The notes under the pieces: generated by a model
Database searches by the model: none
What the model was told of the DNA's origin: nothing
Seen by the model: only the letters and a program-made list of their open reading frames with translations
In this document: one piece after another, positions 1 through 64,000 of the stretch
How the letters are laid out: every line of letters starts with the position of its first letter
How positions within the stretch are numbered: the first letter of the stretch is position 1
Source: Hemiscyllium ocellatum
Taxonomy: Eukaryota
NCBI RefSeq assembly: GCF_020745735.1
Contig: NC_083409.1
Coordinates: 14,006,760 to 14,070,759 of the forward strand
Length of the DNA: 64,000 bases
Direction of reading: 5' to 3'
Program-made: the position numbers and the translations under genes

Positions 1-1135
1 TTTTTCTGAATGGCAGGTAGTTACCAATTGTCATACTACAGGGGTCAGTCCTTGGTACCAGTTATTCATAATATACAATCATAGAATCATAGAGACCCAA
101 AAAGGCCCATCAGACCATTGTGTCCAGACTGGTCAAAAAAATAGCAACCCAATAATTTTCATCCATTCTTCCAGTATGAGGGAATTAGATGTTCAAGTGT
201 TCAAGAAGGAATTAAATATTGTTCTTAGGATTAAAGGGATCAAAGAATGTGGGGAGAAAGGAGGAACAGGGGATTGTGTTGGATGATCGGCTGTGATCAT
301 ATTGAAGGGTGGAGCATTCGAGGTGTGTAAAATGATGAGGGCCCTGGACAGAGTGGGTAGGAAGGACTGATTTCCATCAGCAGAGAAGCACTAGCTATGG
401 GGAGAGATTGAAATGAATTGGGGCAGGGTTTGAGGGGAGTTGAGGAGTAACTGTTTCTACCCAGAGGCTGGTGAGAACTGGGACTTACTGACTGAAAGGG
501 TGGGAGAGGCCAAAACCATCATCACATTGCAAAAACACTTGAATATTCACTTGAAACAGCAAAGCCTCCAGAGCTATGGAGCAAAAGCTGGAAAGTGGGA
601 TGGAGCTCAATACATCTTTAACAAACCTGCTATCACCCACAGATCAGGAGAACTTTATCTGAGAACATTGGAGCAGACTTGGATCCACATACTTCATTGG
701 GTGTCCATGTGGAAGGTTCCAGATTACATTTCAAACCTTGCTGCACACCAATGGGCTGAGGTCAAGGGTGAGGCTACAAAGAGTCTCACTGCCCCAGGGT
801 CAGCCAAGGTCACTTCTCCTAATGACTCAATGACCCCTGGAAGGTGAGAGTACATGGGTGAGGGTCAGGATCAGGAAGCTCCAACTTTAAAGAAAGACTT
901 GAATTTGTGAGGCACTGTCCCCAACTCAGGATGCCCCAATGGCTCTTTCCAGCAGACTGTGCACAGTAAGATCCCAAACACATTATGATAATTAGCAGGG
1001 AAATAGATTTTTATTGATTTTGATTGGGGTATAAGTATTAACCAGGGCACTGGGGGAACTGGCTGCTCTTCCTCCAATAGTGTCATGGAATGGCATCTTT
1101 CACAACTGAAGGATTCCCAGTTCATCCAAAAAAAG

Positions 1136-1815
1136 TATAGTTCCTTCAAAGTGGAGTTGCAGGTCGATAGTGTGGTGAAGATGTTGTTCAATATGCTTTC
1201 CTTTATTGGGCAGTGCATTGAGTATTGGAGTTGGGAGCTGTTGCGGCTGTACAGGACATTGGTTAGGGCACTTTTGGAATACTGTGTAATTCTGGTCTCC
1301 CTGCTACAGGAATAATGTTGTGAATCTTAAAATGCTTCAGAAAAGATTTACAAAGATGTTGCCAGGGTCGGAGGGTTTGAGCTATCTGGAGAGGCTGAAT
1401 AGGCTGAGGCTATTGTCCCTGCAACTTTGGAGGCTGAGGGGTGACAATATAATGGTTCATAATATCATGAGGGGCATAGATAGGGTGAATAGAGAAGATC
1501 TTTTCTCCAGAGTGGGGCTGTTGAAAACTAGAAGGCATAGGTTGAAGGTGACAGTGGAAGATTTAAAAGGGACCTAAGGGCCAACCTTTTCATGTGGAGG
1601 GTGGTACATGTATGGAATAAGCTGCCAGAAGAAGTGGTGGAGGCTGGTAGAATTACAGCATTTAAAAGGCATCTGGATGGGTATATGAATAGGAAGAGTT
1701 CAGAGGGATATGGGCTAAATGCTGGCAAAGGGGACTAGATTAATTTCGGATATCTGGTCAGCATTGATGAGTTGGATTGAAGGGTTGGTTTCCGTGCTGT
1801 ACAAATCTCTGACTC
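1136..1815 (+). mobile_element. CR1 LINE 3' fragment
   Basis: ORF2 C-terminal motifs (LYRTLVRALLEYC, KRFTKMLPG, LRGD) and a CR1-type 3' end. Confidence 0.85.
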
Positions 1816-2439
1816 TAACTGAAGTTCAATTGAACCCTTAACACCTCAGGCTCTCCCAAAGACATTTATAGACAGTTTTGTTTGAAAACCAGTCACTGTT
1901 ACAATGTCGGGAAAGTGGCAGCCAGTTTCTACTCAGCAAGATCCCATGAAAAGCAATGAGATCAAAGACCACTGTTAATGATGATGGTTCAAAGATAAAT
2001 ATTGTCCTGAACTCAACTCAAAGACCCAATAATTCGGTTGAGTTGGATGGAAAATGAGGAAATAGAGTGGAAAGGAGCAGGTAGGTTGGTGAATAGTGAT
2101 GGGATTGATTGTTACCAGAAAATAAAAGGAAGGGGCAGAATTTTTGAATATCAAAGGAACCATGTGCAGGGAAAATCAATAATAGAACAAACTTAAAGAG
2201 GTTTTATCTAAATGCATGAACCATTCTGAGTACGGGAGACAAAGTGATGCCACAAATTGAGGTAAATTGAGTTTCCAAGGGATTTAAACTAGTTAAAGTG
2301 GAGGAGGGCTCAGGAGAAGTTATTCAGGTTTCTGGAAGATATAATAGGGCAGAGAGTACGGAAAGGATCAAGAGTTGAACATCAAACACAAGAGATAAGA
2401 GGACAATGATGGGAAGGAGTGCAGTCAATGCAGGAATGA

Positions 2440-2738
2440 ACTTGTAGTGCAGATTGAATCTGGCAGGTATGATGTTGTGGGTATCACAGAGATATGGCTG
2501 TAAGGGGATCTGGGCTGGGAACTAAATATCCAAGGATACATGTCCTATCAAAAGGACAGGCAGATGGGCAGAGGGGCAAGAGTTGCCTTGTTAGTAAGAA
2601 ATGAAATTAAATCAATAGCAAGAAGTGATATAGAGTCAGAAGTAGAATCTGGGTGGGTAGAGTGGAGGAACTGCAAGAAATAAAGAATCTGATGAAAGTT
2701 ATGTCCAGGTCTCCAGGCTGTAATCAGGATCATGATCA
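2440..2738 (+). mobile_element. CR1 ORF2 endonuclease fragment
   Basis: Encodes GRYDVVGITEIWL-type APE motif; degenerate. Confidence 0.7.
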
Positions 2739-2739
2739 G

Positions 2740-5615
2740 GAGGGGACAATGGGGAACACAATAATCTGATGCAAATTCCCCATCAACGCTCACCCATCCC
2801 TTAGGCACAGCAAGATCAAAAGCCAAGAAATTCAAATCAACTGTTTGGGAGCCAGAGCCACTGGGAACCCTATATTGATGAATATGACCAGCAGGACCTT
2901 GTTACTCAGAATAACAATTGCATAAGACCAATTTGGGAAATAAATATTCCATAAATTAGACTTGGGTTTTCTTTACTCTTCAAATGAGGTGGAATTGCCC
3001 CGTGTGTCCCTGGAGTCAGATTGAGAATGTTCAGTCTGGGGGAGTCTGGGAGTCACGGCTGGGGAGTACAGTCAATGATAAGCTGGTTCCACTTTCTGCT
3101 GTCATATTCTGTAGCCCCTGGGCCATCTCAGTGACAACCATCCAGGGCTCAGGGTGGATTCCAGAGCATCTCATTGTCCTGACTGTTGTGTTCCTCAGTC
3201 CAGATGTGGCTCCAGCAATCTCACTCCATGGTTCTCGTATCAGTGGGAACCATGGGGCTGAAATCTTATCCAAACAGAATCTCATACAGCAGGGAGGCTG
3301 CTGGTGGATCAGAAACCCCTTGGATTCAGTCCCAGATTCCACTGTGGCTCTTTCATTCAAACACAGCATTAGCACACTGACACCACATTCAGAGGGCAAT
3401 CCTGAGATGGGGCAAGTTTGGTTCTTGATTCCAATGTGAGGAAATGGGGGCTGGGTGTGAAATGTCTAGTCTGAAACTGGTGGGGGTACTTTATAATGAA
3501 GAATAGAAACTGATGTCGGAATAAAGTCAGGTGTTGATGGGAGTGAGGAATATCTCAGTGATCTGTCTCCAGAATCCACAGCCTACACACATCCTTCTGT
3601 CAGACCCTGAAGGCTGAGAAACAGCTCCTTGACATCTAACATTTCTCCAACTTTCCCAGAAATGGTGAAATATTTTCTTTGTCAGTGATTCCCTGGGACA
3701 GGACATATTAAAAAGTGCATTTTAGAATGGATGGCATTGAAGTATGTAGGGAAGAGGTTTTGGGAATACTGGAAAGGATGAAAATAGATAAGTCTCCTGG
3801 GCCTGATGGCATTTATCCTAGGATCCTCTGGGAAGCTAGGGAGGAGATAGCAGAGCCATTGGCCTGGATTTTTATGTTGTCATTGTCAACGGGAATAGTA
3901 CCAGAAGACTGGAGGATGGCGAATGTGGTCCCCTTGTTCAAGAAGGGGAGTAGGGATAGCCCGAGTAACTATAGGCCAGTGAGTCTGACTTCTGTGGTGG
4001 GCAAAGTCTTAGAGAGAATTGTAAGGGATAAGATTTATGAACATCTGGATAGGAATAACGTGATCAAGGATAGTCAGCATGGTTTTGTGAAGGGCAGGTC
4101 GTGCCTCACAAACCTTATTGAGTTCTTTGAGCAGGTGACTAAGGAGGTGGACGAGGGTAAAGCAGTAGATGTTGTGTATATGGATTTTAGTAAGGCGTTC
4201 GATAAGGTACCCCATGGTAGGCTAATGCAAAAACTATGGAGGTATGGCATTGAGGGTGCATTAGAGGTTTGGATTAGAAATTGGCTGGCTGGAAGGAGAC
4301 AGAGGGTAGTAGTTGATGGTATAGGTTCATCTTGGAGTGCAGTTACTAGCGGTGTACCTCAAGGATCTGTTTTGGGACCATCGCTTTTTGTTATCTTTAT
4401 AAATGATCTAGAGGAGGGGCTTGAAAGCTGGGTGAGTAAGTTTGCGGATGACACAAAAGTCGGTGGAGTTGTGGATAGTGAGGAAGGATGTGGCAGGTTA
4501 CAGCGGGATATAGACAAGTTGCAAAGCTGGGCAGAAAGGTGGCAATTGGAATTCAATGTAGCTAAGTGTGAAGTCATTCACTTTGGTAGGAGTAACAAGA
4601 AGATGGATTACTGGGCTAATGGTAGGCTACTTGGTAGTGTGGATGAGCAGAGGGATCTTGGTGTCCATGTACACAGATCTCTGAAAGTTGCCACCCAGGT
4701 AAATAGTGCTGTGAGGAAGGCATATGGTGTACTGGGCTTTATTGGCAGAGGAATTGAGTTCCGGAGTCCTGAGGTCATGTTGCAGTTGTATAAGACTCTG
4801 GTGCGGCCTCATCTGGAGTATTGTGTGCAGTTTTGGTGGCCATACTATAGGAAGGATGTGAAGGCATTGGAACGAGTGCAGAGGAGGTTTACCAGGATGT
4901 TGCCTGGTATGGTAGGAAAATCGTATGAGGAAAGACTGAGGCACTTGGGGCTGTTCTCATTGGAGAAAAGAAGGTTTAGGGGAGATTTGATAGAGGTGTA
5001 CAAGATGATTAGGGGTTTAGATAGGGTAGACACTGAGAACCTTTTACCGCTAATGGAGTCAGCTGTTACAAGGGGACACAGCTTTAAATTAAGGGGTGGA
5101 AGGTATAGGACAGATGTTAGGGGTAGATTCTTTACACAGCGGGTTGTGAGTTCATGGAATGCCCTGCCAGTAGCAGTGGTGAACTCTCCCTCTTTATGGT
5201 CATTTAAACGGGCATTGGATAGGCATTTGGAAGTTATTGGGCTAGTGTAGGTTAGGTAGGATTCGGTCGGCGCAACATTGAGGGCCGAAGGGCCTGTACT
5301 GCGCTGTATTTTTCTATGTTCTATGTTCTGTGCTGTGGGAAGGGAACTGTTGCCTCTCAATGACAAAGCCAATGGAAGGATGTGGAGCTGGCACTGTGAA
5401 ATGTTAGGGCACAGAGGATGACACCAGAAGCAATTCAATGTTGTCACTCTCTGCTTTGCAATTGCTAAACTAGTAATAATTGGTTTTTGCTCACAATTTG
5501 GTCTCTTGTATTCGATCCACTTGCCTTTCTTGCTTTGCTTCTTTTGACTTGAGTCTGTGGGTAGCTCCATCAAACCCCAATTCCCTCACTCTCATCCAGG
5601 CCCCTGAAGAGATTA
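2740..5615 (+). repeat. Inverted paralog of the C-kappa 3' flank (~35000-36580)
   Basis: Reverse-complement ORF pairs (2984+/35608-, 4845-/35044+); collinear apart from the CR1 insertion at 3719-5329. Confidence 0.9.
3719..5329 (+). mobile_element. Young 5'-truncated CR1 LINE with an uninterrupted RT/C-terminal ORF
   Basis: 511-aa ORF 3715-5250 with KSPGPDG, DFSKAFD, GVPQGSVLGP and FADD; (TTCTATG)n tail; GTGC on both sides (3715-3718, 5330-5333). Confidence 0.95.
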
Positions 5616-5624
5616 GAGACAAAA

Positions 5625-5870
5625 GAAAGTGCAAATGCTGGAATCCAAGGTTGACAAGCAGGAGGCTGGGAGAACACAGCAAGCCAGGCAGCATCAGGAG
5701 GTGGAGAAATCAATGTTTTGGCTGTAATCCTTCTTCAGGAATGGGGGTGGGTTGGGAGGTGGGGGAATGATGGGGGAGCTGCAGATAAAGGGAGTAGTGG
5801 GGGGCAGGGTGGTGAGATGGGGATAGGTGAAGGTAGGTAGAGGATTGGTTGATGGGAGGGATGAATACAA
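5625..5870 (-). mobile_element. Penelope-like element terminal fragment (copy ~20717-20962)
   Basis: Similar to the end of the Penelope-like element at 15144 (GCTGG..AACACAGCAAG.CAGGCAG...CTTCTTCAG). Confidence 0.55.
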
Positions 5871-6876
5871 ATTACTCTCCCATCGACTCATCAGGTCATA
5901 TTCTCTACCATTCTCAACCTATCCCTACCTCAACACCCTGCTCCGCCCCATTCCCTTTATCTCCTTTTCCAATCTTTCCTCATCACAGCCCAACCATTCC
6001 AGGGATCAATCGGGTAAAATTCCTGTGAACCACCTCCGATGCATTTATATTCTTCCTTCAATAGGGAGACCAAAACTACCCTCAGTATTTGAGATGTGGT
6101 CACACCAATGTCCAGGAATAACTGAAACATCGCAGTCTCACTTTCTGGTCCTTAAGCACATTTACACTCTCTTGTACCAGGCTTTTTACTGTCCAACTCT
6201 AATTGCCCTGGACCTGGTGGTGATTAGCTGCCATCTTGAACCCCTGCAGTCAGTCTGCTGTTGGTAGACCCACAATGTCATAGGAGGGGAATTCCAGGAT
6301 TGTGACCCAGTGATGATGTAGGAACTGCTTCATATTTCCAAGTCAAACTGGTGAATGACTTGGAGAGGAACTTGCTGGGGTGATGGTCCCATGTACCTGC
6401 TGTCCTTGTCCAAATATAAGTGGTCATGGGTTTGGAAGCTGTTGTCTCAGGATCTTTGGTGAATCTCTGCAGTGCATCTTGTAAATAGTACACAGAGCTG
6501 TTACTGAGCGTCGGTGTGGGGGGAATGCATGTGTGTGAATGTGGTTCCAATCAAGCGGTAACCTTGTTTTCAACAAAATTTAAATAAATAATATAAAACA
6601 GCATAAAATTAAATAAAATATAATTTTGCTGCCTTTTTGATAAACCATCACTGAACCCAAAAAGTTAAACCTCCTCTCCCCACAGAGGCTGCACCTGTTC
6701 CCTTCTCCAGCATCGTGCTTCTATTTGAGATTTGCAGTATTTTGTTTATGTATCTGTGTTAATGCCATTGGTTATAAGAGAAGCATTGGTCAGCACACTG
6801 GGGAGATTTTCCCTGAGATGGTCACAAAGCCCTTATATTCACATCGACCTGAGAGGGCAGTGGTTTAACCGATCAT

Positions 6877-6890
6877 CCAGCAGATGGCGT
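6877..6890 (+). promoter_or_regulatory. CTCF-type motif 1
   Basis: CCAGCAGATGGCGT matches CCASYAGRKGGCRS at 13/14. Confidence 0.5.
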
Positions 6891-7459
6891 CTTTGCCTTT
6901 GCCAGCCTCAGGACAGTGCTCCAGTGTCTGGAGTGGGGCTTGAAACCTGCAGGTTCAGGTGACAGTGTTATCACTGAACCCATCTATTCTTTTCTGGGAT
7001 GTGGGAGTCACTGGCAAGACCAGCATTTGTTCCCCATCCCTACCTGTCCTGAAACTGAGTGGCTTCTTTAGCCTTTTAAATGGCAGGTAAGGGTCAGCCA
7101 CATTACTGGAGTGCTGTTTTGTACATTCTGTGATACATGGAGACTCTGTCAGTATTGGGTATCGCAAGGTATGTTCCCTCCATTGAACACTTTCCAACAC
7201 ACTCTCTCCATCTTTCTTTACTCCTTATTGACTCTTCTACAATTGTCCCTGTTCCCCCAACCCGCCCCGGTCCCAGAGGGATTGATGGCCGGAGTTCATG
7301 ACCCCGCACTGTGTGAAGGTTGGTGTGAAGTGAGGCCAGTGTGTTGGAGATTGGGCTCCTGCCTCAGGACCAGGTGTTGGGGCCTGTTCAACAATCTGCA
7401 CATTGTCCTTTTCCTCTTTCTGAATGAACTGGATCAAGTTGCAGTAATGAGCTGGCGAC

Positions 7460-8577
7460 AAGGTGTCTTGTCTAAAATGTTTCCAGCATTGGGCACAGAA
7501 CTGGCTGAGTAGGAGGAGACAGAGGGCAGTGACGGGGGATGGTTTTCAGAATGGAGGGCTGTGACTCGTGGTTTCCACAGGGAACTCTGCTGTATATGGT
7601 CTACATAAATGATTTGGAGGAAAGCGTAGCTGGTCTAATTAGTAATTTTACAATTGATACAAAGATTGGTAGAAGTGCAGAGAATGAGAAGGATTATCTA
7701 GGATATGGCAGGATAGAGAAGTTGGATGCTTGGACAGAAAAATGGCAGGTGTAGTTTAATCCAGACAAATGTGAGGTGATGCATTTTGAAAGGTGATGTA
7801 CAGGTGGGAATTATACAGTGAATGACAGAATCCTTTGGAGTATTGATATGCAGAGGGATCTGGGTGTGTATGTTCACAGATCACTGAAGGTGCCAGCACA
7901 GGGAGGTAAGGCAGTAAAAAAGGCTGATGGCCTGGTTGCCTTCATTGGAAGGGGCATTGAGTGTAAGGACAGACAAGTTATGCTGCAGCTTTATAGAACT
8001 TTAGTTTGGCCACACTTGGAATAGTGCACACAGTTCTGGTTGCATAGAACTGCACACAGTCCAAAAAGAAGGATGTGGATGTTTTGAAGACAGTGCAGAA
8101 AATGTTTACCAGGATATTGTCTGGTATGGGGGAATTGTAGTTCTGAAGAAAGGTTGGAGAGACTGAGTTTGTTTTCACTGGAATGCAGGAAAATGAGGTG
8201 CGTCCTGATAGAAGTTTACAGAATGGGATAGGCAGAGTGGAAATAATGAGACTTTTTCCCAGGGTGGAGGGGGTCAAATACTAGGGGACGCAGGTTCAAG
8301 GTGCAGGGGTTTGGGGGAATTCATTGTAAAGAGGTGTACAAACCAAGTATTTCACACAGAGGAAGTTGACTACCTGGAACACACAGCCAGAGGAGGGGGT
8401 GGAAGCAGACACAATAGAAGTATTCAAGAAATTCCTGCACTAATGCATGAATAGGAAGGGAATAGAGGGATATGAATCCTGTCGATGAAGATAGTTTCAG
8501 TATAGAAGGGCAAAATGTATCAGCACAGGCTTGGAGGGCCGAAGGGCCTGTTCCTGTGCTGTATTGTCCCTTGTTCT
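7460..8577 (+). mobile_element. Degenerate CR1 RT-3' fragment (copy ~22548-23670)
   Basis: VTRGVPQG, INDLEES, QRDLGVYVHRSLKV and LYRTLVWPHLE motifs with frameshifts. Confidence 0.85.
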
Positions 8578-8999
8578 TTGGTCCCTGCTGTTGAATTGGA
8601 TTCTCGGGAGCCAGCTCCATATGAAGAGCCTGTTCTCATTCTTTTGTTGGAGTTCATGGGGCAGCTGCTGCTTCCTTGTTACGTCACTGATCAAACCAAC
8701 AATGGGGAAAGCCTCTTGATATTTTAAATACACTGTCTGCAGGAAAATGTTTGGCTGAGGTTTTAATATTGTTTAATAAGATAATGACATCAATACACCA
8801 GTGTTCTTTACGGCTGGGAGCATTTAACATCATAGTCCTTGTTTTAAGTGGACTCTCACTCATGATAATACAGTTTTCAATGTTTCTCTCCCTTTATGTG
8901 TTACGAAGAGATTTGCCAACATGTTTTGGTGAGGACAGTGCATCTTCATTGGAGGATTGGAAGATGATATCTTCAGGACACACACACTAAACAACCCCA

Positions 9000-10090
9000 C
9001 CACCCTGTGGCCGACCATTTCAACTCCCCATCCACTTGCTAAGGATATGCAAGTCCCTAGGCCTACTCCACCGCCAAATTGAAGCCATCTAACAACTGGA
9101 GGAAGAACACCACATCTTCCACCTTGAGACCCTCCAATGACACGGAATGAATGTTATAGAGTCATAGAGTCATAGAGATGTACAGCATGGAAATAGACCC
9201 TTCAGTCCAACCCGTCCATGCCGACCAGATATCCCAACCCAATCTAGTCCCACCTGCCAGCACCCGCCCATCTCCCTCCAAACCCTTCCTATTCATATAC
9301 CCATTCAAATGCCTCTTAAATGTTGCAATTGCACCAGCCTCCACCACATCTTCTGGCAGCTCATTCCATACACATACCACCCTCTGCGTGAAAAAGTTGC
9401 CCCTTAGGTCTCTTTTGTATCTTTCTCCTCTCACCCTAAACCTATGCCCTCTAGTTCTGGACTCCCCAACCACTGGGAAAAGATGTTGTCTATTTATCCT
9501 ATCCATGCCCTTCGTAATTTTGTAAAACTCTATCAGGTTATCACTCAGCCTCTGATGCTCCAGGGAAAACAGCACCAGCCTGTTCAGCCTCTCCCTGTAG
9601 CTCCAATCTTCCAACCCTGGCAACATCCTTGTAAATCTTTTCTGAACCCTTTCAAGTTTCACAACATCTTTCCGATAGGAAGGAGACCAGAATTGCATGC
9701 AATATTCCAGCAGTAGCCTAACCAATGTCCTGTACAGCCGCAACATGACCTCCCAACTCCTGTACTCAATACTCTGAATGTTGATGTTACTTGTTTCCTC
9801 ATCTCCACTCCCCCAGCTTATCCCAGATCCAACCCTCCAACTCGGCACCACCCTTTTGAACTGTCCTACCTGTCCATCTTCCTTCCCACCTATCCACTCC
9901 ACCCTTCACTCTGACCTATCACTGTCACCCCCCACCTCCACGTACCTATTGCAATCTTCATTACATTTTCGCCAGCCCCAATTCCCTCCTATTTATCTCT
10001 CCGACTCCTCACTCCCTCCTCTCCATTCCTGATGAAGAGCTTATGCTCAAAACGTCGACTCTCCTGCTCCAGGGATTCTGCCTAACCAGC
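9000..10090 (+). mobile_element. Penelope-like 3' fragment interrupted by a CR1 (copy ~24091-25183)
   Basis: PVADHFN-like GIY-YIG-domain tail and a TCCTGATGAAGAGCTTATGCTCAAAACGTCGAC end. Confidence 0.6.
9156..9774 (-). mobile_element. CR1 3' fragment with 8-bp target-site duplication (copy 24248-24867)
   Basis: ORF 9162-9902 has CR1 C-terminal motifs; TGAATGTT at 9148-9155 and 9775-9782. Confidence 0.9.
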
Positions 10091-10744
10091 GCTACATGAT
10101 TTCACTCTGTGCTGTGGTAACAGTGTGTTAAAGCCCAGTGCAGGTCATCCGTCATCTCAATCAGATCACAGGGTCTAAGGTTGGTCAGTAATGTCTGGCC
10201 CCAGAACAATAACACTGACTGACTGGAGACAACCCAGATCAAGTCCCAGTGAGAGTGTTATTGACCTTCACACTCAAAGCCCACCAAGGAGGTGGTTATT
10301 GTTAGTTTCAATGTTGCCACAGATTAAATTCTCCCAGAGACTCATAATTCATTCCAGATTTTAAACAAGGGAGGGATGTTGTGGGGAGACAGATGGGAAG
10401 GCATGGAGAGGAAACAAAAAGGAGAGAGAATTGCCCTTCTGTTACACTGTTCATGAGCTCAGGATGTTCAAAGATGTTTTACAGCTAATGGAGAAATTCC
10501 AAAGTCTAGTCATTGTTGTAATATGGGCGGGGGAATGACAGCTCCCCCGAACAGAAGGAATGCAAAAACTGCTATCACTATGAGAGTGGAAAGGTCGGGT
10601 GGAGACAATGACAGAGACACCCTCCACAGAGAGAGAGGGGAAAGTACGCAGACACATTTAAAACTGTATTAACACAAGTGAGAAATCAAACAAACACCCA
10701 CTTCATCATGAGTCTTCCTGCATTGTTGGTTTGAATCCAATTCA

Positions 10745-11765
10745 ACAGCAGGGACCAAAGAACAAGGAACTATACAGCACAGGAACAGGCCCTTCGGCCC
10801 TCCCAGCCTGTGTTGACACATTTTGCCCTTCCTCACCGAAACTGTATTCACCTACAGGATTCATATCCCTCTATTCCCTTCTTTTCCGTGTATTCATCCA
10901 GGTATTTCTTGAATGCTGCTATTGTGTCTGCTTCCACCACTTCCACTGGCAGCGTGTTCCAGCCCTCACCACCGTTTGTGTGAAATACTTACCTCACACA
11001 TCTGTTTTAATTCCCCACTGCACCCACCCACCCCCTCCCACACCTTGTACCTGTGTCCCCTAGTAACTGACCCCTCTACCCTGGGAAAATCCCTCATATC
11101 AGACAGCATTCTTGGTACATTTTTTCAGTACCCTCTCCAAAGCATCCACATCCTTCTGGTCATGGTGACCAGAACCATATGCAATATTCCAAGTATGGCC
11201 AAACTAAAGTTCAGTAAAGCTGCAGTATAACTTGTCTATCCTAATACTCAGTGCTCCTCCCAATGTAGCCAAGCCTGCCATTGCCTTTTTTACTACCTTA
11301 GGTGCTGCCACCATCAGTGATCTGTGAACATGTACATCCAGATCCCTCTGCAATTCAATACTCCAAAGGGTTCTGCCATTCACTGTGCAGGTATTCTGCC
11401 ACGTGCTTCATCTTTCAAAATGCATCATTTCACATTTATTTGGATTAAACTTCATCTGCCATTTTCTATCCATGCATCCAATTGATCTATGTCCTGCTGT
11501 ATCCTCTGATAATCTGATCATTAACTGCAACTCCAGCAATCTTTGTGGCATCCACAAACTCATGAATTAGACTAGCCATGTTTTCGTCCAAATCACTTAT
11601 GGAGACCATGGACAGCAAAGGTACCATCATTGATCCCTGTGAAACCCCACAAGACACAGCCCTCCATTCTGAAATCCATCCTTCCATCACTATGCTCTCT
11701 CCTCTGACACAGCCAGTTCTGTATCCAATGCTGGGAACATTTTAGACAAGACACCTTGTTTCCAG
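10745..11765 (-). mobile_element. Degenerate CR1 (inverted partner of 7460-8577; copy ~25838-26858)
   Basis: GVSQGSMMVPL, ISDLDEN and FVDATKI motifs on the minus strand. Confidence 0.8.
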
Positions 11766-12202
11766 ATCGTTACTGCAACTTGATCCAGTTCATTCAGAAA
11801 GAGACAAAGGACAATGTGCAGATTGTTGAACAGGCCCCTACACCTGGGCCTGAGGGAAGGGCCCAAGCTCCAACACACTACACATGAAATTTAAGACAGA
11901 TTGGGGTCATGAACTCTGTCCATATGTTCCTTTGGGACCGGAAAGGAGTGAGGAAATAGAGGCAATTGTAGAAGAGTCAATAAGGATTAAAGCAAGATGG
12001 AGAGCGCGTTTTGGAAAGGGATTAGTGGAGAAAATATACTTTTTGCCACCCAACGTTGACATAGTCTCCGTGTATCACATCATGAATAAAATAGCACACT
12101 GTGAGGACAATCAAAAGTTACACCAAAGTGCTTATTTTTGATATATCACAGCATGCAGAGCATTTTTATTGTAGTGCAATTAGGTATCCTGGTTCAAAAG
12201 AT

Positions 12203-12204
<2 letters not shown>

Positions 12205-12252
<48 letters not shown>

Positions 12253-12280
12253 GCTGTCTCTCTCTCTCTCTCTCTCTCTC
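12205..12280. repeat. (CT)n microsatellite (shorter copy 27298-27341)
   Basis: Read directly. Confidence 0.95.
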
Positions 12281-15143
12281 CTCGTTTGTACAGATCCAGC
12301 TGGTTCGATCCTCACAGAGCCCCAGTTTATTTGGACTGTTCAGTAATGTGGAAATGCCGATGGTGGACTGGGGTACACCTGATAAAGGAGCAGCGCTTTA
12401 GAAGCTTGTGATTTCAAATGAATCAGTTGGGCTAGAACCTGGTGTAGTGTGTCCTCTGACTTTGTATTGTTCAGGCACAGTGAAACAGCTGCTTTCTAGT
12501 TACTATGGAGGACTTGCACAGCTGCTGAAGACTATGGGTAATGACTCCTTCCATTAGCCGCAAACACACCAGTAGTCATTCCAGTGGATTCCAGTGGGAA
12601 TGACCAATCAGTTGCTTTGACTTAGTTCCCCAGTTAATCAGGACATGGCTGACCTGGAATACATTCTCCCTTTATCCTGTAAACCGTACTGCCCTGAGTA
12701 AATGGATATTGAAACCCAACCTCAACAGCTTTTTATTTTGGATTGAGGGTTCCAGATTTCCATCACTCTGTCGGAAAGAAATTTTCCTGAAATCGTCTGA
12801 ATTACAATTTTAACAACCCTCTTGTTCTGGACTCTGGGACCGGAAAAAACAATTTACATCAACACTGTTCATCACCTCTGGGGAAAAGTCTCACTGATGT
12901 AACCTGTTCTCTCTCATTACCAGTTTCTGATCTGAAGGTGACATGACAGGCTGGATACTGAGAGGGTGGATCCTGTTATCGAGCAGATGAGAACTGGAGG
13001 GCTGGTTTAACACAAACCAGTCTCCAGTTTAAAGGGAAGGAGGGGTTTTCTTGCTGAGGATTGATAGTCTGTGGAATTCTCTTCTCTACATGGGAATGGA
13101 GGTTCACTCATGGAGTTGGCACAAGGTTACAGTCGACAGATTTTTTTGATGAACAAGGCAATTAAGGATAATGGGAGGGGATGGGGAAGCAGAAAGTACG
13201 GGCGAGACCATAACCAGATGAGCAGTGATCTTCTTCATTGGCACAGCAGCTCCCAAAAGGCCTGCTCCTGCTCCTGGGCCCTATGTTCTGACAGAGGCTG
13301 CAGCAATTCTGGACCCCCATCTTTCCTTTGTCACTCACTGACAAAAATGTAATTTTAAAATGAAAATTATTTTTTTGAACAAGACCAACTCAATTCTTGT
13401 TGCAGTCATTTTCTTTGCTGGCTTTTAATTTCAACAGGGTTTCAGAAACACGTCATTTGCCTTATGTTGCAGTGGAGACAGACACAAGGCAGTGAGGCCT
13501 CAGAGAACACCGAGAGCTTTCACTCTGCACAACAAGGCTGTCAGTACAAGAATCTGGTGACAGGATTGTAGGGGGTTGTAAAGGAGAGAGTCACGGAGAA
13601 AAGAGACCTTATAGTTCAAAATAAAACCTCTTCCTATATTCCCACACTCTAATGAATTAATGTTAGAGGATTAGAAACCCAGAACGGTGAGAGTGTGCTG
13701 GCTCAGAGGCTAAAAGGCAGAGAGCAAGGAGCTGCATTATTCCTTCTCATTATTATTTCTGCTTCATCATTGGTGAGCTTCATATTTATTGCCCACCCCC
13801 AGTTGCTTGGACTAAGTTCTTTGCTGAACCAGATCATGGGGTCATTAAAAATGGATCATGTCACGGTGGGGCAGGAGTCACAGACCAGGCACCCTCGCCA
13901 AAAGAACATTTGTGAACATCACATTGAATTTCATGTCTTTTTTGTACAGGTTCCAGCGCCTTCCTTTCCAGGTATTACATGGCTCACCCCCGCCCTCTCC
14001 AGGACAATTGGGGAAAGGCAACGCCCGCTCTGGAGAAATCAGGAGAAATGATGTAAAATTAAAATGATTAAACTGGTGAGGCTTCAATTCATCTCTTTGG
14101 AAGACTGGACTCTCGGCCAGAAACAGAGCCATGACATGGGTGACCCTGGTTTGTCAGACTGAAAGGTGGAGTGTCCTTTGGATTGACACTGGGATCAGCA
14201 AAAAAATGAATTACACTCAAAGATCGAATAAACAGATATCAAAGTGGGTCACCAAACTGCAGAGTGCAGCACTTGCAGCTTCGTATCCCCATCTCTATCC
14301 TTGCTGTTGCCCTTCCCTTACTGTCCTGGAGAGGGCGGTGGTGAGCCATGGGTTTCTCAAAGAGGATCTGACAGAGGGACAAGGTCATGTCCTCGGCCTG
14401 AGCACAACTGTCTGACCTGCTGTGCTTTTCCAGCGCCACACTTTTCGACTCCGAGCAAACTATCCCTCAGGAGAATGAGCTGTGGCACATGGGAAAACGT
14501 GAGAGTGTGGGAAAGGAACCAGCAGCCTGGTCAGCCTGCAGAGGGGAAGAAACAGATTTGGTGAATGAAATGATATCCTTCTAAGCTGAAATACAGACTC
14601 AGGCTTTCAGAGCTACACAGTTTACATTGTTACTGACGGTGACTCCATGGGCAATGTTCCTGCTTCAGAGTCAAATGGTCATTGGATTGAACTCTGACAC
14701 AATGTTATGTATGGGATGTTCATTTAAAGCCCCACCAGCACCACCCAGACCCCAATCCTTCCACCTCAGGGGGCTCGACAAGGTCCCATTCTAAAAGAGA
14801 TTCCCTCGGGTATCCTGCTCAATATTCATCCAATGCCACCAAAACATATTTGTCTCATCATTCATTTGCTGATTTTGGGACCTCAGCATTTTGTCTTGTG
14901 AAGGTGATTGCACTGCACACGCAACTTTAAATATCCTGGGACAATTTAAAAAAAAACTGCACCCACAAGAGTTCTCTCTCCATTATCATGTAAAAGGGGA
15001 GCAATGAGCAAATGAAAATCCACACTGGAGGCAAACACGGAAGTTTCAGCTGAAAGGCTTTTTGCACCACGTTAACCTGCACCCTGGGCATTTCCTTCCA
15101 GTGTTCGAGATGGTTATCAGACTGGGATGGAGGCTTACAGGAG

Positions 15144-16965
15144 GCTGGAAGAACACAGCAAGTCAGGCAGAACTGGAGGTGGAGCAGTCAACATTTCGGG
15201 TATAACCTTTCTTCAGAACTGCAGGTGGGGGTAGGGGGAGCTGCAAATCAAGGTGGGATCAGTTGTTTGGGTAGGTGGAGGGGAATGGTGGAGTGGTAGG
15301 TATTGATGGATGAACACAAATAGAGGGTTTGAAGTGCTTGGTCGATGGGAGGAATGAATCCATTTGGTGGCTGGAAGGGAGGGTCTGTAAGTGGAATAGA
15401 ATGGAGGAGGGGGACTGGAAAGGGAGTCGAAAGTTGGGAAAGGGAGGCTTTTTGAAATTGGAGAACTCAATGTTGATTCCTCTGGGTTCTGAGCTACCCC
15501 AGGGAAAAGATAATTATTTGTTCCTCCAGTTTGCAGTCTGATTGTTTGTGGCAATGGAGGAGGCAGAAGATGGTCATGTCAGAGAGGGAATAGGAAGGGG
15601 AATTGAAATAGGCAGTGACTGGGAGGCCAGGTCAGCCTTTGTGAGCATGGCTAAGATGCTCAGCAAAACATGCCCTTAGTTTAAGTTCGGTCTCACCAGT
15701 GTAGAGAAGACCACAACGGGTGCACCGGATACAATAAACTTGGTAGGAGCAGAGGCAGGTGAACCTTGGGCGGCACGGTGGCACAGTGGTTAGCACTGCT
15801 GCCTCACAGCGCCTGCAGACCCGGGTTCAATTCCCGACTCAGGCGACTGACTGTGTGGAGTTTGCATGTTCTCCCCGTGTCTGCGTGGGTTTCCTCTGGG
15901 TGCTCCGGTTTCCTCCCACAATCCAAAGATGTGCGGTCAGGTGAATTGGCCAAGCTAAATTGCCCGTAGTGTTAGGTAAGGGGTAAATGTAGGGGTATGG
16001 GTGGGTTGCGCTTCGGCGGGTCGGTGTGGACTTGTTGGGCCGAAGGGCCTGTTTCCACACTGTAAGTCTAATCTAATCTAATCTAATCTTTGTCTGACCT
16101 GGAAGGACTGGGGCCCTGGATGGAAATGACAGGGGTGGTGTGTCGGCAGGTTTTGCATCTTTTACGGTTGCAGGGGAAGGTACCAGGGTTTTGTGGGGGG
16201 GGGGGGGGAGGGGGTAGGTGTGAAGTGTGGTGAAAACCAAGGATTGGCAAAGGGAACAGTCCTTGTGGAAGGCAGAGAGGGGTGGGGAGGGTAAGATGCT
16301 TTGGTGGTGGGGTCTAGCTGGAGTTGGCAGAATTGTTTGAGGCTGATACGTTGGATGCGGAGATTGGTGGGGTGTAAGATGAAGACAAGGGGGAACCCTG
16401 TCTTTATTGCATTTTGGAGAGGGGTGTTTAGATTTGGGAAGCAGAGAATGGAAGAGGTGCGGTGGAGGGCTTTCTGGATGGCAGAGGTGGGAAAAGTACA
16501 TTGTTCAAAATAAGTGGACATCTGGGACACTTGGGAGTGGAGCGTCTCCTCGTTCGAGCAGACATGACGGAGATGGAAGAATTGGGAAAACGGGAGGGTG
16601 TTCTTGCAGGATACTGGTTGGGAGGAGGTCGTTGTGAGAGTCTGTGGATTTACAGTAAATGTCTGATCCTAGACTGTCACCGGAGATGGAAATGGAGCAA
16701 TCAAGAAAGAAGAAGGATTTGTCCAAGATGGACTATGTGAATTAAAGGGCAGGTTGGAGGTTGTTAGCAAAGTCGATGAACTGCTCCAGTTCAGCCTGGG
16801 TGGTGGATGCAGCACTGATGCAGTCGCTGATGTAATGGTGGATGATTTGGGGAATGGTGCCTGTGCATGTACTGGTGAGGTGTTGTTTGATGTAGCCGAC
16901 AACAAGCAGACATAGCTGGGACCCATGGTCACCCACTGGATTTGGAGGAAATGGGAAGAGTTGAA
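15144..16965 (-). mobile_element. Degenerate Penelope-like retroelement, unit A
   Basis: RT thumb FLDCSISISGDSLGSDIYCKSTDSH plus GIY-YIG-type region; interrupted by a SINE. Confidence 0.85.
15768..16088 (+). mobile_element. tRNA-derived SINE (HE1-like), unit A only
   Basis: Box A GGCACAGTGGTTAGC, box B GGGTTCAATTCC, CR1-like tail and (TCTAA)n; empty site in unit B at ~31190. Confidence 0.92.
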
Positions 16966-17954
16966 GGAGGCTGACAGATCACATGGAAATGTTTGGAAAA
17001 GGTTCACAAGGGCACAGTCCAGGCTTCCTGCAAATATCAGCCTTCCTTCTATTGTAGTGCTTCTTCATAGGAACTTCTCTCTGGCGGTTTCAAGTACACA
17101 TCCTCCATGGAAATATCACAGACTTTATTGAAATGGGATGAGCTGAAAGAAGAGAAGGAAATGGGAAGAATTAACCAGACAAGGGTGTGCATCAAGAGAG
17201 ATGGGAGTGTGTGGGAGACTCTGTGCCATTAAAAAATCCCAAAGGAGTTTCACAAGAAAAGCTCGAATCTTTACAAGGATATAACAGGGAGATGACTTAC
17301 TGACATCAAACAGGTTGGGTGTTAGGGACCCTGTGCCTCTGGTGCCTAACTCTATTTGAGACATTACAGTCAAGGATGGTTGATGTGTAAATAAAGGGTG
17401 ACTTGATGATGTGGAGTTATTTCATGATCAATGACCGGGGGCATAGATTTAAGAGAAATGGCTGAAAATTAAGAAGGAATATGAGGAAACACACTTTCGT
17501 GCAGTAGGTGGTGGTAATTTGTAACTTGCTTTCTGTAAGAATGGTTGAGGCAGAAGCTCTCCCATATCATTGAAGTATTTCGGTGTGCAGCTGTAATACC
17601 AAGGCACACAGGACTATGGACTGAGTGCTGGAACATGGAATTAGAATAGTGAGGTGGTTGTTTGACTGGCTTTGGCTCATTGGGCAGAAGGGTCCTGTTC
17701 TTGTAGACCTGTTGTAGACATCTGACTCTGCCAGGACTCCAGCAATGTGGCTGACCCTTACCTGACATTTGAAAGGCCCAGCAAGCCACTCAGTTTCAGG
17801 GCAGTTAGGGATGGGGAACAAATGCTGGTCTTGTCAGTGACACCCACATCCCAGGAAAGAATAGACGGCCTCAGTAACACAGTCACCTGAACCTGCAGGT
17901 TTCAAGCCCCACTCCAGACACTGGAGCACTATCCTGAGACTGGCAAACGTAAAG

Positions 17955-17968
17955 ACGCCATCTGCTGG
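17955..17968 (-). promoter_or_regulatory. CTCF-type motif 2
   Basis: Identical CCAGCAGATGGCGT on the minus strand. Confidence 0.5.
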
Positions 17969-19127
17969 ATGATCGGTTAAACCACTGCCCTCTCTGGTCG
18001 ATGTGAATATAAGGGCTTTGTGACCATCTCAGGGAAACTCTCCCCAGTGTGCTGGCCAATGCTTCTCTTATAACCAATGGCATTAAAACAGATACAAGAG
18101 TAAAATACAGCAAATCTCAAATAAAACAAGATGCTGGAGAAAGGGAACAGGTGCAGCTGCTTTAGAGAGAGGAGGGAATAATGTTTTGGATTCAGTGATG
18201 TTTTATCAAAAAGACACCACAGTTTTTGATGATTTTATTTAATTTTAACCTGTTTTATGTTATTTTGTTTTATTTAAATCTTGTTTATCAAATTTCTCTC
18301 GGCTTGATTGGCACCACATCGACATATATCCATTGTCTCCACATTGACCCTCAGTAACAGCTGTGTGCACTATCTACAAGATACATTGCAGAGGTTCAGC
18401 AAAGATCCTGAGAGAGTACCTTCCAAACCCATGACCACTTCCATCAAGAAGGACATGGTAGCAGATACACAGGAACACCGGTCTTTGCACGTTCCCCTCA
18501 AGCCATTTAGCATTCTGATATGGAAATATATCACTGTTCCTACATTGTTACTGTGTCAGAATCCGAGAATCCCCTTCCTCTGCACATTCTGGGTCTACCT
18601 ACAGCACACAGACTGCAGCGGTTCAAGAAAGCAGCTCAGCGCCACTGTGTACATGACAATGAGAAATGGACAGTAACAAGGCTGGTGCAAAGTAAGAGCA
18701 GGTGTGATTAGGGATCTGAAAGTGAGAATGTGATGTTTCAGTTTGTTCTGAACATCTCAAAGTTTGTATGAACTTTTGGTCTCCTAATTGCAGAAAGAAT
18801 ATAAATCCATTGGAAGTGTTTCAGAGGAGTTTTACCCGACTGATCCCTGGTATGAGGGGTCTGTGTGATGAGGAAGAATTGGAAAGGCTGGCCTTGTTCT
18901 CACTGGAGTTTCGAAGAGTGGGGGGTTTTCCTGTCCCACTTTATTCTCCAAAACTTTACCTGACCCCCTCTTGGGCCATACCCTCCTGCCCCTTACTAAC
19001 ATGGAATCGGACTGCCCAGTCCTGAGGCTTACACCTTCCATCTGGAACAAAGTCTCCAGGTATCGCTGCCCCTCCCTGATGTATCAGGATTCTTACAACT
19101 CAGCTTCCAATCCAAACCCCCTGAGTG

Positions 19128-20421
19128 TATGAACATCTGGATAGGAATAACGTGATCAAGGATAGTCAGCATGGTTTTGTGAAGGGCAGGTCGTGCCTCA
19201 CAAACCTTATTGAGTTCTTTGAGCAGGTGACTAAGGAGGTGGACGAGGGTAAAGCAGTAGATGTTGTGTATATGGATTTTAGTAAGGCGTTCGATAAGGT
19301 ACCCCATGGTAGGCTAATGCAAAAACTACGGAGGTATGGCATTGAGGGTGCATTAGAGGTTTGGATTAGAAATTGGCTGGCTGGAAGGAGACAGAGGGTA
19401 GTAGTTGATGGTATAGGTTCATCTTGGAGTGCAGTTACTAGCGGTGTACCTCAAGGATCTGTTTTGGGACCATCGCTTTTTGTTATCTTTATAAATGATC
19501 TAGAGGAGGGGCTTGAAAGCTGGGTGAGTAAGTTTGCGGATGACACAAAAGTCGGTGGAGTTGTGGATAGTGAGGAAGGATGTGGCAGGTTACAGCGGGA
19601 TATAGACAAGTTGCAAAGCTGGGCAGAAAGGTGGCAATTGGAATTCAATGTAGCTAAGTGTGAAGTCATTCACTTTGGTAGGAGTAACAAGAAGATGGAT
19701 TACTGGGCTAATGGTAGGCTACTTGGTAGTGTGGATGAGCAGAGGGATCTTGGTGTCCATGTACACAGATCTCTGAAAGTCGCCACCCAGGTAAATAGTG
19801 CTGTGAGGAAGGCATATGGTATACTGGGCTTTATTGGCAGAGGAATTGAGTTCCGGAGTCCTGAGGTCATGTTGCAGTTGTATAAGACTCTGGTGCGGCC
19901 TCATCTGGAGTATTGTGTGCAGTTTTGGTCGCCATACTATAGGAAGGATGTGGAGGCATTGGAACGAGTGCAGAGGAGGTTTACCAGGATGTTGCCTGGT
20001 ATGGTAGGAAAATCGTATGAGGAAAGACTGAGGCACTTGGGGCTGTTCTCATTGGAGAAAAGAAGGTTTAGGGGAGATTTGATAGAGGTGTATAAGATGA
20101 TTAGGGGTTTAGATAGGGTAGACACTGAGAACCTTTTACCGCTAATGGAGTCAGCTGTTACAAGGGGACACAGCTTTAAATTAAGGGGTGGAAGGTGTAG
20201 GACAGATGTTAGGGGTAGATTCTTTACACAGCGGGTTGTGAGTTCATGGAATGCCCTGCCAGTAGCAGTGGTGAACTCTCCCTCTTTATGGTCATTTAAA
20301 CGGGCATTGGATAGGCATTTGGAAGTTATTGGGCTAGTGTAGGTTAGGTAGGATTCGGTCGGCGCAACATTGAGGGCCGAAGGGCCTGTACTGCGCTGTA
20401 TTTTTCTATGTTCTATGTTCT
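19128..20421 (+). mobile_element. Duplicated copy of the young CR1, cut at the duplication junction
   Basis: 405-aa ORF; about 7 substitutions relative to 4036-5250. Confidence 0.95.
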
Positions 20422-21968
20422 ATGCTGTGGGAAGGGAACTGTTGCCTCTCAATGACAAAGCCAATGGAAGGATGTGGAGCTGGCACTGTGAAATGTTAGG
20501 GCACAGAGGATGACACCAGAAGCAATTCAATGTTGTCACTCTCTGCTTTGCAATTGCTAAACTAGTAATAATTGGTTTTTGCTCACAATTTGGTCTCTTG
20601 TATTCGATCCACTTGCCTTTCCTGCTTTGCTTCTTTTGACTTGAGTCTGTGGGTAGCTCCATCAAAACCCAATTCCCTCACTCTCATCCAGGCCCCTGAA
20701 GAGATTAGAGACAAAAGAAAGTGCAAATGCTGGAATCCAAGGTTGACAAGCAGGAGGCTGGGAGAACACAGCAAGCCAGGCAGCATCAGGAGGTGGAGAA
20801 ATCAATGTTTTGGCTGTAATCCTTCTTCAGGAATGGGGGTGGGTTGGGAGGTGGGGGAATGATGGGGGAGCTGCAGATAAAGGGAGTAGTGGGGGGCAGG
20901 GTGGTGAGATGGGGATAGGTGAAGGTAGGTAGAGGATTGGTTGATGGGAGGGATGAATACAAATTACTCTCCCATCGACTCATCAGGTCATATTCTCTAC
21001 CATTCTCAACCTATCCCTACCTCAACACCCTGCTCCGCCCCATTCCCTTTATCTCCTTTTCCAATCTTTCCTCATCACAGCCCACTCATTCCAGGGATCA
21101 ATCGGGTAAAATTCCTGTGAACCACCTCCGATGCATTTATATTCTTCCTTCAATAGGGAGACCAAAACTACCCTCAGTATTTGAGATGTGGTCACACCAA
21201 TGTCCAGGAATAACTGAAACATCGCAGTCTCACTTTCTGGTCCTTAAGCACATTTACACTCTCTTGTACCAGGCTTTTTACTGTCCATCTCTAATTGCCC
21301 TGGACCTGGTGGTGATTAGCTGCCATCTTGAACCCCTGCAGTCAGTCTGCTGTTGGTAGACCCACAATGTCATAGGAGGGGAATTCCAGGATTCTGAGCC
21401 AGTGATGATGTAGGAACTGATTCATATTTCCAAGTCAAACTGGTGAATGACTTGGAGAGGAACTTGCTGGGGTGATGGTCCCGTGTACCTGCTGTCCTTG
21501 TCCAAATATAAGTGGTCATGGGTTTGGAAGCTGTTGTCTCAGGATCTTTGGTGAATCTCTGCAGTGCATCTTGTAAATAGTACACAGAGCTGTTACTGAG
21601 CGTCGGTGTGGGGGAATGCATGTGTGTGAATGTGGTTCCAATCAAGCGGGTAACCTTGTTTTCAACAAAATTTAAAGAAAATAATATAAAACAGCATAAA
21701 ATTAAATAAAATATAATTTTGCTGCCTTTTTGATAAAACATCACTGAACCCAAAAGTTAAACCTCCTCTCCCACAGAGGCTGCACCTGTTCCCTTTCTCC
21801 AGCATCGAGCTTCTATTTGAGATTTGCAGTATTTTGTTTATGTATCTGTGTTAATGCCATTGGTTATAAGAGAAGCATTGGTCAGCACACTGGGGAGAGT
21901 TTCCCTGAGATGGTCACAAAGCCCTTATATTCACATCGACCTGAGAGGGCAGTGGTTTAACCGATCAT

Positions 21969-21982
21969 CCAGCAGATGGCGT
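21969..21982 (+). promoter_or_regulatory. CTCF-type motif 3
   Basis: Identical CCAGCAGATGGCGT. Confidence 0.5.
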
Positions 21983-24900
21983 CTTTACCTTTGCCAGCCT
22001 CAGGACGGTGCTCCAGTGTCTGGAATGGGGCTTGAAACCTGCAGGTGCAGGTGACGGTGTTATCACTGAACCCATCTATTCTTTTCTGGAATGTGGGAGT
22101 CACTGGCAAGACCAGCATTTGTTCCCCATCCCTACCTGTCCTGAAACTGAGTGGCTTCTTTAGCCTTTTAAATGGCAGGTAAGGGTCAGCCACATTACTG
22201 GAGTGCTGTTTTGTACATTCTGTGATACATGGAGACTCTGTCAGTATTGGGTATCGCAAGGTATGTTCCCTCCATTGAACACTTTCCAACACACTCTCTC
22301 CATCTTTCTTTACTCCTTATTGACTCTTCTACAATTGTCCCTGTTCCCCCAACCCGCCCCGGTCCCAGAGGGATTGATGGCCGGTATTCATGACCCCGCA
22401 CTGTGTGAAGGTTGGTGTGAAGTGAGGCCAGTGTGTTGGAGATTGGGCTCCTGCCTCAGGACCAGGTGTAGGGGCCTGTTCAACAATCTGCACATTGTCC
22501 TTTTCCTCTTTCTGAATGAACTGGATCAAGTTGCAGTAAGAGCTGGCGACAAGGTGTCTTGTCTAAAATGTTTCCAGCATTGGGCACAGAACTGGCTGAG
22601 TAGGAGGAGACAGAGGGCAGTGATGGGGGGATGGTTTTCAGAATGGAGGGCTGTGACTCGTGGTGTTCCACAGGGAACTCTGCTGTATATGGTCTACATA
22701 AATGATTTGGAGGAAAGCGTAGCTGGTCTAATGAGGAATTTTACAATTGATACAAAGATTGGTAGAAGTGCAGAGAATGAGAAGGATTATCTAGGATATA
22801 GCAGGATAGAGATGCTTGGACAGAAAAATGGCAGGTGTAGTTTAATCCAGACAAATGTGAGGTGATGCATTTTGGAAGGTGATGTACAGGTGGGAATTAT
22901 ACAGTGAATGACAGAATCCTTTGGAGTATTGATATGCAGAGGGATCTGGGTGTGTATGTTCACAGACCACTGAAGGTGCCAGCACAGGGAGGTAAGGCAG
23001 TAAAAAAGGCTGATGGCCTGGTTGCCTTCATTGGAAGGGGCATTGAGTGTAAGGACAGACAAGTTATGCTGCAGCTTGAAAGAACTTTAGTTCGGCCACA
23101 CTTGGAATAGTGCACACAGTTCTGGTTGCATAGAACTGCACACAGTCCAAAAGAAGGATGTGGATGTTTTGAAGACGGTGCAGAAAATGTTTACCAGGAT
23201 ATTGTCTGGTATGGGGGGATTGTAGTTCTGAAGAAAGGTTGGAGAGACTGGATTTGTTTTCACTGGAATGCAGGAAAATGAGGTGTGTCCTGATAGAAGT
23301 TTACAGAGTTGTGAATGGGATAGGCAGAGTGGAAATAATGAGACTTTTTCCCAGGGTGGAGGGGGTCAAATACTAGGGGACGCAGGTTCAAGGTGCAGGG
23401 GTTTGGGGGAATTCATTGTAAAGAGGTGTACAAACCAAGTATTTCACACAGTGGAAGTTGACTACCTGGAACACACAGCCAGAGGAGGGGGTGGAAGCAG
23501 ACACAATAGAAGTATTCAAGAAATTCCTGCACTAATGCATGAATAGGAAGGGAATAGAGGGATATGAATCCTGTCGATGAAGATAGTTTCAGTATAGAAG
23601 GGCAAAATGTATCAGCACAGGCTTGGAGGGCCGAAGGGCCTGTTCCTGTGCTGTATTGTCCCTTGTTCTTTGGTCCCTGCTGTTGAATTGGATTCTCGGG
23701 AGCCAGCTCCATATGAAGAGCCTGTTCTCATTCTTTTGTTGGAGTTCATGGGGCAGCTGCTGCTTCCTTGTTACGTCACTGATCAAACCAACAATGGGGA
23801 AAGCCTCTTGATATTTTAAATACACTGTCTGCAGGAAAATGTTTGGCTGAGGTTTTAATATTGTTTAATAAGATAATGACATCAATACACCAGTGTTCTT
23901 TACGGCTGGGAGCATTTAACATCATAGTCCTTGTTTTAAATGGACTCTCACTCATGATAATACAGTTTTCAATGTTTCTCTCCCTTTATGTGTTATGAAG
24001 AGATTTGCCAACATGTTTTGGTGAGGACAGTGCATCTTCATTGGAGGATTGGAAGATGATATCTTCAGGACACACACACTAAACAACCCCACCACCCTGT
24101 GGCCGACCATTTCAACTCCCCATCCACTTGCTAAGGATATGCAAGTCCCTAGGCCTACTCCACCGCCAAATTGAAGCCATCTAACAACTGGAGGAAGAAC
24201 ACCACATCTTCCACCTTGAGACCCTCCAATGACACGGAATGAATGTTATAGAGTCATAGAGTCATAGAGATGTACAGCATGGAAATAGACCCTTCAGTCC
24301 AACCCGTCCATGCCGACCAGATATCCCAACCCAATCTAGTCCCACCTGCCAGCACCCAGCCCATCTCCCTCCAAACCCTTCCTATTCATATACCCATTCA
24401 AATGCCTCTTAAATGTTGCAATTGCACCAGCCTCCACCACATCTTCTGGCAGCTCATTCCATACACATACCACCCTCTGCGTGAAAAAGTTGCCCCTTAG
24501 GTCTCTTTTGTATCTTTCTCCTCTCACCCTAAACCTATGCCCTCTAGTTCTGGACTCCCCAACCACTGGGAAAAGATGTTGTCTATTTATCCTATCCATG
24601 CCCTTCGTAATTTTGTAAAACTCTATCAGGTTATCACTCAGCCTCTGATGCTCCAGGGAAAACAGCACCAGTCTGTTCAGCCTCTCCCTGTAGCTCCGAT
24701 CTTCCAACCCTGGCAACATCCTTGTAAATCTTTTCTGAACCCTTTCAAGTTTCACAACATCTTTCCGATAGGAAGGAGACCAGAATTGCATGCAATATTC
24801 CAGCAGTAGCCTAACCAATGTCCTGTACAGCCGCAACATGACCTCCCAACTCCTGTACTCAATACTCTGAATGTTGATGTTACTTGTTTCCTCATCTCCA

Positions 24901-27307
24901 CTCCCCCAGCTTATCCCAGATCCAACCCTCCAACTCGGCACCACCCTTTTGAACTGTCCTACCTGTCCATCTTCCTTCCCACCTATCCACTCCACCCTTC
25001 ACTCTGACCTATCACTGTCACCCCCCACCTCCACGTACCTATTGCAATCTTCATTACATTTTCCCCAGCCCCAATTCCCTCCTATTTATCTCTCTGACTC
25101 CTCACTCCCTCCTCTCCATTCCTGATGAAGAGCTTATGCTCAAAACGTCGACTCTCCTGCTCCAGGGATTCTGCCTAACCAGCGCTACATGATTTCACTC
25201 TGTGCTGTGGTAACAGTGTGTTAAAGCCCAGTGCAGGTCATCCGTCATCTCAATCAGATCACAGGGTCTAAGGTGGGTCAGTAATGTCTGGCCCCAGAAC
25301 AATAACACTGACTGACTGGAGACAACCCAGATCAAGTCCCAGTGAGAGTGTTATTGACCTTCACACTCAAAGCCCACCAAGGAGGTGGTTGTTGTTAGTC
25401 TCAATGTTGCCACAGATTAAATTCTCCCAGAGATTCATAATTCATTCCAGATTTTAAACAAGGGAGGGATGTTGTGGGGAGACAGATGGGAAGGCATGGA
25501 GAGGAAACAAAAAGGAGAGAGAATTGCCCTTCTGTTACACTGTTCATGAGCTCAGGATGTTCAAAGATGTTTTACAGCTAATGGAGAAATTCCAAAGTCT
25601 AGTCATTGTTGTAATATGGGCGGGGGAATGACAGCTCCCCCGAACAGAAGGAATGCAAAAACTGCTATCACTATGAGAGTGGAAAGGTCGGGTGGAGACA
25701 ATGACAGTGACACCCTCCACAGAGAGAGAGGGGAAAGTACGCAGACACATTTAAAACTGTATTAACACAAGTGAGAAATCAAACAAACACCCACTTCATC
25801 ATGAGTCTTCCTGCATTGTTGGTTTGAATCCAATTCAACAGCAGGGACCAAAGAACAAGGAACTATACAGCACAGGAACAGGCCCTTCGGCCCTCCCAGC
25901 CTGTGTTGACACATTTTGCCCTTCCTCACCGAAACTGTATTCACCTACAGGATTCATATCCCTCTATTCCCTTCTTTTCCGTGTATTCATCCAGGTATTT
26001 CTTGAATGCTGCTATTGTGTCTGCTTCCACCACTTCCACTGGCAGCGTGTTCCAGCCCTCACCACCGTTTGTGTGAAATACTTACCTCACACATCTGTTT
26101 TAATTCCCCACTGCACCCACCCATCCCCTCCCACACCTTGTACCTGTGTCCCCTAGTAACTGACCCCTCTACCCTGGGAAAATCCCTCATATCAGACAGC
26201 ATTCTTGGTACATTTTTTCAGTACCCTCTCCAAAGCATCCACATCCTTCTGGTCATAGTGACCAGAACCATATGCAATATTCCCAGTGTGGCCAAACTAA
26301 AGTTCAGTAAAGCTGCAGTATAACTTGTCTATCCTAATACTCAGTGCTCCTCCCAATGTAGCCAAGCCTGCCATTGCCTTTTTTACTACCTTCGGTGCTG
26401 CCACTCTCAGTGATCTGTGAACATGTACACCGAGATCCCTCTGCATTTCAATACTCCAATGGATTCTGCCATTCACTGTGCAGGTATTCTGCCACGTGCT
26501 TCATCTTTCAAAATGCATCATTTCACATTTATTTGGATTAAACTTCATCTGCCATTTTCTATCCACGCATCCAATTGATCTATGTCCTGCTGTATCCTCT
26601 GATAATCTGATCATTAACTGCAACTCCAGCAATCTTTGTGGCATCCACAAACTCATGAATTAGACTAGCCATGTTTTCGTCCAAATCACTTATGGAGACC
26701 ATGAACAGCAAAGGTCCCATCATTGATCCCTGCAAAACCCCACAAGACACAGCCCTCCATTCTGAAATCCATCCTTCCATCACTATGCTCTCTCCTCTGA
26801 CACAGCCAGTTCTGTATCCAATGCTGGGAACATTTTAGACAAGACACCTTGTTGCCAGATCGTTACTGCAACTTGATCCAGTTCATTCAGAAAGAGACAA
26901 AGGACAATGTGCAGATTGTTGAACAGGCCCCTACACCTGGGCCTGAGGGAGGAGCCGAAGCTCCAATACACTACACATGGAACTTAAGACAGAGTGGGGT
27001 CATGAAGTCTGTCCATATGTTCCTTTGGGACCGGAAAGGAGTGAGGAAATAGAGGCAATTGTAGAAGAGTCAATAAGGATTAAAGCAAGATGGAGAGCGC
27101 GTTTTGGAAAGGGATTAGTGGAGAAAATATACTTTTTGCCACCCAACGTTGACATAGTCTCCGTGTATCACATCATGAATAAAATAGCACACTGTGAGGA
27201 CAATCAAAAGTTACACCAAAGTGCTTATTTTTGATATATCACAGCATGCAGAGCATTTTTATTGTGGTGCAATTAGGTATCCTGGTTCAAAAGATGTTCT
27301 CTCTCTC

Positions 27308-27344
<37 letters not shown>

Positions 27345-29384
27345 GTTTGTACAGATCCAGCTGGTTCGATCCTCACAGAGCCCCAGTTTATTTGGACTGT
27401 TCAGTAATGTGGAAATGTCGATGGTGGACTGGGGTACACCTGATAAAGGAGCAGCGCTTCAGAAGCTTGTGATTTCAAATGAATCAGTTGGGCTAGAACC
27501 TGGTGTAGTGAGTCCTCTGACTTTGTATTGTTCAGGCACAGTGAAACAGCTGCTTTCTAGTTACTATGGAGGACTTGCACAGCTGCTGAAGACTATGGGT
27601 AATGACTCCTTCCATTAGCCGCAAACACACCAGTAGTCATTCCAGTGGATTCCAGTGGGAATGACCAATCAGTTGCTTTGACCTAGTTCCCCAGTTAATC
27701 AGGCCATGGCTGACCTGGAATACATTCTCCCTTTGTCCTGTAAACCGTACTGCCCTGAGAAAATGGATATTGAAACCCAACCTCAACAGCTTTTTATTTT
27801 GGATTGAGGGTTCCAGATTTCCATCACTCTGTCGGAAAGAAATTTTCCTGAAATCGTCTGAATTACAATTTTAACAACCCTCTTGTTCTGGACTCGGACT
27901 GGAGAAAGCAATTTACATCAACACTGTTCATCATCTCTGGGGAAAAGTCTGACTGATGTAACCTGTTCTCTCTCATTAACAGTTTCTGATCTGAAGGTGA
28001 CATCACAGGCTGGACACTGAGAGGGTGGTTCCTGTTATCGGGCAGACGAGGACTGGAGGGCAGGTTTAACACAAACCAGTCTCCAGTTTAAAGGGAAGGA
28101 GGGATTTTCTTGCTGAGGGTTGATAGTCTGTGGAATTTTCTTCTCTACATGGGGATGGAGGTTCACTCATGGAGTTGGCACAAGGTTACAGTCGACAGAC
28201 TTTTTGATGAACAAGGCAATTAAGGATAATGGGAGGGGGTGGGGAAGCAGAACGTACGGGCGAGACCATAACCAGATGAGCAGTGATCTTCTTCATTGGC
28301 ACAGCAGCTCCCAAAAGGCCTGCTCCTGCTCCTAGGTCCTATGTTCTGACAGAGGCTGCAGCAATCCTGGACCCCCATCTTTCCTTTGTCACTCACTGAC
28401 AAAAATATAATTTTAAAATGAAAATTATTTTTTTGAACAAGACCAACTCAATTCTTGTTGCAGTCATTTTCTTTGCTGGCTTTTAATTTCAACAGGGTTT
28501 TAGCAACACGTCATTTGTCTTATGTTGCAGTGGAGACAGACACAAGGCAGTGAGGCCTCAGAGAGCACCGAGAGCTTTCACTCTGCACAACAAGGCTGTC
28601 AGCACAAGCATCTGGTGACAGAATTGTAGGGGGTTGAAAAGGAGAGAGTCACGGAGAAAAGAGACCTTATAGTTCAAAATAAAACCTCTTCATATATTCC
28701 CACACTTTAATGAATTAATGTTAGAGGATTAGAAACCCAGAACGGTGAGAGTGTGCTGGCTCAGAGGCTAAAAGGCAGAGAGCAAGGAGCTGCATTATTC
28801 CTTCTCATTATTATTTCTGCTTCATCATTGGTGAGCTTCATAAATATTGCCCACCCCCAGTTGCTTGGACGAAGTTCTTTGCTGAGCCAGATCATAGGGT
28901 CATTAAAAATGGATCATGTCACGGTGGGGCAGGAGTCACAGACCAGGCTCCCTCGCCAAAAGAACATTTGTGGACATCACATTGAATTTCATGTCTTTTT
29001 TTGTACAAATTCCAGCGCCTTCCTTTCCAGATATTACATGGCTCACCACCGCCCTCTCCAGGACAATTAGGGGAAGGCAACCAATAACCAACACGTCAAC
29101 GCCCGCCCCATCCCGGGAGAAATCAGGAGAAATGATGTAAAATTAAAATGATCAAATTGGTGAGGCTTGAATTCATCTCTTTGAAAGACTGGACTCTCGG
29201 TCAGAAACAGAGCCATGACATGGGTGAACCTGGTTTGTCAGATTGAAAGGTGGAGAGTCCTTTGGATTGACGCTGGGATCAGCAAAAAAATGAATTGCAC
29301 TCAAAGATTGAACAAACAGCTATCAAAGTGGGTCACCAAACTGCAGAGTACAGCACTTGCAGCGACGCGAGCAACGCGTCCCCA

Positions 29385-29692
29385 CCACGGTGGCACAGTG
29401 GTTAGCACTGCTGTCTCACAGTGCCTGAGACCCGGGTTCAATTCCCACCTCAGGCGACTGACTGTGTGGAGTTTGCACATTCTCCCCGTGTCTGCGTGGG
29501 TTTCCTCCGGGTGCTCCGGTTTCCTCCCACAGTCCAAAGATGTGCGGGTCAGGTGAATTGGCCGTGTTAAATTGCCCGTAGTGTTAGGTAAGGGACAAAT
29601 GTAGGGGTATGGGTGGGTTGCGCTTCGGCGGGTCGGTGTGGACTTGTTGGGCCGAAGGGCCTGTTTCCACACTGTAAGTAATCTAATCTAAT
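29385..29692 (+). mobile_element. tRNA-derived SINE (HE1-like), unit B only
   Basis: Same family; absent at the matching site in unit A (~14290). Confidence 0.92.
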
Positions 29693-30565
29693 CTCTCTCC
29701 TTGCTGTTGCCCTTCCCTAACTGTCCTGGAGAGGGCGGTGGTGAGCCATGAGTTTCTCGAAGAGAATCTGACAGAGGGACAAGGTCATGTCCTCGGCCTG
29801 AGCACAACTGCCTGGCCAGCTGTGCTTTTCCAGCACCACACTTTTTGACTCTGAGTAAACTATCCTTCAGGAGAATGAGCTGTGGCACATGGGAAAACCT
29901 GGGAGTATTGGAAAGGCATCAGCAGCCTGGTCAGCCTGCAGAGGGGCAGAAACAGATTTGATGAATGAGATGATATCCTTTCAGAGCCACACAGTTTACA
30001 TTGTTACTGACGGTGACTCCATGGGCAATGCTCCTGCTTCAGAGTCAAATGGTCATTGCATTGAAAGCCACCTCAGAAATGAGAACACAGAATCCAGGTT
30101 GAGACTGCAGTGAACTCTGACACAATATTATGTATGGGATGTTCATTTAAAGCCCCACCAGCACCACCCAGACCCCAATCCCTCCACCTCAGGGGGCTCG
30201 ACAAGATCCCATTCTGAAGAGATTCCCTCAGGCATCCTGCTCAATATTCAACTAATGCCACCAAAAGGATTTGTCTCATCATTCGTTTGCTGATTTTGGG
30301 ATCTCAGCATTTTGTCTTGTGAAGGTGATTGCACTGTGCAGGCAGCTTTAAATATCCTGGGACGATTACAAAAAAACACTGCACCAACAAGTGTTCTTTC
30401 TTCCTGTCACATAACAGGGGAGTAAATCAGTAACTGAAAATCCACACTGAAGGCAAACACTGAAGCTTCAGCTGAAAGGCTTTTTGCACCACGTTAACCT
30501 GCGCCCTGGGCATTTCCTTCCAGTGTCCGAGATCGTTACCAGGCTGGGATGGAGGCTTACAGGAG

Positions 30566-32075
30566 GCTGGAAGAACACAGCAAGTCAGGCAGAATCTGGA
30601 GGTGGAGCAGTCAACATTTCGGGTATAACCCTTCTTCAGAACTGCAGGTGGGGGTAAGGGGAGCTGCAAATCAAGGTGGGATCGGTTGTTTGCGTGGGTG
30701 GAGGGGAATGGTGGAGTGGAAGGTATTGATGGATGAACACAGGTAGAGGGTTGGAAGTGCTTAGTCGATGGGAGGAATGAATCCATTTGATGGCTGGAAG
30801 GGTGGGTCCATAAGTGGAATAGAATGGAGGAGGGGGACTGGAAAGGGAGTCGAAAGTTGGAAAAGGGAGACTTTTTGAAACTGGAGAACTCAATGTTGAT
30901 TCCTTTGGGTTGTAAGCAACCCTGGGCAAAAGATAATTATTTGTTCCTCCAATTTGCAGTCTGATTGCTTATGGTAATGGAGGAGGCAGAGGATAGTCAT
31001 GTCAGAGAGGGAATAGGAAGGAGAATTGAAATAGGCAGTGACTGGGAGGCCAGGTCAGCCTTTGTGAGCCTGGCTGAGATGCTCATCAAAACATGTCCTT
31101 AGTTTATGTTTGGTCTCACCGATGCAGAGAAGACCACAACGGGTGCACCAGATACAATAAACTAGGTTGGAGGAGAGGCAGGTGAACCTCTGTCTGACCT
31201 GGAAGGACTGGGGCCCTGGATGGAAATGACAGGGTTTGGTGTGTGGGCAGGTTTTGCATCTTTTACAGTTGCAGGGGAAGGTACCAGGGTTTTGTTGGGG
31301 GAGGAGGGGGTAGGTGTGAAGTGTGGTGAAAACCAAGGATTGGCAAAGGGAACAGTCCTTGTGGAAGGCAGAGAGGGGTGGGGAGGGGAAGATGTTCTTG
31401 ATAGTGGGGTCGAGCTGGAGTTGTCAGAATTGTTTGAGGATGATACGTTGGATGCGGAGATTGATTGGACGTAAGGTGAAGACAAGGGGGACCCTGTCTC
31501 TATTGCATTTTGGAGGGGAGTGTTTAAATTTGGGGAGCAGAGAATGGAGGAGGTGCGGTGGAGGGCTTTCTGGATGGCAGAGGTGGGAAAAGTACATTGT
31601 TCAAAATAAGTGGACATCTGGGACACTTGGGAGGGGAGCATCTCCTCGTTCGAGCAGATATTACGGAGATGGAAGAATTGGGAAAACGGGGTGGTGTTCT
31701 TGCAGGATACTGGTTGGGAGGAGGTGTTGACCAGGTAGTTGTGTGAGTCTGTGGATTTACAGTAAATGTCTGTTCCTAGACTGTCACCGGAGATGGAAAT
31801 GGGGCGGTCAAGAAAGGAGAGGGATTTGTCCAAGATAGACTACGTGAATTTGAGGGCAGGTTGGAAGTTGTTAGCAAAGTTGATGAACAGCTCCAGTTCA
31901 GCCTGAGTGCAGGATGCAGTACTGATGCAGTCACTGATGTAATGGTGGAAGATTTGGGGAACGGTGCCTGTGCATGTACTGGTGAGGTGTTGTTTGATGT
32001 AGCCGACAACAAGCAGACATAGCTGTGACCCATGGCCACCCACTGGATTTGGAGGAAATGGGAAGAGTTGAAGAA
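30566..32075 (-). mobile_element. Degenerate Penelope-like retroelement, unit B
   Basis: FLDRPISISGD...PFSQFFHLRNICS and PGTFPCNCKRCKTC...LVYCIWCTRCGLLCIGETKHKLRTCFDEHL (GIY-YIG). Confidence 0.9.
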
Positions 32076-33063
32076 AGCTGACAGATCACATGGAAATGTT
32101 TGGAAAAGGTTCACAAGGACACAGTCCAGGCTTCCTGCAAATATCAGCCTTCCTTCTGTTGAAGTGCTTCTTCACAGGAGCTTCTCTATGGCGGTTTCAA
32201 GTACACATCATCCGTGGAAATATCACAGACTTTCTGAAATGGAATGAACTGAAAGAAGAGAAGGAAATGGGAAGAATTAACCAGACAAGGGTGAGCATCA
32301 AGAGAGATGGGAGTGTGTGGAAGACTCTGTGCCATTAAAAAATCCCAAAGGAGTTTCACAAGAAAAGCTCGAATCTTTACAAGGATATAACAGGGAGATG
32401 ACTTACTGACATCAAACAGGTTGGGTGTTAGGGACCCTGTGCCTCTGGTGCCTAACTTTATATGAGACAATACAGTCAAGGATGGTTGATGTGTAAATAA
32501 AGGGTGACTTGATGATGTGGAGTTATTTCATGATCAATGACCGCGGGCATAGATTTAAGGGAAATGGCAGAAGATTAAGAGGGAATGTGAGGAAACATGC
32601 CTTCATGCAGAAGGTGGTGGTAATTTGTAACTTGCTTTCTGTAAGGGTAGTTGAGGCAGAAGCTCTCCCATAACATTGACGTACTTTGATGTGCAGCTGT
32701 GATGCCAAGGTTTACAGGGCTGCGGGCCAACTGCTGGAACATGGAATTAGAATAGTGAGGTGGTTGTTCGGCTGGCTTTGGCTCATTGGGCCGAAGGGCC
32801 TTGTTCTTGTAGACCTGTTGTAGATGTCTGACTCTGCCAGGACTCCAGCAATGTGGCTGACCCTTACCTGCCATTTGAAAGGCCGAGCAAGTCACTCAGT
32901 TTCAGGGCAGTTAGGGATGGGGAACAAATGCTGGTCTTGTCAGTGACACCCACATCCCAGGAAAGAATAGACAGCCTCAGTGGTAACACCGTCACCTGAA
33001 CCTGCAGGTTTCAAGCCCCACTCCAGACACTGGAGCACTATCCTGCGGCTGGCAAAGGCAAAG

Positions 33064-33077
33064 ACGCCATCTGCTGG
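33064..33077 (-). promoter_or_regulatory. CTCF-type motif 4
   Basis: Identical CCAGCAGATGGCGT on the minus strand. Confidence 0.5.
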
Positions 33078-34999
33078 ATGATCGGTTAAACCACTGCCCT
33101 CTCAGGTCGATGTGAATAAAAGGGCTTTGTGACCATCTCAGGGAAAATCTCCCCAGTGTGCTGACCAATGCTTCTCTTATAACCAATGGTATTAAAACAG
33201 ATACAAGAGTAAAATACAGCAAATCTCAAATAAAACAAGATGCTGGAGAAAGGGAACAGGTGCAGCCACATTAGAGAGAGGAGGTAATAATGTTTTGGAT
33301 TCAGTGATGTTTTATCAAAAAGAAGCCACAGTTTTTGATGATTTTATTTCATTTTAACCTGTTTTATGTTATTTTATTTTATTTAAATCTTGTTTGTCAA
33401 ATTTCAGCCAGCTTGATTGGCACCACATCGACATATATCCATTGCCTCCACACTGACCCTCAGTAACAGCTGTGAGCACTATCTACAAGATACATTGCAG
33501 AGGTTCAGCAAAGATCCTGAGAGAGCACCTTCCAAACCCATGACCACGTCCATCAAGAAGGACATGGTAGCAGATACACAGGAACACCACTCTTTGCAAG
33601 TTCCTCTCATTGAAATATATCGCTGTTCCTACATTGTTATTGGGTCAGGCTCATGGAATTCCCTTCCTCCGCACATTGTGGGTCTACCTACAGCACACAG
33701 ACTGTAACAGTTCGAGAAAGCAGCTCAGCGCCACTGTGTCCATGACAATGAGAGATGGACAGTAACAAGGCTGGTGAACAGTAAGAGCAGGTTTGATTAG
33801 GGATCTGAAAGTGAGAATGTGATGTTTCAGTTCTTCCTGGACATCTCAAGGTTTGTATGAACTTTTGGTCTCCTAATTGCAGAAAGAATATAATCCATTG
33901 GAAGTGTTTCAGAGGAGTTTTATCCGACTGATCCCTGGTATGAGGGGGCTGTGTGGTGAGGAAGGATCGGAAAGGCTGGCCTTGATCTCACTGGAGTTTC
34001 GAAGAGTGGGGGTTTTTCCTGTCCCACTGTATTCTCCAAACCCTTATCTGACCCCCTCTTGGGTCATACCCTCCTGCCCCTTACTAACATGGAATTGGAC
34101 TGCCCAGTCCTGAGGCTTACACCTTCCATCTGGAACAAAGTCTCCAGGTAGCACTGACCCTCCCTGATGTATCAGGATTCTTACAACTCAGCTTCCAATC
34201 CAAACCCCCTGAGTGGGAGTTGCTGTAGATTTGTACAGTCACTACAGATGTATTTACCCTGAATCATTTCAGTTTAATGAACAAATGCTGATTCCACTTA
34301 CAAATGAAAGAAATCAATTCTTTCATGGAACTAGTAATTGTCCTCAGTCTCTGGATCAATGTTTCAGTACTTTTCATTTCTAGGATTTCCCTATTTGAGG
34401 TTTCCTAAGCATACTATTGATATGGTTCCTTACACAAAGCTCTTCCCAGCTGATCTGGTCAACAGACTCCTGTCCCCTTGTTTATTATTTTGCTATTTTC
34501 AAACCAAGTGCATGTGCAGGCTCCCATCAGCTGAAGTGACAGTTCCAAACCAGTTTGGAAAAGCAAAGGTAGACCTCCTTCCCACAGTTCACCGAACTCC
34601 CACATTGACCAAACCTCCCAGCATCCCCCTCTGTGCCAGCTGCAGGATATAGGCTGCCCTGTATTTATACTGGTGCTAATTGATATCACTTTGTTCTGTC
34701 GTGCTATTAAAGTCATAGAGACAGCACAGAGACAGAACCTTTGGTTCAACTTGTCCACGCTGACCAGATATCCCAACGCAATCTAGTTCCACTTGCCAAT
34801 GCTCAGGATCTGGGTTAAGTTAGATCATTTCTCAGTCTGAAGCTTCCTTCTTTCAGCCTGAGAAATATGTTACTTTTATAACCAACAAATGTGACTTTAA
34901 TGCTGGAATCTGTTTTGAAGATTAATGGGCTCAATAGTTTGATTCAATGTGGTAAGATAAGAAATATCTGTGTCACTTGCTGTAATTCAGTCTTCTCTA

Positions 35000-36580
35000 A
35001 CCAATCTCTTCAGGGGCCAGGATGAGTGTGAGGAGATTGGGTTTTGATGGAACTACCCACAGACTCAAGTCAAAAGAAGCAAAGCAATAAAGACAGGTGG
35101 ATCGAATACAAGAGAGCACATTATGAGGGAAAACTAATTATTACCAAAGGAGAGAGTGACAACATTGAATTGCTTCTGCTGTCATCCTCTGCGCCCTTAC
35201 GTTTCACAGTGTCAGCTCCACATCCTTCCATTGACTTTGTCATTGAGAGCCAACGGTTCCTTTCCCACAGCCCTTTTTAAAATGCCCTGCCCAGGGAATC
35301 ACTCAGACAGAGAATATTTCACCTTTTCTGGGAAGGTTGGAAAAATATTGGATGTCGATGAGCTACTTTCTCAGACTTCAGTGTCTGACAGAAGGATGTG
35401 TGTAGGCTGTGGATTCTGGAGACAGATCACTGAGATATTCCTCACTCCCATCAACACCTGACTTTATCCTGAAATCAGTTTCTATTCTTCATTATAAAGT
35501 ACCCCCACCAGTTTCAGACTAGACATTTCACACCCAGCCCCCATTTCCTCACATTGGAATCAAGAACCAAACTTGCCCCATCTCAGGATTGCCCTCTGAA
35601 TGTGGTGTCAGTGTGCTAATGCTGTGTTTGATGAAAGAGCCACAGTGGAATCTGGGACTGAATCCAAGGCGTTTCTGATCCACCAGCAGCCTCCTTGCTG
35701 TGTGAGATTCTGTTTGGATAAGATTTCAGCCCCATGGTTCCCACTGATACAAGAACCATGGAGTGAGATTGCTGGAGCCACGTGTGGACTGAGGAACACA
35801 ACAGTCAGGACAATGAGCTGCTCTGGAATCCACCCTGAGCCCTGGATGGTTGTCACTGAGATGGTCCAGGGGCTACAGAATATGACAGCAGAAAGTGGAA
35901 CCAGTTTATCATTGACTATACCCCCCCCAGCCATGACTCCCAGACTGAACATTCTCAATCTGACCCCAGGGACACACGGGGCAATTCCATCTCATTTGAA
36001 AAGTAAAGAAAACCCAGGTCTAATTTATGGAATATTTATTACCCAAACCCTGTGGAATTGTTATTTTGAGTTCCAAGATTCTGCTGATCATATTGATCAA
36101 TAGAGTGACCCCAGTGACCCTGATCTGAATTGCTTGGCTCAGGATCTTGCTGTCCCTGATGGATGGGTTGGTGTGGAGGGGGAATTGCCATCAGAATATT
36201 TTGTACCAGGGATGGATCAAGTTAGTATAGTGGGTGACAAGGTGGCTCAGTGGTTAGCACTGCTTCTTCATAGTGCCAGGGACCTGGGTTCGATCCCTGC
36301 CTCAGGAAAATATCTATGTGGATTTTGCACATTCTCTCCAAATACAAATCAAATGCTGTATGGAATATTAACTTTGCAAACCCTGTGGGATTGTTATTCT
36401 GGGTAGTAAGATCCTGCTGGTCAAATTGATCAATAAAATGCGAACTGAACTGCTTGGCTCGGGATCTTGCTGTGCTGAAAGGATGTGTTGGTGTTCAGGG
36501 GAATTCCCATCAGATTATTGTGTTCCCCATTGCCCCCTCTATTCTCCCCTTCCTGCTCCATACCTGGGGGTGGGGTGGAG
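35000..36580 (-). repeat. C-kappa 3' flank, inverted partner of 2740-5615, with an internal ~180-bp tandem duplication
   Basis: Matches the reverse complement of 2740-5615; internal copies at ~36029-36207 and ~36362-36527. Confidence 0.85.
36232..36340 (+). mobile_element. SINE 5' (tRNA head) fragment
   Basis: GGTGGCTCAGTGGTTAGCACTGC...GGGTTCGATCCC. Confidence 0.7.
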
Positions 36581-36667
36581 CTTTTCACTTCATACACCTA
36601 TCCCTGAGGCTTCAGCTCGGGCCATTCCCAAAGCACACACAGAGACAGAGACTGAATCTTCTTCATC

Positions 36668-36673
36668 TTTATT
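36668..36673 (-). terminator. Probable polyadenylation signal of the kappa transcript
   Basis: AATAAA on the minus strand ~490 nt after the stop, followed by a GU-rich tract (GTCTCTGTCTCTGTGTGTGC). Confidence 0.6.
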
Positions 36674-37164
36674 CCCTTTTCCAGATTGACATTGACAGAA
36701 AACAGTCAGCAATTAACAGCCCAGACAGAGGAAGCTGCTCAAATTCACAGCCACAATGGAGCTTGAGGAAAACACTTGTGGAGAATTTCTCAATAACATG
36801 AGAATCCTGTCCCTTTAAACAGTGACAAAACCTTAAATTGGAACTGGCGGCTGAGCAGAAAGGAGGTCTGTTTTACTGAAACAGAGACTTTTGAGGTTCA
36901 CATTGTTTTTGCACAGCTGACAGTCTTTAGCACTGTCCCCATCAAACACATCCAGGTCAGGGAATGCATGGGACTAGATAAAGAGTAAAGTTTTCTCTAC
37001 ACTATCCCAACAACCAGCCTTAACCCCTGAAGCTCAGAAGTATCTCCAAGCCAGTCCTGAGAAGGAAGAGAGTTGAAATTCAGTGCTGAAAATGACCTTT
37101 GACCTGCCAGCTCAGCACTGTTCTATTTAAAGTTGTGTCTCCTCTGTGGACTGTCTCAAACACT

Positions 37165-37493
37165 CTACACACATTCTGATCTCCTGATGCTCTTGCTGAG
37201 GGGAGAGGGGAGTGTCACATGGGTGAGGGCACAGGAGAAGTGAGCGTTGGACTCCCAGTCAGACCCAGAGAGGGTCAGCAGGCTGCTGACACTGTAGGTG
37301 CTGTCCGAAGCTCGCAGGTAGTTGCTGGTCTGAACCCCGTCCGAAATGACTGCACCGTCCTTCTTCCACTGCACCTCCAGCTCATCGGGATAGAAGTGAT
37401 TGGCAAGGCATACCAGGGTGGCAGTGCCCTTGGCATTGACCTGCTCCGGGGAGGGGGGCAGCAGGGTCAGCTTGGGCTGAGAGTTGTCACGGA
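37165..37493 (-). CDS. IGKC: Ig kappa constant exon
   Basis: Acceptor TTGTCTTTCAG|TC; RDNSQPKLTLLPPSPEQVNAKGTATLVCLANHFYPDELEVQWKKDG...FSCALTHVTLPSPLSKSIRRSECV-stop; C1-set Cys/Trp/Cys and terminal interchain Cys; phase matches J. Confidence 0.97.
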
Positions 37494-39879
37494 CTGAAAG
37501 ACAAGAGAAACAATTTTAATCCCTGCCTTTTGAAGGTACATAGACTCTCTGAACATTAACTGCTAAAACGTTTGAACATTTGTACCCAGTACCTAGCAGA
37601 CCTGACAAAGCACTGGCATTTTAAACATTGCTTTTTAGGACGTGTATGGCACTGGCAGAGCCAGTCGCTGCCCATCCCTAACTGTCTCTGAGAAGGTGAT
37701 GGTGACGCAGCAGAAAGATAAGGGACAGTCCGTGACCACCATTTGAGGAATGAATGTGGGCAGCTGGAAGGGCTATCAATGTGGGAGCATTTTAGTGACA
37801 GTGATCGGAACTCAGTGAGATTGAGAATAGGGATGGAAATGGAGAACCGTGGAGCAAGTGTAAAAGTTTTGATTTGGGAACAATCCATTTTACCAAACTG
37901 TGTGGTAATTTGATAAAAGAGCACTGGAACCATCGCCTTGATGGGAGATCAGTGACAGGGCAGTGGGAGGTCTCCAAGGATGAGACAGGCACAGAGATCA
38001 TTCAGAATCTTTTCCCAAAAGAGTAAGAGTGACACTCCCAAAGAGAGAGTCTCGGCAAAGATGTGAAACTATCGATATGATGTGGAGGCTCTGGTGTCCA
38101 ACTGGGGTGGACATGTTCAGGAGTCACATGACACCAGGTTCCAGTCCAACAGGTTTATTTAAAATCACGAGCTTGTGAGACGCTGCTCCATCTTCAGGTG
38201 AAGTGACTTCAGTGCTGAAGGAACAGAGCTCTGAAAGCTTGTGATTTGAAATTAGTCTGTTGGACTATAACTTGGTGTCGTGTGACTTCTGACCTCAAAT
38301 GAAGCCCCGTTAGAGCACAATGAGAGAACTGTGTGCAGTTCTGGTCACCATATTGCAGGAAGGATGTGATCCCCCGAGAGATGGGGACAGTGGAGGATTT
38401 TGTCAGGAATGAGGAGTATTAGCTTTGAGGAATGATTGGTTTGGCTGGGACTGGTTTCTTTGGAACACAGGAGGCTGAGGGGAGAGTTGATCGATGGTGT
38501 GTAAAATGATGAGGGGTCTGGATAGAGTGGGTAGGAAGAACTGATTTCCATCAGCACAGAGGGCAATAACCATGGAGAGAGATGGAAATGAATTGGGGGC
38601 AGGGTTCGAGGGGAGTTGAGGAGTAATTGTTTCACCCAGTGGCTGGTGGGGTCAGGACCTCACTAGCTGAAAGGGTGAGAGCGGCAGAAACCCTCATCAC
38701 ATTGAAAAAAACACCTGGATATTCACTTGAAACACCAAAGCCTCCAGAGCTATGGAGCAAGAGCTGGTATGTGGGGTGGAGTTCGACACCTCTTTAACAA
38801 ACCTCCGATCACTCACAGCTCGGGAGAACTTTATCCAACAACATTGGAGCAGAGTTGGATCAGCACACTTCAGGAAGGAGTCACGTTGGGTGTCCATGTA
38901 GAAGGTTCCAGATTTTGTTTCAAGTCTTCCAGCTCAGCACTGGGGTAAGGTCAAATGTGAGGGTGCAAAGAGTCTCAGTGTCCTGGGATCAGACAGTGAC
39001 ACTGCTCTTAATGATCCCATGTTCCCTGGAAGATGGAAGCGTGCATCCAACGGGCAAGGGTCATGTTCTGGAGACTCCAACCTCAAAGAAAGACTTGCAT
39101 TTATGTTGCACCTGCCTCCACCTAAGGATGTTGCAGTGGCTCTTTCCATCAGACTGTGCTCAGCAAGATCCCAGAGAGCTGGGTGACAATGAGGCGAGGA
39201 TCAGATTTTTAGTGATGCTAATTAGGGAATCAATATTGACCAGGACACCAGGAGACACCGTCCTGCTGTCTGTCTAGGAGAGCCACGGAATGGCATCTCT
39301 GATATCTGAAAGGTTCCCAGTGCATCAAAAGAGAGACTTGTATGTCAGGCTCTCCCAAAGCATTTACAGAGAGTCAGGGACTTGTCTGGACACTGGTTAG
39401 TGTTGTAATGCAGAAAACACAATTTGCACACAGCAATATCGCACAAAAATAAATGAGATTATGAAGCATGTTCAGTGATATTTCAGGGATAAATATTGAC
39501 CTGAAGTCAACCCAAAGAGAAAGCAAATGGGTTCAGTTGCACAAAACGTGAGAAAATGAAAGGCACAGGCGAAGGTGGGAGTCGTGGTTAGTGATGGGTT
39601 TGATTGTTACCAGAAAATAAAAGGAAGGATCAGAATTTGTGAATGTCATATTGTAACAAGGCAATACAGACAGTAGAAATAACCTAAAATCTTTTTATGA
39701 TAGCGCATTCGGAATAAGGTAGACAGAGTGATGCCACAAATTGAGGTTCCCAAGGACTTTAAAATCATTAAAGTGACGCAGGGTTCAGGAGAGGTTAGTA
39801 AAGTTCCCAAAACAATTAATAGGACATAGATTATGGAAAGGGTCAGAAAATTAATTTTAGGCACAGTGCATAAGGGGAC

Positions 39880-41090
39880 AACTATGAAAAGGAGGACAGT
39901 CAGTGCAGGACTGAGGGTGTTGTACCTGAATGCAGGGCGTATCCGAAATGAGGTAAATGAGCTTGTAACACAGATTGGAATTGGCAGGTACGATGTTTTG
40001 AGTATCACAGAGACCTGGCTGTAAGGGGTTGAGGGCTGGGAATGAAATACTCAAGGATGCACATCCGATTGACAGGACATGCTGATGGGCAGATGGGGGT
40101 GGGGTTACCTTCTTGGTAAGAAATGAAATGAGATCAATCACAAGAAGGGATTTAGAGTTGGAATGCATTTAATCTGTGTGGGTAGAGTTGAGGAGTTGCA
40201 AGGGAGAAAGAGCATGATGAGAACTTAGCACAGGACCCCCCAGCAGCAGTCAGGATATGAGGAAGAAAATAAATCAGGAGATAGAGAAGGCCCTGCTACA
40301 ATAGTCATGAGGGACTTCAATATGCAGGGAGACTGGAAAATTAAATTGTTTGGGGATCTCATGGGTAGGAATTAATGGAATGTTTACAACATGGTTTTTA
40401 GAGCAGCTTGTGGTAGAGATCACTATGGAACAGGCAATTCTGGATTGGGTGATGTGTACTGAAGCAGACCTGATTAGGGAACTTAGGGTGAAGGAATCCC
40501 TTGGGGGTATTGACCGTAATATGACAGAATTCACCCTGCAGTTTGTGACAGGGAATCTGGAGTCAGTTGTACCGGTAATGCAATTAACTTAAGGTAACTA
40601 CAAAGACATGAGGGAGGAGCTGGCCAGAGTTGGTAAGAAAGGAAGCTGAGCATAAGAGAGAATGGAGCAGCAATGGCAGGAGTTTCTGGGGGTAATTTGG
40701 GAGGCAGAGCAGGAAGTTAACCCAAGGAAGAAGAAAGGTACTGAGTGGAGGCCAAGGCAACCATGGCTGATGAGGGAAGTCAGGGTCAGCATAAAAGCAA
40801 AAGAAAAAACAGGCAATGTGGTGAAGATTATTGGGAAGCCGGAGGATTGGGAAGCCTTTAATAAACAGCAGAGAGTAACTAAAAAAAAGTAAGGGTGGGT
40901 GTGTAAATAAAATATAATGGTCAGCGAGTTAGTAACATAAAAGAATATTGCAAGAGGTTTTCTTTAGATATATGAAAGGCAAGAGGGAGTCAATAATAGA
41001 AATTGTACCACTGGAAAAGGCAGAAGTAGTAATGGGGAACAAAGAAATGGTGGAAAAACTGCATCGGTGCCTTAAATCAGCTTTCACAGT
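39880..41090 (+). mobile_element. Degenerate CR1 ORF2 N-terminal (endonuclease) fragment in J-C intron
   Basis: LRVLYLNAGRIRNEVNEL...YDVLSITETWL; later EQAILDWVMC and QQWQEF motifs. Confidence 0.85.
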
Positions 41091-41092
41091 AG

Positions 41093-41707
41093 TGTGGCAA
41101 TGCTGCTCATTTCACAAGTTTGAGTTGTCCTTGGATTTTTTTTCAAGAGGGGTTGTAAAGGCAGAGGTTCCAATTTGTCTGGGTTAGGGACTTTGCTCAT
41201 GGCTAACAGATACTGCCTAAGGCAACAGTCAGGGAAAAGGCTTTTAGGTTTTATATTAAACACTTGTCCAATAAAAGGAGAATGGCCAGTTCTTCCAGTT
41301 TGCTGTTTTTGACAAACAGTCGGTTGGAAGCTCCTGGATAAAGAAAGCTGCTGGTGAGAAAGGTTCCCCAATTCAACATTTTCCAGTGGACTCACTTTCT
41401 GAAATTCCTCTCCTGTAAGAACCCCTGTGTTTATATTTACCTTTTTGCCAAGGCTATTACAGCAAATTGGAACAACTCTTTGTCAAGTTACATTTTTTCA
41501 AATAGTTGGGTTTTCAAATAGTTAAGTTATTCTAAATTCTGTTTTCTTTTGATTGTAAATAAATACTCTTTTCCTTCAAGCTGAGTGGTTTGGCCAGTTG
41601 TATCATTCCTGGAATATCCAGGTTACATTTGCTGAACACAATTCGAAAAGGTAAGGTCTGGGCTGCATTCTTAAAATGTTTTGAAGGGTCTGGCCTGGTC
41701 CATAACA
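41093..41707 (-). mobile_element. Possible solo LTR
   Basis: TG...CA termini (minus strand TGTTATGGACC...GCCACA), ~615 bp, cuts off a CR1; no TSD found. Confidence 0.3.
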
Positions 41708-43435
41708 ATGTCACAGAGTCCTACAGCATGGAGACAGGCCATTTGGACCAAACTGGTCCATTTACGCTAATCCTACACTTGGCCCATATCCTTCTGAATC
41801 CTTTCCTTTGCTGTATTTGTCCAAATGCCTTTTAAATGTTATTAATGTACCCACCTCAACCACTTCCACTGGCAGCTCATTCCATATGCGAACAATCCTA
41901 TGTGTAAAAAGGTTGCCCCTCAGGTTCCCTTTTTTTCTTTCCCCTCTAACCTTAAACTGATGCGCTCTAGCTCATATTCACAAACCTTGGGGAAAAGAAC
42001 GAGTGAATTCACCCTATCCATGCCTCTCATAATCTTATGAGGTCCTCCCTCAGTCTCCTACACTCTAAAGAAAAAAGTACTCTCCCTTTAACCCAAACGA
42101 TTGAATCCTGGCAAATTTCTTCTGCACTCTTTCCAGTTTAATAACATCCTTCCTGGAACAAGGTGACCAAAACTGAACACAATATTCCAAGTGTGGCTTC
42201 ACCAGTGTCCTGTATAACTGCAACATAACTTCCCAACATCTGTAGTCAATGCCCTGACTGATGAAGCTCTCTTCTCTGCTCTATTTACTGTGACTCCATT
42301 TTCAGAGAACTGCTTATCTGAATTCTAAGGACCCTCTGTTCCACTATATTCCTTAAGGTCCTATCATTCACCATGAAACTCCTACCTTGCTTTAAATTTC
42401 CAAAATACAAGACCTCACATTTATCTGTATTAAACTCTATTTGTCATTTCTCGGCCCACTTCCCCAGCTGAGCAAGGTCCTGCTGCAATTTCTGATAACT
42501 GTCCGCACTGTCCACGATGCTGCTTAGATTAGACTTACAGTGTGGAAACAGGCCCTTCGGCCCAACAAGTCCACACCGACCCGCCGAAGCGCAACCCACC
42601 CATACCCCTACATTTACCCCTTACCTAACACTACGGGCAATTTAGCTTGGCCAATTCACCTGACCCGCACATCTTTGGATTGTGGGAGGAAACCGGAGCA
42701 CCCGGTGGAAACCCACGCAGACACGGGGAGAACGTGCAAACTCCACACAGTCAGTCGCCTGAGTCGGGAATTGAACCCGGGTCTACAGGCGCTGTGAGGC
42801 AGCAGTGCTAACCACTGTGCCACCGTGCCGCCCATAAATTATTTGAGTGTCATCAGCAAACTCACTAACCATGCCTTGTACATTCTCATCCAAAACATTG
42901 TTATAGATAACAAACAGCAATGGGCTCAGCACTGACCACTGAGGCACTCCACTAGTCACAGGCCTCCAGTACAATAAGGATACTTCCCCTATTACCCTGT
43001 GCTTTCTACCATCAAGCCAATCGTGTATTCAATTTGCCAGGTCACCTTGGATTCCATGCAATCTAACCTTCCATAACAGCCTGCCATGTGGAACCTTATC
43101 AAAGGCCTCACTGAAACCCATATAGACCACGTCTACCATCCTGCCCTCATAACCTTCCTGGTCAATTCATCAAAGTAACTTAACAGATTTGTGAGGCATA
43201 TTCTCCCACTCACAAAGTCATGCTGACAACTCCTAATCAAATCCACTCTTTCCAAATGCATGTGTATCTTATCTTATCAAACAACCTACCCACCACAAAT
43301 GTTAAGCTTATAATTCCCAGGCTTTTGTTTTTCAGCCCTTTTTGAACAATGGCACAGTCTTCGCTATCCTCCAGTCTTCTGGCACCTCACCTGTGGCTAA
43401 CCATGATGCTTGAATATCAGCCAGTACACCTGACC
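41708..43435 (-). mobile_element. CR1 fragment interrupted by a SINE
   Basis: GVPQWSVLSPLLFVIY...FADD on the minus strand; CR1 tail near 41710. Confidence 0.85.
42524..42833 (-). mobile_element. tRNA-derived SINE (HE1-like), young
   Basis: Near-identical to 15768-16088 in reverse. Confidence 0.92.
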
Positions 43436-43454
43436 TTCAAGAGAGTTGGGAGCA

Positions 43455-45070
43455 GAAGTGAGTGGAAAGGGCATCACTAAGGTGGAGGGGTTGAGGCAGC
43501 TGAAAGGTCTGAAGGTGGATAAATCATTCAGACCCGATGGACTACACTCCAGAGTTCTGATGGAGATAGCTAAGGTAATTGTAGGGCCATTGGCTGTGAT
43601 CTTTCAGAAATCACTGGAGTCAGGAGTGGTCCCAGAAGACTGGAAAATAGTGAATGTAACATCCCTGTTTAAGAAAGGAGGGAGGCAGAGATGGGACATT
43701 ATAAGCTGGTTAGCCTGACCTCGGTCATTGGTAAGATTTTAGAGGTCTACCTAAGGGTGAGATTGCAGGTATTTGGAATCTCACCCTTAAGTCTGGTAAA
43801 ATTGCAGCCTGGTAAAATTGGGCTGAGTCAGCACAGCTTCATCAAAGGGAGGCATGCCTGATAAATCTGTTAGAAATCTTTGAGGAGGTAACAAGTGAGT
43901 TAGACAAAGGAGAGCCAGTGGATGTGATCCATTTGGATTTCCACCAGGCCTTTGACAGGGTACAATAAAGGAGACTGCTAAGTCAAATCAGAGCCCATGC
44001 TGTCAGGAGCAAGGCACTGCGAAGTGTAGAGGATTGGCTGGCCGGCACAAAGGCGAGAGTAGGGACAAAGGGATTTTTTTCTGGATGGCTGGTGGTGCTT
44101 TGTGGCGATCTGCAGGGATCTGTGTTGGGACCACAACTATTCATATTATCCATTAACAATCTGGATAAGGAACTGAAGATATTGTTCATATGTTTATAGA
44201 TGACACAAAAATTGGTGAAAGGACAAGTGGAGTTGAGGAAGTGGGGGAGATTGCAGAAGGACTTGGTCAGGCTGAGAGAATGTGCAAAGAAGTGGCAGGT
44301 GGAGTACAATGCGGGGACTTGTGAGGCTAGATACTTTGGTGGGAAGAATAGAGACACAGACTGTTTTCTGAGTGAGGAAAGATTTCAGAAATCTGAAGCA
44401 CGAAGAGAATTGGGAGTCCTTGCTCAGGTTTCTCTGAAGGTTAACGTGCAGGTTCACCATTGGCTGTTTGAAAGGCAGTTACAGTGTTAGCATTAACTTT
44501 AACGTCAGAGGTGTACTGCTGAGTTTGTATAAGTCTGTAATCAGACCACATTTGGAATTTTGGTCTCCTTATTAAGGAAGGATGTGCTGTCATTGGAGAG
44601 GGTCCAGAGGAAAAAGTGAGAAAGAATAAGAATGATCCTGGGAATGAAGGGGGTGTCATATAAAGAGCGGTTGAGGATTCTGGATCTGTATGCAATTGAG
44701 TTTAGAAAGATGATGGGGGAATCTTATTGAAACTACAGAATATTGAGAGGCCTGGAGAACATGGAGAAGGTGTTTCCACGAATAGAAGAATCTCGGGCCC
44801 GAAGGCAAAGCCTCAGAGTGAAGAATGATCCGTCAGAACTGAGATAAGGAGGCATTTCTTCAGCCACAGGGTGGTGAATCTGTGGAACTCATTGTCACAG
44901 AGGTCTATGGATGCCAAGATGTTGAGAATATTTAAAACAGAGACAGATAGGTTCTTGGTCAGTAAGGAGATCAAATGTTAAAAGGAGAATGGGGTTGAGA
45001 AACACATCACACAAGGTCAAATGGCAGAGCAGACTCTCTTCTGACTGGCCCAATTCTGCTCCTATATCTT
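43455..45070 (+). mobile_element. Degenerate CR1 RT-3' fragment
   Basis: KVDKSFRPDGLHSRVL, VPEDWKIVNV and WQVEYN motifs. Confidence 0.85.
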
Positions 45071-45120
45071 AAGTATTTTGGGTTTATGTCGAGGTTCCTT
45101 GAAACCCTGGAAAACTGGAA

Positions 45121-45465
45121 GTACGGTCACTTAGTGGTTAGCCCTGCTACCTCACAGCGCTATGGACCCAGGTTTGATTCTAGCCTCGGGCGTCTGTCTG
45201 TGTGGAGTTTGCATGTTCTCCCTGTGTCTGCGTGGGTTTCCTCCAGGTGCTCTGGTTTCCTCCCACAGTCCAAAGCTGTGCAGGTTCGGTGAATTGGCCA
45301 TGCTAAATTGCCCATAGTGCAGGTTAGGTACATTAGTCAGGAGTAAATGTAGGTTAAAAAGGTAGGGGAATGGGTCTGGGTGGGTTATTGTTCGGAGGGT
45401 CAGCGTGGACTTGATGGACCAAATGGCCTGTTTCCATACTGTAGGAATTCTGTGATTCTATGGAC
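45121..45465 (+). mobile_element. Older tRNA-derived SINE
   Basis: Diverged HE1-like head and body, CTGTAGGAATTCTGTGATTCTATG tail. Confidence 0.8.
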
Positions 45466-45599
45466 ATTGAAAGTACTGGTTTGTGAGCCCTGCTGTTGCT
45501 GTTTCTCAAAAGAACTTTGACAAAAGATAATCAGGGAGTGGTGAGAGTTGCATCAGGTTGCATGAGGAAACTGCTTGTCCTGCTTCCTGGAATACCATG

Positions 45600-47235
45600 A
45601 GCACAGGAAGTGTGGTCAGTGACAGCAGTTGGAACTCCGGGTTTCGGAGCTTGAGCAGCAGCTGGTGTCAGTGAGGAGCGTCCGTGAGGCTGAGAGCTCC
45701 GTAGAGAGCACGTTTCTAGATGTGATCACTCTGCAGCTTCAGAGTATGCAGGGAGAGAGGGAATGGGGGAGCAGCAGACAGTCCAAAAGGACCAGGCAGC
45801 TAGTACAGGAATCCCATGAGTGTATCTCACTCTCCAACCAGGATTCAGTTCAGAATCCTGATCAGAATGATGGTTCATCTGGGGCGTGCAGCCAGAGCCA
45901 AGTCCATGGCACCATGGGGGGCTCAGCTGTATAGGGGGGCACAAGGAAGACTGGAAGAGTGAGAGTGAGAGGAGATTCGAGAGTGAGGGCATCGATAGGT
46001 GTTTCTGCAGCTGCAGATGGGAATCCAGGATGGTGTGTTATCTCCCTGGTGCCAAGGTGAAGGATGTCACTGAGCTGCTGCAGAGCACCCTGAGGGGAGA
46101 GGGGGAACAGGCAGCAGTCATGGTCCACATCGGTCCCAGTGACAGCGGGAGAAAAGGGATGTGGTCCTCCAGTCAGAATTTAGGGAGTTCCAGAGGGAAT
46201 TAGCAGCAGGAGCTCAAAAGTAGGAATTTCCAAGATTACCCCCAGTGCCCCACACAACTGAGAATAGAAAGAGGAGGATAGCACAGGTGACTGTGGAACT
46301 GAAAAGACAGTCCAGGAGGAAGGTATTTCGATTATTTTAACATTGGGACTGGCTTTGGGGGGAGATGGACATGTACAGACCAGACGGGTTGCTCCTGAAC
46401 AGACCTGGGACTGAGTTCCTTTGGGGTGATTTACTCGTGCTGTTGGAGAGGGTTTAAACTATCTTGGCCTGTGGGATCCAGGAGGGAATACCAGAGAGGA
46501 ACACAGAGGTGCACAGAATCCTGGGAGAGATAGATAGCACCAGAATAAGGAATAGAACTTCTTACCCAGTTTCAGAGTGAGGGAGAGAGAGTAATAAATT
46601 CTAAATCAGGGTAACTGTGTAAGGATGGGACTGCACGGAGTGTTGGGAATAAGACTGGGAAGGTACAGCCACAGAGTGTTAAGTGGAAATCTGATGTGTG
46701 TCTCTCACATAGGAAGATAAGATAATAAGAACATTAGAAATAGGAGCAGGAGTGGGCTATCTGACCCATCGAGGATGAGGAACGTGAGTTATGAAGATAG
46801 ACTGAAGACATTGGGACTGTTTTCCTCAGAGAAGAGAAGGCAGAGAGGAGATTTGATCGAGAAATTCAAAATCAGGAGGGGTCTGAACAGAGTAAACCAG
46901 GAGAAAATGTTCCCACCTGAGAAAGAATTGAGAGGGAGAGGCCATGGATTGAAAATAATTGGTAAAAGAGGCGAAAGTGAGATGGGGGAAAAACATTTTC
47001 AGCCAGTGGGTGGTTAAGGTGTGGAATGCACTGCCTGAGAGTGTGGTGGAGGCAGCTTCAATTAAAACATTCCGAAGGGAATGAGACTGTTATTCAAAAA
47101 GGAACAATGTGCAGGGTGACAGGGAGAAGGCAGCAGAATGACACTCAGTGAATTGCTCATTCAGAGAGCCGGTCCAGACAGGATGAGTTGAATGGCCTCC
47201 TTGTGCACTGAAACGATTCTGTGATTGTGTGATTG
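45600..47235 (+). mobile_element. CR1 ORF1 remnant plus CR1 3' fragment
   Basis: ELRVSELEQQL coiled coil and RMVCYLPGAKVKDV...VMVHIG esterase-like ORF1; 46775-47235 ORF2 C-terminus. Confidence 0.75.
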
Positions 47236-47279
47236 AGCAGAGTTAAAGCTGGGGGAGGTGGGAGCTCGGTGTCTCACTG

Positions 47280-47281
<2 letters not shown>

Positions 47282-47317
<36 letters not shown>
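47282..47317. repeat. (CTG)12 trinucleotide repeat
   Basis: Read directly; ~370 bp into the J-C intron. Confidence 0.95.
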
Positions 47318-47687
47318 AGGTCAGTGAGATCAGAGACTGGGACAGGGAGCCAGAGCTCACATCAAACTCTGCCCCGTGTCCGTCACACTGAGACTGGCAG
47401 GAGGCTACTCACTGATTTCACTCCATGCTGCAGGAATGGGACCACAGGCTGCAAATGGACAGAGCTCCTCCACACGGTGAGTAAAACTTACTGACTTATA
47501 TCTTGCTGCTTAAGCAGGGCAATAGGACGACAGAAATACAGCTGGACACCCTGTTAGACACAGTGCTCCTCATTCAACCATTTCATTCACTGCAGCTCCC
47601 CACTAACACCTGCATCAATTCAGCATTTGTGATTTAGAAAGTTTCAGTATTGAAAGGGTTAATAACGGAGGATTGAGGTTTACTTAC

Positions 47688-47722
47688 TCAGTCTGAGCTT
47701 GGTTCCTTTACCGAACGTAAGC
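47688..47722 (-). CDS. IGKJ: Ig kappa J segment
   Basis: G CTT ACG TTC GGT AAA GGA ACC AAG CTC AGA CTG A = LTFGKGTKLRL (FGxG motif), followed by donor A|GTAAGT. Confidence 0.97.
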
Positions 47723-47761
47723 CACAGTGAGAGCTCCCAGTGTAGAGGCTGTACAAAAACC
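47723..47761 (+). other. J recombination signal sequence, 23-bp spacer
   Basis: Plus strand CACAGTG-AGAGCTCCCAGTGTAGAGGCTGT-ACAAAAACC; exact consensus; faces the V 12-RSS (kappa-type 12/23, deletional joining). Confidence 0.98.
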
Positions 47762-48169
47762 TCAGCTCTCTGCTTCCCTCTGTCACTCTCACCCTCTCCC
47801 TATTTCCCAGTCTGTCGGTCACTCTCACCCTCTTTTTGCCCCTATCAGTCTCTCCCTCATTCATGTGTCTTTCTGTCTCTGCCTCTGGGTTGTGAACTTC
47901 ATTTTTTGTTGTTAAATCTTGCAGCTGTTCTTCACATGTGGCCATGCAGTGGAAGGGGGAAACTTGAGGCCTTCAGTGAGCGTTGAGACACCACAGGGAC
48001 TGGAGTGTGTCGTGGGCAGTGACAATCCCAGCATGGGGTAATTTGATCAGTTTCATTTAGATCTAACTGTGGGATATGACAGTTCAGGCGGTGGGACTGT
48101 GTGTCCATTATTATGCATTTTATATAACCGTGGATGTGTCAGTACAGGAGGTGATTCTGTGTGCTTTGA

Positions 48170-48197
48170 GGTTTTTGTATGGCTCTGTGTCACTGTG
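48170..48197 (-). other. V recombination signal sequence, 12-bp spacer
   Basis: Minus strand CACAGTG-ACACAGAGCCAT-ACAAAAACC; exact consensus heptamer and nonamer. Confidence 0.98.
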
Positions 48198-48496
48198 TCG
48201 AGGGTAGCTGTAATCCTGCATACAGTAATAGTCAGCGACATCCTCATTCTGAACGTTGCTGATTTTCAGGGTGAAACTGGTCCCTGATCCACTGCCGGTG
48301 AATCGATCGGAGACTCCTGTGAATCGATTTGTTGCAGCATAGATCAGGAGAGAGGGTTTCTGACCTTCTCGCTGCTGGTACCAGGAAAGCTCATTGCTAA
48401 CAGATTGACTGGCCGTACAGGTGAGTGTTGCGGTCTGGCCCAGTCCCACTGACAGCACCGGGGGAGACTGAGTCATGATGATGTCCCCACTGATAC
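48198..48496 (-). CDS. IGKV: Ig kappa V exon (leader part 2 + V region), germline, in frame
   Basis: Acceptor CCCTCAG|GT; [27 protein letters not shown]...[15 protein letters not shown]...[15 protein letters not shown]; conserved Cys, Trp and YYC; no stops; abuts the RSS. Confidence 0.97.
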
Positions 48497-48682
48497 CTGA
48501 GGGATCAGAGAGAAACACAGTGAAGTCAGAACTGTCACAGAAAGAGCCGGTCAAATGAGAGATTGTTGGAGACACTGAGCATTCCTCTGGTTTCAGCATT
48601 TTCCCTTCAATCACAAGTCAGTGGAATTGGAGTGAAATGGAGAGCAACTAAAGATTCAAGGCGGAAGGAGAGAGATTTGTAC

Positions 48683-48731
48683 CTGCGACACAGAATGCCA
48701 GGGGCCAGATCAGCTGGATGTGTGAAATCAT
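48683..48731 (-). CDS. IGKV: Ig kappa (NS4-type) V leader exon 1
   Basis: ATG at 48731 reads MISHIQLIWPLAFCVA-G (hydrophobic signal peptide) and ends at a phase-1 donor G|GTACAA; a 186-bp intron follows. Confidence 0.95.
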
Positions 48732-48791
48732 GGTGTGTGCTCCTGTCCCTGTGCCTGGTTCCTGATAAACTCTCCCTTCACTGGGCTCTGC

Positions 48792-48871
48792 TTTATAAAG
48801 CTGCAGCCTGTGAGAGTCTGACTGGGTGTTCCTCAGTATGTAAATGGCATCAGGTAGAGAGAGCCACGTCA
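48792..48871 (-). promoter_or_regulatory. V kappa promoter: TATA, variant octamer, CRE-like site
   Basis: TTTATAAA 48792-48799 (~60 bp from ATG); ATTTACAT 48838-48845 (one mismatch to ATTTGCAT, light-chain orientation); TGACGTGG 48864-48871. Confidence 0.7.
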
Positions 48872-49854
48872 GCCCCTCACACTTCCACTTCTCTCTCTCT
48901 CTTTGTCTCAGAGAGTGATTGATGTGAACAGCACTGAATGAGGCCATTTGTCCTATTGTATCTGTGCTGGTAAACAAAGATGTGATGACACTAATCCCAT
49001 CCTCCAGCTCATGGCCCATTACCCTGGGGGCTATAGCAACACAAGGGAATATCTAAACACTGCTCCAATGTCACGAGAATTTGTGACTCAACCAGCCTTT
49101 TAGGCAGTGAGTTCCAGACTCCCACCACCCTCTGGGTGAAAACATTTCTCCTCAATTCTCCTCTCACTCTGCAACTCAACTGGGCCTGGATTCACTCGAG
49201 TTTAGAAGGATGATAGGGGATCTGATTGAAACACATAAAATTGTAACAGGGCTGGGCAGGGAGGAGGTTTCCCCTGGTTGGAGAATCTGGAACCAGGGGA
49301 CACAGGCTCAGGGGGATACAGGGTAGACCATTTAGGACTGAGATGAGGAAACATTTCTTCACTCAGAGAATGGTCAACCTGATGAATTCTCTACCACAAA
49401 GGCTGTGGAGGACAAGGAACTGAATATATTCAAGAAAAAAAAGAGTTGTTTTGTGTTTTAACAGCATGAAGGAAATAGGGAGAAAGCAGCAGCACAGCAT
49501 TGAGAGAGAGGATCAGCCATGATCATACTGAATGACACACAAGATTCAAAGGGCCGAATGGCCTGCTCCTGCTCCAAGTTTCAATGTGTCCATGTCTGTG
49601 TTACCTTCAATCTCTGTCCCTGGTTATTGAGTCCTTTACTCTTGTATAAAGTGCCTTCCTATGCAACATATCACTGCCTTATCTTATACCTCTCTATCAG
49701 GTCCCTCTCAACCTTCAATGCTCCAAGGAAAACAGCCCCAACCTTTCCAATCTTTCCTCATAGCTGACCCTTCATCCCAGGCAGCATCCTGGGAAATCTC
49801 CTCTGCCCCCTCTCAAGTACAATCACATCCTTCCCAGAATGTGGTGATCAGGAC

Positions 49855-50240
49855 CTTTCTCTCTCTCTCTCTCTCTTTTCCCCTTTCTGTCTCACATCTG
49901 CTACTTTGATCTCTCTACATCTATCTCTCTCTCCCACTGTTAATCTCTCTCATATTCCCTCTCTCTCACTCTGTCTCATAGCCACTCCCTCCAACTCACT
50001 CACGCTTCCTCACTCCGTCTCATAATCTTTCTCCATCTCTCACTGTCTTCGTCACTCGCTCCATCTCTCACTTCAATTGAAAGCCTCCAAATGTTATCTG
50101 CCCCTCTCTATTTCTCCCTCTGTTTCTCCCTCATTCTCCGCAGCCCACTCGGCCTCTATTTCTCTCTCTCTGTCTCACTTCTCTCTCTTTCTCACAGTGT
50201 CCCAGGTGGTGACAGTTGAATTCAGGATATATCTCTCTCT
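49855..50240. repeat. CT-rich low-complexity tract
   Basis: Plus strand is strongly pyrimidine-biased with many TCTC runs. Confidence 0.8.
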
Positions 50241-50649
50241 GCTCTGCCCCACTAATGGATGTTAACCCTTGACCCCAGAAGCATGTCTTCTCCTGGAGTA
50301 AAGGCCCATTTCCACATTGACCAGGTTTTGGTATCTCTCAGGAAGATGGACAGATTCTTGTTAAATGAAGGGCAGTTCTGTGCTGTTGGCCTATTCTCAC
50401 TGGGGACTGGTTTGGACACAAACCTCATTCCATGAAGGCCCAGCAGAGAGAGGAGATCCTCAGGCCATCAGTGTGAGCTGGAGGGACAGCACAGGCTCTG
50501 ACCCACTAACCCATCCTGTCCATTCACAACATGTTCCAATCCCTTCCCCTCTCCTTCCCCTTCTACGATCAGTCTCTGAGTCAGTGTGTTTTACTGGGAT
50601 GAGGGTTGGACCATCACACAGTTACAACAGAAAGGAACTGAACCCCACA

Positions 50650-52262
50650 CCCACCATGGTGTCCACACTGCACTGGACTCTCCAACAGAGTCCAGTAAAC
50701 ATGGACGTCAGTTCACGAGAGTGCCCCATAGAGAGACATGGGCCTCCTTCCCACTGAGCTCCCAATAGAGACCAGTAAACATGGGCATTGTTCCTGCTTG
50801 AGCCTCCAATAAATGTTGGCCTCCTTCGTAATGGACTCTCCAAAGGAAACCAGTAAACATGGACCTCCTTCTGACTGGATACTCCAAGAAGACCAGTAAA
50901 TGTGGGCCTCCTATTCACTTGTCCTTCTAATGGTGACAAGTGGATAGTTGAGTTTTTGAAGAAATAGATAGCTTAAGATAGATCAGTACACATCGTCGAC
51001 ATGGACTTTAGCAAGGCCTTAGACAAGGTTCCCCATTGTAGACTGCTTAGTAAGATTATATCACAGAGGATCCAGGTAGAGTTAACCAATTGGATATAAA
51101 ATGGGCCTGATGGTAGGAGGCAGAGGCTGGTGAGAGAGGGTTGATCTTGAGACTGGAGGCCAGTGACCAGCCATCTTCCACAAGAATCGATCCTGGATCC
51201 ACTGTTGTTCATCATTTACATGAACAATTTGTATGAGAAAATAGCAGGAATGTCAGTAAGTTTGTGGCTGACATTAAAATTGTTGGCATCGTGGACAGGT
51301 AAGAAGATTATCTAAGAATGCAATGTCATCTTCATCAACTGGGCCAGTGGGTCAACAAATCCAGATGGAGCTTAATTTCGATAAATGCAAGGAGTTGCAT
51401 TTTGGTAAGACCAACTAGGGCAGGAATTACACAACTGATGGTAGAGCCATGGGGAGTGTTGTTGAACAGAGACACTGAGGGGTACAAGTGCATAGTTCCT
51501 TGAAAGTGGTGTCACAGGTAGAGAGGGTGGTGAAGAAGGCATTTGGCACGCTCACCTTCACTGGTCAAAGCAGGGAGTACAGGAGCTGGGACATCATGTT
51601 ACAGCTGTACAAGGCATTGGTAAGGCCACATTTGGACACTGTGTACATTCCTGCTTACCCTGCTATAGGAAGGAAGTTATTACACTGGTTTGGATAAAAG
51701 AAAGATTAACAGGGATGTTACCAAGGTTGGTGAGTTTGAATTACAAGGCGAGGATGGATAGTCCGAGAGATTTTTCCAATGAATGCAGGAGATTGAGGGG
51801 TGACCTTAGACAGGTTTATAGAATCATTAGGGCCATAGATAAGGTGAATAGCCAAAGTTTTTTTTTCCCCAGGGTAGGAGAGTCTAGTATGAGAAGGAAT
51901 ACTTTTAAGTTGAGATGGGAAAGAATTAGAAGGGGCCTGAGAGACAATCTTTTCACACAGAAGTTGGTGTGTATGTGCAATGAGCTGCCAGAGGAAATGG
52001 TAGAGGGGAGTACAATTACTAGATTTCAAAGACATTTTTACAGGAACATGGATAGGAAGGATTTAGAGAGGATTGGGCCAAACGCATGCAGATGGGACTA
52101 GTTCAGTTTTGGAAACTTGGTCGGCATGGATGAGTTGAGCAGAAGGGCCTGTTGCCACGCTGTAAACCTCTATGACTCTATGATGATGTAAACATGGGGC
52201 ACCTTCCCATAGGACCAATAAACAGTAAACATGGGCCTCCTTCCCACCGGACTGTCCAGTAC
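50650..52262. repeat. ~40-bp degenerate minisatellite split by a CR1
   Basis: Core CCAGTAAACATGGRCCTCCTT recurs at ~50650-50925 and resumes at ~52185-52262. Confidence 0.8.
50926..52184 (+). mobile_element. Degenerate CR1 RT-3' fragment
   Basis: VDMDFSKALDKVPH, LYKALVRPHLD; (CTATGA)n tail. Confidence 0.85.
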
Positions 52263-52989
52263 CTGAGCTGTAACCCCACATCCTGTCCATTACGTAGGTC
52301 TCTTATTTCAATCTGCACAACATTGTTTGTCTCTGCATTACCTCACTCTCTTGACCACAGAAACCCCAATTCCTGCTCATCCCACCTCCTGACTCTATGA
52401 TTTCAATGTCCTCTCCCAGCTTCCTGAAGCCACATTCCATAAACCCCAACTTGTCTGATATGGAGTGATCCCTTCCCTGTCTCACAACTACAGTTGTTCT
52501 AGAATCTGACCTCACTGCCAGCCAATTGCCTCCATGGCCTCCCTCCTCCCTCACTCTGTGTCCTGCTGTAGACTCACATTCCCTCCCTCCCCCTTCCACC
52601 TTCTGTCTCTGGTCTCCTGCCCATTGTTGCTTCCTCCATCCCACCATTGACAGCAGAGCCTTCAGACCCCGAGAGTATCCTCTCTGCCTTCCTGCCCTTC
52701 ATCCCTCCCTCTCTCGTTGTTTGTGATATTGAATATACTGTTCAGTTCCAACACTTTTGGGTCGCTGTTCCCTTGCCATTGATTTGCTGCTTTATTCTAG
52801 TAAATCTAGACTGGTGTGTTCTCTGAGTTGGTTCAAGAGTGTTTTGCTTGAGAAAACATTTCTGTGAACTGGTTTGTCTGTTTCTCCCAGTCTTTGTGTA
52901 AAGGTGAGACTAAGTGTGTAAATGCTGTCATTTCATGGAGCAATCCAGTCAGTCCCACCCCCTCCCCTACTCGACAGCCAGGGCCTTGC

Positions 52990-53660
52990 AGGTTTATTTC
53001 CATCAAGAGCCCATCCAATCTGCCATTGCCATCACTGAGTGTCTTCACCTGCCTCACCTGAATGGGCACTAATTTCCAAGTCATTACCAATTGCTGCTAA
53101 AAAAAGTTCTTCCTGACATCCCATATCTCTTGCCCAACAAAATGCAAGGTAATCTCAATGTGAAGATGGGATTTTGTCTCCACACGGACTGTGCAGTTGT
53201 CACCCTTACTGATACTGTCATGGACAGATACACCAGCAGCAGGCAGGTTGGTGAGGGTGATAGTGAGTATGATTTTCCCTCTTGTTGGTTCCCTCACCAC
53301 TTGCCCCAGGTCCAGTCTAGCAGCTGAATCAGGTGGAACTTGACCAACTTGCTCAGTAGTGATGCTTCTGAGCAGCTCTTGATGGTGGGCTTTGAAGTCC
53401 CTTACTCAGAGTATATCCTGCATCCTTCCCACCCTCAGTGCTCCCTCCAAGTGTTGGTCAACATGGAGGAGGACTGACTGCTCAGTTGAGGTTGGAGTGG
53501 AGGGCGGTGCTATGTGGTAATCAGCAGGAGGTTTCCTTCCCCATGTTTGACCTGCTGTCATGAGGCTTCATGGGTTCCATAGTTAATGGTGAGGACTCCA
53601 GGGCAACTCCCTTCCGACTGTACACACCACTGTGTTGCCTCCCCTGCTTGGTCTATCCTG
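52990..53660 (-). mobile_element. Old LINE endonuclease-region remnant
   Basis: VREPTRGKIILTITLTNLP motif. Confidence 0.55.
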
Positions 53661-53752
53661 CCAGTTAAAAACTGAATGAGGGAACAATTCCATTCAGGTT
53701 TTACAGCTTGGAGACAGAGCTGCTGCTGGATTCTGTTTCTGATCTCCGAGTG

Positions 53753-54009
53753 CAGGTGTATGTGTTTGTGAGAGAGTGACTGTCCTTTTTCCCATCACTG
53801 TGCTGTTTCTGAAAAGAAAAATCCCAGAACCAGCCTCCTGTGCTGTCAGGTTCTTGGGAGTGCAGACAGTTCACAGTTTTCTCCCGTCTCAGTAACAAAC
53901 ATCCAGCTGCTCCGAGCTCTTTATTTCACTTCCTCTTTTGGTGAAGTTTCAACCTTGCGATCTGACAGTCTTTGCAGTTATTTTTTACACTGGGGCTTTC
54001 TGCTGTGGT
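53753..54009. promoter_or_regulatory. Candidate B-cell enhancer (EICE + E-boxes + kB-like + Runx)
   Basis: Minus strand AAAAGAGGAAGTGAAA around 53924-53939; CAGGTG 53753, CAGCTG 53904, kB-like 53816 and 53992, TGTGGT 54004; lies in a stretch where I recognise no repeat. Confidence 0.45.
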
Positions 54010-54734
54010 CAGAATCTCTAATAATAAGTGTCCAATCAGTGACAATCACAGCAGCTAAGAGCAGTCAGGACTGAGGAGCCAGGCTCACTGGGAAACACAT
54101 TGGGAAGATCAAAGCCATTCCCCTTCAGCTCCCAGTACAAACTCCATCCCTCTCCCTGAGCACTGCCTGCTGCTCAACCAGACTCTTTACAAACTTGGCC
54201 TCATCTTTGGGGCTGATCTGAGCACCATATCCTCCATCTCACAAAGATCAGCAACTGAAAATCTCTGTCATGTGCATGGGACTCCAAACATGACCATACC
54301 AATGTTGCGCTTGCACACATCACAGCCACTGCCCTCCGTAACCTTCAGCTCATCCCAAATTCTGCTGCCCCATATCTAAACTCGTATCAAATCCCATTCC
54401 TCCAACCCCCTGCGCCCTGTGCCTACATTGGCTCCTGGTCCAGCAACACCTTGATTTTCAAATTCTCATCCTTGTTCTCAAGTCCCTCCCTGTCCTCCAC
54501 TCTCCCTATCTCTGTAACCTCCTCCAAACTGCCTCACTCAGTGTGATCAACAATCTTGGATATATGGCTGTCTATTCCTTCATCCAAGTCATTTAGAAAT
54601 ATCGTGAAATGCTGAGGTTCCAGCCCAATTCCCTGGGGACACCACTATCCAGATTTTGCTCATTGGAGAGCACACACATTATCCCTCCTCTCTGTCTCCT
54701 ACCTCCAAACTAATTTCTGACCAAAGATAAATAC

Positions 54735-55775
54735 TTTTCTCTAACTGGCGAGAATGGGAGAAAGCAGAGGGACATAGTGGAAGGATACTTGTCAGACTGG
54801 AGGCCTGAGTCTAGTGGAGTGCCTCAGGATTGATGCTGGGCCCATTATTGTTTGTTATCAATATCAATGATTTAGAAGACATTACAATAGCCGGTATTGT
54901 GGACAATGAGGAAGGTTATCAGATATTGTAACAGGACCTTGATCAGCTGTGGAAGTGGGAAAAGAAATGATAAATTGAGTTTAATGTAGATAAGTATGAG
55001 GTCTTGCATTTTGGAAAGTTAAATCAAGGTAGGAGTTTCATGGTGAATGGTAAGGCCTTCAGGACTGTAGTGAAACAGTGGGATCTCAGAGTTCAGGTGC
55101 ACAGTTCTCTGAAAGTTGAGTCACAGTTAGACAGGGCAGTGAAGAAGGCTTTTGGCACACTGGCCGTCATCAGTCAGGGCACTGGGTGTAGAAGTTGGGA
55201 AGTTATGTTTCAATTGTACATGACGTTGGTGAGGCTGCACTTGGAGTATTGTGTTCAGTTTTGGTCACCTTGTTATATGAAGGATATTATTAAACTGGAA
55301 AGAGTGCAGAATAAATTTACAAGGATGTTGCCAGGTTTCAACATCTGAGTTTTTGGGAGAGTTTGGGCCAGCTAGGACATTTTTCTTAAGAATGTTGGAG
55401 ACTAAAGGGGAATCTTTTAGAAGTGTATAAGATCTTGAGAAACATGGATAGGGTGAATGCACTCAGTCTTTGTCCCAGGGTTGGGGAATCAAGGCCTAGA
55501 GGGCATCAGTTGAAGGTTAGAATAAACGGGAACCTGAGGGGCATCATTTTTACACAGAAGGTGGTAGTCGTATGGAATGATTGAGGAGGGTACATGAACA
55601 ACATTTAAAAGGTATTTGGACAAATACATAGATAGTATGTAATTTGAAGGATATGGGCCAAGTGCAGGGCAAATGGGGTTTGTGTGGATGGATATTTTGG
55701 TCAGCATGGTCTGGTTTGGGCCAAAGGGCCTGTATCTGTGCTGTAGGACTCGATGACTCTATGACTCTACAATTC
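54735..55775 (+). mobile_element. Degenerate CR1 RT-3' fragment
   Basis: HFGKLNQGR...LYMTLVRLHLEYCVQFWSP; (ATGACTCT)n tail. Confidence 0.85.
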
Positions 55776-55809
55776 CACATGTTTCCATGTTTATGAACAG
55801 TCTCTCAAA

Positions 55810-57060
55810 CATAGAAACAGAGGAACTAGGAGCAGGAGGAGGCCATTCAGCCCTTCGAGTCAGCTCTGCCAGTCAATATGACCATGACTGATCATCCAAC
55901 TTAGTCTCCTGTTCCCATTTTTTCTCCATAACCTTTAATCCCTTTAGTCCTAAGATCTATACCTGTCGCTTTCTTGAAAACATTTAATGTTTTGAGCTCA
56001 ACTGCTTTCTGTGACAGAATATTCCACCAGCTTCCCACTCTCTGGCTAAAGAACTGTTCCTTATCTCAGTCCGAAATGGCCTTTCCATTTTCTTTAAACT
56101 GTAATTCCTGGTTCTGGATTCTCCAGTCATCATGAACATAATTCCTGTGTTTTCTGGTCTTGTCCTGTTAGGATTTTACAGGTTTCAATGTGATTCCTCT
56201 CAAATTTCTAAACTCCAGTGAATATAATCCTAACTGATCCAGTTTCTCATCAGATCTAAGTGCTGTCCTCCCAGGAATCAGTCTGGTAAACCTTCGCTGC
56301 CCTCCCTCCACAACCAGAACATCCTTCCTCAGGTAAGGAGACCAAAACTGCACACAACAGAAACATAAAATCACACAGTATAGAAGAGGCCCTTCAGCCC
56401 ATTAACTGTGTACTAGCCAAACTACAGTAAACCTACACCAGTCCCACTTTCCAACATCAGGCCCATAGCTTGAATGTTCTGATATTTCAACTGCTCACCC
56501 AACTACTTTTTAAAGTTTGTGAGGTTTCCCACGTCAACTACCCTCCCAGGATGTGCGTTCCAGACCCCCACCACCCTCTGGGTAAAAAACACTTTTCTCA
56601 AAACGTCTTGAAACCTCCTATCTTTGACATTGAATGTGAGCCAACTTGTTATTGACCCTCCCAAGAAGGAGAACAGCTGCTTTCTCTCCTCCCTGTCCAA
56701 TCCCCTCATAACCTTATACACCTCTATCAGATCCCCCCTCCACCTTCTCTGCTCTGAAGAAAACAACCCGAGCTAATCCAATTTCTCTTCATCACTGAGA
56801 GGTTCCATCCCACACAACATCCTGGTGATTCCCCTCTGCACCCCATCCAGTGCAATCACATCCTTCCTACAGTGTGGTGACCTGAACTGCACACAGTACT
56901 CCAGCTGTGGCCTCACCAATGTTCTGCTTAACTGCCACATCTCCTCCTGCTTTTATAACCGATACCTGACATGACAAAGGCAAGTGTCCCCTATGCCTTC
57001 ATAACTGCTCTGTTAACCTGTCTTACCATATTCAGGGATCAGTGGAGAAGCACCCCAAGA
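55810..57060 (-). mobile_element. Two adjacent CR1 3' fragments
   Basis: CVQFWSPYLRKD...RRFTRLIPG and RWRGDLIEVYKVMRGLD motifs. Confidence 0.8.
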
Positions 57061-57097
57061 TCACGCTGTTCCTTTGAGCTTCCTCAGTTCAAAGACC

Positions 57098-60000
57098 AAA
57101 GAGCAATGAAAATTACAGCACAAGAACTGGCCCTTCGGCCCTACTAGCCTGCACTGGTCCAAATCCTCCATCTAAACCTGTCATCAATTTCCCAATGGTC
57201 TGTCTCCCTTTGCTCCCTCCCCATCCATGTATCTATCTAGATATATCTTAAATGATGCTATTGTACCTGCCTCTACCACCTCCACTGGCAACGTGTTCCA
57301 GGACCAATCACTCTCTGTGTGAAGAACTTTCCATACATATCTCCCTTAAATGTTTCCATTCTCACTTTGAACTCATGACCCAGAGTAATTGAGTCCCCCA
57401 CTCTGGGAAAAAGGCTTCTTGCTATCCACCCTGTCTATATCTCTCATGATTTTGTAGACCCCAATCAGGTTCCCCCCGCAACGTTCGACTTTCTAATGAA
57501 AATAATCCTAATCTACTAAACCTCTCTTCATAGCTAGCACCCTCCATACCAGGCAATCCTGGTGAAACTCCTCTGCACCCTCTCCAAAGCATCCACATCT
57601 TTCTGGTAATGTGGCAACCAGAACTGTACGCAGTATTCCAAATGTGGCCAGGCCAAAATCTGATATAATTCTAATATGACCTTCCAACTCTTGTGCTGAA
57701 TACCACGTCTGGTGAAGGAAGGTATGCCATATGCCTTCTTGACCACTCTGTCGACCTGTGTTGCCACCTCCAGGGTACAATGGACCTGAACACCCAGGTC
57801 TCTCTGGGCATCAATTTTCCCAGGGTGTTCCATTCACCGTACAGTTTACTCCAGATTTGGATCTTCCAAATTTCTTCAGATCGCATTTGCCTGGTTTGAA
57901 CTCCATCCGTCCGTTTCTCTGCCCAACTCTCCAATCTGTCTATATTCTGCTACATTCTTTGACGGTCCCTTTCAATATCTGCTACTCCACCAATCTTAGA
58001 GTCATCTGCAAACTTGCTAATCAGTCCACCTATACCTTCCTCCAGATCATTTATGTATATCATAAACAAGAGCGGTACCAGCACAGATTCCTGTTCTCCA
58101 TTTTGAGAAACTCCTTCCATTACTACCGTCTGTCTTCTGTTGCCCAGCCTGTTCTCTATCCATCTAGTGAGTACACTCTGGACCCTATGCGACTTAAATT
58201 TCTTTATCAGGCTGCCATGGGGAACTTTATCAAACGCATTCCTGAAATCCATGTGTATGACATCCATAGCCCTCCCTCATCAATCAACTTCATCACTTCT
58301 TCAAAAAATTCTATAAAGATGGTAAGACATGACATTCCCTGCACAAATTCATGCTGCCTATAACTAATAAGTCAATTTTCTTCCAAATGTAAATAGATCT
58401 TATCCCTCAGTATCTTCTCCAGCAGGTTCCCTACCACTACATCAGGCTCACTGGTTGATAGTTGCCTGGATTATCCTGGCTACCCTTCTTAAACATTAGC
58501 AATTCTCCAGTCCTCTGGGACCTCATCCATGTTCAAAGTTGCTACAAAGATATTGATTAAGGCCCCAGCTATTTCCTCTCTTGCTTCCCTCAGTAACCTG
58601 GGATCAATCCCATCCCGACCTGGGGACTTGTCCACCTGGATGCCTTTTAAAATACCCAACACTTCCTCCCTCCTTAAACCTACTTGACCCTGAATAAACA
58701 AACATCTATCCCCAACTTCAACATCTGTCATTTCCCCCTCCTTGGTGAATACCGACGTAAAGCACTCATTAAGAATCTCATCAATTTTCTCTGACTCCAC
58801 ACATAACTTTCCTCCTTTTTCCTTGAGTGGGCCAACCCTTTCTCTAGTCACCCTCTTGCTCCTTATATATGAATAAAAGGATTTGGGATTTTCCTTAATC
58901 CTATTTGTTAATGATATTTTGTGACCCCTTTTAGCCCTTTTAATTCCTCACTTCAGATTGGTCCTACTTTCACGATATTCTTCCAAAGCTTTGCCTGTTT
59001 TCAGCTACCTCGACCATATGTATGCATCCTTTTTCCTCTTAGCTATGCTCACAATTTCATCTGTCATCCAGCGTTCCCTAATCCTGCCATTTCAATCCCT
59101 TATTTTCACAGGGACATGTCTGCCCTGACTCGAGTCAACCTCTCTTTAAAAGCCTCCCACATATCAAATATGGATTTCCCTTTAAACAGCTATTCCCAAT
59201 CCACATTCCCCAGCTCCTGCCAAATTTTGCTATAGTTGGCCTTCCCCCAGTTTAGCCATCTTCCTTTCGGAGCACTCTCGTCTTTGTCCATGAGTATTCT
59301 AAAACTTATGGAATTGTGGTCACTGTTACCAAAATAATCCCCTAGTGAAATTTCAACCACCTGGCCGGGCTCATTCCCCAATACCTGGCCCCTTCCTGAG
59401 TTAGATTATTTCCACATTACTCTGTAAAATCCTCCTGGATGCTCCTTACAAATTCTGCTCCATCTTAACTTCTAACATTGAGTGAATCCCAGTCAATGTT
59501 GGGAAAATTAAAATCTTCCATCACCACCACCTTGTTACTCCTACATCTTTCCATAATCTGTTTACATATTTGTACCTCTATCCCACGTTCACTCTTAGAG
59601 CCTTGTAGGATAGCACCGACATTGTTACTGCACCCTTCCTGTTTCTGAGCTCTGCCCATATTGCCCCACTGCTCGAGTCCTCCATAGTGCCCTCCTTCAG
59701 CACACCTGTGATAACCACTCTGACCAATAATGCAACTCCTCCATCCCTTTTACCTCCCTCTCAAACCCATCGGATACATCTGTATCCTGGGATATTTAGT
59801 TGCCAATCTTGCCCTTCCCTCAACCACGTCTCAGTAATAGCAATAACATCATACTCCCAGATACTAATCCAAGCCCAAAATTCCTCTGCCTTACCTACTA
59901 CACTTCTCACATTAAAACAATACACCTCAGACCATCTGTCCCTTTGCTTTCATCATCTGCCCCCGACCTACTCTTAACCTTAGTCACGCTAACTTCAATA

Positions 60001-60560
60001 TCTAGTTCCTGACAGGCTTTAGTTACTCCCTCCTTATTGTCCATTAACTTCCTCATTTGGTTCCCATCCCTCTGCTACACTATTTTGAACGTGATCAAAC
60101 ATATCCCACAGGACACTGGTTTCAGTCCTGCCCAGGTGTAGACCACTCGATTTGTAATTGTCCCACCTCCCCAGGAACCAGTCCCAATGTCCCAAAAATC
60201 TGAACCCCTCCCTCCTGCACCATCTCTCAGGCCACGCATTCATCCTGCCTATACTTTCATTTCGACTCTGACTAGCACATGGCACTGGGAGCAATCCTGA
60301 GATTACTACCTCTGAGATCCTACATTTTAATATGGTTCCTAACTCCCTAAATTCTGCTTGTCGGAACCTCATCCCATTTATTACCAATATCATCGGTGCC
60401 TACATGAACAGTCACAGTTAGCTGTTTACCTCCCCCTTCAGAATGTCCTGTAGCCGATCTGAGACATCCCTGAGCCGTACAGCTGGGAGGCAACATGCTA
60501 TTCGTGAGTCTTGTCTTTGACCACAGAACCGCCGATCTACTCCCTTTACAAAGTCCAAAC
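57098..60560 (-). mobile_element. Long degenerate CR1 (ORF1 esterase remnant through ORF2 and tail)
   Basis: TVHVGTDDIG and RNAWPERWCRREGFRFLGHWD (ORF1); DFNFPNIDW, LGDYFGNSDHN, KSPGRDG, DFRNAFDKVPHG and FADD (ORF2). Confidence 0.9.
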
Positions 60561-61414
60561 AAACCATATCCATGGCCCCCCCTTATCAAATCCACTCACT
60601 ACATCCTCAAACAATTCCAGTCAATTTTTTAAGCATGATTTCCCTTTCGAAAATTCATGCTTACTATCTCCAGTTCTGTCACTGTTTTCAAAGTGCTAAG
60701 CTATCAAATATTTTGTAATGAACTTGAGCATTTTCTCCACTGCTGATTTCTAGCTAATTGGTCTAAAATGTTTGATTTTCCCCCTCTCTATCTCTCTCTC
60801 TCTCTTTCAATAATCGTGTTAAATTAGCTCCCTCCACTCTGTTTGACCTATTCCACAGTCGACAAACAGATAACCATCAATGTTTCTAATATTTTACAAC
60901 CCACTTCCTGAAGCACTCCTGAAAATAGATTATTTGGCCCTGCTGATTTAACACACTTTAATTTTCCCAGAACCATTTTCCTCAACAACTGATTTCCTTC
61001 AGCTCATTCCTCTGATAAAACCCCAAGTTCACCAACATGTCTGAGATTTATTTGAGAATTCATTTGTGCAGCAAGATCCAGAATATGTTTATCTGTCATC
61101 TCTTTGTTCCAACGATAACATTATAACACTTATGTGAAACTTCCTTGAATGTCATCTGGACGTCCATATAAACAACACATTCCCTTATCTCCCACATTAG
61201 TGACCTCGTTAAAACATGTAACCAGGTTAGTTAAAAATGTCTGACCCTTTTTAAATCCATGCTGACTTACTCTGATCTGTTCATATTTGTCAGACATTCT
61301 GTCTCTAAACCAGATTCAATTACTTCCCAACAATAGACATTCAACGGAGATGTTCATTGTGAGTGAGGTTAGTAAACAGCTAGCACTGACATGACGGGCT
61401 GAACAGCCTCCTCC

Positions 61415-64000
61415 TAGAGTCACAGAGTCAAAGAGATATTCAGAATGGAAACAGACCCTTCGGTCCAACTTGTCCATGCTGACCAGACATCCCAAACCAA
61501 TCTAGTCCCACCTGCCAACTCCTGGCCCAGATCCCTCCAAACCCTTCCAATTCATATACCCATTCAGATGCCTTTTAAATGTTGCAATTGTACCAGCCTC
61601 TACCACTTCCTCTGCTCTCACCACCTTGTGCATGAAAAAGTTGCTCCTCAAGTCTCTTTTATATCTTTCCCCTCTTACCCTAAACCTACGCCCTCTATTA
61701 CTGGACTCCACCACCCCAGGGAAAAGACTTGGTCTCTTTGCCCTATCCATGCCCCTCATGATTTCATAAACCTCTGTAAGGTCACTCCTCAGCCTCCGAC
61801 ACTCCAGGGGAAATATCCCCAGCCTATTTAACCTCTCCCTATAGCTTAAATCCTCCAACCCTGGTAACATCCTTTTATATCTTTTCTGAACCCTTTCAAG
61901 TTTCACAACATCTTTCTGATAGGAAGGAGACCAGAATTGAATGCAATACTTCAAAAGTGGCCTAGGTGACCTCCCAATTCCTATACTCAATAATCTGACC
62001 ATTAAAGGAAAGCATATCGAATGTCTTCTTCATTATCCTATCCAACTACTACTCTACTTTCAAGGAGCTATGAACATGCACTCTAAAGTCTCTTTGTTCA
62101 GCAACACTCCCGAGGACCTTACTATTAAGAGTATAAGTCCTGCTCAGATTTGCTTTCCCAAATGCAACACCTTACATTTATCTAAATTAAATTCCATCTG
62201 CCATTCCTCAGCTCAATTGCCCATTGGATCAAGATCCTATTGTAATCTGACGTAACCTTCTTCACTGTCCACTTCACCTCCAATTTTCATGTCATTTGCA
62301 AACTTACTAACTCTACCGCCTATGTTCATATCCAAATCATTTATGTAAATGACAAAAAGTAGTTGACCCAGCATCAATCCTTATGACAATCCACTGGCCA
62401 CAGGCCTCCAATCTGAAAAACATCCCTCCACTACCACCCTCTGTATTCTACCTTTGAGCCAGTTCTGTATCCAAATGGCTAGTTCTCCTGTATTCCATGA
62501 GATCTAACCTTGCTAACCTGTCTCCCATGGGGAACCTTGTCGAATGCCTTATTGAAGTCCATTCAGATCCTGTCTAATGCTCTGCCCTTATCAATTCTTT
62601 CTGTTACTTCTTCAAAAGATTCAATCAAGTTTGTGAGACATGATTTCCCACACACAAAACCATGCTGCCCAACCCTAATCAGTCTTTGCCTTTCCAAATG
62701 TATGGACAATTTGTCCCTCAGGATTCCGGCTCATTGGTCTACAATTCCCTGACTTGTCCTTACCACCTTTCTTAAATAGTGGCACCAATTAGTGAACCTC
62801 CAGTCTTCTGGCACATCATCTGTGACTATTGAGGATACAAATATCACAGTAAGAGGCCCAGCAATCACTTCCCTAGCTTCCCACAGAGTCCTAGGGTACA
62901 CCTAATTAGGTCCTGGGGATTTATCCACTTTTATGCATTTCAAGACATCTAGCACCTCCTCGTCTGAAATATGAACATTTTTCAAGATGTCACCATCTAT
63001 TACTTTACGTTCTATATCTTCAATATCCTTCTCCACAGTTAAACAGAAGCAAAATACTCGTTTAGTATCTGCCCCATCTCCTGCGGCTCCACACAAAGGT
63101 CGCCTTGCTGATCTTTGAGGGGCCCTATTCTCTCCTTAGTTACTCTCTTGTCCTTAATGTATTCGTAAAATCCCTCTGGATTCTCCTTAACCTTATTTGC
63201 CAAAACATTCTCATGTCCCCTTGTTGCCCTCCTGATTTCCCTCTTAAGAATACTCCTACTGCCTTTGTATACCTCTCAGGATTCACTCGATCTATCCTGT
63301 CTATACCTGACATATGCTCCATTCTTTTTCTTAACCAAACCCTCAATGTTTCTTGTCATCCAATATTCCCTACACCTACCAGCCTTTCCTTTCACCCGAA
63401 CTAAAATATACTTTCTCTGGACTCAAGTTATCTCATTTCTGAAGGCTTCTCATTTTCCAGCTGTCCCTTTACCTGTGAGCAACTTCCCCCAATCAGCTTT
63501 TCAGAGTTTTAGATTAGATTACTTAGTGTGGAAACAGGCCCTTCAGCCCAACAAGTCCAGACGGACCCTCCGAAGAGCAACCCACCCAGACCCATTCCCC
63601 TATGTTTATCCCTTCACCTAACACTATGGACAATTTAGCATGGCCAATTCACCTAACCTGCACTTTTTTAGACTGGGGAGGAAACCCACGCTGACATGGG
63701 GAGTATGTGCAAACTGCACACAGACAGTTGCCTGAGGTGGGAATTGAACCCGGGGCACTGGCACTGTGAGGCAGCAGTGTTAACCACTGTGCCACCGTGC
63801 CTGATACTGGCAAAATTAGCCTTCCTCCAATTTAGAACTTCAACTTCTGGATCTGGTCTATCCTTTTCCATCACTATTTTAAAATGAATAGAATTATGGT
63901 CGCTGACCAAAAGTGCTCCTCCACTTGCACCTCAGTCACCTGCCCTGCCTTATTTCCAAGAGTAGGTCGAGCTTTGCACCTTCTCTAGGAGGTACATCCA
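61415..64000 (-). mobile_element. Degenerate CR1, interrupted by a SINE, runs off the window
   Basis: VDKSPGP and LKYCIQFWSP...KRMLPGLED motifs; tail near 61415. Confidence 0.85.
63510..63800 (-). mobile_element. tRNA-derived SINE (HE1-like)
   Basis: (TTAGA)n tail and GGCACGGTGGCACAGTGGTT head on the minus strand. Confidence 0.88.

What the first reader, a model, noticed from the sequence alone, without database searches (positions are those of the whole stretch)
6877..33077. Four identical CTCF-type motifs (+,-,+,-) between kappa clusters: candidate inter-cluster insulator
Seen: CCAGCAGATGGCGT at 6877(+), 17955(-), 21969(+) and 33064(-), each in a ~220-bp core. The inverted copies of the core are ~94% identical while adjacent LINE-derived arm sequence is ~75% (by eye). 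The tandem duplication creates a divergent pair 4 kb apart (17955/21969). Established: CTCF sites confine RAG scanning in mammalian Ig loci (IGCR1 divergent pair, Igk Cer/Sis, 3' CBEs), and shark Ig genes rearrange mostly within a cluster. Inference: this array may insulate neighbouring shark clusters from each other's RSSs and enhancers. I know of no description of this in sharks.
Basis: partly seen in the sequence, partly recalled or inferred. Interest (0 to 1): 0.75.

Follow-up and report, generated by a model that had tools for sequence, protein, structure and literature searches.

The report
Duplicated CTCF-like site behind shark kappa cluster
Four identical CTCF-type motifs behind a bamboo-shark antibody light-chain gene are real, but they are four copies of one ancestral site made by an inverted and then a tandem duplication and kept alike by gene conversion, so they are only weak evidence for an insulator.

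Summary
CCAGCAGATGGCGT occurs exactly four times (6877+, 17955-, 21969+, 33064-), each inside a ~224-bp island that is 96% alike between inverted copies, against ~80% in the same arms.

The four are not independent. One ancestral site lies 4.1 kb 3' of the only kappa C exon in the window. An old inverted duplication of that 3' flank, then a 15.1-kb tandem duplication, produced the +,-,+,- array.

The island is not a dispersed repeat, but its extra identity does not show selection:
- Since the tandem duplication it has changed as fast as its flanks (7.2% vs 7.4%).
- Two variants are shared across the neighbouring inverted pair, the mark of gene conversion.
- A second motif-less island exists in the same arms.

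Other limits on the insulator reading:
- A motif of this quality is expected about once per 64 kb by chance.
- Two other kappa loci of Chiloscyllium punctatum lack the element.
- The native copy points away from its cluster.
- Related species keep the core stretch no better than its flank.
- CTCF binding is untested.

An insulator role stays possible (about 0.2). The scan noted similar CTCF-type pairs near kappa clusters elsewhere in this genome (s1-191592, s1-203492, s1-213650).

The parts
6877..6890 (+). CTCF-type motif, copy A1 (orphan inverted flank copy, tandem unit 1)
   Evidence: Exact match. It fits CCASYAGRKGGCRS at 13 of 14 positions.
17955..17968 (-). CTCF-type motif, copy B1 (tandem duplicate of the native copy, no C exon beside it)
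21969..21982 (+). CTCF-type motif, copy A2 (tandem unit 2). It forms the divergent pair with B1, 4.0 kb apart.
33064..33077 (-). CTCF-type motif, copy B2. This is the native copy, 4.1 kb 3' of the kappa C exon, on the same strand as the cluster and pointing away from it.
6747..6970 (+). High-identity island (A1). Its equivalents are 21839-22062 (+), 17875-18098 (-) and 32984-33207 (-).
   Evidence: There are 4 fixed A/B differences in 223 columns, against 143 in 882 in the flank. Profile, alignment.
5966..7116 (+). Inverted-repeat arm segment F2 (A1). Its copies are 21058-22208 (+), 17732-18885 (-) and 32838-33973 (-).
   Evidence: Self-BLAST gives about 80% over 1.15 kb.
6990..7116 (+). Fragment of an abundant dispersed shark repeat that abuts the core on its right
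   Evidence: nhmmer hits to profile positions 306-437 only: 6 in other loci and 1 further significant one in the window. The matching depth bin is high.
2753..5614 (+). Rest of the inverted copy of the C 3' flank (2753-3718 and 5332-5614), split by a LINE insertion with an RT ORF at 3715-5250
   Evidence: It is collinear with 36207-35003 on the other strand at 86-89%. RVT_1 hit.
35003..36207 (-). Native C 3' flank segment F1. It contains the second identity island (35400-35900, paired with 3101-3600).
4036..19127 (.). Tandem unit 1 of the 15.1-kb duplication
   Evidence: It matches 19128-34215 at 97.7% over the first 10.2 kb and 87.6-92.4% over the rest. Each unit has its own private SINE insertion.
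19128..34215 (.). Tandem unit 2
7111..8603 (+). LINE-derived part of the left palindrome arm. Its partner is 10733-12097 (-).
   Evidence: 77-80% inverted match
37168..37496 (-). Kappa C exon of the only intact cluster. The transcript 3' end is near 36575.
   Evidence: Translation. It is 99% identical to C. punctatum and H. ocellatum kappa C. RNA-like run depth.
47685..48500 (-). J segment (about 47685-47722, 23-spacer RSS heptamer at 47723) and V exon (about 48198-48500, 12-spacer RSS from 48197)

Best explanation
The four motifs are four paralogous copies of a single ancestral site. That site sits in a low-copy stretch of about 300-440 bp, not detectably TE-derived, in the 3' flank of a kappa light-chain cluster. 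The native copy B2 is 4.1 kb behind the C exon.

Shown: an old inverted duplication of that flank (arms now about 80% alike) made copy A. A later 15.1-kb tandem duplication doubled both A and B, giving +,-,+,-.

Shown: the 224-bp island around the motif is much more alike between A and B than the arms are, yet it has diverged at the flank rate since the tandem duplication. It also carries two variants shared between the neighbouring inverted copies A2 and B1 but not with their tandem twins.

Inferred: the island is a gene-conversion tract between inverted repeats, not a footprint of long-term purifying selection. The array as such is a by-product of duplication.

Inferred: the motif is good enough that CTCF, or YY1 or an E-box factor, may bind it. 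Nothing here shows that it does, or that three of the four copies matter.
For: Duplication history:
- Self-BLAST and repeat maps show 2753-7116 collinear with 36207-32838 in inverted orientation.
- 7111-8603 pairs with 10733-12097.
- The tandem units are 4036-19127 and 19128-34215, each with a private SINE insertion, so the duplication is real and not an assembly artefact.

Rate test:
- Fixed A/B differences are 4/223 in the core against 143/882 in the flank (p = 8e-11).
- Within-pair differences are 16/223 against 65/882 (7.2% vs 7.4%, p = 1.0).
- The ratio of fixed to within-pair differences differs between core and flank (p = 3e-5).
- The A pair has 6 differences in the core where 2.8 are expected neutrally and 1.4 if one copy were constrained (P = 0.003).

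Conversion marks:
- At sites 6807 and 6895, A2 = B1 and A1 = B2. Between 0.06 and 0.14 such sites are expected by parallel mutation (P = 0.002-0.008). There are none in 882 flank columns.
- A second island (3101-3600 vs 35400-35900, 94-100% per 50 nt) lies in the same arms without a CTCF motif. In the diverged paralogue L002 it is only about 73%, like its surroundings.
- The 44-nt invariant run around the motif is not unusual (P = 0.30).

Against: - The island centres roughly on the best CTCF-consensus match in the window, which conversion alone does not predict.
- The native copy B2 has only 3 derived changes where 6.8 are expected (P = 0.09), so constraint on that one copy is not excluded.
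- Summed contig depth over the island is 4-7 times that of the adjacent low-copy bin in two species' runs. This hints that more copies elsewhere keep the island than keep its flank, but the tool warns that depth is not copy number.
- An earlier unchecked note of this scan (s1-191592) reports a conserved CTCF-type element 3' of about a third of kappa C exons in this genome.
- The conversion evidence rests on two sites.
Confidence: 0.55

Rival explanations
1. The element is a working CTCF boundary or anchor of the kappa cluster. The ancestral site 3' of C binds CTCF, and the duplicated copies add a multi-site, two-way barrier: two convergent 11-kb loops and one divergent pair. The barrier limits cohesin-driven RAG scanning and enhancer reach between neighbouring clusters.
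For: - The motif fits the consensus at 13 of 14 positions and gives the only such matches in 64 kb.
- It scores 14.1 of 27.3 bits with an approximate MA0139.1 matrix, above the threshold of 8 used in skate (PMC10115646).
- The CTCF orientation code and loop extrusion are documented in a cartilaginous fish.
- The element belongs to the cluster's 3' flank and is not a dispersed repeat.
- The island of identity peaks around the motif.
- B2 shows slightly fewer derived changes than expected.
- Unchecked notes of this scan report similar sites at other kappa clusters.
Against: - There are no binding data.
- The copies have evolved at the neutral rate since duplication, and the island is explained by conversion.
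- One ancestral motif of this quality is expected by chance in a window of this size.
- The element is absent within about 9.5 kb 3' of C in L001 and L002.
- B2 faces away from its own cluster, and the loops it would form enclose only TE-rich DNA.
- Word sharing with related species is similar for the core stretch and its flank: 0.31 vs 0.18-0.23 in two species, 0.56 vs 0.64 in the likely source species.
Confidence: 0.2
2. The island is part of a 3' regulatory module (an enhancer or silencer) of the kappa cluster. The sequence CAGATGGCG would then act as a YY1 (NF-E1) or E-box site rather than as a CTCF site, by analogy with the mammalian Ig kappa 3' enhancer.
For: - It lies 4.1 kb 3' of C.
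- GCAGATGGCGTC matches the YY1 consensus CAAGATGGCGGC at 9 of 12 positions, including the ATGGCG core (consensus from my own knowledge). Four of the seven ATGGCG/CGCCAT cores in the window are these copies.
- YY1 was cloned as a binder of the Ig kappa 3' enhancer (PMC3918653).
- E2A-type E-boxes CACCTG and CAGGTG flank the island in all four copies.
Against: - E2A boxes are common here (0.89 per kb).
- No PU.1/IRF, octamer or Ets motifs occur in the island.
- No contigs cover the island in the RNA-like run, though enhancers need not be transcribed.
- The lack of recent constraint is the same as above.
- Absent from two other kappa loci.
Confidence: 0.1
3. The core is simply part of a dispersed transposable element that happens to carry a CTCF-like motif, like B2 SINEs in mouse. 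Its four copies would then be TE copies.
For: - The 130 bp to the right of the core (6990-7116) and the stretch 6151-6548 to its left are fragments of abundant repeats.
- Another dispersed repeat in the window gives CTCF-PWM hits.
Against: - nhmmer finds the core (profile positions 1-305) only in the four copies, across 64 kb of window and 96 kb of other loci.
- There is no significant similarity to the local SINEs.
- The island's depth bin is 20-190 times lower than the bins of true dispersed repeats.
- Collinear flanks show segmental duplication, not transposition.
- A search of predicted proteins with the ORF that crosses the core found nothing.
Confidence: 0.05

Closest known systems
CTCF-binding elements of mammalian antigen-receptor loci (IGCR1 CBE1/2, Igk Cer/Sis, IgH 3' CBEs)
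   Same: The core motif is of the same type. The element lies beside Ig gene segments, behind the constant region. Oppositely oriented sites occur a few kb apart.
   Different: Binding, insulation and any effect on recombination are unknown here. The pairings arose by recent duplication rather than as conserved architecture. The native site faces away from its cluster, whereas the IgH 3' CBEs face the locus (my own knowledge). The element is absent from other kappa clusters.
Palindromes and inverted segmental duplications homogenised by arm-to-arm gene conversion (for example the mammalian sex-chromosome palindromes)
   Same: There are inverted arms with a spacer, a mosaic of near-identical patches in otherwise diverged arms, and variants shared against the duplication tree.
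   Different: The arms here are old and mostly diverged (about 80%). Only two short patches (224 and about 500 bp) are homogenised, and the palindrome has since been tandemly duplicated.
TE-borne CTCF sites (mouse B2 SINE, and similar cases)
   Same: A CTCF-like motif is multiplied by copying of DNA rather than by independent origin.
   Different: The copying here was segmental duplication. The core itself shows no TE hallmarks and is low-copy.
Mammalian Ig kappa 3' enhancer with its YY1/NF-E1 site
   Same: It lies a few kb 3' of C kappa, has an ATGGCG-type YY1 core and has E-boxes nearby.
   Different: There is no PU.1/IRF composite, no sequence homology and no activity data.

Membership tests
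CTCF-binding insulator / loop anchor | Match to the CTCF core motif | tested here: met
   The motif fits CCASYAGRKGGCRS at 13 of 14 positions, and these are the only such matches in the window. It scores 14.1 bits with MA0139.1 as recalled from memory. About 1.3 sites of that score are expected per 64 kb by chance.
CTCF-binding insulator / loop anchor | CTCF (and cohesin) occupancy in vivo | not testable with these tools
   No ChIP or CUT&Tag data could be reached. The runs found are DNA runs or Ig-expressing RNA-like runs.
CTCF-binding insulator / loop anchor | Sequence constraint above the neutral flank | tested here: not met
   Divergence since duplication is 7.2% in the core and 7.4% in the flank. 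The A pair changed faster than expected. The invariant run around the motif has P = 0.30. Word shares across species are similar for the core stretch and the flank. For B2 alone the result is inconclusive (P = 0.09).
CTCF-binding insulator / loop anchor | Recurrent position between the units to be insulated | tested here: inconclusive
   Only one cluster lies in the window. The native copy is 4.1 kb 3' of C. The element is absent within about 9.5 kb 3' of C in L001 and L002, and L003 is uninformative because of gaps. Earlier scan notes claim it occurs at about a third of clusters; this is unchecked.
CTCF-binding insulator / loop anchor | Enhancer-blocking or recombination-confining activity | not testable with these tools
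   This needs an experiment.
Inverted duplication with gene conversion | Collinear inverted paralogous arms | tested here: met
   2753-8603 pairs with 36207-32838 and 12097-10733.
Inverted duplication with gene conversion | Patches of identity with a younger coalescence than the arms | tested here: met
   There are 4 fixed differences in the core where 36 are expected, with normal within-pair divergence. There is a second patch at 3101-3600.
Inverted duplication with gene conversion | Variants shared against the duplication tree | tested here: met
   At sites 6807 and 6895, A2 = B1 and A1 = B2 (P = 0.002-0.008). This rests on two sites only.
Dispersed repeat (TE-borne motif) | Many dispersed, diverged copies and TE hallmarks | tested here: not met
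   Only the four copies are found in 160 kb searched. There is no similarity to local SINEs. Depth is moderate.
Ig light-chain 3' enhancer | Cluster of B-lineage factor motifs 3' of C | tested here: inconclusive
   The island has E-boxes and a YY1-like core but no PU.1/IRF, octamer or Ets motifs.

The most novel reading that the evidence does not exclude
Hemiscylliid sharks carry a lineage-specific CTCF anchor as part of the duplicating unit of a subfamily of kappa clusters. On this reading, each duplication of a cluster flank adds a new boundary, and the present array (two copies facing the cluster, two facing away) acts as a two-way barrier that keeps RAG scanning and enhancers inside one minilocus. 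Conversion between copies would then be a side effect of breaks at bound CTCF sites.
Probability: 0.15. Interest if true: 0.7.

Novelty: new member of a known kind. Interest (0 to 1): 0.3.

Why it matters
How sharks keep V(D)J recombination inside one of many near-identical miniloci is an open question. A per-cluster CTCF boundary would be a simple answer, and it would push the CTCF/RAG-scanning logic back to the base of jawed vertebrates.

This window does not settle it. It shows that the most eye-catching evidence (several identical motifs in alternating orientation, and a highly conserved core) can arise from duplication plus gene conversion alone. Claims of this kind in shark Ig loci therefore need orthologous comparisons or binding data. 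The rate test used here, fixed differences against differences since duplication, is a cheap filter for the other CTCF-pair findings of this scan.

Tried and rejected
- **Core as a dispersed repeat.** Rejected. Only the adjoining 6990-7116 and 6151-6548 are abundant-repeat fragments.
- **Rfam families in the window.** None.
- **Pfam on ORFs around the element.** Only a LINE reverse transcriptase at 3715-5250.
- **The 76-aa ORF across the core as a handle to fetch other copies.** No protein in the collection.
- **Exact 26-mer of the motif region in metagenome and prokaryote genome collections**, looking for contaminating shark DNA. No hits.
- **Fetching kappa loci from chromosome-scale shark assemblies** (C. 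punctatum GCA_047496795.1, H. ocellatum GCA_020745735.1, S. torazame). The tool gave no DNA because the files are too large. Only three loci of the older C. punctatum assembly were readable, and one of them (L003) is gapped exactly where the core could be.
- **Cross-species conservation from reads.**
  - An organism C contig covers 32922-33267 at 93.4% identity. Other pieces of the flank range from 84% to 99%, so there is no excess.
  - Word shares are similar for the core stretch and the flank.
  - Depth was not used as copy number, as the tool advises.
- **Literature.** No paper on CTCF in shark Ig clusters was found in the searchable library.


Full report
**1. The observation**

CCAGCAGATGGCGT occurs exactly four times, at 6877(+), 17955(-), 21969(+) and 33064(-). 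No match is expected in shuffled sequence. These are also the only places in the 64 kb that fit the CTCF core consensus CCASYAGRKGGCRS with at most one mismatch (the consensus is from my own knowledge). Start-to-start spacings of 15,092 and 15,109 nt between same-strand copies already show that a tandem duplication is involved.

**2. What surrounds it**

The window holds a single kappa light-chain cluster, all on the minus strand:
- a V exon with a 12-spacer RSS (heptamer from 48197);
- a J segment (about 47685-47722) with a 23-spacer RSS;
- about 10 kb further on, the C exon at 37168-37496.

tblastn with 53 shark and other light chains finds no other Ig exon, apart from a short leader-like match at 58.2 kb. 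The C region is 99% identical to kappa chains annotated in Chiloscyllium punctatum and Hemiscyllium ocellatum, so the genome is a hemiscylliid (bamboo or epaulette type) shark. An RNA-like run covers 36575-37550 very deeply, which places the transcript's 3' end near 36.6 kb.

**3. Duplication history**

Self-comparison gives a consistent picture. The 3' flank of the C exon, read away from the gene, consists of:
- F1 (36207-35003);
- a stretch of repeats;
- F2 (33973-32838), which carries the motif (copy B2, 4.1 kb from the C exon).

The same order appears inverted on the left of the window:
- 2753-3718 and 5332-5614 correspond to F1, interrupted by a LINE whose RT ORF is 3715-5250;
- 5966-7116 corresponds to F2 (copy A1).

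Next to A1, the LINE-derived 7111-8603 pairs in inverted orientation with 10733-12097. The simplest model is one old palindromic duplication: a left arm 2753-8603, a spacer 8603-10733, and a right arm later split by 5.6 kb (12098-17731). Arm identity is 77-80% away from the two islands.

Later, the segment 4036-19127 was duplicated in tandem (19128-34215), doubling A and B into A1, B1, A2 and B2. Each unit has its own private ~310-bp SINE (15767-16084 only in unit 1; 29386-29694 only in unit 2). The duplication is therefore real and not an assembly artefact.

Orientation, using the forward/reverse convention from my own knowledge:
- A1>...<B1 and A2>...<B2 are convergent pairs 11 kb apart. They enclose only TE-rich DNA.
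- B1<...>A2 is the divergent pair, 4.0 kb apart.
- B2, the only copy still next to a C exon, is a reverse motif lying to the left of its cluster, so it points away from the cluster. The two A copies point towards it.

**4. The identity island**

A four-way alignment shows 70-86% identity between A and B over 5969-6746 and 92-100% over 6747-6946, peaking at the motif. In ungapped columns, fixed A-versus-B differences are 4 of 223 in 6747-6970 against 143 of 882 in the rest of the arm (p = 8e-11).

**5. Is the core a dispersed repeat?**

No.
- A profile of the four copies finds nothing else for positions 1-305 (window about 6683-6990) in the window or in 96 kb of other shark kappa loci.
- Positions 306-437 (6990-7116) hit several times (6 in those loci, 1 further significant hit in the window), so they are a fragment of an abundant repeat.
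- The stretch 6151-6548 on the other side is also an abundant repeat (very high depth; family copy in L003).
- The core shows no significant similarity to the local tRNA-type SINEs.
- Its depth bin is 20-190 times below those of true dispersed repeats.
- Rfam finds nothing.

The core is thus a low-copy stretch lying between two repeat fragments.

**6. Does the island show selection?**

This is the crux, and the answer is no. If the island had been kept by purifying selection during the long time in which the arms collected 16% fixed differences, it should also have changed slowly since the tandem duplication. It has not.
- A1 vs A2 plus B1 vs B2 differences are 16 in 223 columns (7.2%) in the core and 65 in 882 (7.4%) in the flank (p = 1.0).
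- The ratio of fixed to within-pair differences differs strongly between core and flank (p = 3e-5).
- The A pair has 6 differences where 2.8 are expected neutrally, and 1.4 if one copy were constrained (P = 0.003).
- From 6759 to 6913 there is not a single fixed difference, yet nine sites vary among the four copies, two of them within 5-7 nt of the motif.
- At 6807 and 6895, on either side of the motif, A2 shares its base with B1 and A1 with B2. This contradicts the duplication tree. Only 0.06-0.14 such sites are expected from parallel mutation (P = 0.002-0.008), and none occurs in 882 flank columns. A2 and B1 are the inverted neighbours 3.7 kb apart.
- The 44-nt run without any variation that includes the motif is not longer than expected from the density of variable sites (P = 0.30).

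Together this is the signature of gene conversion between inverted repeats: one event that homogenised A and B around the time of the tandem duplication, and at least one later event between A2 and B1.

Two further points agree:
- The same arms contain a second, larger island (3101-3600 vs 35400-35900; 94-100% per 50 nt against 58-88% around it) with no CTCF-type motif. In the diverged paralogous cluster L002 that stretch is only about 73% alike, no better than its surroundings.
- The tandem units themselves are unevenly alike (97.7% over 10.2 kb, 87.6-92.4% over the rest), which shows a recombinationally active region.

What cannot be excluded is constraint on the native copy alone. B2 has 3 derived changes where 6.8 are expected (P = 0.09).

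**7. Motif strength in context**

- The four copies score 14.1 of a possible 27.3 bits.
- Eight sites in the window reach that score, where 1.3 are expected in first-order Markov simulations.
- The eight collapse to two or three independent sites.
- The other family (TGTCCTGGAGAGGGCGG at 13988-, 14322+, 29047-, 29722+), which scores higher, lies in sequence of a dispersed-repeat type.

One ancestral site of this quality in 64 kb is therefore about what chance gives.

The same letters also fit other factors. GCAGATGGCGTC matches the YY1 consensus at 9 of 12 positions, including the ATGGCG core (my own knowledge), and contains the E-box CAGATG. E2A-type boxes flank the island in all copies but are common in the window (0.89 per kb). 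YY1 was first cloned as a binder of the mouse Ig kappa 3' enhancer (PMC3918653), so a 3' regulatory module is a fair rival reading.

**8. Association with kappa clusters and other species**

Chromosome-scale shark assemblies could not be read. Three kappa loci of the older C. punctatum assembly could.
- L002 has a gap-free 3' flank of 9.5 kb that is collinear with F1, but it has neither F2 nor any CTCF-consensus match.
- L001 (9.4 kb of flank) also lacks the element. It has one weak motif with a mismatch in the GG core.
- L003 is gapped or cut where the element could lie.

The element is therefore not a general part of kappa clusters.

Public runs of four or five related species hold words of the region.
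- For the 513-bp core stretch (6604-7116), the shares are 0.56 (likely source species), 0.31-0.33 and 0.31.
- For the low-copy flank 6171-6603, they are 0.57-0.66, 0.14-0.20, 0.23 and 0.20-0.29.
- With about 45 words each, this is no clear excess for the core.
- A contig of organism C covers 32922-33267 at 93.4% identity, within the range of the other flank pieces (84-99%).
- The summed depth over the island is several times that of the adjacent low-copy bin in two species, and a quarter to a half of that over the C exon. This is compatible with the earlier, unchecked note s1-191592 that a conserved CTCF-type element follows about a third of kappa C exons in this genome. The tool itself warns against reading depth as copy number, and I could not check that the element of that note is this one.

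**9. Verdict**

The functional reading is possible: cartilaginous fish have the CTCF orientation code (PMC10115646), the motif is decent, and the element belongs to a cluster flank. But it is not supported by what made it look striking. Four identical copies are one site copied twice, and the 'conserved core' is best explained by gene conversion.

My estimates:
- 0.55 that the array is a duplication and conversion by-product without a selected role;
- 0.20 that it is a working CTCF boundary;
- 0.10 that it is a YY1/E-box type 3' regulatory module;
- 0.05 that it is TE-borne;
- the remainder unassigned.

I found no paper on CTCF sites in shark Ig clusters in the searchable library, so the idea itself remains new. 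This scan has already raised it at other places of the same genome (s1-191592, s1-203492, s1-213650).

Noticed in passing
window 3101-3600 and 35400-35900: This is a second island of 94-100% identity between the inverted copies of the C 3' flank, 1.3-1.8 kb behind the C exon, with no CTCF-type motif. The surrounding arm is 58-88% alike. In the diverged paralogous cluster L002 the stretch is only about 73% alike. It is either a conversion tract or a young regulatory element.
   Followed up: partly
window 13988(-), 14322(+), 29047(-), 29722(+): TGTCCTGGAGAGGGCGG scores as high as or higher than the finding's motif with an approximate CTCF matrix. It lies in sequence resembling an abundant shark repeat ('...GAGAAGGTGGTGGTGAGC...'). 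Weaker relatives sit at 17498(+) and 32604(+), about 450 bp from B1 and B2. Repeat-borne CTCF-like hits are therefore common here.
   Followed up: partly
window 15767-16084, 29386-29694, 42524-42834: A ~310-bp tRNA-type SINE has copies 94-98% alike. Each tandem unit carries a private insertion at a different place, so the family was active after the tandem duplication.
   Followed up: partly
window 4036-19127 vs 19128-34215: The two tandem units are 97.7% alike over the first 10.2 kb but only 87.6-92.4% over the last 4.8 kb. Either the duplication happened in two steps or the first part was homogenised later.
   Followed up: no
window 37496-47685: The J-C intron of this kappa cluster is about 10 kb and full of repeats. 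From my own knowledge, that is long for a shark light-chain cluster.
   Followed up: no
proteins P0001 and P0002: Shark kappa constant regions (79-84% identical to this one) are filed in public databases as proteins of Aeromonas veronii and Salmonella enterica, on contigs of 507 and 990 nt. These look like bacterial assemblies contaminated with shark DNA.
   Followed up: no
window 58217-58323 (+): There is a short match (19 aa, 95%) to the first residues of a C. punctatum kappa gene model, on the strand opposite to the cluster, with no V exon behind it.
   Followed up: no
window 318-2695: This is a copy (68-78%) of part of the J-C intron (38491-40220) in the same orientation, joined at about 2750 to the inverted C 3' flank. 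It is the remnant of a neighbouring or broken cluster whose C exon would lie left of the window. It agrees with note s1-203590.
   Followed up: partly
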